From: Pyrodictium delaneyi
Lineage (GTDB): Archaea > Thermoproteota > Thermoprotei_A > Sulfolobales > Pyrodictiaceae
Assembly (NCBI RefSeq): GCF_001412615.1
Contig: NZ_CP013011.1
Span: 60,001 to 92,000 of the forward strand
Reading direction: 5' to 3'
DNA length: 32,000 nucleotides
Shown: positions 1-32,000 of the stretch, in pieces
Position numbering within the stretch: the first letter of the stretch is position 1
Layout of the letters: every line of letters starts with the position of its first letter
Made by a program: the position numbers and the translations under genes
Notes under the pieces: generated by a model
Told to the model about the DNA's origin: nothing
Seen by the model: the letters and a program-made list of their open reading frames with translations, nothing else
Databases searched by the model: none

Positions 1-644
1 TACAACTCGTTTATCTTCTCTATAGCCGCTGCGGCAGCTCTCGGGTCCGGGCGGGCAGCCTCGGTATAGGGTAACACTGCAAGTGCTGGATAACCTCTCA
101 CCTCTGCATGGAAGAGAAGCAACGCTAAGGGACCAACAACGTAAAGACCTTTATCCATGCGTGGCTCCTCCAGGCTACGTGTATAGGCTGATGTAGCTAC
201 CCAGCGAAGTTTTTCATCACCTTGCTTAAACCGTGAATCAAATCCTCCTATGAGCACGGCTTCCTTAACACCTATAGTAGCTAGGAAATCAACTATAGCC
301 TCAGCAAATCGGCTACGCTCTTGTACTACAGGTATATCGTGGTTAACTAGTAGCGCTATACGTTTTCCATTATTGTTACAACTATATAGGGTGAAGGGGC
401 CTACAACGCCATTCGAGCTAGGTGTAACAGCTTCCGGCATGTACTTCGTTATAATATAGCCAGCCTCCTTGCATTCAGCGGTATCAGCTAGATGTAGTGT
501 TGCAATATACCCGACGGCACCGTACCCCTTAAACCCTGTTATGAAGAGGTCTGCATTCTCAAGCTCACTGGAATAGGCTATTCTGATTGTTTTAAACTTG
601 TGTATGTTAAACCGGCTCACTATCTCACACCTCTGGTGAATCAT
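1..644 (-). CDS. PAC2-family (proteasome assembly chaperone-like) protein; C-terminus runs off the window
   Basis: My own minus-strand translation from ATG at 644 (alternative GTG at 620) gives MIHQRCEIVSRFNIHKFKTIRIAYSSELENADLFITGFKGYGAVGYIATLHLAD... and stays open to position 1. The GF-G-G-VG motif is typical of PAC2/DUF75. It is absent from the ORF track because it is truncated. It lies 14 nt downstream of the preceding minus-strand gene. Confidence 0.55.
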   Translation of the reverse strand, partial: MIHQRCEIVSRFNIHKFKTIRIAYSSELENADLFITGFKGYGAVGYIATLHLADTAECKEAGYIITKYMPEAVTPSSNGVVGPFTLYSCNNNGKRIALLVNHDIPVVQERSRFAEAIVDFLATIGVKEAVLIGGFDSRFKQGDEKLRWVATSAYTRSLEEPRMDKGLYVVGPLALLLFHAEVRGYPALAVLPYTEAARPDPRAAAAAIEKINEL

Positions 645-658
645 GCTACTCGGCAAAC

Positions 659-1120
659 TTACGTATACGTATAGCCTCCCCCCCAGCAGCCTTCTTCGAG
701 GACCTCCGTGGGGGCGAGGCGGAGCCTACCAACACCAATCAAAATACCGTCCTCGTTTAGTACTATAACTTCGTCTCCTGCTAGGAGATTAGTATCTATA
801 CGCTTAATCATAGTGCATGGTATGCTCTTACGTAGACTCTCGATGCCCGGAACCGATATCCATGCGCGAAGCCGTGGCTCTGGCAGACGGAGAAGTCTAC
901 GAGCACCATTTATAGATAGCGAGAACAAGTAGTCATGTGCACGAATTACTGCTAGTAAGCCCTCCTTGCCGTATACCTCGCGGATTCTCCGAGTACCCGG
1001 AGAAATGCCAACAACCACATCATCGGGTATAAGCAGGTCACCAGCTGGATAGCCAAACTGGTAGTCAGCAATGCCCTTGAGCCTATCTATTTCCTCCTGG
1101 GTAGCTGGCCTCACTATCAT
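659..1120 (-). CDS. PUA-domain RNA-binding protein
   Basis: 153-aa ORF. The C-terminal segment IPCTMIKRIDTNLLAGDEVIVLNEDGILIGVGRLRLAPTEV reads like a PUA domain. The N-terminal domain resembles small archaeal PUA proteins (COG1370-like). Confidence 0.55.
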   Translation of the reverse strand: MIVRPATQEEIDRLKGIADYQFGYPAGDLLIPDDVVVGISPGTRRIREVYGKEGLLAVIRAHDYLFSLSINGARRLLRLPEPRLRAWISVPGIESLRKSIPCTMIKRIDTNLLAGDEVIVLNEDGILIGVGRLRLAPTEVLEEGCWGGGYTYT

Positions 1121-1210
1121 CCCTGGATAACCTCCACCTTCTCACATACCTAAAGCCATGGAGAAGCATGTCATCTATGATCCCAGGTATGGGTTTTAAG
1201 AAGTAAGGCA

Positions 1211-1335
1211 TGGTGGGCCCGCCGGGATTTGAACCCGGGACCACGGGGTCCCGAGTCGGGCACATCCCCGCCCTCATACGGTTTTCGGGCGGGGATATGT
1301 GTACCCCGCATCCTACCAAGCTAGACGACGGGCCC
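1211..1335 (-). tRNA. tRNA-Pro(CGG) with a ~48-nt intron at a non-canonical position; CCA encoded
   Basis: The reverse complement folds by hand. Acceptor GGGCCCG/CGGGCCC, D arm GTCT..GGAT, anticodon stem CGGGG/CCCCG with loop CTCGGGA, T arm CCGGG-TTCAAAT-CCCGG, then discriminator A and CCA. About 48 nt (roughly 1256-1303) interrupt the molecule directly after the 5' strand of the anticodon stem. Confidence 0.7.
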
Positions 1336-1534
1336 ACCCAGCGCCTCCTAGCCCCATCTCGGCTCTTGAAACTTTGTGTGCAGTATTATTTGCGTTTCTG
1401 GGGTTGGCTATAATATCCAGAAATGTTCTCGAAGCAAGAGTAGTCGTAGTGGCTAGCTACCGTCTCTTGATAGACCTTTTGTTCAGTGAATTTTTATGAG
1501 AGTAAGGAGGTTATCTCGAATAGGAGTAAGTGAT

Positions 1535-1891
1535 ATGCCGGCGAATGCAACGGATATAGGGTCTGTACTTGGCTTAGTTGAACTAATTCAGACAAATCCT
1601 CAACTGGCTGTGGCTATAATACTGCAACTTCTCCTAGGATTTGCTGCCGGCTACTATATGGCTAAGGTAGCGAAATACGTGCTAGCACTGGTTGGTGTAT
1701 TTGTTCTAGGTTCACTTATAGGTGTCTGGGGCGCCTCAGGGAGCGTTCAGGATGCGGTAGCGAGGCTACAGAACTTAGCCGAATTTAAGGATACGGCAAT
1801 AAGCATAATGAAACTATTCAGCTTCTTAATGGTGGGCCCAACAGCTGTGGGCTTCATTGTGGGAATAATTGTGGGTCTAACGCGTAAATAA
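1535..1891 (+). CDS. small integral membrane protein (about 3 TM segments)
   Basis: Lies in ORF 1496..1891. The ATG at 1535 is preceded by GGAG. Hydrophobic stretches include LAVAIILQLLLGFAAGYYM, VLALVGVFVLGSLIGVWG and LMVGPTAVGFIVGIIVGL. Confidence 0.45.
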   Translation: MPANATDIGSVLGLVELIQTNPQLAVAIILQLLLGFAAGYYMAKVAKYVLALVGVFVLGSLIGVWGASGSVQDAVARLQNLAEFKDTAISIMKLFSFLMVGPTAVGFIVGIIVGLTRK

Positions 1892-2213
1892 ATAGTGTTA
1901 GATCCCTCTATACGTGGTTTTCTTCCAAATGAATGTTTTTGTCGAGCGGAGTCATGATTGTCGAGTCTTAAGTGTCCTGGAAGCAACTTAATCATTCCGA
2001 TTAACTGTACGTGGCTTCCTATCACTAACAGTATAAAGAACGATATAACTGTGTGTATGGCTGAAGATCAAGCGTAGTCTGATATGTGAAATATTCTAGA
2101 GTTGAAGCATCTATGACCCTAGGAACTCAATGTCAACTGAAGGCTTAGCGAAGAAGATAGAATCTTAGGGCAGGTATCTTAGAGTTGAGCCGGGCAAGAA
2201 ACAAGGTTAGTGG

Positions 2214-2480
2214 TTATATCTTGTCTTGGAGCTCGTTATCAAGTACCACTAGGTTCTTACACTTGTCCTTTATGGACTTTACAAACTCGATGCCTTCGTC
2301 AACGTTATCGAATACTATAGTGTATAGGTAGCGGGGAGTCCTAGCCTTTACTTTCAGTACGCGTATCCTCTTAGAGCCTTCTTCCGTGTCAACTCTCCTA
2401 TAGCCTAGCTTTACACGGCATTCGGTAGACCGTTCAAGCACCTTGACAAACTCGTCCTTGCTCTTCAGCTCGACCGGCAT
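2214..2480 (-). CDS. rpl38e: 50S ribosomal protein L38e
   Basis: 88 aa starting MPVELKSKDEFVKVL, with the central KVKARTPRYLYTIVF segment matching the eukaryotic/archaeal L38e signature (KVRCSRYLYTLV). Confidence 0.8.
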   Translation of the reverse strand: MPVELKSKDEFVKVLERSTECRVKLGYRRVDTEEGSKRIRVLKVKARTPRYLYTIVFDNVDEGIEFVKSIKDKCKNLVVLDNELQDKI

Positions 2481-2674
2481 ACTCCAGCCCCGAGCCGCTT
2501 CGGAAGGCTAGGCTCCTCTTAAAGGGGCTTCTCCCCGGCCTCCTCTAGAGAGGACCTGAGTACTAACTATTCATACGACATTATTGCTTTTGAGCTGATA
2601 CAAACTTGGTGAGAGAATGAATTAATGAATGTAATGTTGTTGTGGGTGATACAGGGGTAGGAGAAGGCCCGCGG

Positions 2675-2750
2675 TGGAGCCGCCGCCGGGATTCGAACCC
2701 GGGACCTCCGCCTTACCAGGGCGGCGCTCTGCCGGCTGAGCTACGGCGGC
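2675..2750 (-). tRNA. tRNA-Thr(GGU), intact copy, CCA encoded; its 5' 45 nt are attL
   Basis: Reverse complement: GCCGCCG-TA-GCTC-AGCCGGCA-GAGC-G-CCGCC-CTGGTAA-GGCGG-AGGTC-CCGGG-TTCGAAT-CCCGG-CGGCGGC-T-CCA. This is a full cloverleaf with all stems Watson-Crick paired. Confidence 0.9.
2706..2750. repeat. attL core (45 bp, equals tRNA-Thr nucleotides 1-45)
   Basis: ctccgccttaccagggcggcgctctgccggctgagctacggcggc is identical to 16945-16989. The flanking bases differ on both sides (2705 c vs 16944 g; 2751 g vs 16990 a). Confidence 0.95.
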
Positions 2751-2969
2751 GCTCCGGGGCGCCAGTGATACTATTACCTCGACTAAGTCTCTTGCGGTCA
2801 GAACTGAAAGCAGCTTGTCGCAGAGCGAGGCGCTGACGTTCCTCTTCCCGTTCGCTATCATGTTCGCGTAGGCGTTGCTTATCCCCAGCTCCTTCGGCTT
2901 AACCCCCCGAGTCTTCCACGCATAGAGAAACAATGCCCTAGAGAGCTCGGGGCCCAGGATATCACACAT
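2706..2969 (-). CDS. Integrase N-terminal fragment Int(N), HTH-like, ending in the att-encoded 15 codons
   Basis: In the integrated state, ORF 2622..2969 reads from the ATG at 2969 into and through the tRNA gene. Residues 1-73 (MCDILGPELSRALFLYAWKTRGVKPKELGISNAYANMIANGKRNVS...) belong to the element. Codons 74-88 (AAVAQPAERRPGKAE) are the att core. Confidence 0.8.
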
Positions 2970-3082
2970 GGACAGGTTACATCACCAAGAACCAGGGGCA
3001 CGAGGAGTTGCATATTAGTGTTATATCAGAAGGCTTGAAGACTAGTACCGCCCCGGAGCCTATCTAGCACGGTGCGGAGAGG

Positions 3083-3637
3083 GTGCGGCCCGAGCCCGTG
3101 TATGCTGCTGTGCTGCTCCTGGGCCTGGCTCTGGGCTTTGCTGCTGGCCAGTTCACGGCACAGCCCAAGGAGATAGTGCGCGAGACCGTGCTAACGACCA
3201 CCGTCACCGAGACCGTTACCGAGACGGTTACAGTCACGCCGCCCAAACCGAGGATAGAGTGCAGGCCGCTACGGGTGCTCTACAGCAACACCAGCTTAAC
3301 GCTTGGTGTCTACCTTGTAGAGGAGAAGAGCAATGTGAGCGGAATAAGCCTACCAACGATTAAGAAGAAGAGAGATGTTATCAGGCTGAGCTTTGAAGGT
3401 GGCGGCGAGGGCCAGAGGCTACACATCCACATAGACGCCTACCCCTCGCAGCTAAGGTGGCTGAGCATAGAGCTCTACAACCCAGCCGACCTGCTCGCCT
3501 ACGTGGCTATGCCCAAGAGCAAGGACATAGTATTCAGCATACCCTACCCCGACAACTACACCCTAGTCATAGAGCCACAGAGCACAGTAAAGCTCTACAA
3601 CGTCACAGTGTGGATAGAAGAGTGTCAGCAACAATAG
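3083..3637 (+). CDS. N-terminally anchored or secreted glycoprotein with a TVTETVTETVTVT linker
   Basis: GTG start preceded by GGTG. Hydrophobic N-terminus VYAAVLLLGLALGFAAG, followed by a Thr/Val repeat and a beta-rich domain with NTS, NVS, NYT and NVT sequons. Confidence 0.65.
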   Translation: MRPEPVYAAVLLLGLALGFAAGQFTAQPKEIVRETVLTTTVTETVTETVTVTPPKPRIECRPLRVLYSNTSLTLGVYLVEEKSNVSGISLPTIKKKRDVIRLSFEGGGEGQRLHIHIDAYPSQLRWLSIELYNPADLLAYVAMPKSKDIVFSIPYPDNYTLVIEPQSTVKLYNVTVWIEECQQQ

Positions 3638-3729
3638 CGATGTATGCCCACCCCCAGCCCAGCTTTTTACATCAACCCATCCCCCTCATTCCCCCATGCC
3701 ATATACCCGCACTTTTTCGGAGACAAGCC

Positions 3730-3900
3730 ATGAGCTGTGAGCGGGAAACCGTACTGAAGCTATTAGTGAAGCTCCGTCGAGAGATAAGAGCACTTGACAT
3801 AGATGAACAAGCTAAAGCGAAGGTTCTCGAAAAGATCAGAGCCTATGAGCTTGAGCTTGAGGAGCTGCTGGCCGAGGAGCCCGTGTTCTCTAGGAGCTGA
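3730..3900 (+). CDS. 56-aa coiled-coil protein
   Basis: Internal ATG of ORF 3457..3900 gives MSCERETVLKLLVKLRREIRALDIDEQAKAKVLEKIRAYELELEELLAEEPVFSRS. A TTTTTA box lies about 60 nt upstream. The upstream part of the tracked ORF looks non-coding (P/H/Q-rich). Confidence 0.45.
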   Translation: MSCERETVLKLLVKLRREIRALDIDEQAKAKVLEKIRAYELELEELLAEEPVFSRS

Positions 3901-4196
3901 TACATGGCTCTAAGCAGGTCAGCTATCTTTTTGCCCTTCTCGGTCAGCTTGACGCATGTTACCTCTTTCTTCTTGCGCGGGTCGTAGCAGACACCACGCT
4001 CAACTAGGCCTAGATCCTCTAGGTGCCTATAAGCATCATAGAATGTGCCCGAGCCAAGCTCTACTTGTAGCTCGTACTGTGGGATCTCATCCTTGCCGCC
4101 TTCTATGAAAGCACGTAGGAATTTCTCGATGCTCTTAGCCTTGAAGATTATGAGCCCCACTTCCTTTTCCCGAATCCAGAGAGGGGGTGTATGCAA
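3843..4196 (-). CDS. winged-helix DNA-binding protein
   Basis: 117 aa with a TTG start. IPQYELQVELGSGTFYDAYRHLEDLGLVERGVCYDPRKKKEVTCVKLTEKGKK has the helix-turn-helix plus beta-wing pattern of wHTH regulators. Confidence 0.6.
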   Translation of the reverse strand: MHTPPLWIREKEVGLIIFKAKSIEKFLRAFIEGGKDEIPQYELQVELGSGTFYDAYRHLEDLGLVERGVCYDPRKKKEVTCVKLTEKGKKIADLLRAMYQLLENTGSSASSSSSSSS

Positions 4197-4226
4197 ATTT
4201 CAGCTTTTTTCGTGGTAGTAGTCTGA

Positions 4227-4619
4227 CTACCAGTCTCCCGCGCCCGCTCTCTCCTCTACTCTCTGCGTTTTGGCTAAACTAAGAGCATGTTCTAACAAGC
4301 TTTCTTTGAGCTCTCCATCCTTTAGAAGTCGGAGTAAAAGGATTCTAAGCAGCTCTAGCTCCTGGTAGAGATCTGGTCTTGCACGTTCTAGTTGCTCAAA
4401 GAACTTATTCACGCGTTCAAGTAGTGTCTCCCCGACTGGGGTCTTTAACCCACAATTAGGACATGTTGCGCGTTTTGCCGCTCCTCTATAACACCATGTA
4501 TAGCCGCAGTGTTTACAGACCACCCATGTGCCTGGACACATTCCGTTACTATGCCCGCTGGCGTGGTTGGTGGTCAGACTACTACCACGAAAACCGCGCA
4601 TTCCCGCTCCCGTTTTCAT
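4227..4619 (-). CDS. Zn-ribbon protein (start uncertain: 4619, 4601 or 4541)
   Basis: CKHCGYTW-x11-CPNCG forms a C2C2 ribbon, followed by a helical tail. The 5' part of tracked ORF 4227..4817 overlaps the divergent RHH gene and was discarded. Confidence 0.55.
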   Translation of the reverse strand: MKTGAGMRGFRGSSLTTNHASGHSNGMCPGTWVVCKHCGYTWCYRGAAKRATCPNCGLKTPVGETLLERVNKFFEQLERARPDLYQELELLRILLLRLLKDGELKESLLEHALSLAKTQRVEERAGAGDW

Positions 4620-4686
4620 CTCTTTGCTGGCCTCTTTTTTCGGTTTCTGGATTCGGAGAAGGGCAATAAGCTTATATCTGATGCAA

Positions 4687-4704
4687 TCCGACTCTAGAAT
4701 CGGA
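4687..4704. promoter_or_regulatory. imperfect 18-bp palindrome in the divergent Zn-ribbon/RHH promoter region (candidate operator)
   Basis: tccgaCtctagaAtcgga. A further TCGGA core lies in the string attcggag at 4651-4658. The TATA-like cttatat at about 4671-4677 lies between them. Confidence 0.35.
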
Positions 4705-4718
4705 GCCCAGAGCCCGAG

Positions 4719-4916
4719 GTGAGAGGTGTGCCCCGACCCAAGATTGGAAGGCGTGTAACCGTCTCTCTCCCGCCCGAACTCTACGAGAAGATCGAGAACT
4801 ACCGAAAGAAGGAGCATCTAACAGAGATGAGCGAGGCAATACGTCGCCTGCTCTACAAGGCTATTGAGATCGAAGAGGAGAGGGCTCGAGCGGTAGCTGC
4901 GGCAACTACTGCCTAG
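4719..4916 (+). CDS. ribbon-helix-helix (CopG/Arc-type) DNA-binding protein
   Basis: RRVTVSLPPELYEKIENYRKKEHLTEMSEAIRRLLYKAIE shows a beta strand followed by two helices. GTG at 4719, or GTG at 4728 preceded by GAGGTGA. Confidence 0.7.
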   Translation: MRGVPRPKIGRRVTVSLPPELYEKIENYRKKEHLTEMSEAIRRLLYKAIEIEEERARAVAAATTA

Positions 4917-4923
4917 GGGGTGG

Positions 4924-5148
4924 ATGGGGATGGTGCGGTTCACCTACGAGAGCCTCATCGACTACGTGTTCACGAAGATGAATAAGGCGATGGAGCTGCT
5001 GGACGAGGCTATGCAGGCGCTCTGGTGTCGCGGCAAGAGCGTAGACGAGTGCCTCAAGGGCATCGACAAGGCGTACAGCCTCATCGAGGACGCCAAGCTC
5101 GAGCTCAGCGAGGCAATATCAGAGATACTGGTCGTAATGGTGGGATGA
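4924..5148 (+). CDS. small helical hypothetical protein
   Basis: 74-aa ORF with GGGGGTGG directly upstream. Its stop overlaps the next start region (ATGAATG). Confidence 0.5.
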   Translation: MGMVRFTYESLIDYVFTKMNKAMELLDEAMQALWCRGKSVDECLKGIDKAYSLIEDAKLELSEAISEILVVMVG

Positions 5149-5322
5149 ATGCGGGTCGTGACGTTCAAGGTGGATGAGGACTTCCTCGAAAAGCTAGACA
5201 GCTTCGCCCGCTTGAAGGGCGTGACCAGGAGCGAGGTCATCAGGAAGGCGTTGGAGCTGTACCTGAGGCTAGAGGATTGGAAGGTGCGCCCCGAGCCGAA
5301 GATAGTGAGGCTGCTGAGCTAG
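5149..5322 (+). CDS. second ribbon-helix-helix protein (57 aa, below the ORF-track cutoff)
   Basis: My own translation: MRVVTFKVDEDFLEKLDSFARLKGVTRSEVIRKALELYLRLEDWKVRPEPKIVRLLS, stop TAG at 5320-5322. The pattern is a classic RHH (VTFKVDEDFLEKLD...RSEVIRKAL). Confidence 0.65.
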   Translation: MRVVTFKVDEDFLEKLDSFARLKGVTRSEVIRKALELYLRLEDWKVRPEPKIVRLLS

Positions 5323-5334
5323 GGTGGCACAGCA

Positions 5335-5841
5335 GTGCACCATATCTGCCTCTTCATAGTCGAGGCAGACTCTAGGGAAGAGGCTGAGGAGCTGGCGCTG
5401 TGTGCCTGGACGGGGGACACGGCCTACTGCGCTCCGAGGTGGTGGCCGCCGCCCGTCAGGGTGCTCTGCGGCGTCAAGTGGGACTATGCCACTACAGTAG
5501 GCAAGCTCAAGCTGTACGAGCGCCAGCTCATAGAGGGCGGCGTCCCGCCGAGCTGCGCCCGCCGCATCATGGAGCGGCTGCCCAGGTGCCCCCACGAGTG
5601 GGACAGGGACGACGTCACCGTGGCCTGCCTGGACTTCCCTGCGAGGGTGTCAGACCTGGGCATAGACGCGGCCTACGCGATAGCAGCCGCGTTCAACGGC
5701 ATGGGCGACATCTGCCTCAACATCCTCTACAGGGAAGACACGGCAATCATCTACAGCAGCGGCCTGTGGAAGCTCCGCAAACTGCTAAACACCAGGAGCC
5801 ACGACAAGCTATGGCTAGTCATAGTAGACGCCCACGAGTAG
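5335..5841 (+). CDS. hypothetical protein (168 aa, Cys/Trp-rich, no recognisable domain)
   Basis: Longest coherent frame in this stretch. The competing frame 5400..5849 is Arg/Gly/Pro-rich junk. Confidence 0.5.
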   Translation: MHHICLFIVEADSREEAEELALCAWTGDTAYCAPRWWPPPVRVLCGVKWDYATTVGKLKLYERQLIEGGVPPSCARRIMERLPRCPHEWDRDDVTVACLDFPARVSDLGIDAAYAIAAAFNGMGDICLNILYREDTAIIYSSGLWKLRKLLNTRSHDKLWLVIVDAHE

Positions 5842-5845
5842 AGGG

Positions 5846-6148
5846 GTGACACCCGTGGCGGCTGAGCGTCTCCTGGCGTGGCTGGACAAGAACTCTGACA
5901 GGCTGCTGCTGGTGGGGGTGCTCTGGCTCGCCGCCGTCATGACGCTACAGCTGGCGCTCACAGCGCTTGGGCACAAGACCATCGAGGACGTGGCCAGGGA
6001 AGAGGTGCGGGAATGGCTGGTGACGCATAACATCACCGTGGTGGTGCAGCAGCCGAGGACCGTCGAGCTGCCAGAGAACCTGTTCTACCTGCTGGTGTTT
6101 GCGCTACTCTTCATGCCACTAGTAGGGGCAATACTCCGAGACAGGTGA
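5846..6148 (+). CDS. two-TM membrane protein (start more likely GTG at 5855)
   Basis: Hydrophobic segments LLLVGVLWLAAVMTLQLALTALG and LFYLLVFALLFMPLVGAIL. GGGGTGA lies 5 nt before the GTG at 5855. Confidence 0.5.
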   Translation: MTPVAAERLLAWLDKNSDRLLLVGVLWLAAVMTLQLALTALGHKTIEDVAREEVREWLVTHNITVVVQQPRTVELPENLFYLLVFALLFMPLVGAILRDR

Positions 6149-6154
6149 TACGCC

Positions 6155-6688
6155 GTGGCGCTGGACGCTAGGCAGCTCAAGGCCCGGTACCAGCAGAAGT
6201 GGCGTATCGCTGCAAGGCGGGAGCTTGCTGTGCTGAATCTGCTGAACATCCTGCTGCCGGACGGCTACGTGGCTATAGCGGCTGGGCTCGGCACGGGTAC
6301 GACGGACTTCATCGACCGGAGCTATGGGAGCCCGCTGGACGCGTTCGACCTGGTGGTGCTCCGGGGCATGGACGCTGTGGCGTTCATAGACGTTACGGGG
6401 TTCTGGAGCGAGCAGGCCGCCAGGACGGTAAACGGCGGCAAGGAGCTCTGCGTGGGCGCGTGGAAGCTCTGGAAGGCCCAGCGCTTCGGCCTGCTCGACC
6501 GCGCCTGGATAGTCCACGTCGCCGACAAGCGCGTCAGCCTACGCTGGCTCCCCCTAGCAGCCCTCGAGGCCGAGAAGCACATGGCACGCCTAGTCCACGG
6601 CGAGCGCCCATACTACTGCCTACCCCAGCAGAAGTGGCGCGACACAAGCGCGTTCATCCGCTGGCTCACTGCCCAGGCCCACGCCTAG
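6155..6688 (+). CDS. Hjc-like PD-(D/E)xK nuclease-fold protein (putative junction resolvase) with a C-terminal extension
   Basis: AGGTGA lies 5 nt before the GTG start. The N-terminal half runs parallel to my memory of Pyrococcus Hjc. [20 protein letters not shown] matches [41 protein letters not shown] matches VDLVAGNGKKYLCIEVKVT, and [23 protein letters not shown] matches [26 protein letters not shown]. Confidence 0.4.
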   Translation: [177 protein letters not shown]

Positions 6689-6717
6689 CCCTCTTTCTCC
6701 CCGCATACTCCCTTCAA

Positions 6718-6746
6718 CACACGTACACATGGGGGTGGTACGTGTG
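6718..6746. promoter_or_regulatory. 9-bp-stem inverted repeat between the Hjc-like gene and the wHTH gene
   Basis: cacacgtac-acatgggggtg-gtacgtgtg. The arms are perfectly complementary. Confidence 0.35.
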
Positions 6747-6819
6747 CCCGGGCGTTGTGGCTTCACAGCTGTCACGCGCCGGGAACTGAAGAAGCTAGAG
6801 AAGACGGGGGTGGCCGAAG

Positions 6820-7092
6820 ATGCGCTTTGTGGATAAGATTGGTGTGCTGCTTGAGCTCGCGGAGAGGAGCGATGGCTGCATCGAGCAGCGAGAGCTGGCG
6901 CATGAGCTGGAGAAGCGTGGACTCAACCCGGTGACTGCTAAGAGCAGTGCTAGCCGGCTCGTTAACAAGCTACTGTCCGCCGGGCTGGCCGTGGAGTGTT
7001 CGCCAAGCCCCAGGGGCTCCAAGCGCATATACGTAGAGCCTGACATCTTGCGCACACTCATCCAAGTATGCAAGCTATGCAAGGAAGTCTAA
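6820..7092 (+). CDS. winged-helix DNA-binding protein
   Basis: 90 aa. IEQRELAHELEKRGLNPVTAKSSASRLVNKLLSAGLAVE...GSKRIYV fits HTH plus wing. Confidence 0.6.
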   Translation: MRFVDKIGVLLELAERSDGCIEQRELAHELEKRGLNPVTAKSSASRLVNKLLSAGLAVECSPSPRGSKRIYVEPDILRTLIQVCKLCKEV

Positions 7093-7106
7093 CAGGGTGG
7101 CCGGCA

Positions 7107-7670
7107 ATGGGTAGGCATGTGTTGTACTCTATATTCTACCGCTGTGGTGATGGCCGGGAGCGGCTGCGTTGTGTGGACGAGGCGGGGTTCCGGCGGGCGC
7201 TGGCTGGTATCGCTGAGGCTGGCTGCCGGGTGGAGTTCATCCACGACGACGTGCTGCCGCGCGAGCCATGGCTCGCCGACTACGTGCTCGCGCTGCTACA
7301 CTATGCTGGTAGGCCGCTGAGGCTCTACCAGGTGGTGAGGCTGCTGAGCGTCTTCGCGATGCTGGCGGGGCTCGAGGACGAGCTAGAGGTCTATGACACC
7401 GGCAAGGGCCCCTGGAGCACCGAGGTAGAGACCACGGTGTACGAACTGGTGTACACCGGGTACCTGGAGTCCACGAAGCGGGGCTACGCGCTCACCGAGG
7501 CCAAGGGCGTCGACGAGGCACGCTGCGCGGCGGCGGTGATAGAGGCCTGGAGCAGCGACGAAGCCAAACTCCTCAAACGCCTAGCCGAGAAAACCAGGCG
7601 GATGAACAGGGCCCAGTTCAACGCGTTCATAGAGAAACTACGGCCAGTGAGGGCGGCCACCCATGTATGA
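7107..7670 (+). CDS. hypothetical protein with a wHTH-like central region
   Basis: In-frame ATG at 7107 of ORF 7068..7670 avoids overlap with the upstream gene. Central segment: YVLALLHYAGRPLRLYQVVRLLSVFAML...GPWSTEVETTVYELVYTGYLESTKRGYALTE. Confidence 0.5.
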   Translation: MGRHVLYSIFYRCGDGRERLRCVDEAGFRRALAGIAEAGCRVEFIHDDVLPREPWLADYVLALLHYAGRPLRLYQVVRLLSVFAMLAGLEDELEVYDTGKGPWSTEVETTVYELVYTGYLESTKRGYALTEAKGVDEARCAAAVIEAWSSDEAKLLKRLAEKTRRMNRAQFNAFIEKLRPVRAATHV

Positions 7671-7815
7671 GCTTGACCCCGAGGCCATGGAGATGGCGGT
7701 GTACTGGCTCTTCGACCACGAGCTCTGGGAGCTGCTCAGCGACATAGAAGCCGCCAAGCGCGACGCAGAATGGCTCAAGAAAATCCTCAGAAAGAGGGTG
7801 GCCGGGGATGGCTAG
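7663..7815 (+). CDS. 50-aa acidic helical protein (below the ORF-track cutoff)
   Basis: My own translation: MYELDPEAMEMAVYWLFDHELWELLSDIEAAKRDAEWLKKILRKRVAGDG. Its ATG overlaps the upstream stop (ATGTATGA) and its stop overlaps the next ATG. Confidence 0.4.
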   Translation: MYELDPEAMEMAVYWLFDHELWELLSDIEAAKRDAEWLKKILRKRVAGDG

Positions 7816-8008
7816 TCGTCTTGCACGTTTCTTGGGGCGTGTCCTCAGGCCCCTGGAGCTCCTTGGGGAGATAGAGCGCCGGGCCCGCTGCATACGCTGG
7901 GAGCAGGAGTGCCGTTTCTACGGCAAGAACTGCCTCGAGTATAAGCTCACATGCCACGATACAAAACCGCTGGGCCGGCTCCTGAGGGGGCTGCTCCGCA
8001 GAGGCTAG
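7808..8008 (+). CDS. 66-aa basic Cys-containing protein
   Basis: ORF coupled to the previous gene (ATGGCTAG overlap). Contains CIRWEQEC..C..C. Confidence 0.4.
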   Translation: MASRLARFLGRVLRPLELLGEIERRARCIRWEQECRFYGKNCLEYKLTCHDTKPLGRLLRGLLRRG

Positions 8009-8010
8009 AG

Positions 8011-8037
8011 TATATGTATATGTATATACTATATGTA
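8011..8037. repeat. AT-rich TATATG-type micro-repeat and palindrome at a convergent gene junction
   Basis: tatatgtatatgtatatactatatgta. It contains the palindromic gtatatac. It is a sharp AT island in a GC-rich element. Confidence 0.5.
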
Positions 8038-8940
8038 GCCCCACTCGCGGGCGATGTCCTCGAGCTCCAGCTCTTCCACCGCTTCTTTATCGTCGCTCTC
8101 GGCTATCTCCTCTAGCTCCTCTGCCGCCTTCTCCGCGAGCTCCTCTAGCTCCTTCTGTATCTTCTTGGTGCCCGCCTCTACGTATTTGTCGCGCATCCTC
8201 TTGTAGTCCAGGTATATCTCGTCCGGCAGGACTGCCATGAACCTGTACTCCCAGAGCGGCTCGGGCATCTTCCGGCGGTAGAAGAGCCACTCGAAGTCCT
8301 CGCTGTCGACTATGTAGCCCCTCGTCTTGCTTATCTTGACGAAGCACTTCTCGTGTGCCTCTGCCAGCTCCCTGTACGTCTTGCCCCGGTTGGCTTCTAT
8401 CAGCCTGCGGCACTCGGGGATGTCCCGGCGGGGTTTCACGTTCTCGACGCTGACGAGATCCACGAGGCTCAGCGACTCCCTTATGCCCTTGGCGAGCTTC
8501 CCGTAGCTGGTCGCCGTGAATATCATCGTGGAGACGTGGGTACGTATCACCTCTAGGTGCTCGACCACGGCCATCACGAACTTGGACTTGTAGCGGCCGC
8601 GGAACAGCCAGGCGCCAGCGTCGTCCCATATCGCGAGGGGTATCCTCTTGTGGTGGTCGACCAGCTCCTTGAAGACCCGGACGAACTCGGTCGGGCTGTA
8701 GAAGATGTACTTCTTCGCCGTGTCCCAGTCCCTGTAGACGCCCAGCAGGAGCTTGATAGCCAGCACGGACTTGCCTATCCCGCGCTTGAAGATGGCGTTG
8801 GGGTACGCGAATATCCCCCAGAGCAGCCCGTAGTCGTTCACGTAGCTCTCCCATATAACCTCTAGGTGCGGCATCTTCGCCGTATGCCTGTTTATGAACT
8901 CCTGCAGTGTTAGCTGTTTCTTGGCCTTCGCCAGGCTCAT
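8029..8940 (-). CDS. P-loop NTPase with an acidic C-terminal tail
   Basis: Walker A FKRGIGKSVLA and Walker B PLAIWDDAGAW. The tail reads EELEELAEKAAEELEEIAESDDKEAVEELELEDIAREWGYI. The alternative frame 8087..8854 is Arg/Gly junk. Confidence 0.75.
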   Translation of the reverse strand: MSLAKAKKQLTLQEFINRHTAKMPHLEVIWESYVNDYGLLWGIFAYPNAIFKRGIGKSVLAIKLLLGVYRDWDTAKKYIFYSPTEFVRVFKELVDHHKRIPLAIWDDAGAWLFRGRYKSKFVMAVVEHLEVIRTHVSTMIFTATSYGKLAKGIRESLSLVDLVSVENVKPRRDIPECRRLIEANRGKTYRELAEAHEKCFVKISKTRGYIVDSEDFEWLFYRRKMPEPLWEYRFMAVLPDEIYLDYKRMRDKYVEAGTKKIQKELEELAEKAAEELEEIAESDDKEAVEELELEDIAREWGYI

Positions 8941-8963
8941 TCTCCCAGCCCTACATAGCCGCC

Positions 8964-9350
8964 TTATTCTTCGCTCTCTTCGCCGTATATGATGCGCTTC
9001 ACAGGCTTCATCATGATTGGCGTCTGCGCCTGGCCCCTCGCAGCCCTCATCACGCTTATAATCTCCTTCAAGCGGCGGCGCCTGCGGCTAGCACGGAGTA
9101 TCAGCAGGTTCTCGGTCATGCTCCTCAGTATGGTGGGCTGCTGCCAGCCCATGTGCTGGCGGAGCATCTCGTCCACAGCCAGCAGCATCGCTATGCTCCG
9201 TATCTCGCCGTCCTTCAGGTCGCTCAGAGTGTACTTTGCTAGGCCCTCTGGCTCGACAAGCCGCTCAACCACGTAGTTCATAGCGCGGAACGGGTCGGGG
9301 CCCTCTCCGCCGCCCTTCCTCGCCTTCTGAATCTTATCCAAGAGCCTCAT
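8964..9350 (-). CDS. hypothetical protein (128 aa, basic RRRRR patch)
   Basis: ORF preceded by AGGTGGA. Its ATG overlaps the upstream stop (ATGA). Confidence 0.5.
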   Translation of the reverse strand: MRLLDKIQKARKGGGEGPDPFRAMNYVVERLVEPEGLAKYTLSDLKDGEIRSIAMLLAVDEMLRQHMGWQQPTILRSMTENLLILRASRRRRRLKEIISVMRAARGQAQTPIMMKPVKRIIYGEESEE

Positions 9351-9511
9351 GAGACATCCACCTGACGGGTAAGCCAGGTAACTGCGTATTTCGCTGTGAG
9401 TATCACCGTGATTGCGAGAGCGATAGTAACATCTTTCGTGAGTAGATAAGCCAGCATACCCATTGATGCTATAATCATCATAATCGCCAAAACTGCTAGA
9501 GTGCGGAACAT
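9347..9511 (-). CDS. 54-aa two-TM membrane protein (below the ORF-track cutoff)
   Basis: My own translation: MFRTLAVLAIMMIIASMGMLAYLLTKDVTIALAITVILTAKYAVTWLTRQVDVS. GGTGAGAG lies upstream. It is stop/start-coupled to 8964..9350. Confidence 0.5.
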   Translation of the reverse strand: MFRTLAVLAIMMIIASMGMLAYLLTKDVTIALAITVILTAKYAVTWLTRQVDVS

Positions 9512-9516
9512 GACTC

Positions 9517-10191
9517 TCACCCTGGCGTGTAGTTGCCGGGCGGCGGAAGCTCGTAGAGCGGCTTGCTCGGCAGCGTCACCTTGATGTCTATCGGCTTGGC
9601 TCCGATTTGGACTGGAACGCCCATGGCTGGCAGCACCACCAGGATGACTAGCACCGCGAGGCCCAGCCCCAGGAACATGCCGTACATCAGCAGGCTGTAG
9701 TCCTGTGCAACTACTCTTGCCACCTTGCTGAGCAGCTTGCTGTTGATTACCGCATAGCTCAACTCTGGTGGAAGCTGCCGCGCCTTAGCCCGCAGCGCCT
9801 CGCCGTCTACCTCGACTTCGAGGATGTTGCCCTCGCGGTCGGCTATCCACATGGGGACTAGGCGCTTGACCAGGTAGCGGCGTATCTCCACGTACTGCGG
9901 CCTAATCCCCCTCACGAGCCACGACTTCCCGCTCTTGTCCGAGACCGCCCAGCCGTCGCTCGTAATCCTCACAGTGTGCAGGACATAGTTGTTCTCGTCC
10001 ACCTGCTCAAGCACCCAGCCATGCCCGACCACTTTCTTCGCCGCCGTTATGCCCTGCTTCTCGGCCTCTTGCTCAGCCTCGGCTGTCTTCAGCCTGACTT
10101 CCCGCCTCATGCTCCAGAGCAGCAGCGCCAGGACTCCTATCGCGAGCGTGAGGGCGAATCCGGCTAGGCCTAGGATGGCCTCGAACTGCAT
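9517..10191 (-). CDS. bitopic membrane protein (N- and C-terminal TM segments with a soluble middle domain)
   Basis: TM segments ILGLAGFALTLAIGVLALLLW and LLMYGMFLGLGLAVLVILVVLPAM. GGTGAGAGG abuts the ATG. Confidence 0.6.
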   Translation of the reverse strand: MQFEAILGLAGFALTLAIGVLALLLWSMRREVRLKTAEAEQEAEKQGITAAKKVVGHGWVLEQVDENNYVLHTVRITSDGWAVSDKSGKSWLVRGIRPQYVEIRRYLVKRLVPMWIADREGNILEVEVDGEALRAKARQLPPELSYAVINSKLLSKVARVVAQDYSLLMYGMFLGLGLAVLVILVVLPAMGVPVQIGAKPIDIKVTLPSKPLYELPPPGNYTPG

Positions 10192-10201
10192 CCTCTCACC
10201 C

Positions 10202-10906
10202 CTAGACGGGCTTGATTATGTCTACTATGAGCTTCACGATTTCGGCCACGGTCTTGAACAGCTTCTCGAACATCCGGTAGATACGCTCGAAGAAATCGAG
10301 CCACATGGTTATGAAGCCGAGCAGCGGGAACAGCGACCGCTCCCTCGCGGCGCGGTTAGCGCTGTCCACGAACGTTGCTAGTATCATCGTCAGCACTATC
10401 CAGGGTATCCACGGTATGATGTTCACGCCCCAGGCCTTTATGGTTGCAAACGCCCACACAACTATCTCGACGAACGACGTTAGTGCTGCTATCAGGGCGG
10501 CGCCTATGTTGAAGATGAGCCAGCCTAGGTTGAATATCAACTGTAGGATGTAGCTGCCGAACACGTCCAGGAACTTGACCACGGCGCCGATTATCGGCAC
10601 GGCTTCTATCTTGTCCTTTATCCAATTCCAGAGGGATTTGGCCCCCTCTTGCACCTTGCAGCCTATGTAGCCGAATACGTCCCAGCTCAGCCAGCTGTCT
10701 GGCGGCTGGCAGCCAGTAGTGTTCGTGAAGTTGAAGCTCTGCACGAACTCGCGGAACGGTGTTGTATTATCGCTGTATATCGGGTTCTGGGCACCGGTAA
10801 CATTGTAGAGTATCTCTATCGGGTTGGGCGGAGTAGTCATGTTCCAAGTAGTGGTCTGCCCCACTAGCAGCAAAGAAACAATGAGCAGGGGCAGCAGCCG
10901 GCGCAC
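10202..10906 (-). CDS. secreted, glycosylated polytopic membrane protein
   Basis: Signal-like N-terminus MRRLLPLLIVSLLLVG followed by QTTT. Sequons NMT, NVT, NTT, NFT and NTT, then 3-4 hydrophobic helices. AGGTGGTG precedes the GTG start. Confidence 0.6.
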   Translation of the reverse strand: MRRLLPLLIVSLLLVGQTTTWNMTTPPNPIEILYNVTGAQNPIYSDNTTPFREFVQSFNFTNTTGCQPPDSWLSWDVFGYIGCKVQEGAKSLWNWIKDKIEAVPIIGAVVKFLDVFGSYILQLIFNLGWLIFNIGAALIAALTSFVEIVVWAFATIKAWGVNIIPWIPWIVLTMILATFVDSANRAARERSLFPLLGFITMWLDFFERIYRMFEKLFKTVAEIVKLIVDIIKPV

Positions 10907-10916
10907 GGTGCACCAC

Positions 10917-11198
10917 CTAGGCGGGCTTCTTCTCGACTAGGTATATCTCGACGGGTATCGGGCTGTACGCCTTCACCCAGTTCTTGTAGAGCTGGAACGC
11001 CTCGTCCCTGGCGATTCCCTCTAGTTCTACTTCGGCCCTCTTCGCGTGGTCGCCGTAGACTTCCTTCGAGGCCGAGATGAACTGGAGTGTGCGGTGTGCT
11101 GCGAAGAGCCAGATTTTGAGTCGGCCGCGGATTGCTATCGTTTTCCTACGCAGCGTTTTGCCGTCACCGTTGTATATCTTGACGATTATCTTGGGCAT
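10917..11198 (-). CDS. hypothetical soluble protein (93 aa)
   Basis: Internal ATG at 11198, preceded by GGGGTGA, gives MPKIIVKIYNGDGKTLRRK... The upstream part of tracked ORF 10917..11459 is H/R/G-rich and overlaps the neighbouring gene. Confidence 0.5.
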   Translation of the reverse strand: MPKIIVKIYNGDGKTLRRKTIAIRGRLKIWLFAAHRTLQFISASKEVYGDHAKRAEVELEGIARDEAFQLYKNWVKAYSPIPVEIYLVEKKPA

Positions 11199-11215
11199 GC
11201 CCGTCACCCCGAGCT

Positions 11216-11452
11216 CTAGATTATCGCCTTCCCGAGGCGGTAGAGCAGCCACCCCGCTATCACCCCGAGAACCACCATCCAGACCGTGTTGGCGTCTATG
11301 CTCAGCGTGTAGTGGTGCTCCGGAGTCAAGGTTACCGTCGTGGTTACGGTTACGGTGGTCATGTTCGTGGTGTTGGTGTCGGTCTGGGCGAGGGACAGGA
11401 GAGCCACCACCGGGGCTATCCGGGGGATACGTAGGCGCCACAGCTGCAACAC
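11216..11452 (-). CDS. small secreted Thr-rich, C-terminally anchored protein (78 aa)
   Basis: GTG at 11452 (GGTG upstream) gives VLQLWRLRIPRIAPVVALLSLA-QTDTNTTNMTTVTVTTTVTLT...VWMVVLGVIAGWLLYRLGKAII. It has the same architecture as the three plus-strand paralogs. Confidence 0.5.
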   Translation of the reverse strand: MLQLWRLRIPRIAPVVALLSLAQTDTNTTNMTTVTVTTTVTLTPEHHYTLSIDANTVWMVVLGVIAGWLLYRLGKAII

Positions 11453-11511
11453 CCAGCACCGATTGTAACTAGGAGCCCCGGCTCTGACTAAACTATTGTG
11501 GCGTGATGCAC

Positions 11512-11530
11512 CTACATCACAGTGATGTAG
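11512..11530. promoter_or_regulatory. perfect 19-bp palindrome between the two divergent structural operons (candidate operator)
   Basis: ctacatcac-a-gtgatgtag. It is flanked by A/T-rich boxes (aatagttta on the minus strand at about 11487-11495, and catatctaatt at about 11548-11558). Confidence 0.45.
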
Positions 11531-11603
11531 CAACAACACTTAGCAGCCCATATCTAATTCCTGCTGCAACAACTGTTACACGACAGAGCGTGAGGTGTGA
11601 GAG

Positions 11604-11849
11604 GTGCGCATCCTATCCCGGCTCAAGGAGAAGATAGACGAGAAGAAGATAGCCAGGAAGATAGCCGAGCACCCCGAGGCAGTGGCGGCTCTAACCCTCG
11701 TGGCTCAGACAACTACAAACGACACCGCAACCACGACAACAACTGTAGACCTAAGCCCGATGGTCAGCATAATCAGCAGCGTCATCCCGCTATTCGTGCT
11801 AGTAGCAGTCATAAAGATACTCTTCAAGAGCTTCAAGGACGTAGCATAG
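11604..11849 (+). CDS. small membrane protein, paralog 1 (candidate virion structural protein)
   Basis: GAGGTG lies 6 nt before the GTG start. A charged amphipathic N-terminus is followed by AVAALTLVA-QTTTNDTATTTTT, the TM segment MVSIISSVIPLFVLVAVIKILF, and KSFKDVA. Confidence 0.65.
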   Translation: MRILSRLKEKIDEKKIARKIAEHPEAVAALTLVAQTTTNDTATTTTTVDLSPMVSIISSVIPLFVLVAVIKILFKSFKDVA

Positions 11850-11864
11850 CGGGGCTGAGCAGTA

Positions 11865-12071
11865 ATGGCCAGCATCAACCGAATCAAGGAGAGAGTAAAG
11901 AGCCTGGCCAGCAGGCTGGGCCCGCCTGCCGCCGGCGCCGCCGTCCTAGTCGCGCAGACCGACAGCATGACAACCACAATATCTCTGGTAAACAGTGTCA
12001 TCCCGGTGCTAGTGCTGGTGATGGTTCTGAAGTTACTGTTCTCCAGCTTCAAGGAGATAAGCAAGGACTAG
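11865..12071 (+). CDS. small membrane protein, paralog 2
   Basis: MASINRIKERVKSLASRLG..AAVLVA-QTDSMTTT..VIPVLVLVMVLKLLFSSFKEISKD. Same layout as paralog 1. Confidence 0.65.
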   Translation: MASINRIKERVKSLASRLGPPAAGAAVLVAQTDSMTTTISLVNSVIPVLVLVMVLKLLFSSFKEISKD

Positions 12072-12082
12072 GGGTGGGACAC

Positions 12083-12292
12083 GTGTTCAAGCAGCTCAAG
12101 GAGAGACTGAGGGCGGGTTTTCGCAGGGCGGCCCCAGCCGCCGCAGCGGCCCTAGCACTGGCGCAGACGAGCACTTCAACATCTGGCTACGACGCAGTCG
12201 GCACGGTAGTCACTATGCTCATAGCCGTGGCGCTGCCAGCGCTGATACTCGTCAGCATCGTAAAGATGATTATGAACCATATACGCGCCTAG
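12083..12292 (+). CDS. small membrane protein, paralog 3 (GTG at 12083 or 12074)
   Basis: This is the 3' end of tracked ORF 11597..12292. VFKQLKERLRAGFRRAAPAAAAALALA-QTSTSTSG..VVTMLIAVALPALILVSIVKMIMNHIRA. GGGGTGG lies upstream. Confidence 0.6.
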   Translation: MFKQLKERLRAGFRRAAPAAAAALALAQTSTSTSGYDAVGTVVTMLIAVALPALILVSIVKMIMNHIRA

Positions 12293-12474
12293 CGCCACTC
12301 GTAGCAGCGATAGCGTTCACGGCGCAGAGCGCAGTAGAGACAGTCATAGACGTAAACCAGCAGGTCGCGGCGCTCATAGGGGCGCTCACGGTCTTCCTGC
12401 CGGTCGCCATACCTGCCATCATACTGCTGACTCTGCTGAAGATACTCTTCAGCGCCATGAAGCCAACGAGGTGA
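12292..12474 (+). other. start-less fourth copy of the small membrane-protein unit (pseudogene, recoded, or unconventional start)
   Basis: The frame open from 12061 to TGA at 12472-12474 encodes ..APLVAAIAFTA-QSAVETVIDVNQQVAALIGALTVFLPVAIPAIILLTLLKILFSAMKPTR. It shares the 13-nt string aagatactcttca with paralog 1 (11814-11826 vs 12439-12451). There is no ATG, GTG or TTG until 6 codons before the stop. Confidence 0.4.
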
Positions 12475-12479
12475 CCCGC

Positions 12480-12587
12480 ATGGGGTTTTTCGAGCCCCTT
12501 CTCCTCGGCGCCCTGGTCTACATGGTTATCCTGTTCTCGATGGTGATGCGGGTTGGCGGTGAGGATGAGGAGTCTGGCGGTGGCTAG
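12480..12587 (+). CDS. possible 35-aa TM peptide
   Basis: My own translation: MGFFEPLLLGALVYMVILFSMVMRVGGEDEESGGG. It overlaps the start of the large glycoprotein gene. Support is weak. Confidence 0.25.
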   Translation: MGFFEPLLLGALVYMVILFSMVMRVGGEDEESGGG

Positions 12588-15021
12588 CCTGATTGCCCTC
12601 GCTGTGCTACTGCCCCTAGCGAGCTCGCAGACCACGATGCTCCAGAACGTCTACTACCTGGACGTAGTCCAGGGACATTGGTACGCAGTATACACCGGCG
12701 GCACTCCATACAGAGTCTTCTACGTGGACGGCAGCGGGCAGACAGTCTATGTGACGTCGTACTGGTGGGACGCGAACCAGAGCTACATCATATTCCAGGC
12801 ACCCATCACCGGTAAGGTGTATCTGCGCGAGGAGCCGAGCCTCACACTATCAACACTCAGCACCACGGGATGGTGGAACTCCATCTCTGCGAGCGTGACA
12901 ATCACGACTAATAGCACGTTTCCGAACGGAACATACACAATGACGTTTAATCCGGCAAGCATAACGTATGATGGGAAGCAGCTAAAGATTGGATACGCGG
13001 CGAGCATCACGAAGGGATGGTATGGCCGGCTCGATGTCAACACTAAGTATTTCTTCGACTTCCAGTCATCAATAACGATAGACGATAGCAGCCTGAGCGT
13101 GTATGCGCGCTACGTGACAAGCTACTACTGCTATCCGTCACCGACGTACTGTTGGGAGCAGCGGCCTGTCTACAGCTCGCCAATCAATGGCGTGGCCGTG
13201 AACAGACCCGACCCGACGCAGTGTAACGTAGTTGCAAAATATTCGTATGTCCATGGACTACTGACTGTCACTGCAACAATCACGAACTATGGTGGAAGTT
13301 GTGAAACAGGTCAGAACGAGTACATATTGACACTATATACAACTAAGACAGTTGTTGTGAACGACTCGTTTACAGCGGACAATGGAAACACAGTTCATAT
13401 TGTTGACAGTCTCACTTACGCGGACATAGTTGCAACCAGTAGTAGCGCGACGTACTATCTCCAGAGCAGCCAGTGGAGCATAACGTTCCCTAACAGCACA
13501 GACATTGATAAGCCGCTCGTGCTTCTGCTACCAAGCAACATAAGCATGAGCAACCCGGCGGCCTACATCAAGAGTCCGCTAACGGCGTGGGCTGGCGTCG
13601 TGGCTAGGAGCGCTGGCAACTACACGCTGCTGGTCTTCAGCCCACCGGCCATGTACAACACTAGCAGCGTCAGCCTAGACCTGGTGGCAAACTATCCCTA
13701 CCGCTACGCGATACCACCAATCAACGTGAGATATGCAACCAGATTGGACATAGGCAGCATCCTGCCGGTATCGGGGAGCTTCAGCGTTGTGAACGGAGTA
13801 GCTGTGATAGACGGCAACATAAGCCTCGGGCAGCTCATAGGCTCAACGCTGCTGCTCCGCGGCGACCTAAGCAACGCCACCATCACAGGCGCAGAGGCCG
13901 GCAACATCACCATAGACGGCACCACGTGGCTAGCGCTCTACGTCTACGACACTAACGCCATGATAAGCGGGCATGCGGAGATAGCCGAGCTCATAGTCCT
14001 CGAGAACACCAGGACTATGATGGACTACACTGCCAGCATGACGGCGGGCTGGGACATTAGACCGTATGAAGTAGTCTCGGTAGAGGCTATCAGCTCGGCG
14101 AGCGTCTCCGGGAGCTGGGCTTATAGGATACCGGTCTACATCACGCTGTCGTATCTCCCGCAGAGCCTCACGGATACTGGCTACTTGTTCAGGCTGGAGC
14201 TGCCCATCGGCGACTGGATTAGAGCGGGGCTGCTATCACCTGCGCTCGAGGACTTGCTCATAGTGGACAGCTCGATGCAGCCGCTGCCATTCGCCATCAT
14301 AAAGAACGACGGTGAGAAGGCCGTGGTATACGTGCGCTACACCAGGCCGCTGCTCAGCCAGTCCATCGTGATATACATCCTGCTGAAGAACGAGCAGCTC
14401 TGGGGCACCGGGAACAGCTTCGCCAGCCTCGTAGCCACGTTCGACCGTATCAATCCCGCCGAGGGAGTGGACGACCTGGGGTGGAGCTACGGCTACAGCT
14501 ACATGGTCTACAACGCCTGGCTGTTCATAGGCAACGCTACCATTGCAGCCGGGCCTACCACATTCGACTTCGTGGCCTGGGAGCCGTCCAGCGGGCTCAT
14601 CTACGAGCAGCACGGCAGCCTGGTTACACAAAACATCTCAGTGACCCCCGCGAGCGGCGACGAGGTGCTGGTGCTCTTCAGCAACAATTATCAAGATGCT
14701 CTCGTGTATGTCGATGGCAAACCATGGTATAGTATACCACTGGCAAGCTTCAACATGACATCGCCGGCGTACTACGTCAAGTGGAAGAGCGCCGGAGCCG
14801 TCTACGCTGGCAAGATGATACCATACTCGTACGCAATCGGGCAGATTGTAGGCTCGCTGGAGCAGCCAGCGAAGGTGGAGATACAGCAGCCGGTGCCGCA
14901 GCAGCCGCAGCAGAGCGCGAGCATGTGGGACTTGCTCGCCGCGATGGCACCGCTGTTCCTGCTAGCCATCATAGTGAGGCTGATGCAGAACCCGCCAGCG
15001 CCAGCCCCCTACCCCAGATAG
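12565..15021 (+). CDS. large secreted, C-terminally anchored glycoprotein (candidate spike, fibre or receptor-binding protein)
   Basis: ATG at 12565 preceded by GGTGAGG (the track starts at TTG 12553). Signal MRSLAVASLIALAVLLPLASS followed by QTT. At least 13 N-x-S/T sequons (NQS, NST, NGT, NDS, NIS, NYT, NTS, NAT, NIT, NMT...). A Q/P-rich stalk precedes the TM segment LLAAMAPLFLLAIIV near the C-terminus. Confidence 0.75.
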   Translation: MRSLAVASLIALAVLLPLASSQTTMLQNVYYLDVVQGHWYAVYTGGTPYRVFYVDGSGQTVYVTSYWWDANQSYIIFQAPITGKVYLREEPSLTLSTLSTTGWWNSISASVTITTNSTFPNGTYTMTFNPASITYDGKQLKIGYAASITKGWYGRLDVNTKYFFDFQSSITIDDSSLSVYARYVTSYYCYPSPTYCWEQRPVYSSPINGVAVNRPDPTQCNVVAKYSYVHGLLTVTATITNYGGSCETGQNEYILTLYTTKTVVVNDSFTADNGNTVHIVDSLTYADIVATSSSATYYLQSSQWSITFPNSTDIDKPLVLLLPSNISMSNPAAYIKSPLTAWAGVVARSAGNYTLLVFSPPAMYNTSSVSLDLVANYPYRYAIPPINVRYATRLDIGSILPVSGSFSVVNGVAVIDGNISLGQLIGSTLLLRGDLSNATITGAEAGNITIDGTTWLALYVYDTNAMISGHAEIAELIVLENTRTMMDYTASMTAGWDIRPYEVVSVEAISSASVSGSWAYRIPVYITLSYLPQSLTDTGYLFRLELPIGDWIRAGLLSPALEDLLIVDSSMQPLPFAIIKNDGEKAVVYVRYTRPLLSQSIVIYILLKNEQLWGTGNSFASLVATFDRINPAEGVDDLGWSYGYSYMVYNAWLFIGNATIAAGPTTFDFVAWEPSSGLIYEQHGSLVTQNISVTPASGDEVLVLFSNNYQDALVYVDGKPWYSIPLASFNMTSPAYYVKWKSAGAVYAGKMIPYSYAIGQIVGSLEQPAKVEIQQPVPQQPQQSASMWDLLAAMAPLFLLAIIVRLMQNPPAPAPYPR

Positions 15022-15069
15022 CGCTTTTTGCACTATCCGCTGCTCTCTACACTAGAGGGTGCACCAGAT

Positions 15070-15357
15070 ATGGCAAGGAATGTCTATCTGGGGCGCGACT
15101 GCCTAAGCCCGCCATGCGTAGATGACCGTGGCCGGAGAGGCCTAGACCGCATCTCGGAAGTCAAGGACATAGCCGACCGCATCATAGAGGACTGTGAGGC
15201 TGGACGCATATCCTATAGAACAGCAATGGCAAGGATGAATCTCCTAGAGCTCGTGGTCAGCAGGGACAGCAGCTTCTCGGTGGAGCAGCGGCTGAAGGCC
15301 CGCCGGCTCATAGACCGCAAGAGAGAGGAGCTCATGGAGAAGTGTGGCGGTGAGTAA
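15070..15357 (+). CDS. hypothetical helical protein (95 aa)
   Basis: Internal ATG of ORF 15028..15357 preceded by GAGGGTG. Sequence: MARNVYLGRDCLSPPCVDDRGRRGLDRISEVKDIADRIIEDCEAG... Confidence 0.45.
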   Translation: MARNVYLGRDCLSPPCVDDRGRRGLDRISEVKDIADRIIEDCEAGRISYRTAMARMNLLELVVSRDSSFSVEQRLKARRLIDRKREELMEKCGGE

Positions 15358-15360
15358 GCC

Positions 15361-16032
15361 GTGCTGGAGAGCCTGGTGGCCGGCACCCTCGCTTACCTCT
15401 TTTTGCGTAGGGACGTTCCCTCTACGCTCATTCCGTATCTTGCTTCCTTCGCAGCATTCCTGGATCAAGTCACTACAGTAGCAGCTATCAGTCTAGGCGC
15501 CCACGAGACTAATCCGTTCGTGCGCCTGTTCCTCGCGAGCCCCACACTCTTCTTCGCACTCTCGGCAGCCAAGATTCTGGTAGCGTGGCACATAGCCAGG
15601 CGGAGCCCAAGACTCGGGCTCTGGCTAGCTCTAGTCTTCCTAGCAGCCGCAGCGATAAACGCCCACAACGCCTACGCGCTCTACAACAATACCTCAACCA
15701 TAGAGCTTGGCGGCCACACGCTCCAGGTCTACATAGCTGACACAGAAAGGGAGAGGGAGTGCGGCTACTACTGCTACGACCACCCGGCGATAGCCTTCAT
15801 CTGGCCAGGGGGGACACCGCCGGAAGTAACCTTCACCATGGAAGGCCTGGACTACCCGCTGCTCCTAGTCCACGTCAGGGACTGCACAGTCATAGACGTG
15901 CTGGAGATGCAGCCCGGCGAGAAGTATAGAATAGATAATGTAGGGCCACAAGACTGGTTCATCGAGGTAAAGAACGCGAGCCTAGAGATAGAGCCTGGCG
16001 AAAATGTTTGGGGGCTAGTCTGCGAGGGCTAG
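15361..16032 (+). CDS. membrane domain (HETNPF motif) fused to a DUF192-like beta domain
   Basis: Four hydrophobic helices are followed by LQVYIADTERERECG...IAFIWPG...FTMEGLDYPLLLVHV...VIDVLEMQPG...WFIEVKNASLEIEPGENV. This matches my memory of the DUF192/COG1430 pattern. Confidence 0.45.
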   Translation: MLESLVAGTLAYLFLRRDVPSTLIPYLASFAAFLDQVTTVAAISLGAHETNPFVRLFLASPTLFFALSAAKILVAWHIARRSPRLGLWLALVFLAAAAINAHNAYALYNNTSTIELGGHTLQVYIADTERERECGYYCYDHPAIAFIWPGGTPPEVTFTMEGLDYPLLLVHVRDCTVIDVLEMQPGEKYRIDNVGPQDWFIEVKNASLEIEPGENVWGLVCEG

Positions 16033-16911
16033 GACTACGGCCCGGCGCGGCGGCTTCCTCTGCAACTCCCGAAACTTTTCGGGCCTCTCTAGCCCCTCTT
16101 CCAGCATCTTAAGGAGCTCGGGATAGCTCGCGTCTGCAAGCTGCCTGAGATTCTCGTAGGCCAGGTCGCCCACTTTGAGGCTCCCTAGCCTAGAGTGGTA
16201 GAACTCGCACACGTCACGGCCAAGTACACGGCGGCATACCTGGCGGTGCAGCTTTCTCAGCTTGGACGCCTCGAAGCCGAAGTCCCTGGTGAGCCGCCTC
16301 GTAAAGGTCTTGTAGCCTATGACCGTGCCCGCGTGCTCCTCTATAGCCTCTAAGAGTCTGGCCGGGAAGTAGATGTAGTCGCAGCGCTTCTTGCCACGCT
16401 TCCAGAAGAGCCCATATCTCGCCACGCCGTCGGGGAGAATCTCTAGTCTAGAGGGATCGTACTCGGCTATCATCCGGAGCACCTCGTCTATCCTGGCGCC
16501 GCTATAGTATAGTATGTAGAGTGATAGCCGCCATTCGGGCCTAACATGCTCTGCCACGTCCCTCAGGGCCGAGACTAGCTCTGCCCAGTCTATCTCCACG
16601 CGCTCCGACACCTTGCTCTCCGTCTTGCGCTTCAGCAGTGAGAGATAACGCTCCTTGGCGTCCTTGCTCAGTCTCCCAGTCTCGAAGAGAAACTGCACCA
16701 GCTTCCTGGCGGCCTTGTAGGCCTTGTCGTTGCCGAGGGCCTCTAGGGCCTTCTCCTCGTCCAGGTAGTCCAGCTTCTCCAGCGCCGAGACGTAGTCGTT
16801 CGCGGTGCGCTCCTCTATACGCTCCTTCTCTATGAGCCACCGCCTAAAGGACTGGAGCAGGCCCGAGTGCAGCGATATAACAGGCAGGCCCGATGACCCC
16901 GGCTCGACCAT
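16015..16911 (-). CDS. Integrase catalytic fragment Int(C), SSV-type tyrosine recombinase
   Basis: 298 aa with YSGARIDEV (catalytic Arg region), KLHRQVCRR (H-x-x-R) and a C-terminal Tyr region (GDLAYENL). The frame stays open upstream to the att core at 16944 (QVLDLLYRARR precedes the Met). Confidence 0.8.
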   Translation of the reverse strand: MVEPGSSGLPVISLHSGLLQSFRRWLIEKERIEERTANDYVSALEKLDYLDEEKALEALGNDKAYKAARKLVQFLFETGRLSKDAKERYLSLLKRKTESKVSERVEIDWAELVSALRDVAEHVRPEWRLSLYILYYSGARIDEVLRMIAEYDPSRLEILPDGVARYGLFWKRGKKRCDYIYFPARLLEAIEEHAGTVIGYKTFTRRLTRDFGFEASKLRKLHRQVCRRVLGRDVCEFYHSRLGSLKVGDLAYENLRQLADASYPELLKMLEEGLERPEKFRELQRKPPRRAVVLALAD

Positions 16912-16944
16912 GCGCCTTGCGCGATATAACAGGTCAAGAACTTG

Positions 16945-16989
16945 CTCCGCCTTACCAGGGCGGCGCTCTGCCGGCTGAGCTACGGCGGC
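16945..16989. repeat. attR core (orphan 5' half of tRNA-Thr)
   Basis: Exact 45-bp copy of 2706-2750. No T arm or 3' acceptor strand follows it. Confidence 0.95.
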
Positions 16990-17132
16990 ACGCTCCAGTG
17001 GTATCGGCTCTATCTACAGCCCCAGGTAAATCCCTTACGGCCCTATTACCGTGATATGGTTTCGCCTAGGCTGCAGTAGCAGTATTATTCTGGCAGCATC
17101 TCTGTACGCCTCCCCTGGGGTGGCTACACAGA

Positions 17133-18134
17133 ATGAGCTACACGCTGCCAAAGGCACTCGTTACAACAGTTGTCGGTAGCTACCCAAAGCTGCCGGAGGC
17201 CGAGCAAGCTATCCAGAAGAGAAAGCGTGGGCTAATAAGTGAGGAGGAGTTCCACGAGCTGGTCAAGCCGGCTATAAAGGCCGTCGTTATGGACCATATA
17301 GAGGCTGGTGTTGATGTAATAAGTGATGGTGAGCAAGCGCGCGAAGACATGGTAGTGTACTTTGCCGAGAGGCTAGGCGGCTATCAGAGTGGCGACTGGG
17401 TCCGCATCTTTGACAACGTATACTTCCGTAAGCCGGTGGTAGCCTCTAGGCTCAGCTACATAGCCCCCATGGCTGTGACAGACTGGGAGTATGCCCGGAG
17501 CGTAGCCCAGGGTAGACCAGTCAAGGCCATAATAACTGGGCCTTACACTATGGTTGACTGGAGCTTCGACCTAGCCTACGGAGACCGTCGAGAACTAGTA
17601 CTCGAGATGGCTCGCGTACTGCGTCACGAGATAGAAGAGTTTGCACGCAGGGGTGCCGAGTTCATACAAGTAGACGAGCCAGCGCTGTCTACAAGGCCGT
17701 ATAAGGAGGAGGCTGAACTCCTACGTGAAGCCCTAGAAATAATGTTCAAAGGGATAAGTGCCAAGAAGATTATACACATATGTTTTGGTAGGATAGAAAA
17801 GATACTGCCTTACGCACTAGAGTTCCCAGTAGACCAGATAGATCTAGAGTTCAAGAACAGTAACTTCCGCCTCCTGCCATACCTCAAAGAGTATGGGTTC
17901 GACAAGGAGCTAGGATACGGCGTAATAGACGTGCATAGTACACGTATCGAGAGCGTCGAGGAGATAAAGAACGACATCTACAAGCTCATAAAGATGGATA
18001 TAATACCACCAGAGAAGATATACATCGACCCAGACTGTGGCGTCAAACGACTCCCAAGAGAGATTGCCAAGGCGAAGCTACGCAATATGGTTAAGGCAGC
18101 GCGTGAGGTGCGTCGCGAGCTAGGCTACGAGTAG
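17133..18134 (+). CDS. metE: cobalamin-independent methionine synthase (MetE catalytic-domain type)
   Basis: 333 aa with VVGSYPK, DGE, VDEPAL, HICFG and DPDCG motifs characteristic of COG0620 enzymes. Confidence 0.75.
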
Positions 18135-18351
18135 CCTTCTAATGAACTTAGCACTGGCGCATGGCTCCATCCACTAGTGGTGAATAGCCACAATTTCGTT
18201 GTTTTAACCCTTCTTTACTCTTTATGATTAAAGTTATGTATTTCGTATTGTGTAGTGTGTAGTACTCTAGACCTCTAACTGCTCTTACTAGCAGCCACAA
18301 TCGCGATGTGATGATTAGATATAGGAAGAGGAAGTATGAGGGCAGCCATCT

Positions 18352-19578
18352 ATGGCGTCCGGCAAGCTACCTTACCCAACTAGAAGGATAAAGGAAGGAA
18401 AGGCTGAGATAATCGTTCCAGACCCTGACGCCTATCGCCGTAAAGACGGAGTATATGAGCCAGCGTGGGCGCCGGTATTTTACAATCCCAAAATGCGATT
18501 CAATCGAGATATAGCGATACTAGTTGCTAATGCCTATCGGGAGATGATAGGTCAAGAAAGACTTGTGGTTGCCGAGCCGTTGACAGGTAGCGGTGTCCGA
18601 GCTATACGTTATGCGCTAGAAGCTGATGCGCAAGTATACGCTGCTGATATAGATCCAGATGCTGTATATTTAGCTAGGCTTAATGTGGAGGCAAATGGTG
18701 TGCAAGAGCGCGTAACCGTCGAGCGTGCTGACGCAAATGAATACCTAGCTAAGCTGAGAAGAGAAGGAGTAAGACTCTCCATAATAGACATAGACCCGTT
18801 TGGAAGCCCAGCACCTTTTCTTGACACAGCAATACAGTCCATCAGCGTACGTGGTATAATAGCAGCTACGGCCACGGACACAGCTCCACTCTCGGGCACT
18901 CATCCACGTGCCCTACGCCGGAGATACGATGTACAGCCAGCTCGTACTGCCTGGGAGAAGGAGCAAGCAGTAAGGCTGCTCGCTGGCTACATAATAAGAA
19001 GAGCAGCAAGCCACGAATATGGAGTTCGCATACTTCTTGCATATTATGCAGACTATTATGTAAGAGTCTATGCTGAGCTCTGGCGAGGCGCGTCAAGAGC
19101 TGATGATAGTCTTTCTAAGCTGGGCTATGGAGTATACTGTCCATATTGTGGCTATACAGGCTATACCGATAATCCTCGTACACGGTGTCCTTACTGTGGT
19201 GGAACTGTGCAGATAGTAGGTCCGCTCTATACTGGTCCTTTATGCAACCAAGAGTTCATGGAGATGCTACGTTCAACCCTAGATAAGAGGGTCGGCTCAC
19301 TAGCAGAACCTAAGCGTGCAGTTAAGCTATTCGAGCAACTCAGCCTTGAGTGTACGATAACAAAGCCATACTATAGACTAGATAAGCTTTGCAGTATCCT
19401 ACATATGAACATGCCGAAGCCGGACAGCATGGTAGAAGCGCTTAGACGCAAGGGCTACAAGGCTGCCCGGACCCACTTTGATCCACGAGGATTTAGAACT
19501 AATGCACCTCATACAGAAGTACTAAATACTCTTATAGAGATGCAAGCGCGTATAGCTAGAGAGGATGATGACAACTAG
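18352..19578 (+). CDS. trm1: tRNA (guanine26-N2)-dimethyltransferase Trm1
   Basis: FYNPKMRFNRDI hallmark, SAM-binding region, and the Zn-finger CPYCG...CPYCGG. Confidence 0.85.
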   Translation: MASGKLPYPTRRIKEGKAEIIVPDPDAYRRKDGVYEPAWAPVFYNPKMRFNRDIAILVANAYREMIGQERLVVAEPLTGSGVRAIRYALEADAQVYAADIDPDAVYLARLNVEANGVQERVTVERADANEYLAKLRREGVRLSIIDIDPFGSPAPFLDTAIQSISVRGIIAATATDTAPLSGTHPRALRRRYDVQPARTAWEKEQAVRLLAGYIIRRAASHEYGVRILLAYYADYYVRVYAELWRGASRADDSLSKLGYGVYCPYCGYTGYTDNPRTRCPYCGGTVQIVGPLYTGPLCNQEFMEMLRSTLDKRVGSLAEPKRAVKLFEQLSLECTITKPYYRLDKLCSILHMNMPKPDSMVEALRRKGYKAARTHFDPRGFRTNAPHTEVLNTLIEMQARIAREDDDN

Positions 19579-19633
19579 GAACGGCTATATTTTATTGCGG
19601 TTTGTGTAGGACTGTTATATGATGATGTTAATA

Positions 19634-20167
19634 CTACATAGACATTGCTTGTTTTAGTCGTGCTATTTTGGCTGTTAGCCAGTTTGACAGTAGAGGGCAT
19701 GTTGTCGGGTCAAAGAAGCCACCATTATGGCATCGCTCAAGATTCTTGCAACTAAAGCAGGGCACTTCTATGATACTGCCTATTCTTATTTCAATCTTTA
19801 TGGCTTGCTTTGCATGTTTAGCTATAAAGAGCTTATAGGTCCTTCTGCCTTTATGTACTGTCGGCTCACGTGTGATAAGGCCCTTCTTGAGTAGACGGAG
19901 GGCTAGCCTAGAACCTTCTCTGCTATCTAGACCTAGAGTTTTCCATAGCTCGTGCTGGTATATGCCCTCATCGCCATGAGCCTTGATTATCTCAAGTGCC
20001 TTGGCTTCGAGGTCTTCAAGACTTTTCCTCTCGCCAACGGAGGGCTCTATAGCAGCTGCCAAGGCTCCTAGATCCCCCACCCGTAATCGGATTCTACATT
20101 TGTAATCGTTAGTATCTCCCGGGGTAGCCGGGGTGACACCATGAATCCTAACTATGTCTGCTCTCAC
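19634..20167 (-). CDS. wHTH protein with a C-terminal four-Cys cluster (TFE-beta/RPC34-like)
   Basis: The wHTH region is IYQHELWKTLGLDSREGSRLALRLLKKGLITREPTVHKGRRTYKL. It is followed by CFSCKNLERC...TTC, four Cys as in crenarchaeal TFE-beta FeS domains. Confidence 0.45.
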   Translation of the reverse strand: MRADIVRIHGVTPATPGDTNDYKCRIRLRVGDLGALAAAIEPSVGERKSLEDLEAKALEIIKAHGDEGIYQHELWKTLGLDSREGSRLALRLLKKGLITREPTVHKGRRTYKLFIAKHAKQAIKIEIRIGSIIEVPCFSCKNLERCHNGGFFDPTTCPLLSNWLTAKIARLKQAMSM

Positions 20168-20563
20168 CCTATAACCTTATCCCAATCTGGGTCTACGGCC
20201 TTATCCATACCTCTCTCATTAACGCCATTATGAGGCCGGTTCTACAAAAATGCATCTACACCTATTATGGGGCTAAATAGTGTCAAATACAAAATAGAGG
20301 CAGGCTAAGACCCGTGGATATGCAGATTCTCCTTCAATGTCGCCAGTATAGGTAGTGTGGACGCTGCCACCGGGATGGGATAGAGTAGGGTTTAGCACCA
20401 GGTCTGTCTATATGCTATCTGCTTCCTATTAGACGGGAGAGAGTAGAACGGAATCGCATAGAGTTAACGACAAAATCTAGTTAGTGTATTTAATCAATTT
20501 AATTAAAGGTTGGATCGTGTGCTGCATAGTCATGAGTGTCGTATTAGTAGAGAGGGGGTTAAC

Positions 20564-21445
20564 TTAAAGACGAACCTCTATGTAGAAGTTGTCCACTATG
20601 TCGCGGTACCTGTTGCGTATAGTGGCGTCGGTTACGCCTATAGCCTTTGCCACTGTTAGCTGGTTCCTCTTCTGGTCAAGTAGTATAGACGAGACGTAGA
20701 CAGCTGCAGCTGCTAGCGCCTCTGGGGGCTTACCCTGTGCTAGGCCAGTCCTTGCGAGCATTATGGTGAACCTGGTAGCTAGCGCCTCTACTTCGCCGTT
20801 CAAGCCCAGCTTAGAGGCTATCTTTGATACATACATTTGGGGTTTTGGTGGGGTTGTGACGCGAACCTTGAGTCTTGTTACAATTCGGCGGTAAGCTCTC
20901 CATACGTCTTGCTCGCTTAGACCGAGAGTCTCGGCTACGTCGCGCATTGTAAGTGGGTGTCTCTCTATACGGGCTGCAACGACAGCTGCAGCTGCTAAGT
21001 ACTCGTTGATGTTGTTCTTCTTCAAGACGCCGAGGCTTTGGAGTTGCCTAATAATCCGTGCCATAGTCTCTGCTACACGTGACGGAAGTTGTAGTCGTGC
21101 AGCGACACGGTTGGCCTCCTGGAGAACCTTAATGAGTTTCTTGTGTCCATGACTTCGGAGACTGGCTTGTATCGCGACAAGCTTCCTTGCGCGTATATCA
21201 CTCCGAGGAGCATATATGTACGTGGTTAACCCTTTGTCATGTACACGTGCGGTAAGCGGTGCGCCAACACGGCTCCTTCGCGTCCTATCCTCTTCGGTAA
21301 AGCTGCGCCACTCTGGACCCGAGTCTATCGGCGACTCCTCTAGCACAAAACCACATGATGTACATACGAGTCTTCCGTCACTTTGTCTACGCGCATATAT
21401 GGATAGAGGGCCGCCACAGCTTGGACACTTATCCATCATAGTCAT
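20564..21445 (-). CDS. tfb: transcription initiation factor TFB
   Basis: N-terminal Zn ribbon CPSCGG...CTSCGF, a B-linker, and two cyclin-fold repeats (EYLAAAAVVAA.., ALAAAAVYVSS..). Confidence 0.9.
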   Translation of the reverse strand: MTMMDKCPSCGGPLSIYARRQSDGRLVCTSCGFVLEESPIDSGPEWRSFTEEDRTRRSRVGAPLTARVHDKGLTTYIYAPRSDIRARKLVAIQASLRSHGHKKLIKVLQEANRVAARLQLPSRVAETMARIIRQLQSLGVLKKNNINEYLAAAAVVAARIERHPLTMRDVAETLGLSEQDVWRAYRRIVTRLKVRVTTPPKPQMYVSKIASKLGLNGEVEALATRFTIMLARTGLAQGKPPEALAAAAVYVSSILLDQKRNQLTVAKAIGVTDATIRNRYRDIVDNFYIEVRL

Positions 21446-21861
21446 TTTGAACCCCTCCTGCCGCGCGGCCTCCCGCCACCCCCTCTACGCTCTCCACGTC
21501 TAGGCTGCTTGCCACCTCTGCTCCTTCTGCGCTTTTGCTCTCCTTGCTTTCTATCTCGGTGTTTTACTGGCTTTCTTGCACCCTTCGCAGCTCTAGCTGG
21601 CTTCCTGGCCCGTCTTCGGCGAGGACTCGGTGGTCTATAGTAGAGCTTCACTCCTTTCTCGACTCTCACTTCGCGGGATGAGGGCTTGACTACGGCATAC
21701 GGAGACTTAACCGGCCCAATGATGTCTAAGAGTACTCCTACCCGGTTCATGTCTTCATCGTAAACTACTGTATTGAGGGGTGGAACTTGTTCTTCCTCGA
21801 TCTTGGCAACTATGTAGCCGCTGGGAGTTGTATGGAGTACCGTGCCAAGCCTCTTCAGCAT
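21442..21861 (-). CDS. gar1: H/ACA RNP protein Gar1 with a long Arg/Lys/Gly-rich tail
   Basis: RLGTVLHTTPSGYIVAK...VYDEDMNRVGVLLDIIGPVKSPYAVVKP is the Gar1 core. The tail is about 60 aa, including RRGGGGRPRGRRGSK. Its stop overlaps the tfb ATG (ATGA). Confidence 0.8.
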   Translation of the reverse strand: MLKRLGTVLHTTPSGYIVAKIEEEQVPPLNTVVYDEDMNRVGVLLDIIGPVKSPYAVVKPSSREVRVEKGVKLYYRPPSPRRRRARKPARAAKGARKPVKHRDRKQGEQKRRRSRGGKQPRRGERRGGGGRPRGRRGSK

Positions 21862-21991
21862 CAGACGTGCCCTCGCTCCAGGGGTGGCGGGCGGCTCCTA
21901 TTAGTTACAATGGAGTAATCAGAATAGATGCGGAAACGGGGTTAAAAGATGCAGGACTCGTAGTACCGGCTGTTCGAGGGGCAGGAGTTCT

Positions 21992-22903
21992 TTGGTTGGC
22001 AGCGTGGCTGTGATGGGTTGCGGCTCTGTAGGCTTATTCATTGCGGCTAGTATAGCCTCGGCGGGGTACCGGCCAAAATTACTCTGTCTGAGTTCGGACG
22101 ATGCCTCCCTCCTGGTACAACGAGAGATACGAGTATACCATGGTGGTGGCGAGGCCCGGGCTAAAGTATCAGTGGCGCACGTCACAGCAGCTAGAGGCGA
22201 GTACAGCTACATAGTACTAGCATCAAGGTTGAATAATGCTGAGGAGGCGTTGAGTGCTGCCAAAAGGCTACTCTCGCCCAACGGGGGTGTACTTGTTGTA
22301 CAGCCGTCGCCGTTCATTCTAGAGCTCGGCGAAAAGCTTGGTGTCAGGATCGTAGGCGTATTAGGCCTATATACATGTATCAGAAGGATAGGCATTGATG
22401 CGGTTGAGTGGCCAGGAGCAGGCGTTCTACGTATAGCGCTAGCGGACCCCAATGCAGCAATGGTAACAGCTGCTATCCGGGCTCCAGGTCTACGTATGGA
22501 GCACCGAGGCAGCTCTCTTAGAGAACTACTCTGGGACTACTGTATCGTGGCCTCAGCTATTCAGCCCGTCTCAGCCATACTAGGCCTCCCCTACTCGAAG
22601 CTCTGGAGACTTCGACATGCACGTGAGCTGGCAACACTAGTAGCTAGCGAGGCTGAGCGAGTAGCCGAGAAGGCTGGTGTAAAGCTTTGGAGGAGTGCTA
22701 GCGAAGCCCTAGAGGAGGCTGCGGGCATTAAGGGGTGTATGCCAAGGATGCTACAAGATGTTAATGAGCGTAGAGAGACAGAGGCCGACTACATACTCGG
22801 ATACCTCCTACGGCAGGCAATAAGGCTAGACGTATATACGCCCTACATAGACTCCATCTACCTAACAATCAAGGCTATTGAGGAGAGTATGATAACAGCC
22901 TAG
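21992..22903 (+). CDS. panE: 2-dehydropantoate 2-reductase (ketopantoate reductase family)
   Basis: N-terminal Rossmann motif VAVMGCGSVG. The C-terminal ApbA-like region contains ETEADYILGYLLRQA. Confidence 0.6.
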   Translation: MVGSVAVMGCGSVGLFIAASIASAGYRPKLLCLSSDDASLLVQREIRVYHGGGEARAKVSVAHVTAARGEYSYIVLASRLNNAEEALSAAKRLLSPNGGVLVVQPSPFILELGEKLGVRIVGVLGLYTCIRRIGIDAVEWPGAGVLRIALADPNAAMVTAAIRAPGLRMEHRGSSLRELLWDYCIVASAIQPVSAILGLPYSKLWRLRHARELATLVASEAERVAEKAGVKLWRSASEALEEAAGIKGCMPRMLQDVNERRETEADYILGYLLRQAIRLDVYTPYIDSIYLTIKAIEESMITA

Positions 22904-22949
22904 TGGTGCACCTAGCGCTCAATGTGAATATGTGTAGCGGTGTGCAGTA

Positions 22950-24290
22950 ATGGCTATAAAGCTTGGCAAAAAGCACGTAAAGGCGTTTATAGAGGTTCTC
23001 GAGGAATCTGAGAGGATAAAGCCCTTCCAAGTAGTAAAGAGGAGAGTATTCAGCAAGTATGGCGTACTTGGAACGCGCTACGATACGATATTCACCGCTC
23101 TGCTCTATAAGATATACCGTATGCAAGGCATCCTAGACAAGATAGCAGAAGAGCGGCTCAGACTCAACCTCTCTAGGCTTCCCGTTGCACTCCGCCAATC
23201 TACAAGACTAGCGGTAGTGCTAGCCGTATTCGATGACGTGGGCGATATAGAGTTCAACAGAGCACTCATAGGTGGTATTGTACGCTTACTAGAGGCTCGG
23301 TTTGGGGAAAAAGCGGGGATCGTAGTAGACCTTTACAAGAGCCTCGAGAAGGAGCCCTGGAGGCCACGAAGCAGGATAGAAGAGCTTGAGCTACGATACT
23401 TGCTTCCAGGCTTATTGATAAAGAGGCTTGAGAAACTGCTTGATCGCGGAGAACTAGAGTTATTCGCAAAAGCTGTTAACACGCGGAGGCCTATCCTAGG
23501 GTTCCGTGTAAACAGGCTAAAGGCTAGCGTCAAGGTAGTTCTACGCGTGCTTGAAGAGATGGGTGTAGAAGCCTGGGAGAGCACAAGAGTGCCCTGGCAT
23601 ATACGGTACCGTGGTCAGCTAGACTACAACCGGTTTAAGCCGCTGCTCCGCGGCGAAGTAGTGCCACAAGATGAGGCGAGTGCGGCTGCAGGCGAGCTGC
23701 TGGGCGCTAGGCCGGGAGAACTCGTTGTTGATATGTGTGCGGCGCCGGGCGGAAAGACTACACATCTAGCGGAAATAGCATCCAATAGAGCCACTATAAT
23801 GGCTCTAGACGTGTTTAGCGATCGGATGGAAAGGCTCATAGAGCTGGCCAGGAAAACGGGAACAATAGCCTCCATAGTACCCGTTATCGGGGATGCGCGT
23901 AGGATTTCGACGTTTCTACGCCTGCATGCTAACCGTGTACTCCTCGACCCACCATGTACGAGCACAGGTGCGCTAGCTAAGCATCCAGAAGCTCGCTGGA
24001 GACTGACAGAAGAGGCAATAAAGAAGCAAGTGGAGAGACAGCGTGCTATGTTAGTTGAGGCGATTGAGATCCTGAAGCCTGGCGGGCTTCTACTCTATAC
24101 CGTGTGTAGTGTTCTCCCCGAGGAGGGCGAGTACAATATACAATGGATCCTGGAGAATAGAAAAGATGTTGAGCTAGTGCCGCTCCAGGGTCCTTACGAC
24201 GAGTCCCCGCTGCTACCCGGCACTATGAGGGCCTGGCCGCACCGGCATGATACAACTGGCTTCTTCTACGCTCTACTCCGTAAACGTTAG
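22950..24290 (+). CDS. NOL1/NOP2/Sun-family RNA cytosine-C5 methyltransferase
   Basis: DMCAAPGGKT (SAM motif I), DPPCTSTG (motif IV Cys) and LLYTVCS (motif VI Cys). Confidence 0.85.
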   Translation: MAIKLGKKHVKAFIEVLEESERIKPFQVVKRRVFSKYGVLGTRYDTIFTALLYKIYRMQGILDKIAEERLRLNLSRLPVALRQSTRLAVVLAVFDDVGDIEFNRALIGGIVRLLEARFGEKAGIVVDLYKSLEKEPWRPRSRIEELELRYLLPGLLIKRLEKLLDRGELELFAKAVNTRRPILGFRVNRLKASVKVVLRVLEEMGVEAWESTRVPWHIRYRGQLDYNRFKPLLRGEVVPQDEASAAAGELLGARPGELVVDMCAAPGGKTTHLAEIASNRATIMALDVFSDRMERLIELARKTGTIASIVPVIGDARRISTFLRLHANRVLLDPPCTSTGALAKHPEARWRLTEEAIKKQVERQRAMLVEAIEILKPGGLLLYTVCSVLPEEGEYNIQWILENRKDVELVPLQGPYDESPLLPGTMRAWPHRHDTTGFFYALLRKR

Positions 24291-24369
24291 CCAACCTGCC
24301 CTCCCGGGGCACTGTAAGCACGTATATCCCCGGCGCTGGATCATGCTATATTGCAGGGTATAGAGAGGG

Positions 24370-24963
24370 TTGACGACGCAGCACCCCTGTCTAATAGCCG
24401 TTGGGTCGGCTAATCCTGTGAAAGTGAACGCTGTAAGACGCGCAATAAGACTGCTATGCTTAGCTGATGTACGCGGAGTGGAAGTAGAGAGTGGTGTCCC
24501 ACCTCAGCCGCTTGGCGCGCACGAAATAATACTAGGGGCTGTAAACCGGGCTTCTAACGCGTTAAAGAAGCTAGATGCCGACTACGGTGTAGGTGTTGAA
24601 GCAGGCGTAGTAGAGACCGATATAGAGCCCCTAGAACTCCAGGCGGCAGCTATAGTCGACCGGGACGGCTACGTCACGATAGGGCTGAGTCAAGCATTCC
24701 CGCTCCCTCGTAGCTGGGCCACGGAGCTAAGTAAACGAGTAGAGCTAGGAGCTATAGCAGCAAGGGTTACAGGGCGTAAGGGCATCGGCGAGAAGCTAGG
24801 TCTCATAGGTTACCTCACAGCAGGTCTAGTAACACGGACAGACCTCACCTATAGTGCGGTAGTAATGGCTCTAGTACCTAGACTAAACCCCGGCCTCTAC
24901 ACGAGTCTGCCACGAGTGGACGAGGTAATAGAGAAGTTAAGACGGGAGAAGCAGAGCTTATAG
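24370..24963 (+). CDS. non-canonical purine NTP phosphatase (DUF84/YjjX-like)
   Basis: The N-terminal [17 protein letters not shown] signature and the size (197 aa) fit the family. TTG start. Confidence 0.55.
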
Positions 24964-25007
24964 GTAGGCAAGCACTGGTCGCATTACCGCCGGGGGCGAA
25001 GGCTAGG

Positions 25008-25403
25008 ATGGGCGTATACCAGGGTAACGATCTCAAGAAGCCTACCGGAGGTAGGAAGTGGCCACACCAGAAGGTCAAGAGGAAGTACTGGATGGGTAGG
25101 TACCCGACACACACAAGGCTAGCAGATAAGGAGGTACGCCAGCTCATAAGAGTACGTGGCGGCAACTATAAGGTCCGGCTAAAGCGTGCGACTTATGCCA
25201 ACGTGGTTGACCCAGAAACAAAGACAGCCAAGAAGGTAAAGATACTACGCGTACTAGAGACTCCGGCGAACCCGCACTACGCACGCGCCAACATAATAAC
25301 TAAAGGTACAATCATAGAGACAGAGCTAGGCAAGGCGGTAGTCACGTCGCGCCCGGGCCAGGACGGCGTCATAAACGCTATACTACTTGAGAAGAAACAG
25401 TAA
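25008..25403 (+). CDS. rps8e: 30S ribosomal protein S8e
   Basis: [17 protein letters not shown]... N-terminus and 131-aa length are typical of S8e. Confidence 0.85.
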
Positions 25404-25425
25404 CAATAAGCCAGTTGTATGTTTC

Positions 25426-26706
25426 TTAGCGCGGAAGCATATTCGCCAGCCTCCTTACTCTCTCTAATGCTCTCCTCCTACTCTTCTCGTCAAGCCTAGC
25501 CTCGGCTAGAACATTTTCTAGAAACTCTATAACTCTCTCAGCGTAATCACGGCGGAATGGATATGGAATACCGTCCTTCCCTCCCGCTATATAGGCGTAC
25601 CTAAATGGGTCTAGTGGAGCATTGGCGGGGTCGTTATGGCTCACGGGGACACCGTAGACTATCTCGGCCACCAGTGCGAGGCTGCGTAGTGTAGCAGGCC
25701 CAACGCCCTCAACCAGCACAAGCTCCTCTATGCTCCTAGGTGATAGCTCGTAAACCTTTCTTAGAACCTGCTCTATATGGCGTGGCGGTCTACTTTGAGG
25801 CCGATAATACCTAGCATACCTTTTCAACGCTTCTACGGAGTTTGTGGGTCTGCTCGTCTGGAACATTGTTAGAGGCGCGACGCCCTTCACGACCATGTAT
25901 GCTTGGTGTATTTGGTGCAGGAGTCTGCGGGGGTCGTCGCGAACGAGGTCTAGTATTGTATCTCGTGCCTCGCGGCTCATCTTGCTCGTCATATCTATTA
26001 CGAAATCCTCTCTCCTGTTAGAGGCTATAGCTCTATGAGGCTCTAGAGTTGGTATCGGTGGCAGAGGTTTCGACCAGTGGTAACGCCGTGCAAGCCTCTT
26101 CTCTGTATTCATTCCTTGTTGTATTACGGTCCACTTACCTGTACTGGATACTATGACGGCATGATGGTACAGCTGATAACCATCCTGGAGGAGAACGGTA
26201 TCGGTCTTAGCTGAGAGTCTTGAAACGAGCTTGAGTTCCTTGACTGTGGAGGAGGATAGGTTAAACGTGTCAGCTATACCATCGATCTCGCGAGGAGTTT
26301 CCCTAGCCTTCGTGCCTTTGCCGCCGGCTACCGCTATGCCGAGGTTAGGATCTTCTAGAGTTACCTGCTTGACGATGCCTAGTGTGACTGTTGTAGAGCC
26401 ACTGCTATCCCAGTCCATACCAATAGCATTGTTGAATGCCTGGAACCATATAGGATCAGCAAACCATTCTACAACTTTGTCTGGTCCATGTATCTCTACT
26501 GTAACAGCTAGTATGGCTTTAGCCAACTTTTTCATGTAACGGGCTAGCCATGCAGGTACGTGGCCATCATGGAGTGGTAACTCGGCAATACCCCACATAG
26601 CCCTATACCCGGCTACAACTACTCGAAACACTCCCCAAGCACGTTCTTGATACCTGCTCCCAACTATACTGGGATGAAGAAGTCTAAAGAGCTTAAATCT
26701 AGACAT
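25426..26706 (-). CDS. conserved archaeal protein, DUF763/COG1415-like
   Basis: LPLHDGHVPAWL...DPIWFQAFNNAIGMDWDSSGSTTVT matches my memory of DUF763. Unverified. Confidence 0.45.
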   Translation of the reverse strand: MSRFKLFRLLHPSIVGSRYQERAWGVFRVVVAGYRAMWGIAELPLHDGHVPAWLARYMKKLAKAILAVTVEIHGPDKVVEWFADPIWFQAFNNAIGMDWDSSGSTTVTLGIVKQVTLEDPNLGIAVAGGKGTKARETPREIDGIADTFNLSSSTVKELKLVSRLSAKTDTVLLQDGYQLYHHAVIVSSTGKWTVIQQGMNTEKRLARRYHWSKPLPPIPTLEPHRAIASNRREDFVIDMTSKMSREARDTILDLVRDDPRRLLHQIHQAYMVVKGVAPLTMFQTSRPTNSVEALKRYARYYRPQSRPPRHIEQVLRKVYELSPRSIEELVLVEGVGPATLRSLALVAEIVYGVPVSHNDPANAPLDPFRYAYIAGGKDGIPYPFRRDYAERVIEFLENVLAEARLDEKSRRRALERVRRLANMLPR

Positions 26707-26768
26707 TGACGGCTACAGTGTGTCGAAAAGATGGCCGGTGAAATGTAAACACGTTTCGGCACCTTCTC

Positions 26769-27893
26769 TTACCACAGTATAGAGGGAAACTTTGTCAGCA
26801 GCCTAGCGCCGCTACGCGTGACTAGAACAAGCTCCTCTATTCGAACGCCATACCTTCCGGGAATGTATACGCCAGGCTCTATTGTTATAACCATCCCTTC
26901 TTGGAGCTCTGTATTATCTTTGTAGGATATCCGTGGCTTCTCGTGAACCTCTATGCCCACACCATGTCCTAGACTATGTATGAAGTACTTGTCGAAACCC
27001 TTTGAGGCTAGTACACGTCGTGCAGCCTCGTAAACCTCGTGGGCTGTGACGCCAGGCCTAATAACATCTACGGCTGTATAGACAGCCTCATGGACAGCCT
27101 CAGCTACAGCTCTAAACTCAGTATCAGCCCCCTCCATAATGGTTCTTGTCATATCGCTACAATAGCCCTTGTACACAGCGCCAAGATCTATTAGCACGGG
27201 CTGAGGCTTATAGTCGAGTATGCGTCTCGAGGAAGGTTCTGCATGCGGATAGACCGTATTCTCGCCGAACGCTACTATAGTCGGGAATGCGTGGTCTAGA
27301 GCACCCCTTCTCCGCATCTCATACTCTATAATGGCTGCTATCTCTGCCTCGCTCACCCCGAAGTCGAGGCTGGAAATCGCGGCGTTGAGCGCGGCTTCGG
27401 CTATTTCTGCAGCGGCTTCTATTCTCTCTACCTCCCATGGCTCCTTGATAGCCCTCATATCCTCTATGTTGTCCGAGATGTCTTCTACAGCGAAAGCTTT
27501 CTCGAGCTTCTTTAGAAGCGTAATCGAGTCGGTCTCTAGGAGCAGTCTGCAGCCCCTCGGCAGCATGGATGATATGATCTCGCTCGCCTTGCCGGTCATT
27601 AGCTTGAACTCGGCGGAGTCTAGAACTAGGCCGTTAGGAAGCCCATAGGGAGTAAAGGCTACTACATCTACGTAGCTCTCTAGTGCCTCCTCGGCTATAG
27701 CCTTCCTGGCACGCAGATACTCTAGCGCGGGGACTAGTAGTGTAAACGAGTCATTGTCGGCACGGTAGACTAGATAACCGGGTCCTCTAAACCCCGTGAA
27801 GTAGAATAGACTAGCCTCAGTAGATACTACTATGCCGCAGCCCTTCTTCTCCTCTATGATGTTCCGTAGCTTGCGAAGTAGATGGTGGCGCAT
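26769..27893 (-). CDS. M24-family Xaa-Pro peptidase (prolidase/aminopeptidase P)
   Basis: Metal-ligand pattern DLGAVYKGYCSDMTRT, HSLGHGVGIEVHE and ITIEPG. Confidence 0.85.
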   Translation of the reverse strand: MRHHLLRKLRNIIEEKKGCGIVVSTEASLFYFTGFRGPGYLVYRADNDSFTLLVPALEYLRARKAIAEEALESYVDVVAFTPYGLPNGLVLDSAEFKLMTGKASEIISSMLPRGCRLLLETDSITLLKKLEKAFAVEDISDNIEDMRAIKEPWEVERIEAAAEIAEAALNAAISSLDFGVSEAEIAAIIEYEMRRRGALDHAFPTIVAFGENTVYPHAEPSSRRILDYKPQPVLIDLGAVYKGYCSDMTRTIMEGADTEFRAVAEAVHEAVYTAVDVIRPGVTAHEVYEAARRVLASKGFDKYFIHSLGHGVGIEVHEKPRISYKDNTELQEGMVITIEPGVYIPGRYGVRIEELVLVTRSGARLLTKFPSILW

Positions 27894-27960
27894 ACTATGA
27901 CACCTTGCCTAGTTGGGATCAAGTTATAGCCGGTTCCCCTTGCAGGTAGAGGCATAGCAA

Positions 27961-28491
27961 TTAAGGGCTTCTATGCGCTGTGTAGCCACAGAGCCTTTCT
28001 ATAAGCTCGTCTATAGAGTTAAAATACTCTATGCAGCGGCCTATACGCTCGTCGAGAACACCATCGCTATAGCACTCCGCAAACCTGTCGGAGGGCAGCC
28101 CTGTATCCCTTAAGAAGAGTACAGGTATCCCGTAGCTACAGGCTATGAAGGCCTCGAAGAGTGTTCCTATAGCTCCACCAAGCACTACGAGGACGTCCCC
28201 ACTGCGTACGAGAATACTACTCCTTTCACGCGTGTCAAGCCCGGTTCTAATCACTATAGAACCCTCGGGATACATATCCTCCTCGTAGCCGCGTGGAATG
28301 ACAAACACTACTGGAAGTCCAGCTTCTCTAGCAACGTCAGCTACTTCGCGCATAAGTCCTCTATATCCGCCAAGCAGTATAACGGAGTCTGGTTGACATG
28401 CCTTTATCCCAGCTATAAGCTGGCGTGCATGTTCACGCTGCTTCTCCGATACGCTGCCGCTATAAGCTGCTACGACCACTTGGAGAGCCAT
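27961..28491 (-). CDS. TIGR00725/LOG-like Rossmann (SLOG) protein
   Basis: The internal ATG at 28491 gives MALQVVVAAYSGS... Also contains GGYRGLMREVA and VVLGGAIGTLFE motifs. Confidence 0.5.
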   Translation of the reverse strand: MALQVVVAAYSGSVSEKQREHARQLIAGIKACQPDSVILLGGYRGLMREVADVAREAGLPVVFVIPRGYEEDMYPEGSIVIRTGLDTRERSSILVRSGDVLVVLGGAIGTLFEAFIACSYGIPVLFLRDTGLPSDRFAECYSDGVLDERIGRCIEYFNSIDELIERLCGYTAHRSP

Positions 28492-28635
28492 ACTCCCACA
28501 CTCGGGGAATAAGGTAGGCAGAGAGGGTACTCTTATCGCACATTGTACCTTAAGGGTGCCCCAATATGAATGTAGTACGATGCCGCTAAGAAACCCCCGG
28601 GTAGTGTACAATGATTTCTTACCGGGGCATGATCA

Positions 28636-29364
28636 TTGGGTATACTTTCTGAGCAGATACTTTACCCTGTAGACGTTGTTGTCGACAGTCGAGAGGCGGC
28701 TAAGAACAAGGATATAGTTGAAGAGCTGAAGCGTAAAGGACTCCGTGTAGCGGTGCAGGCTCTAGAGGCTGGCGACTACTACCTGCTAGCAGGAGATCAG
28801 CGGAAGGCGTTACTAGTAGAACGTAAAACTGTGACGGACTTCGCTAACAGTGTGAGAGACAATAGGATATGGGACCAGGCTCGGCTTCTGCGTGAAGCCG
28901 CTCAGAAGGAGGGAGTGAGACCGGTAATAGTTCTTGAAGGCTGGCTTGGCATTATAGAGAAGCGCACGAAGTGGAATATCGCAGCCCTCCTACGGATACT
29001 AGATGAACTCGTTTTGGACTGGGGTATACCTGTCATACCGACGCACAATAAGAAGGCCACTGCTGCATGGATAGCGGCAAAGGCGAGAAGTCTAGGCAAG
29101 ACAGAAGAGAAGCGGATTCTAAGACTACGTGTTGAGAAGAAACCGCTTACTCTCAATGAACGTATACTCTATGTAGCGGAGGGCCTTGTGGGTCCTACAC
29201 TAGCTCGCCGTCTCCTTGAGAGGTTTAAGACGCTCCGCAGGATAGCTAATGCGAGCATACAAGAGCTGATGAGTGTTGAGGGTATCGGTGAGAAACGCGC
29301 CAAGGAGATATATGCTATATTCAATACCATCTGGAGCCCGGAAGGGGAGAGCAAGAAGACGTAA
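28636..29364 (+). CDS. xpf: short crenarchaeal XPF/ERCC4 nuclease with a C-terminal (HhH)2 domain
   Basis: VVVDSRE...GDYYL...LVERKTVTDF is the ERCC4 core (ERK). The HhH domain is LVGPTLARRLLERF...LMSVEGIGEKRAKEI. Confidence 0.8.
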   Translation: MGILSEQILYPVDVVVDSREAAKNKDIVEELKRKGLRVAVQALEAGDYYLLAGDQRKALLVERKTVTDFANSVRDNRIWDQARLLREAAQKEGVRPVIVLEGWLGIIEKRTKWNIAALLRILDELVLDWGIPVIPTHNKKATAAWIAAKARSLGKTEEKRILRLRVEKKPLTLNERILYVAEGLVGPTLARRLLERFKTLRRIANASIQELMSVEGIGEKRAKEIYAIFNTIWSPEGESKKT

Positions 29365-29479
29365 GGCTGCTATACGCTGGACTCCGATAATTTAAATGTT
29401 GATTGCAGGTTTAGAGCGTGATAGTTTTGTAGAAAGCATGCTTGAACTAAAAATTTGGAGCAAGACGGTGCCTATTACT

Positions 29480-29725
29480 TTACTTCTCCTCGAAGTGTAT
29501 GATGCTTACAGGGCAGGCTTCGACAGCTGCGGATACACAGTCCTTGAGTTCAGCGGGCACGAGGCCCTCGGCAGGGTTATTACTGTCTACACGCCACTTA
29601 GCAGCTATCTGTGCCTTGCCATCCTCCTCACTCATTTCGAAGACATCAGGACAGAGGCTTACACATACCATGTCTGCTATGCACTGCTCGCGATCGATCC
29701 ATACACGTATCTTAGCTTCGGTCAC
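29480..29725 (-). CDS. small single-cluster ferredoxin
   Basis: CIADMVCVSLCP...CVSAAVEACP pattern, 81 aa. Confidence 0.75.
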   Translation of the reverse strand: MTEAKIRVWIDREQCIADMVCVSLCPDVFEMSEEDGKAQIAAKWRVDSNNPAEGLVPAELKDCVSAAVEACPVSIIHFEEK

Positions 29726-29817
29726 GACGGGTTCACCGTTTCTAGGGTGGCCTCAAGGAGGAGATTTTAACAGTTATCTAGCCTAGTCTAGCCGGCTATA
29801 GCAGACAGAGGGAGCTG

Positions 29818-30408
29818 CTAGAATCTAGTGCTGAAGCTGCTTAAGGTTCTGCATATACCAGGTCGTAGTACATATATTGCTCCGTCGGAACCCTCAACTC
29901 TATACCCGCAGTCCCTGGTAGCACAAAACGCTACAAGAGCAGCTACAAGAGCGTCTTCCTCATGCCTAGAAGCCTCTCGGGGAAGATGTAGGCCGAATAA
30001 GTTGCATACGTCGATGTAGCTACAGTCAGCTATCCGCAGAACACTAGAGGGGTGCGTCTCAATAACTACAACGCCGGCTTTTTCTAGTGCTTCTTTGAGC
30101 TTTATTGCTCTTAGGGCGAGCTTCCGCATCGAGCTAAGCGTAAGTGGGAGGAGACGTCCGCCAAGAGATAACAGCTGGCGCTCAACATTACGGAAACCTT
30201 GCCCTTCAGGAGGCAATGATAGTGGTGCATCGATAGCAACCATCCTAGCGTGGTCTCTGAGGATCAACTCGGTTATTTCGGCGTCGCTATAGAGCATTGT
30301 AAGCCTCTTTATGTGCAAATGCTCAGTGGGAGAAGTAGTGCATACAATTGCTACGCCGCTAGGCCTCCTAGGAGAAGCAGCTAGGTCTACTCCTGCAAAG
30401 CAGGGCAA
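29818..30408 (-). CDS. DUF429-like predicted RNase H-fold protein
   Basis: N-terminal FAGVDLAASPRRPSGVAIV motif. The call is from memory of the family. Confidence 0.4.
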   Translation of the reverse strand: MPCFAGVDLAASPRRPSGVAIVCTTSPTEHLHIKRLTMLYSDAEITELILRDHARMVAIDAPLSLPPEGQGFRNVERQLLSLGGRLLPLTLSSMRKLALRAIKLKEALEKAGVVVIETHPSSVLRIADCSYIDVCNLFGLHLPREASRHEEDALVAALVAFCATRDCGYRVEGSDGAIYVLRPGICRTLSSFSTRF

Positions 30409-31385
30409 CCGCCTAGCTCCTCCACTGCTTTTTCCACTAGACGCTTAGCATAGTACAACCTTGCTCTAGGCCAGAAGAAAGCCAGTACCTTATAGTATAG
30501 GGGCATCTCCAGAGGAGCACCAGCTGCACGCGGGTGGCCACCACCACCGAGTCTCACGGCTATCTCTCGCACGTTGATGTTCCGGGAGCGAAGGCTTATG
30601 CCGCGCCCCTTGCGCCTCACGATAACAGCGATGTCTCCAGAGTAGCGGTCGAGAAGACTATTCCCTAGGATACTAGCGTTAGGTGGACCGGAGCGTTTAA
30701 GCACAAACAGTATACGGCAACCACGTATATCAGCTACAATAACGTTTCTCAGCGCCTCGTTGAACCCGGCAAACTCTTTCTCCAGGTACTCGTTAAGAGC
30801 ATCATCGAGTTCTGGCCACCAAAAACTGCCCTCCCAGAAGCCACGTAGTATCATGCGCTTCCACTTGTCGCCTTTCCCGCCACGGTAACGGTCTATAACG
30901 CGATACAGGCGGGGTGCAAGCGGGTCGTCCCACTTCCATAGGTCGGCTGCACATGTCGCCCTGACAAGTCTTGTTATGAAATCGTCGGGCTCTGCTTCGA
31001 GTTCTTGTGGTGCGTACTTAGCAACAACACCAGCAGCACAAGTGGAGGTGTCTATATAGGCTTTGACGCCTAGCGATTTTAGGCTTTTTATCCACTCTTC
31101 TTTCCACCGGTGATGGTCGTACCACTCTACTACTATACCCTTCTTCCTTAAAGCAGCTATGGAGTTGAGTACATCGTTAAACGTGCCAGTATTTGGACCC
31201 AGATCCATTATTGCCATTCTAGCTGTGTCACCTATATCGGGTAGCACGCGGTGTAACTTGTAGGGCTCAGCAAATATCACAGATGCATCCACGTCAGGCT
31301 CTGCGCCGGCTAGACGTAGATATATAGCGGCTGCAGCAATACCGTCTAGATCAGTATGAGTGATTATTGTATAGCGTTGTGTCAC
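30387..31385 (-). CDS. DHH/DHHA1 phosphoesterase (NrnA/RecJ-like)
   Basis: ITHTDLDGIAAAAIY (motif I/II) and GGGGHPRAAG (the DHHA1 GGGH motif). Confidence 0.75.
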   Translation of the reverse strand: MTQRYTIITHTDLDGIAAAAIYLRLAGAEPDVDASVIFAEPYKLHRVLPDIGDTARMAIMDLGPNTGTFNDVLNSIAALRKKGIVVEWYDHHRWKEEWIKSLKSLGVKAYIDTSTCAAGVVAKYAPQELEAEPDDFITRLVRATCAADLWKWDDPLAPRLYRVIDRYRGGKGDKWKRMILRGFWEGSFWWPELDDALNEYLEKEFAGFNEALRNVIVADIRGCRILFVLKRSGPPNASILGNSLLDRYSGDIAVIVRRKGRGISLRSRNINVREIAVRLGGGGHPRAAGAPLEMPLYYKVLAFFWPRARLYYAKRLVEKAVEELGGCPALQE

Positions 31386-31699
31386 GCCGCATTCCTCCCC
31401 TTCTCAGACCCCAGTTATGTTGGCGGAGCTAATCATCCGTGCCCCTATAGGTGTTCAGCTCGCCTCCAGTGTTTCGAGCATAAACTGTGTGGCCTAGAAG
31501 AGCCTTGGTTAGTAATGTAGAGCCTCAGCGACGCCGACCCCGCTCATAGCCCCGGGAGTGGGGCTCACGCCGGTGTCTATCTTCACCGGCTACTCGCCAA
31601 GATGGATATAGGCTAGCATCGCCACTCCTAATATAGTATCACGCTATTGCCGAGAGGAAGGGAGTTCAAGGCTGCGGCATAGAAGGGTGTATAAAGGCC

Positions 31700-32000
31700 T
31701 TGGTTATAGTCGATAGGGCTCGAATATCATCCGTAGCCCGAGCGCTAAGAAATATACCGGCTTCCGCAATCGACGTCATAGAGCTCAATGACCCTCAGTA
31801 CGTGGCAGTAAAGAAGCTAGTATATGTGCACGGAGATAGAGCTGTCGCGTTTGCAGTAGCTAACGCATTAGTCAGCTATAGGCTTAGCTTGCCTGGCGAG
31901 AGGTACTGGTTAGAATTCGCTGAATGGGCTTCACGTATCCAGACCCCCTCCACCGGCAAGGATCTGGTAGACGCTATGAAGCTCTTCCTTGCAGAGAGCC
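31700..32000 (+). CDS. AGOG-like N-glycosylase/DNA lyase, N-terminal part (runs off the window)
   Basis: My own translation from TTG at 31700: ..VIVDRARISSVARALRNIP..LNDPQYVAVKKLVYVHGDRAVAFAVANALVSYRLSLPGERYWLEFAEW.. The NALVSY-L...GE-YW segment recalls archaeal 8-oxoG glycosylase. The start is uncertain. Confidence 0.4.
   Translation, partial: MVIVDRARISSVARALRNIPASAIDVIELNDPQYVAVKKLVYVHGDRAVAFAVANALVSYRLSLPGERYWLEFAEWASRIQTPSTGKDLVDAMKLFLAES

Follow-up and report, generated by a model that had tools for sequence, protein, structure and literature searches.

A guttavirus-like provirus with a split integrase in a tRNA-Thr gene of Pyrodictium delaneyi

Results

An insert flanked by two copies of the 5' part of a tRNA gene

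The window, that is, the whole stretch of Pyrodictium delaneyi DNA that we analyzed (32,000 nucleotides; contig NZ_CP013011.1, positions 60,001 to 92,000), contains a perfect 45-bp direct repeat at 2706-2750 and 16945-16989 with a spacing of 14,239 bp; the chance expectation for such repeat pairs in 32 kb is ~4e-19. Both ARAGORN and Rfam find a tRNA-Thr(GGT) gene on the minus strand at 2675/2678-2750, the gene named as insertion site in the preliminary description of the locus, and the repeat is the 5' 45 nt (nt 1-45) of this tRNA-Thr(GGU). The left copy (attL, 2706..2750, minus strand) is a 45-bp core within the complete tRNA gene (2675-2750); the right copy (attR, 16945..16989, minus strand) is an identical core in a partial tRNA copy that retains the 5' part only and adjoins the original upstream host DNA of tRNA-Thr. 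The housekeeping genes named for the flanks are secure on the right, where MetE (Meth_synt_2, 1e-72) and Trm1 (TRM, 1e-94) give strong Pfam matches; on the left, the L38e match of an 88-aa protein is sub-threshold (E=6e-4, 20 bits vs a cutoff of 27). The GC content of the insert is 57.7% and that of the flanks 47.9% and 50.7%, a contrast that points to a foreign origin of the insert. We count ~28 plausible genes, not the ~37 open reading frames given earlier, with a coding density of 92%; transmembrane segments are predicted in 11 of the proteins, consistent with the earlier count of at least nine that are secreted or membrane-bound. No deposited phage, archaeal virus or plasmid matches the insert at the nucleotide level.

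The two ends of the insert encode the parts of a split integrase. Int(N) (2751..2969, minus strand), the N-terminal part with an HTH_3-like region, belongs in the integrated state to an ORF that continues across att and the tRNA and stops at 2622; Int(C) (16015..16944, minus strand) is the catalytic part of an SSV-type tyrosine integrase (Pfam Phage_integr_3, 6e-19), as had been recognized. When 16944 is joined to 2750, a single 397-aa integrase ORF is restored, and the R..K..R..H/R..Y catalytic columns are conserved between the integrase and SSV1 D335. Thus, the insert is a classic split-integrase provirus with a predicted circle of 14,239 bp, and the earlier view that an SSV-type integrase inserted a provirus-like element is supported. 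The integrase recombined the attP inside its own gene with the 5' 45 nt of tRNA-Thr(GGU), an event that broke the gene up into Int(N) and Int(C). Reversal of this event would regenerate both the 397-aa ORF and the 14,239-bp circle. Integration has left viral DNA upstream of the sole complete copy of tRNA-Thr, so this copy is probably transcribed from the integrase promoter or an internal viral promoter.

Regulators and nuclease of the left arm

Most genes of the left arm could not be placed in known families. On the plus strand, no homologue was found for the 184-aa product of 3083..3637, which has a membrane anchor or signal at its N-terminus and a stretch rich in Thr and Val; 3733..3900 encodes a 55-aa homologue of APOV1 orf7-57 (phmmer 2e-13). 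A wHTH regulator (3843..4196, minus strand) is a homologue of APOV1 orf6-94, annotated as MarR-like (40% identity, 2e-19); next to it is a Zn-ribbon protein (CxxC...CxxC; 4227..4541, minus strand), called as such before, whose matches are weak (DUF5817 at 9e-5, below cutoff). The two RHH proteins previously noted are both present on the plus strand: a CopG-family DNA-binding protein at 4719..4916 (RHH_1, 1e-6) and a second CopG-family member at 5149..5322 that resembles RHH proteins of AGV1, APSV1 and SSV1. Between them lies a 74-aa gene (4924..5148, plus strand) in a cassette found to be strain-variable by comparison with strain Hulk. Two genes without matches (5335..6148, plus strand) encode a soluble protein of 168 aa and a 100-aa protein that has two transmembrane segments. 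The next gene (6155..6688, plus strand) had been read as an Hjc-like nuclease; it is instead a viral/archaeal nuclease of the VirArc_Nuclease (SSV1 D244) family, not Hjc proper, with 42% identity to the AGV1 nuclease. Four further genes (6820..8008, plus strand) encode a 90-aa possible wHTH protein and proteins of 187-200, 50 and 66 aa; of the three wHTH proteins first claimed, two have family support, and this is weak.

ATPase and conserved membrane-protein block

The single P-loop NTPase of the preliminary description (8029..8940, minus strand; phrog_5484, 1e-26) is a 'DnaA-like' AAA+ ATPase, a homologue of SSV1 B251 and APOV1 orf19 that is identical to P. delaneyi Pyrde_0084. In these virus families it is annotated as a replication initiation protein (phrog_5484), so the statement that the element has no Rep is true only in the strict sense; one source instead describes a Zot-like domain protein. 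Directly upstream of the ATPase, the position that it always occupies, is a gene for a 128-aa homologue of APOV1 orf18-132 (8964..9350, minus strand; 8e-11) with weak similarity to SSV1 B129 (E=1e-4). The minus strand then encodes a 57-aa membrane protein (9347..9520), a 224-aa homologue of APOV1 orf17-201 (9517..10191; 2e-33) that serves as a group marker gene and whose predicted structure shows a transmembrane helix at the N-terminus, a beta domain and helices at the C-terminus, a 234-aa secreted, multi-pass membrane protein (10202..10906) and a 93-aa soluble protein (10917..11198). The last of these is conserved in the closest relatives, contigs L078 and L079; the 234-aa protein occurs only there and could not be placed in known virus families. 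Near the right end, on the plus strand, are a ~95-109-aa homologue of APOV1 orf14-121 (15070..15357; 2e-18) and a membrane protein of the DUF5658 family that carries an additional C-terminal domain (15361..16032), a homologue of APOV1 orf20-100 and of the 102-aa DUF5658 protein of SSV1. The gene order orf17-orf18-ATPase-DUF5658 is conserved with APOV1.

Coat-like proteins and a large glycoprotein

Three tandem genes (11604..12292, plus strand) encode small proteins of 81, 68 and 72 aa. In each of them a hydrophobic N-terminal segment is followed by [LV][AG]QT, a stretch rich in S/T, a transmembrane helix and finally a basic tail. APOV1 orf12-85 is homologous to them (E=2.6e-8, using a profile built without APOV1, Z=1e5), and their architecture and position suggest a role as coat proteins; the major capsid protein of APOV1 is 10.5 kDa. 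In relatives the three copies form one fused ORF, which argues against simple signal-peptide cleavage. A fourth small membrane protein with the 'LAQT' motif (77 aa; 11216..11449, minus strand; 4.7e-11) is a divergent coat-like paralogue. Where the two structural gene blocks diverge lies a perfect 19-bp palindrome (11512..11530, CTACATCAC-A-GTGATGTAG), a candidate operator.

Downstream of the tandem genes, 12553..15021 (plus strand) encodes an 822-aa glycoprotein, a putative receptor-binding or spike protein. It has a signal peptide and 14 N-x-S/T sequons and is anchored by a transmembrane segment at its C-terminus. No known relative was found: it has no homologue in APOV1 or SSV and no similarity to the SSV1 end-filament protein. 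Its structure model was too poor for classification. Pfam and profile searches of the insert proteins gave no recognized capsid fold or Pfam capsid family. The earlier impression that the structural genes belong to no family thus holds for the 822-aa and 234-aa proteins; it does not hold for the coat-like proteins, which are homologues of orf12-85, or for the block syntenic with orf17-orf20.

Relatives

At least 24 metagenome contigs contain three or more of these gene families. One of them, L077, has the same core genes, an intact 377-aa integrase and a 133-bp terminal overlap that implies a 14,472-bp circle; compared with L077, L078 and L079, the core genes of the insert are all full length. 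Strain Hulk has the same provirus at the same site (99.96% identity) with one gene cassette swapped: in place of the segment 4948-5149 it has 519 bp or more of unrelated sequence. This difference suggests recent recombination with a related element. Genome-wide, the two P. delaneyi strains are ~99.8% identical, and both stem from a single vent field (PMC5556600). We found no Pyrodictium provirus in the literature searched.

Discussion

The insert is distantly related to APOV1, an ovoid guttavirus of Aeropyrum, and does not represent a novel type of element. It has nine gene families (11 genes) in common with APOV1 and five with SSV1; the likeness to Guttaviridae and Fuselloviridae was seen correctly in the preliminary description, and its view that the link to viruses is limited to integrase and ATPase is not supported. 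We consider it likely that the insert is a complete and probably still inducible temperate virus of the deep-sea hyperthermophile P. delaneyi. By analogy with the homologous virus families, its two RHH proteins, wHTH proteins and Zn-ribbon protein would control lysogeny, and its circular genome, lacking a polymerase, would be copied by the host replisome; the ATPase may recruit the replisome or act in membrane-associated genome packaging. The three or four tiny coat-like proteins and the anchored glycoprotein would insert into the cell membrane, accompanied by the orf17-like, DUF5658 and 234-aa membrane proteins, and a lipid-containing ovoid or pleomorphic virion would then leave without a classical icosahedral capsid.

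A different virion is conceivable: the virus could be spindle-shaped and fusellovirus-like, not an ovoid guttavirus, its small hydrophobic proteins being very divergent VP1/VP3 homologues. The five families shared with SSV1 (B251 ATPase; B129, E=1e-4; DUF5658; D244 nuclease; integrase) fit this reading, as does the fusion of the coat-like copies in relatives, and by eye the coat-like proteins resemble VP1 in having an N-terminus that is amphipathic, a loop rich in S/T and, at the C-terminus, a '(V/I)PLF...K..K' helix. However, the coat-like profile detects no SSV1 or APSV1 ORF at E<10, hhalign against 16 aligned VP1/VP3 sequences gives P=0.05 and a probability of 1% over 17 columns, the end-filament protein has no counterpart by similarity, and every shared family scores higher against APOV1 than against SSV1; we regard a fusellovirus-like particle as rather unlikely.

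That the insert is a cryptic, immobilized remnant, fixed in the P. delaneyi lineage without excision or particles and kept passively or for a benefit such as superinfection immunity, is decidedly unlikely. Both sequenced strains carry it at the same site, as a fixed dead insert would look, but strains so similar and from one vent field say little on this point; likewise, integration disrupts the integrase gene in the 'suicidal' SSV-type arrangement (PMC8371274), but split integrases also occur in SSV1 and in APOV1, a virus that can be induced (PMC5882108). The att repeats are perfect, the integrase ORF is exactly restored, the core genes remain full length and one cassette differs between the strains. 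We judge it very improbable that the insert is a non-viral integrative element, plasmid or vesicle-borne, that merely shares an integrase, ATPase and regulators with viruses: the genes in common with virion-forming APOV1 go beyond replication and integration (tandem coat-like proteins, orf17-like membrane protein, orf14), the large anchored glycoprotein is of the type that enveloped archaeal viruses use as a spike, and neither conjugation nor plasmid Rep genes were found in the insert. The points in favor of a non-viral element are the many membrane proteins, the lack of a recognized capsid fold or Pfam capsid family and the presence of Thermococcales plasmids among the integrase's nearest deposited relatives.

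The ICTV profile (PMC5882108) describes APOV1 as a provirus that resides in a tRNA gene, can be induced and has a circular genome of 13.8 kb without a polymerase. The temperate virus proposed here likewise occupies a tRNA gene as a provirus, has a split SSV-type integrase and lacks a polymerase. It is of the same size class (14.2 kb; circular dsDNA, the circle being predicted from sequence), and its host, like that of APOV1, is a neutrophilic marine hyperthermophile from the Desulfurococcales, broadly defined. The shared families are orf6, orf7, orf12-85, orf14, orf17, orf18, the orf19 ATPase, orf20 (DUF5658) and the orf21 integrase. However, identities are low (25-55%), and with nine of ~28 gene families in common about two thirds of the genes are unshared: APOV1 has one orf12-like gene and the Pyrodictium element three or four, the large APOV1 proteins orf9-678, orf10-284 and orf16-391 are not homologous to the 822-aa glycoprotein, and no APOV1 homologue was found for the D244-type nuclease and RHH proteins. 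The integration target is tRNA-Thr and not, as in APOV1, tRNA-Leu, and the host family, Pyrodictiaceae, also differs.

With SSV1 (Fuselloviridae, NC_001338) the element shares an SSV-type integrase with attP inside its gene, the B251 'DnaA-like' ATPase preceded by a B129-like gene, the DUF5658 protein, the D244-family nuclease, a CopG/RHH regulator and a general plan (~15 kb, coat proteins that are small and hydrophobic, a single large anchored glycoprotein); homology to VP1/VP3 or VP4 lacks statistical support, and the structural proteins match no fusellovirus PHROG family. Aeropyrum globular virus 1 (AGV1, LC208019) has a similar nuclease, DUF5658 protein and RHH protein, and the AGV1 preprint gives Pyrodictium sp. 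proteins as the best matches of the AGV1 nuclease and ATPase; however, the ATPase, coat and membrane modules of the two are without similarity, and the major virion protein of AGV1 (309 aa) has no homologue in the Pyrodictium element.

[quoted passage not shown] The similarity of the Pyrodictium integrase to that of pTN3 is marginal (24% identity, E=5e-3), and its carrier is not a Thermococcales plasmid or virus but a crenarchaeal guttavirus-like provirus.

Integration in the 5′ half of tRNA-Thr

The repeat-bounded insert in tRNA-Thr(GGU) that was recognized in the preliminary description is real, as judged from the repeat, the tRNA calls, the GC contrast, and the flanking genes. The direct repeat is perfect over 45 bp (window 2706-2750, attL, and 16945-16989, attR), with a spacing of 14,239 bp; the chance expectation for such a pair in 32 kb is ~4e-19. 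ARAGORN and Rfam both call a single tRNA, tRNA-Thr(GGT) on the minus strand (2675/2678-2750), and the repeat corresponds to its nucleotides 1-45, which extend from the 5′ acceptor strand through the D and anticodon arms to the beginning of the variable loop (minus-strand reading). The GC content of the insert is 57.7%, compared with 47.9% and 50.7% for the flanks. The right flank encodes MetE (Meth_synt_2, 1e-72) and Trm1 (TRM, 1e-94); the left flank encodes a PUA/TGT_C2 protein and an 88-aa protein whose match to L38e is below threshold. The earlier figure of ~37 ORFs for the insert was too high: when our own ORF selection is reconciled with the genes called by NCBI in a second strain, ~28 genes are obtained, at a coding density of 92%.

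The only complete copy of tRNA-Thr(GGU) is found at attL, preceded by the coding DNA for the N-terminal integrase piece, Int(N), in the same orientation; the copy at attR is truncated, yet it retains the native upstream host DNA of tRNA-Thr. The complete copy lies behind Int(N) because the att core consists of the 5′ half of tRNA-Thr, with the integrase gene in the same orientation as the tRNA. An att core derived from the 5′ part of a tRNA, with the rebuilt tRNA downstream of element DNA, is the behavior of pTN3-like integrases; according to a review, no other archaeal integrases target the 5′ half, and with pTN3-like integrases the rebuilt tRNA is transcribed from the integrase promoter (PMC8371274). 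The provirus is a second case of 5′-half tRNA targeting by an archaeal integrase, and this att site implies that the host tRNA-Thr(GGU) now relies on viral upstream DNA, which is notable for archaeal integrase biology. An A/T-rich GTAATAGTAT located ~17-26 nt upstream of the rebuilt tRNA-Thr at attL (window 2751-2790, minus strand), within the GC-rich Int(N)/int ORF, may act as a promoter that the virus provides to the tRNA, itself severed from its native upstream DNA.

The Int(N) ORF continues through the tRNA to a stop at 2622. Separately, window 1211-1335 (minus strand, 125 nt) resembles an intron-containing tRNA (GGGCCCG...CGGGCCC-A-CCA) with a T-arm that is 96% identical to that of tRNA-Thr; this sequence was missed by ARAGORN and by the Rfam tRNA model (gathering threshold) and surfaced as repeat family D7. 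Rfam identified no tRNA fragments in related contigs L077-L079.

A split integrase of the SSV type

The defining trait of SSV-type integrases is an attP inside the integrase gene, so that integration splits the gene. A minus-strand ORF that begins at 2969 (Int(N), 2751-2969) enters the att core, and a second ORF (16015-16911), the catalytic piece Int(C) (16015-16944, minus strand), starts just inside the opposite att copy. When 16944 is joined to 2750, as in excision, a single uninterrupted ORF of 397 aa is obtained, with integrase residues AAVAQPAERRPGKAE encoded by the att core. The restored integrase matches Pfam PF16795 ('Archaeal phage integrase', 6.4e-19) and has an HTH-like N-terminal region; the catalytic columns R..K..R..H/R..Y are conserved in an alignment with the integrases of the fusellovirus SSV1 (D335), the ovoid Aeropyrum virus APOV1, the Aeropyrum globular virus AGV1, and the circular relative L077. 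Thus, both features of the SSV type are present, that is, an attP within a gene that is split into Int(N) and Int(C) on integration and a conserved catalytic domain. The closest deposited integrases are those of a Pyrococcus abyssi plasmid (30%), Archaeoglobus veneficus pleomorphic virus 1 (AvPV1), and Thermococcus prieurii virus 1; iterative HMM searches over the ORFs of the relatives connect the integrase to APOV1 orf21.

Gene content and relationship to APOV1

The provirus is a new, quite divergent member of the APOV1-like (guttavirus-related) temperate viruses. The element and APOV1 have nine families (11 genes) in common, with local synteny, yet these account for only ~1/3 of the genes in the element. 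Genome comparison identifies homologues of APOV1 orf6 (a wHTH protein, 2e-19), orf18 (8e-11), orf19 (the ATPase), and orf20 (the DUF5658 protein), and phmmer identifies a homologue of orf7 (2e-13). Iterative HMM searches add an orf17-like protein (9517-10191; orf17-201, 2e-33), an orf14-like protein (15028-15357; orf14-121, 2e-18), and three small hydrophobic, coat-like proteins (11604-11849, 11865-12071, and 12074-12292) that are homologues of orf12-85. The preliminary description could not place the structural genes in any family by eye and suggested that the morphogenetic module may be undescribed; the module can be placed, as the structural-module genes have APOV1 homologues (orf12-85, orf14, and orf17). 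Its suggestion of a resemblance to Guttaviridae and Fuselloviridae is borne out by the nine families in common with APOV1 and the five in common with SSV1. A whole-element megablast against deposited phages, archaeal viruses, and plasmids gave no match.

The Pfam matches include two RHH proteins, a VirArc_Nuclease (the family of SSV1 D244), and a DUF5658 membrane protein; the wHTH and Zn-ribbon matches are weak. The 303-aa P-loop protein matches the PHROGs 'DnaA-like replication initiation protein' (phrog_5484, 1e-26). In tblastn searches of deposited viruses, matches to the ATPase are limited to Fuselloviridae, APOV1, APSV1, bicaudaviruses, and a few Archaeoglobi viruses, with APOV1 as the best (30%). 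A rolling-circle Rep of the Rep-Arvir/DUF7845 type, suggested by a 2026 paper, was considered and rejected, as the element contains no ORF of such size or family. A search of NCBIfam gave no match, and phmmer detected no match among PDB sequences for the integrase, the ATPase, a 200-aa protein, or a 168-aa protein. The structural model of the orf17-like protein (pLDDT 78) had no match in BFVD at E<0.03.

The major capsid protein of APOV1 has a mass of 10.5 kDa; the source gives the mass alone (PMC5882108). Homologues of orf12-85, a candidate for this protein, are present in the element.

Coat-like proteins and the glycoprotein

Because iterated profiles can absorb their targets, we rebuilt the coat-like profile without any APOV1 sequence (Z=100,000). 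The rebuilt profile identifies APOV1 orf12-85 with E=2.6e-8 as well as a fourth paralogue in the window, encoded on the opposite strand (11216-11449, 4.7e-11). The proteins share a layout in which a short hydrophobic segment terminates in [LV][AG]QT and is followed by an S/T-rich stretch, often 'DLTP', a strongly hydrophobic helix, and a basic tail. The genes usually occur as three tandem copies; in several relatives, three domains are fused in one ORF of ~200 aa (L077 8680-9291; also L007, L009, L010, L011, L017, and L018), which argues against the N-terminal hydrophobic 'AQT' segment being simply a cleaved signal peptide, unless a polyprotein is processed.

The 822-aa glycoprotein (12553-15021, plus strand) combines a signal peptide and 14 N-glycosylation sequons with an anchor at the C-terminus. 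Its homologues are confined to five protein clusters, all from relatives; tblastn against all deposited phages and archaeal viruses gave nothing relevant, and its family profile matched nothing in APOV1, SSV1, or APSV1. An AlphaFold model built from 5 sequences has a mean pLDDT of 47.7, and Foldseek searches of the PDB with this model returned noise only. The NCBI call for this gene (794 aa, start at 12637) would lose the signal peptide. A non-coding-looking spacer of ~250-260 bp (12293-12552) separates the last coat-like gene from the glycoprotein gene, with spacers of similar size in the closest relatives (L078 and L079); a small hydrophobic ORF (MGFFEPLLLGALVYMVILF...) may be encoded in the 12293-12552 spacer and would overlap the start of the glycoprotein.

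The membrane/ATPase block on the minus strand and the coat-like genes on the plus strand are separated by a divergent region of 154 bp. This region contains a perfect 19-bp palindrome (CTACATCAC-A-GTGATGTAG, 11512-11530) that may be an operator or an origin element.

Metagenomic relatives

A metagenome scan with the ATPase alignment retrieved 68 loci, and exact-protein look-ups added 3 longer contigs; the scan of genome contigs found two distant MAGs only, and not P. delaneyi itself, and the scan of viral contigs gave no match. Families were built by iterative HMM searches over every ORF of these loci, and at least three of the families are present in 24 contigs. A block of orf17-like, orf18-like, ATPase, and (DUF5658) genes is kept across contigs, with the coat-like genes and the large glycoprotein gene usually divergently transcribed from the orf17/orf18/ATPase block. 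The orf17-like family is rare: only 22 clusters were found when 1.84 billion representative proteins were searched in full with phmmer.

One relative, L077, has a 133-bp terminal overlap that closes it into a circle of 14,472 bp; its integrase ORF (377 aa) is uninterrupted and its core genes are the same, so members of the clade exist as free circular genomes. The orf17-like/orf18-like/ATPase/coat-like block, with its order slightly changed, is also present in a Ca. Nitrosocaldus MAG (JANWZS010000010.1; L003 3-1526) and in five other contigs (L032, L033, L035, L036, and L039); thus, the module extends past Desulfurococcales-type hosts.

We tentatively suggest, as a possibility that we judge somewhat less than even, that the provirus and ~20-70 metagenomic relatives, including the closed 14.5-kb circle and the module copy in the Ca. 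Nitrosocaldus MAG, constitute an unrecognized archaeal virus lineage at the level of a family that connects Guttaviridae with Fuselloviridae. Within this lineage, the P. delaneyi element would be the first representative whose host can be cultivated, and it would carry a second, independent 5′-half-tRNA integrase that takes over transcription of the tRNA. The defining traits of such a lineage would be a single-hairpin mini coat protein, present in triplicate and sometimes fused, and the orf17/orf18/ATPase/DUF5658 block.

Variation between strains

The ATPase is 100% identical to P. delaneyi Pyrde_0084. Strain Hulk is 99.96% identical to window 1-4947 and 5150-18940; two Hulk contigs stop inside the element, and their terminal 191 bp (L076 1-191) and 328 bp (L073 13786-14113) are unrelated to window 4948-5149. 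In Hulk, at least 519 bp of different coding sequence therefore take the place of the gene for a 74-aa protein (4924-5148); this looks like a cassette swap between related elements. A (TATATG)n-like run (8009-8028, 15% GC) that separates the ATPase gene from the convergent gene at 7808-8008 is also shorter by 6 bp in Hulk. According to the Hulk genome paper, which mentions no virus, the strains are 99.77% similar (PMC5556600), and the literature that we searched contains no mention of a P. delaneyi provirus.

Proposed life cycle and alternatives

The sequence shows that a self-splitting SSV-type integrase inserted the element site-specifically in the 5′ half of tRNA-Thr(GGU) and that, at the sequence level, the insertion is precisely reversible. 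By analogy with the description of APOV1 (PMC5882108) and with fuselloviruses, the 14.2-kb circle, which has no polymerase, would be copied by host enzymes, and the AAA+ ATPase would act either as an initiator/helicase loader or in membrane-coupled genome packaging; the latter is a possible role because the gene is constantly sited among membrane-protein genes and one source labels the protein 'Zot N-terminal domain'. The lysogeny switch would be set by the RHH, wHTH, and Zn-ribbon proteins, with the 11512-11530 palindrome as a candidate operator. The coat-like proteins, the glycoprotein, and the conserved membrane proteins would enter the cytoplasmic membrane, probably giving a lipid-containing, non-icosahedral particle.

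The insert is common to both strains and an excised form was not seen, as would be the case for a dead, fixed remnant of a provirus; however, the att sites are perfect, the core genes are intact, and one cassette is strain-specific, so we consider a remnant improbable. A plasmid or vesicle element is also unlikely, because the structural module is homologous to that of a virion-forming virus. For the temperate virus that we prefer, a spindle-shaped rather than an ovoid virion is not very probable. By eye, the coat-like proteins and fusellovirus VP1 both have an amphipathic N-terminus, a 'V[SA]Q' motif with an S/T-rich loop, and a '(V/I)PLF...K..K' helix. Homology to VP1/VP3 is not statistically supported: in a profile hmmsearch the coat-like family matches nothing in SSV1 or APSV1, and hhalign against 16 VP1/VP3 sequences from eight fuselloviruses aligns 17 columns with P=0.05 and a probability of 1%. 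An end-filament protein like VP4 (C792) was found neither by comparing the glycoprotein profile with SSV1 and APSV1 nor by tblastn, and a structural comparison with a poor model was uninformative.

Significance

Pyrodictiaceae grow close to the upper temperature limit of life, and we know of no virus isolated from or described for them. To our knowledge, Guttaviridae rests on one sequenced virus; a second, cultivable host-provirus pair would permit induction experiments, provide a comparative basis for identifying the true structural genes of enveloped viruses that lack a capsid fold, and test the relation of guttaviruses to fuselloviruses. The element is of value in three respects: it offers an almost unknown virus group a host that can be cultivated, it is evidence of a wider uncultured clade, and it has the second 5′-half tRNA target.

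Comparison with known systems

AGV1 was compared because its preprint mentioned Pyrodictium matches; it was rejected as the closest relative, with the nuclease in common and, by weaker searches, DUF5658 and an RHH protein. Pleolipoviridae, including the Archaeoglobus pleomorphic viruses, were also rejected: integrase and ATPase alone match AvPV1, and the comparison with AvPV1 identified neither a VP3-like membrane protein nor a VP4-like spike/fusogen. The integrase of pTN3 is marginally similar to that of the provirus (24%, E=5e-3).

The similarity to SSV1 encompasses five families, that is, the ATPase (B251), B129, DUF5658, the D244 nuclease, and the integrase, so the fusellovirus non-structural core is present; the B129-like gene is located just upstream of the ATPase gene (E=1e-4 vs SSV1 B129). 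The element works like a fusellovirus or a guttavirus, but its putative structural proteins do not match those of fuselloviruses. Guttaviridae are defined by an enveloped, ovoid or droplet-shaped virion. In size and lifestyle, the element agrees with Guttaviridae, which have a circular dsDNA genome of ~14-20 kb and live in hyperthermophilic crenarchaea, either integrated as proviruses or as episomes: it is a provirus of such a host, with a predicted circle of 14,239 bp.

Follow-up and report, generated by a model that had tools for sequence, protein, structure and literature searches.

Small signal-peptide-bearing membrane proteins encoded in tandem by an APOV1-like provirus of Pyrodictium delaneyi: candidate components of a virion envelope

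The Guttaviridae are among the least understood families of archaeal viruses, with a single sequenced member and a structural-protein identity taken from an unpublished thesis. The family is defined by morphology: its virions are enveloped and have the shape of an ovoid or droplet. An isolated virus, APOV1, has enveloped virions that contain a major protein of about 10 kDa together with two minor proteins; for its 10.5-kDa major capsid protein, the accessible ICTV text refers to a thesis only and names no ORF. In this work, we analyzed a 32,000-nucleotide stretch of the Pyrodictium delaneyi genome (the window), in which a sequence-only reading had pointed to an array of tiny hydrophobic proteins of supposed viral origin as candidate major virion proteins. 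Their viral origin is borne out, as these genes are part of a 14.2-kb provirus that is integrated and apparently complete and belongs to the fusellovirus/guttavirus gene-sharing group. The provirus occupies positions 2706-16989 (14,239 bp from att start to att start) and is bounded by perfect 45-bp repeats at 2706-2750, inside the tRNA-Thr gene (2675-2750), and at 16945-16989. An SSV-type integrase gene is split into IntN (2622-2969) and IntC (16015-16911), both on the minus strand, and the GC content is 57.7% within the provirus versus 50.3% in its flanks.

The backbone of this element is that of APOV1 (13.8 kb versus 14.2 kb): both carry DnaA-like ATPase, gp17, gp18, wHTH, DUF5658 and SSV-type integrase genes. 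The matches to APOV1 include the wHTH protein (E 4.5e-20) and gp18 (E 1e-8 by BLASTP, 2e-13 by profile), and the gp17-like protein matches APOV1 gp17 (1.4e-9, profile) as well as SSV1 B277 (5e-6). AGV1 was also considered as the nearest cultured relative and was rejected, since it shares the nuclease only (41.7% identity) and has no member of the small-protein family. A circular 14.5-kb vent contig and several other elements are syntenic with the provirus. Relatives of APOV1, whose own host belongs to a different family than Pyrodictium, exist in Pyrodictiaceae and in other vent archaea, with at least eight syntenic lineages, one of which is a closed 14.5-kb genome. For most of the structural module, namely the proteins of 822, 234 and 93 aa, no similarity to APOV1 was detected. 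Megablast of positions 9000-17000 against the phage collection gave no match. Searches of genome contigs and of IMG/VR contigs with the profile of gene A orthologues and with the 822-aa protein returned pattern matches, none of which was confirmed by tblastn.

The array comprises three called genes, A, B and C, and a further unit, D, all within 11604-12474 on the plus strand; a fifth gene, E, is transcribed divergently from the minus strand (11216-11452). This arrangement had been noticed from the letters, as had a common layout, and both were confirmed. In our alignments of all five, a basic N-terminus leads into a short hydrophobic stretch ending in Ala or Gly, followed by Gln or Glu and Thr, a Thr/Ser/Asn-rich stretch, one Pro-containing transmembrane (TM) helix and a basic tail. 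The tail motif K-x-L-F-x-S-F-K proposed for the array held for A and B, is recognizable loosely in D (KILFSAMK) and is absent from C (KMIMNHIRA).

Gene A (Pyrde_0090, 11604-11849) has a GTG start with the Shine-Dalgarno sequence GAGGTG 6 nt upstream and encodes an 81-aa preprotein with a predicted signal peptide at residues 1-34 (11604-11705), a predicted cleavage between A34 and Q35 (CAG 11706-11708), an NDT sequon, a TM helix at about residues 53-74 and the tail KSFKDVA. Gene B (Pyrde_0091, 11865-12071) encodes a 68-aa preprotein with a predicted cleavage between A30 and Q31 (CAG 11955-11957), the TM helix VIPVLVLVMVLKLLF and the tail SSFKEISKD. Gene C (Pyrde_0092, 12083-12292; GTG start, Shine-Dalgarno GGGGTGG) encodes a 69-aa preprotein for which cleavage is predicted between A27 and Q28 (CAG 12164-12166), with the TM helix LPALILVSIVKMIM and the tail NHIRA. 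The 78-aa preprotein of gene E has a short predicted signal peptide, RLRIPRIAPVVALLSLA, directly followed by QT, then a Thr-rich stretch that holds the sequons NTT and NMT, and ends with a C-terminal TM helix and the tail YRLGKAII. Two other interpretations of this segment were discarded: a 231-aa ORF at 11597-12292 is a frame artefact, since the -1 frame of A and B contains no stop and continues into C, and the FRRAAP sequence of gene C is not a Tat signal, as its orthologues carry RK, RN or RD instead of RR.

Paralogy within the array is supported for A and B (BLASTP E 4e-7, 41% identity) and borderline for B and C (E 0.007), and D aligns by BLAST over the TM helix and tail only (E 1.0). BLAST of E against the other units gave no alignment; E has the same layout, and its homology to A-D is not supported. 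The set A-B-C-D(-E) was found again in four other lineages and, given in addition the low dN/dS values, these units are not chance ORFs. Orthologues of E are present in lineages L001, L005, L007, L010 and L019. The C-terminal 34 codons, and with them the mature peptides of 38-49 aa, are under strong purifying selection: over these codons, at which synonymous sites are saturated, dN/dS was 0.03-0.13 for A, 0.03-0.15 for C in most pairs (0.48 in one pair), 0.09-0.38 for D and 0.22-0.46 for B. The mature part of A is near-invariant among its orthologues, and the Pro and Lys of the TM helix are invariant in a 14-sequence alignment. The leaders, by contrast, vary in length and sequence among orthologues (dN 0.3-0.8) where TM helix and tail hardly change.

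The only known homologue of the A-D family is APOV1 ORF12-85, which was the top match of the family HMM among 723 ORFs (E 5.6e-6) and was aligned to the family by hhalign with 87% probability (E 4e-6); the HMM of the E family reached it with E 0.07 only. ORF12-85 has the same layout, with a basic N-terminus, the sequence ALALAVLG running into QTTTTD, and one Pro-containing TM helix, and it likewise adjoins membrane-anchored proteins with N-terminal leaders. Copy number differs, with one copy in APOV1 and four tandem units plus E in the Pyrodictium clade. With a precursor of 9.35 kDa and a mature form of 5.4 kDa, ORF12 fits the 10.5-kDa major capsid protein less well than other APOV1 products nearer to that mass (ORF8, 10.7 kDa; ORF13, 11.3 kDa; ORF20, 10.8 kDa). 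None of A-E belongs to a PHROG family, and the family profile gave 0 matches at E<=10 against PDB sequences.

The sequence-only reading had suggested that the charged N-terminal region might be a removable propeptide, and a whole signal peptide fits better, with a conserved junction that comes after the hydrophobic stretch. Across 75 units, position -1 of this junction is Ala (49) or Gly (26), +1 is Gln (65) or Glu (10) and +2 is Thr (70). By inspection, the leaders show the n-h-c organisation of a Sec-type signal peptide with Ala or Gly at -1 in 75/75 units, and N-x-S/T sequons occur in 32/75 ectodomains. The 822-aa and 234-aa proteins also begin with hydrophobic leaders that end in the same junction before QT; in one lineage, Gln has changed to Glu at the junction of A, C, E and the large protein, and B retains Gln. 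Since the leader is variable and its junction recurs in the large membrane proteins of the element, a cleavable signal peptide is the better reading: a basic n-region and a 9-13-residue h-region, cut after (A/G) before Q/E-T. Such a cleavage would leave a single-pass peptide, not a two-helix hairpin. Two features of the window units count against this reading: the Phe at position -3 of D is unusual, and B and C have Ala-rich h-regions of only weak hydrophobicity.

Eighteen of the 53 family proteins carry two or three fused units with internal leaders, and at a given boundary the units may be fused in one syntenic element and separate in another. The occurrence of both variants suggests a repeated-unit precursor processed by signal peptidase, the fused forms apparently being cut up by the host enzyme. 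In such proteins, the cytoplasmic tail of one unit would serve as the n-region of the internal signal peptide of the next, and signal peptidase would release the units in the manner of flavivirus-type structural polyproteins. Unit D (12289-12474, plus strand; conserved in five lineages) lies in the -1 frame of C as 61 readable codons, open from 12289/12292 to the TGA at 12472-12474, and its first codon overlaps the stop of C; its sequence is LAPLVAAIAFTA followed across the junction by QSAVETVIDVNQQVAALIGALTVFLPVAIPAIILLTLLKILFSAMKPTR, with the Gln after the junction encoded at 12325-12327. None of the 61 codons is an in-frame ATG, GTG or TTG, and an ATA (12310-12312) stands at the position where one relative has TTG. 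In more distant relatives D is a normal gene with Shine-Dalgarno sequence, start and full leader, whereas in the Pyrodictium clade it lacks a canonical start although the unit is conserved.

It is tempting to speculate that, in this virus group, the peptides of the envelope or capsid are produced from a polyprotein of repeats cut by host signal peptidase at internal signal peptides, or descend from one, and that D, in the Pyrodictium clade, is expressed by recoding from C, a combined proposal that we regard as doubtful. According to it, D would have lost its own start codon, Shine-Dalgarno sequence and n-region in this clade, and either a change to the -1 frame or a hop at the stop of C would yield a C-D precursor, in which the C tail KMIMNHIR together with the D h-region LAPLVAAIAFTA, ending before QS, would form an internal signal peptide. 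A programmed -1 frameshift or a BHB intron was rejected for D for want of a slippery site and of a conserved structure: the last codons of C hold no slippery heptamer X XXY YYZ in any lineage, and RNAalifold gave a consensus of -1.98 kcal/mol and 0 compensatory pairs. That the -1 frame over C lacks stops is not significant given codon usage (P 0.07-0.3 per lineage), and A and B behave much alike in the window. We know of no description of a polyprotein of repeated units cut at internal signal peptides in archaeal viruses, and the start-less, frame-shifted D is a candidate for unusual translation in a hyperthermophilic archaeon.

Downstream of D lies a small ORF F (12481-12587, plus strand; 35 aa, MGFFEPLLLGALVYMVILFSMVMRVGGEDEESGGG), conserved and called in lineages L001, L005 and L007, with one TM helix, an acidic tail and the Shine-Dalgarno sequence GAGGTGA; its 3' end overlaps the start of the gene of the 822-aa protein (12553-15021, plus strand). 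This protein has an N-terminal hydrophobic leader ending in LASS before QTT and the C-terminal anchor MAPLFLLAIIVRLMQNPP, and is a putative spike or end-filament glycoprotein, putatively co-transcribed with A-D. It found no match in Pfam, in PHROG or, by tblastn, in the phage collection, and syntenic counterparts of 805-1164 aa are present in all related elements. In every element the array genes are co-oriented with and adjoin the gene of such a large, leader-bearing, membrane-anchored protein, which places the array where structural genes would be expected. On the other side, another candidate for the major nucleocapsid protein is encoded at 10917-11198, a conserved, basic and soluble protein of 93 aa; its confident AF2 model gave no fold match at E<1e-3, and its profile fails to reach APOV1 ORF13.

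We propose, with moderate confidence, that an APOV1-like integrated temperate virus encodes A-D, and probably also E, as small type I membrane proteins that are carried into the virion envelope, and a role in the virion membrane is our best reading of the array. Each unit would be made with a Sec-type signal peptide, with an unusually long basic amphipathic n-region and an h-region of 9-13 residues, and inserted into the host membrane, where host signal peptidase would cut just before Gln or Glu; the new N-terminal residue may then cyclise to pyroglutamate. Glycosylation of the short Thr/Ser/Asn-rich ectodomain would follow. The mature peptide of 38-49 aa would consist of a Pro-kinked TM helix, the conserved Lys after it and a cytoplasmic tail that is short and basic. 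Such peptides would lie next to one another in the membrane, packed together with the C-terminal anchor of the 822-aa glycoprotein, and would enter the envelope at budding with their basic tails facing the DNA core. A family of tiny signal-peptide-bearing membrane proteins is a hallmark of the group and, if the peptides are envelope or capsid building blocks, they would provide sequence markers for such viruses in metagenomes and a concrete model of how an ovoid enveloped archaeal virion is constructed.

Other viruses of archaea and bacteria use small single-pass proteins for egress and exclusion, and the array might likewise encode non-structural membrane proteins that act in superinfection exclusion, in remodelling of the host membrane and egress, or in chaperoning the large glycoprotein, and are absent from particles. 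The soluble basic protein beside the array could be the major core protein, which speaks for this alternative. However, every lineage keeps four to five paralogous units, fused or separate, the TM sequence is extremely constrained, putative co-transcription with the spike-like gene holds throughout, and no other small membrane structural candidate was seen in the 14-kb genome of an enveloped-virus group; we consider a purely non-structural function unlikely. Pilin-like subunits (type IV, or conjugative of the VirB2/Ced type) of an extracellular filament of an integrative element would also be small and hydrophobic, with leaders predicted to be processed, and among A-E only C matches the inovirus coat family PF19199, below threshold (17.1 bits versus a cutoff of 24.6, E 0.006). 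We give this possibility hardly any credence. The class III signal peptide of archaeal type IV pilins is absent, as cleavage would come after the hydrophobic stretch; the mature part has one TM helix, versus the two-helix hairpin of VirB2-type pilins; the 14-kb element carries no assembly ATPase, VirB4/TraG or PibD-type genes; and its backbone is viral, being that of an isolated virus.

The capsid proteins of spindle-shaped viruses deserve closer comparison. The features of SSV1 VP1/VP3 given in the sequence-only reading are correct, namely two hydrophobic segments and a VP1 cut at its N-terminus, and there are several likenesses to the array. VP1/VP3 (SSV19 VP1 structure 7xdi) are small, very hydrophobic and glycosylated, with VP1 N-terminally processed; they are tandem paralogues of a temperate virus of 15 kb whose integrase and DnaA-like genes are also those of the provirus; and both sets have (V/I)PLF and a tail of the form K-x-aromatic-K-D. 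The array proteins could keep both hydrophobic segments, as a hairpin of two helices joined by an outer, glycosylated loop, and lose only a charged N-terminal propeptide, as SSV1 VP1 does. Their uncleaved topology agrees with this (N-terminus inside, a first hydrophobic segment H1, a Thr/Ser/Asn-rich loop, and a second one, H2, with (V/I)PLF and a K-x-(Y/F)-K-D tail), hhalign places its best local match precisely over the loop and VPLF motif, and the B277-like, DnaA-like and integrase genes are common to the provirus and fuselloviruses. Nevertheless, the suggested kinship with VP1/VP3 or the His1 capsid protein found no backing in the searches. A-E gave no match to PF06281 (VP1/VP3) or PF25665 (His1 capsid) at E<=0.1, nor did 14 family members at E<=10, and SSV1 VP1 and VP3 themselves score 73 and 131 bits; hhalign against 18 VP1/VP3 sequences gave a probability of 5.6% over 24 columns; and the family HMM retrieves neither VP1 nor VP3 among the SSV1 ORFs. 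The AF2 model of gene A (helices 3-22, 24-35 and 51-80; moderate confidence, pLDDT 70) gave 0 Foldseek matches, single helices being uninformative in such a comparison. VP1/VP3 keep two long hydrophobic helices, with a highly conserved H1 of about 22-24 residues in VP1, whereas the first stretch of the array proteins is variable, poorly conserved and only 9-13 residues long; the conserved junction follows H1 instead of preceding it, and the leaders of the large membrane proteins end in the same way. A capsid of the VP1/VP3 type is, in our estimation, quite improbable.

For the preferred reading, that of envelope peptides freed from a signal peptide, parallels can be drawn with other viruses. 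In inoviruses, the host leader peptidase removes the signal peptide of the major coat protein pVIII, leaving a single helix of about 40-50 aa with a short outer N-terminus, a TM segment and a basic C-terminal tail that faces the DNA, and the protein is stored in the host membrane before assembly. The working principle inferred for the array peptides is similar, with some support from the sub-threshold match of C, although the array does not belong to the inovirus coat family, its score lying below the cutoff, and differs from inoviruses by its archaeal host, the enveloped dsDNA virus, the Thr-rich glycosylatable ectodomain, the several paralogues and the polyprotein forms. As regards the latter, in the enveloped RNA viruses with flavivirus prM-E or alphavirus E3-E2-6K-E1 polyproteins the TM segments alternate with internal signal peptides at which a host enzyme cuts on the outer face. 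The array units are unrelated to these polyproteins in sequence, tiny and repeated, yet in their predicted processing the proteins with two or three fused units mirror the structural polyproteins of flaviviruses and alphaviruses.

The three consecutive genes A (11604-11849, 81 aa, Pyrde_0090), B (11865-12071, 68 aa, Pyrde_0091) and C (12083-12292, 69 aa, Pyrde_0092), all on the forward strand, the fourth unit D and the divergent gene E (11216-11452, reverse strand, 78 aa), which a sequence-only reading had described as sharing one layout and proposed as major virion proteins, are all present. In the alignment, each opens with a basic N-terminus and a short hydrophobic segment (h-region) whose last residue is A; Q-T follows, replaced by Q-S in D, then a segment rich in Thr and Ser, one transmembrane (TM) helix and a short basic tail. 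The observation was thus confirmed and its interpretation is supported in part; the tail motif also proposed is found in A and B, loosely in D and not in C. By BLASTP, A is clearly paralogous to B (E 4e-7), the paralogy of B and C is borderline (E 0.007), the BLAST similarity of D is limited to the TM helix and tail, and by BLAST the likeness of E to A-D is one of layout only. Within the TM helix, a 14-sequence alignment of A-D shows an invariant Pro followed nine residues on by an invariant Lys. A 231-aa ORF (11597-12292) was rejected as an artefact: read in the -1 frame, A and B contain no stop codon, since T-ending codons are avoided by codon usage when AA, AG or GA follows, and the open frame continues into C. 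The intergenic region between E and A holds an 18-nt imperfect inverted repeat (11503-11539, GTGATGCACCTACATCAC / GTGATGTAGCAACAACAC, 1 nt between the arms), a possible operator.

The array genes sit within an integrated P. delaneyi element, a provirus. A perfect 45-bp direct repeat, with one copy inside a tRNA-Thr gene (GGT anticodon; 2706-2750) and the other at 16945-16989 (spacing 14,239 bp), together with an SSV-type integrase (Pfam PF16795) split into a C-terminal part (16015-16911) and an N-terminal part that runs into the tRNA (2622-2969), make up the complete SSV-type integration signature of a 14,239-bp provirus, whose GC content is 57.7% inside vs 50.3% outside and which also encodes a DnaA-like ATPase, a VirArc nuclease and a DUF5658 protein. 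The provirus genes recur in unchanged order on a 14,623-bp hydrothermal-vent contig (L001, ERZ940685 k127_55310), where the integrase (420 aa) is intact and unsplit. The two ends of this contig overlap by 127 bp, equal to the assembler's k-mer, so the contig is a circular, closed genome of about 14.5 kb and can serve as reference for the episomal form of this virus type. Further syntenic copies lie on contigs L005, L007, L010, L015 and L017, on contigs of 12.9 kb (L018) and 18 kb (L019), and as a provirus within a 363-kb scaffold (L013). Our literature search found no paper tying P. delaneyi to a provirus.

The closest known virus to the element is APOV1, an Aeropyrum virus of the Guttaviridae. 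Both have a DnaA-like protein, the wHTH regulators are 39% identical (E 4.5e-20), gp18, DUF5658 and the integrase match by BLASTP, and profile searches match gp17 (1.4e-9) and gp18 (2.2e-13); the gp17-like protein has a further match in SSV1 B277 (5e-6). Fuselloviruses and guttaviruses form a gene-sharing group according to a passage of the ICTV profile, and the backbone genes common with APOV1 therefore place the element in that group. On the reverse strand (8029-10191), p224 (APOV1 gp17 / SSV1 B277-like), p128 (gp18-like) and the DnaA-like ATPase follow in the order gp17-gp18-gp19 of APOV1, which parallels B277-C102/A153-B251 of SSV1, so this module is conserved across both virus families. 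The VirArc-family nuclease (6155-6688) is 41.7% identical (E 4e-34) to that of Aeropyrum globular virus 1, which is reported to have genes in common with Pyrodictium; the element has only the nuclease in common with it.

Relatives of the small proteins are few: a word-indexed search retrieved only 13, all from Pyrodictium or vent metagenomes, and 44 were retrieved at E<=1e-3 when 1.84 billion representatives were searched exhaustively with a profile; the database annotations examined leave the family unnamed, as 'hypothetical protein' only. When a family HMM built from five lineages was searched against 723 six-frame ORFs of APOV1, SSV1 and APSV1, its top match was ORF12-85, a small membrane protein of APOV1 (E 5.6e-6; hhalign probability 87%, E 4e-6), and SSV1 VP1 and VP3 were not retrieved. 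For the kinship to VP1/VP3 suggested earlier, hhalign with a profile of 18 VP1/VP3 sequences gave a probability of only 5.6%, across 24 columns with a common (V/I)PLF motif at their centre; no family member matched Pfam VP1_VP3 or His1_capsid, and PDB sequences gave no match. The likeness to VP1/VP3 is real in layout and in one short motif but does not amount to evidence of homology, and these comparisons assign the small proteins to the ORF12-85 family.

The leader had been read as a possible removable propeptide. Orthologous leaders differ freely in both length and sequence (dN 0.3-0.8). Little variation is seen at the junction and in the last 34 codons, for which dN/dS is 0.03-0.13 in A and 0.03-0.15 in most pairs of C, dS being saturated. 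In a census of 75 units from 53 family proteins, the residue before the predicted cut (|) was A in 49 and G in 26, followed by Q (65/75) or E (10/75) and then T (70/75); L010 has E instead of Q in A, C, E and the large protein, and its B keeps Q. In the large membrane proteins of the element, too, the hydrophobic leader at the N-terminus is followed by the same junction (LASS|QTT in the 822-aa and LLVG|QTTT in the 234-aa protein). Moreover, two or three units are fused per polypeptide in 18 of the 53 proteins, each unit coming after a basic linker and an h-region that closes with (A/G)|QT, and the fusion state differs between syntenic elements exactly at unit boundaries: A, B, C and D are separate in the Pyrodictium clade, L013 has A-B-U3 fused plus U4, L019 has A, a B-U3 fusion and U4, and L018 has three units fused. 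The predicted topology of fused units alternates consistently, the TM helix running out-to-in, the basic loop being cytoplasmic and the next h-region running in-to-out, with the cut on the outer face. Variable leaders, the fixed junction, the large-protein junctions and the fused units all favour a signal peptide over a propeptide, and we infer that host signal peptidase would remove the whole leader. After the cut, the peptides would be 38-49 residues long (4.2-5.2 kDa if unglycosylated); N-x-S/T sequons occur in 32/75 ectodomains. The AF2 model of A (mean pLDDT 70, about 90 over the TM helix) has helices at 3-22, 24-35 and 51-80 and a disordered Thr-rich linker.

Unit D (12289-12474) is readable to a TGA at 12472-12474 and lies in the -1 frame of C, beginning at the codon that overlaps the stop of C in five of five Pyrodictium-clade lineages. 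In-frame starts occur within its h-region in L001 (TTG), L005 (GTG) and L007 (TTG and GTG); the window and L010 have no in-frame ATG, GTG or TTG, the window showing ATA (12310-12312) where L001 has TTG, and no Shine-Dalgarno sequence was found upstream of D in the clade. Purifying selection on its last 34 codons was seen in every pair (dN/dS 0.09-0.38), the two start-less lineages included, which argues that D is translated. More distantly related lineages carry D as a normal gene, complete with GGGGGTGA, a start codon (GTG or TTG) and a full leader, all of which the Pyrodictium clade has therefore lost. How D would be made admits several possible answers. It may arise by recoding from C: a C-D read-through junction would be KMIMNHIR(A)/LAPLVAAIAFTA|QS, resembling fused-relative linkers such as SRTFFVKLAPAALLA|QT in the fused-unit protein P0018. 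A programmed -1 frameshift was rejected, since neither a slippery heptamer nor a conserved RNA structure is present (RNAalifold -1.98 kcal/mol, compensatory pairs absent), and the stop-free -1 frame across C falls within the codon-usage prediction. Reinitiation after termination at C is also possible, as is near-cognate initiation.

That the small proteins are secreted, cleaved, single-pass viral membrane proteins is much more secure than any structural role. The best reading of that role, which we favour by a little, is that they are building blocks of the virion membrane (envelope or capsid), on the indirect grounds that the virus group of the element is described as enveloped in the ICTV text consulted, the array always adjoins and is co-oriented with a large membrane-anchored, leader-bearing protein, the unit number is kept in fused and unfused arrays alike, the TM sequence hardly changes, as would be expected of helices that pack in a lattice, and the tail is basic. 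[quoted passage not shown] At its C-terminus the large protein has an anchor (MAPLFLLAIIVRLM) that resembles the small-protein TM helix (IPLFVLVAVIKILF); the score of this anchor against the small-protein HMM is not significant. An anchor pattern, x-P-L-hydrophobic run-R-L-x-x-N-P-P, recurs in the window (14930-15021) and at the large-protein C-termini of L001, L005, L007, L013 and L019. Beside the array, a conserved, basic, soluble 93-aa protein (10917-11198, reverse strand; 10.8 kDa, pI 9.9) could be a core or nucleocapsid protein; its AF2 model is a confidently predicted beta-beta-alpha-beta-alpha-beta domain (pLDDT 87.5) with no match at E<1e-3 in PDB and BFVD fold searches. Downstream of D, the conserved 35-aa ORF F (12481-12587; one TM helix, acidic tail) has a strong GAGGTGA ribosome-binding site and a 3' end overlapping the start of the 822-aa gene, and its relatives are called as 31-32-aa genes.

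Archaeal spindle or ovoid viruses were already known to have small, hydrophobic proteins that are processed; new here are the tandem array of four to five units, the signal-peptide junction with its polyprotein forms, and the start-less fourth unit. The first helix of VP1 is long and conserved, whereas the h-region of the array family is short (9-13 residues) and poorly conserved. The basic cytoplasmic tail of the array proteins has its counterpart in inovirus pVIII.

Follow-up and report, generated by a model that had tools for sequence, protein, structure and literature searches.

Pyrodictium delaneyi carries a 14.2-kb virus-like element in a tRNA-Thr(GGT) gene. Site-specific integration into this gene, through an attachment site (attP) located inside the integrase gene (int), has very probably split int into an N-terminal part, Int(N), and a C-terminal part, Int(C), and excision would restore a 397-aa SSV-type integrase. 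To our knowledge, such self-splitting ("suicidal") integrases are an oddity found only in archaea, and their persistence, excision, and change of target are still debated. Gene splitting on integration is a well-known archaeal behavior; the arrangement with the front half of the tRNA is rare. The locus is a clean, undecayed example of a suicidal integrase in Pyrodictium, for which no virus or provirus was described in the literature searched.

Attachment Repeat and Element Boundaries

The sole long repeat within the window (the whole 32,000-nt stretch of DNA that was analyzed) is an exact direct repeat of 45 nt at 2706-2750 and 16945-16989. Both copies are 100% identical, and the chance expectation for such a repeat is ~1e-18. 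The repeat corresponds to nt 1-45 of tRNA-Thr(GGT) in sense orientation, covering in its first copy the acceptor 5' strand, the D arm, and the anticodon arm plus 2 nt, with the anticodon stem-loop at the 3' end of the core. The element is also compositionally foreign, with a GC content of 55-63% compared to 47-53% in the flanks. The flank order of the window could not be derived from that of the related loci L029 or L001 via one inversion at the tRNA. The features of the two junctions were as follows:

2675..2750, minus strand: complete tRNA-Thr(GGT), restored at the junction with Int(N) (ARAGORN; Rfam RF00005, 72.6 bits)
2706..2750: att core copy 1, tRNA nt 1-45 (exact 45-nt repeat, sequence)
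2751..2969, minus strand: Int(N), 73 codons, five-helix XRE-like HTH domain (ORF, sub-cutoff HTH_3 match, AF2 model)
2751..16989: integrated element, 14,239 bp including one core copy (repeat, GC contrast)
2784..2789, minus strand: GACTTA within the Int(N) coding sequence, 39 nt ahead of tRNA +1 (codon comparison)
2981..3027, minus strand: int leader, conserved in L001
16015..16944, minus strand: Int(C), 309 codons plus stop, core-binding and catalytic domains (ORF, PF16795)
16945..16989: att core copy 2, truncated tRNA 5' half joined to Int(C) (exact repeat)
16990..17132, minus strand: former tRNA upstream region, now ahead of the core and Int(C), containing GTAAGGGATTTAC

Reconstruction of the Integrase Gene

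Joining 2969..2751 (219 nt), one core copy (45 nt), and 16944..16015 (930 nt) on the minus strand produced a 1194-nt reading frame of 397 codons plus stop, without an internal stop. The core is translated as AAVAQPAERRPGKAE and is followed by QVLDLLYRARR and then MVEPGSS, all in one frame. The same-frame join proposed in the initial annotation was thereby confirmed to the base, and the frameshift or stop that it had named as refuting evidence is absent from the junction. The attP comprises codons 74-88 of the int ORF, and the predicted attP junction reads ...GCGCCCCGGAGC, the 45-nt core, and then CAAGTTCTTGACC.... Given this position, integration cut the int gene in two and the integrated state lacks an intact copy, as had also been claimed; no intact int gene was found within the window. 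In the integrated state, the Int(N) ORF continues across the tRNA and comprises 115 aa before its stop at 2622, and an in-frame ATG at 16911 within Int(C) opens a 298-aa ORF.

Other Genes of the Element

The remaining genes of the element support its virus-like nature:

5143..5322, plus strand: ribbon-helix-helix (CopG-like) protein (PF01402)
6155..6688, plus strand: viral/archaeal nuclease of the SSV1 D-244 type (phrog_9634, E 8e-22; PF12187, E 2.6e-6)
8029..8940, minus strand: DnaA-like AAA+ replication initiation protein (phrog_5484, E 1.3e-26; tblastn)
11216-11449, minus strand: fourth small membrane paralogue (paralogy)
11604..12292, plus strand: three small membrane paralogues with a LAQT motif, a Thr-rich stretch, and a C-terminal TM helix
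12637..15021, plus strand: 794-aa ORFan with a C-terminal TM helix (TM prediction)
15361..16032, plus strand: DUF5658 protein; the SSV1 annotation includes this family as well (PF18902, E 6e-6)

DnaA-like AAA+ initiators are a hallmark of fusello-, gutta-, and bicaudaviruses, and tblastn matched the protein encoded here to APOV1, SSVs, and APSV1. The combination of this ATPase, a D-244-type nuclease, and an SSV-type integrase is the same as in Fuselloviridae- or Guttaviridae-like crenarchaeal proviruses. No VP1/VP3 major capsid homologue was detected by homology in Pfam, PHROGs, or the phage collection. The small membrane paralogues, which had no database matches, are candidate structural proteins. 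Searches of Pfam, PHROGs, and the phage collection gave nothing for the 794-aa ORFan, which resembles SSV1 VP4 (C-792) in size and position only. Identity of the element with APOV1, APSV1, or another deposited virus was ruled out, as a megablast search with its full sequence returned no match among 50,697 phage and archaeal-virus records. Separately, the globular virus AGV1 also has nuclease and ATPase homologues in a Pyrodictium sp.

Proposed Integration Mechanism and Present State of the Element

In the mechanism we propose, a tyrosine recombinase would join the int-internal attP with nt 1-45 of the host tRNA-Thr(GGT) gene. In the present layout, the HTH domain Int(N) and its putative promoter lie directly upstream of the rebuilt tRNA, and Int(C) lies behind the truncated tRNA 5' half and the former upstream region of the tRNA. 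Judging from the sequence arrangement, either the int promoter or a TATA-like box inside Int(N) would now drive the tRNA, and the former tRNA promoter may now drive Int(C). Precise excision would restore the suicidal integrase. By analogy, this step probably depends on intact integrase supplied by an episomal copy or by a related element, and Int(C) may assist. A displaced tRNA promoter and Int(C) complementation have a precedent in pTN3/TKV4 (PMC8371274; PMC5495485).

The element could instead be an immobile fossil of "captured" DNA that is not excised because the cell holds no intact integrase; the reconstruction would then still be historically right. We consider this plausible, but on balance doubt it. 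The absence of an intact int gene from the window is consistent with a fossil, as is the second strain, Hulk, in which the insertion is unchanged at the same site, with an identical Int(C) protein (PF16795) and neither an empty site nor a polymorphism seen. Searches for an episomal form point the same way. HMMER against 1.84 billion representative proteins revealed no full-length close relative, while IMG/VR gave 0 matches to the junction DNA pattern of an uninterrupted attP and 0 relatives in a protein-guided scan. The JGI metagenome contigs yielded only relatives of 30-37% identity, matching residues 119-395, and no attP form. The only contiguous N-core-C stretch found was a truncated remnant, L002. 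Related loci L029, L030, and L032 additionally form a decay series in which Int(N) persists alone, its ORF still open ahead of tRNA-Thr. Against a fossil stand the perfect identity of the core copies, the open reading frames of both int halves and of all larger element ORFs, and a GC difference that has not been ameliorated. Furthermore, in related systems a cognate integrase excises the element in trans (PMC8371274). P0003, the one protein found across the N-core-C junction, was considered as an episomal form and rejected, being a chromosomal remnant at a contig end that retains 25 codons of Int(N) and only part of Int(C).

Related Loci and Coevolution of the Two Halves

The arrangement recurs in an independent second element, L001, from a vent metagenome, which occupies the same tRNA with the same split (49-nt repeat, spacing of 9,054 bp). 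Matches in a scan of GTDB genomes were four distant Desulfurococcales or Thermoproteota MAG loci. Between P. delaneyi and L001, Int(N) showed a dS of 0.63 and an omega of 0.21, and Int(C) a dS of 0.60 and an omega of 0.25. Equal dS and omega values of 0.2-0.25 indicate that the halves, both under purifying selection, evolve as one gene.

These comparisons bear on a reading in which the 298-aa ORF from ATG 16911 is a complete integrase on its own, the 73-codon ORF encodes an XRE-type regulator with no relation to it that happens to adjoin the other att site, and the shared frame is coincidental. Frame continuity without stops has by itself a chance probability of ~0.2, the ATG 11 codons past the core is also kept in L001, P0002, and L002, and truncated SSV1 and SSV2 Int(C) are weakly active in vitro (PMC8371274). 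However, beyond the equal dS, the 11 codons 5' of this ATG show conservation, residues 89-98 pairing with a conserved helix of full-length relatives in the alignment, and Int(N) ends precisely at the tRNA 5' end in eight loci and at two different tRNAs. The int frame also holds in a tRNA variant whose D-loop is longer by 2 nt (L002, L029), and the pTN3 integrase translates its tRNA-Leu core in this frame as part of a single ORF. A self-sufficient Int(C) is therefore highly improbable.

Integrase Family and Predicted Structure

The rebuilt protein matched PF16795 (Phage_integr_3) in Pfam (E 6.4e-19; 68.9 bits, cutoff 27) and the phrog_5127 integrase across residues 43-371 in PHROGs. A pNOB8- or lambda-type integrase with attP outside the gene, the non-partitioning alternative considered in the initial annotation, can be dismissed with near certainty, as no supporting evidence was found, the 397-aa protein had no PF00589 match at E<=1, and the core lies within the ORF.

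The AF2 model of the rebuilt protein had a mean pLDDT of 85.8. Foldseek on this model returned the SSV1 integrase catalytic domain 3uxu as the best PDB fold match (target TM 0.71), and 3vcf and 4dks were also matched (target TM 0.67-0.72). Residues R239, K274, R318, R340, and Y351 align with SSV1 R211, K243, R281, R304, and Y314, in agreement with the initial annotation's expectation that the product would align to SSV-type integrases. At odds with the SSV-type signature, the K-x-x-R box of SSV1 is K-x-R in the Pyrodictium integrase, reading S-K-L-R in its clade and placing the Lys at -2, not -3. Sequence and model together support the rebuilt product as an SSV-type ("suicidal") tyrosine recombinase with predicted recombination activity. 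The Int(N) HTH was modeled with a pLDDT of ~90 (residues 10-60), and its match to Pfam HTH_3 (E 0.0024) is below the Pfam cutoff. Core-encoded residues 72-84 had a pLDDT <50, which fits a role of the 15 tRNA-derived codons as a flexible linker in the rebuilt integrase.

Comparison with Known Suicidal Integrases

The arrangement most closely resembling that of the P. delaneyi locus is found in pTN3/TKV4 of the Thermococcales, whose suicidal integrases have attP inside int (Cossu et al. 2017, PMC5495485; PMC8371274). In both, a sense 5' tRNA half serves as the core (41 bp of tRNA-Leu in pTN3, 45 bp of tRNA-Thr here) and is translated in the same frame, beginning at tRNA nt 1, giving AGVAEPGQRRWTQD in pTN3 and the translation reported above in P. 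delaneyi. As the core is a sense 5' half, the rebuilt tRNA stands behind Int(N), cut off from its original promoter, and an in-frame ATG lies close to the Int(C) start in both. The proteins themselves differ. Identity is 24.1% over 324 aligned residues, below the family criterion of >=30% identity over >=60% of the length (PMC8371274). The pTN3 integrase has 455 aa, and the 397-aa Pyrodictium integrase lacks its insertions. The N-terminal domain is an XRE-like HTH in Pyrodictium and looks RHH-fold in pTN3, and the host here is a crenarchaeon (Pyrodictiaceae). A 2021 review described the 5'-half geometry as unique to pTN3-like integrases (PMC8371274). The present locus shows it in a crenarchaeon as well, in an integrase whose N-terminal domain is of another kind and whose catalytic domain is nearer to those of other families.

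The initial annotation had assigned the locus to the SSV1-type partition. The integrase is indeed of the SSV-type suicidal kind, but its geometry, with a sense 5' tRNA half, is that of pTN3 and not of SSV1. Likenesses to SSV1 D-335 (Fuselloviridae) include a split at a 44-45 bp attP ~65-75 codons into the ORF and the PF16795 catalytic domain with its structural match, and the two elements have DnaA-like ATPase, nuclease, DUF5658, and RHH genes in common. In contrast, SSV1 takes its core from the antisense 3' part of tRNA-Arg, which leaves the host tRNA with its promoter; identity is 26% over 166 residues, and the N-terminal domain is a different one.

Integrases of the pT26-2 family are also suicidal and belong to PF16795. 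One member, pGE2 Int of Pyrococcus abyssi, was compared in full and showed the highest identity among the named families (30.4% over 286 residues, E 4e-22), a value that is borderline with respect to the 30%/60% criterion. Its core is the 3' part of a tRNA (GFEPAAS), and the family has euryarchaeal hosts and another N-terminal region. Integrases of uncultured Desulfurococcales/Thermoproteota (P0005-P0010, L003-L006, L013-L027) are the nearest full-length relatives in the catalytic part, with 30-37% identity. Their host lineages are related, whereas their N-terminal parts contain antisense tRNA 3' translations (e.g., DSNPRG), an SSV1-like geometry.

Promoters and Candidate Control Sequences

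With the 5'-half geometry, transcription of the host tRNA would depend on element sequence. Upstream of the Int(N) ATG at 2969, the int leader contains a TATA-like GATATAAC at 3027-3020 and a Shine-Dalgarno-like GGTGAT motif at 2986-2981. The leader is conserved in L001, further-upstream sequence being unrelated, and its ATA core is preserved in six loci. The Leu codon of the GACTTA inside Int(N) was TTA in 8/8 Int(N) sequences examined, a codon that makes up 2.3% of Leu codons across the genes of the window. GACTTA is a candidate TATA-like or protein-binding element. The nucleotide-constrained GAYTTA box in the last Int(N) codons may resemble a BRE/TATA-like motif at -43/-45 of native tRNA-Thr upstream regions.

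We tentatively propose, while regarding it as rather unlikely, that a separate crenarchaeal lineage of suicidal integrases exists, characterized by an XRE-type HTH, tRNA 5' halves as targets, the GAYTTA box, and "addiction" of the host through promoter replacement. Such a lineage may span the Pyrodictiaceae and Desulfurococcales and target Thr-GGT and Val-GAC 5' halves, with this locus as its founding example. If so, integration would replace the native promoter of a tRNA that is presumably essential with one from the element, and the host could later delete the element but not Int(N), which would explain the solo open Int(N) at L029, L030, and L032. Together, the invariant rare TTA codon and these solo fossils yield a testable hypothesis that would account for Int(N) fragments persisting longer than their elements.

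Within the original tRNA upstream region, GATTTA is located at 17032-17027 (-43), and the L001 counterpart has GTAAGAGACTTAG at -45. Sequence upstream of the Int(C)-side core, considered as a possible decayed Int(N), showed a weak similarity to Int(N), with a best p of ~0.007 (L030) among six comparisons.

Reconstruction of the Integrase Across the Att Core

The element is bounded by an exact 45-nt direct repeat, the sole long repeat in the window, whose two copies are spaced 14,239 bp apart. ARAGORN and Rfam placed an intact tRNA-Thr(GGT) at one of these copies, so the repeat corresponds to tRNA nucleotides 1–45: the 5′ strand of the acceptor stem, the D arm, the entire anticodon arm, and two further nucleotides. 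The features used in the reconstruction were:

2675–2750, minus strand: intact tRNA-Thr(GGT)
2706–2750: first copy of the repeat (att core)
2751–2969, minus strand: Int(N), the N-terminal integrase piece
16015–16944, minus strand: Int(C), the C-terminal piece, with its upstream codons
16945–16989: second copy of the repeat

Joining 2969 to 2751, one repeat copy, and 16944 to 16015 on the minus strand gave 1194 nt, or 397 codons plus a stop, with zero internal stops. The core translated as AAVAQPAERRPGKAE, followed by QVLDLLYRARR-MVEPGSS, exactly as written in the initial annotation, whose claim of in-frame rejoining was thereby borne out. In the integrated state, the Int(N) frame stays open across the tRNA as far as 2622, where it meets a stop (115 aa), and Int(C) is an ORF starting at ATG 16911, which matches the 298-aa catalytic fragment described earlier. 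A repeat finder also returned a 27-nt imperfect repeat (5934–5960 vs. 30158–30184, 78% identity) that is most likely due to chance.

The joined protein was searched against Pfam, where it matched PF16795 (Phage_integr_3, "Archaeal phage integrase"; E 6.4e-19, residues 210–366) and had no match to PF00589. PHROG 5127 (integrase) spanned residues 43–371. An AlphaFold2 model built from a 22-sequence alignment had a mean pLDDT of 85.8, and its top PDB match was the SSV1 integrase catalytic domain 3uxu (also 3vcf and 4dks; target TM 0.67–0.72), followed by XerH, lambda Int, and Cre. In a five-way alignment, R239, K274, R318, R340, and Y351 aligned with SSV1 R211, K243, R281, R304, and Y314, and these columns were unvarying across the 22 relatives. 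With PF16795 in place of PF00589, the SSV1 fold as best match, and the catalytic residues aligned, the suggestion of an SSV-type integrase held. The box that is K-x-x-R in SSV-type enzymes takes the form S-K-L-R in this clade (with variants, S-[KR]-[LM]-R) at residues 315–318, listed at the 16034–16039 region of the window, and its Lys stands one position nearer the Arg. The N-terminal 70 residues were modeled as five helices with high confidence and had a sub-threshold HTH_3 match in Pfam (E 0.0024). The 15 core-encoded residues fell in the sole long low-confidence stretch of the model (residues 72–84, pLDDT <50), which fits a role for the tRNA-derived residues as a putative flexible inter-domain linker.

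Evidence That the Two Halves Are One Gene

Four lines of evidence indicate that Int(N) and Int(C) are one split gene. On L001, a 19.7-kb contig from a vent metagenome, the same tRNA-Thr harbors a different element, 9,054 bp long and bounded by a 49-nt repeat. Its Int(C) (P0001, 78% identity) lies at one element end, and its Int(N), not called as a gene (83% identity), enters the tRNA at the other end in the same frame as in the window. Comparing the window with L001 gave a dS of 0.63 and an omega of 0.21 for Int(N), and values of 0.60 and 0.25 for Int(C); the near-equal dS and low omega values therefore indicate one divergence time common to both halves, with purifying selection on each. The 11 codons from the core to the Int(C) ATG were identical in the window, L001, and the related protein P0002, and they aligned with the conserved helix xxLxLLxxxGV of full-length relatives; true coding therefore begins upstream of ATG 16911. 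In two further related loci, L002 and L029, the host tRNA-Thr D-loop is 2 nt longer and the core portion 5′ of the D-loop reads RRSSAW, not AAVAQP, and yet the frame from the anticodon arm onward is unchanged. Such compensation is expected only if continuity through the core matters, and it counts toward one gene. The integrase gene of pTN3, a free plasmid on which it is uninterrupted, likewise reads the tRNA-Leu 5′ half from nucleotide 1 in the same frame, as AGVAEPGQRRWTQD.

The finding is real, and the initial interpretation was right. Self-splitting integrases have been known since SSV1 (reviewed in 2021), and the window adds a new and clean example from a host that has not been studied.

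The sole contiguous N-core-C stretch found was at L002 9990–10528, beside a DHDPS gene at the contig end; it consists of 25 remaining Int(N) codons, the core, and an Int(C) that is truncated. Successive integrations may have left it as a relic, or it may stem from the assembly.

Comparison with Known Integrases

The 44-bp core of SSV1 comes from the 3′ part of tRNA-Arg in antisense orientation, whereas the core in the window is the sense 5′ half of tRNA-Thr. The closest full-length catalytic-domain relatives (P0005–P0010 and the MAG and metagenome loci, 30–37% identity) also contain antisense tRNA 3′ parts. Until now, reports of the 5′-half geometry were confined to pTN3-like elements of Thermococcales. 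Identity to the window integrase was 26% for SSV1, 28% for TPV1, 30.4% for pGE2 (pT26-2 family), and 24% for pTN3; by sequence the protein is not pTN3-like, though all the features described for the pTN3 geometry recur. We therefore file it as an SSV-type, suicidal integrase that would work topologically like pTN3 Int but lies outside the pTN3 family. The same HTH-type Int(N) family was joined to the 5′ half of tRNA-Val(GAC) in P0068, P0082, and P0097 and at L033 197–549 and L035 127–419; the lineage has therefore switched its tRNA target and kept the 5′-half geometry.

Proposed Excision and Solo Int(N) Loci

The data show how the recombination product is built, to which family the integrase belongs, and that the arrangement is conserved; the remaining steps are proposed. 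The crossover site would lie within the 45 bp, where the anticodon stem-loop at the core 3′ end fits the usual layout of a 7-bp overlap flanked by inverted core sites. For excision, an episome or a relative would have to supply an intact integrase, which Int(C) might complement, as has been demonstrated with pTN3 and TKV4. The uninterrupted attP form was not found in any collection searched, and no empty integration site was seen.

Int(N) was joined to tRNA-Thr at six loci (window, L001, and L029–L032), with Int(C) and a second core present only in the window and L001. L029 (10001–10295) has an intact Int(N) ORF and is a solo Int(N) fossil, because cellular genes and a tRNA-Ile begin ~200 nt upstream. 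L030 (10001–10307) and L032 (10001–10313) have at most 3–6 kb of unannotated genes, and no Int(C) or second core was found within reach. All three Int(N) ORFs are still open, directly upstream of tRNA-Thr, and a representative-protein search returned more Int(N)-only clusters than close Int(C) clusters. This pattern would fit a possible selective retention of Int(N).

The tRNA-Thr locus is also a synteny breakpoint (window 1–2674 and 17133–24300 vs. L001 1–4200 and L029 1–9460). In the window, PAC2, TGT_C2, g131, and an 88-aa gene flank one side and TRM, MarR, TFIIB, Gar1, and ApbA the other; in L029, all of them form a single run whose order differs. The g131 gene is inverted relative to L001. 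No single inversion accounts for these differences.

Putative Replacement of the tRNA Promoter

Transcription of tRNA-Thr would now depend on element sequence. Ahead of the Int(N) start codon, L001 keeps both the TATA-like GATATAAC and the GGTGAT motif of the window, and farther upstream the two sequences are unrelated. An Int(N) D-L dipeptide (2784–2789, minus strand), 39 nt upstream of tRNA +1, was encoded by GAY-TTA in 6/6 tRNA-Thr-linked Int(N). The surrounding motif is T-A-[KR]-D-L, with Leu as TTA in 8/8 sequences (window, L001, L029–L033, and L035). TTA makes up 2.3% of Leu codons in window genes; other conserved Int(N) Leu columns switch freely from one CTN codon to another, with dS saturated. 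TTA was predicted for the two tRNA-Val-linked Int(N) (L033 and L035) and then found in both, at −58 and −32; these differing distances weaken a simple TATA-box reading. GAY-TTA is a candidate box under constraint within Int(N).

A very similar box occurs in the native regions upstream of tRNA-Thr, which now precede Int(C): the window has GTAAGGGATTTAC at −43, and L001 has GTAAGAGACTTAG at −45. Its consensus is G[TC]AAGRGAYTTA, located at 17027–17039 in the window. Two provisional readings follow: Int(N) may carry a tRNA-promoter mimic, or the "native" regions may themselves be fossils of an older Int(N). Direct similarity between the upstream region and Int(N) was clear for L002 (z 6.9) and weak for the window (p ~0.007). 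These comparative hints of promoter replacement are worth a bench test.

Element Contents and Strain Comparison

The element has a GC content of 55–63% vs. 47–53% for its flanks, which hold housekeeping genes. Besides the integrase, it encodes:

DnaA-like AAA+ ATPase (phrog_5484, E 1e-26; tblastn matches in APOV1, SSVs, and APSV1)
Viral/archaeal nuclease (phrog_9634, E 8e-22; PF12187)
DUF5658 protein
RHH protein
11216–11449, minus strand, and 11604–12292, plus strand: three to four small paralogous membrane proteins
12637–15021: 794-aa ORFan with a C-terminal TM helix (anchor)

This gene kit is that of fusello-, gutta-, and bicaudavirus-like crenarchaeal viruses. Four small paralogues adjoin the ORFan. 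Each has a C-terminal TM helix, an L[AV]AQT motif, and a stretch rich in Thr that contains N-x-T sequons. Together with the ORFan they may form a virion or envelope module without database homologues. No capsid homologue was recognized among the element genes. A literature search found no paper tying P. delaneyi to a provirus, and integrases and proviruses go unmentioned in the genome paper for strain Hulk. According to a preprint on Aeropyrum globular virus 1, "Pyrodictium sp." has nuclease and ATPase homologues.

An identical Int(C) protein is encoded in P. delaneyi strain Hulk (NCQP01000006.1); the window runs past the end of that contig and so probably stems from the other sequenced strain. 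Over its first 328 nt, the Hulk contig fails to align with the window (4822–5149), reflecting either a strain difference in the left part of the provirus or a contig-end artefact; from 5150 on, identity is 99.95%. The only indel in ~20 kb is a 6-nt ATATAC intergenic tandem unit at ~8010–8025, with one copy more in the window.
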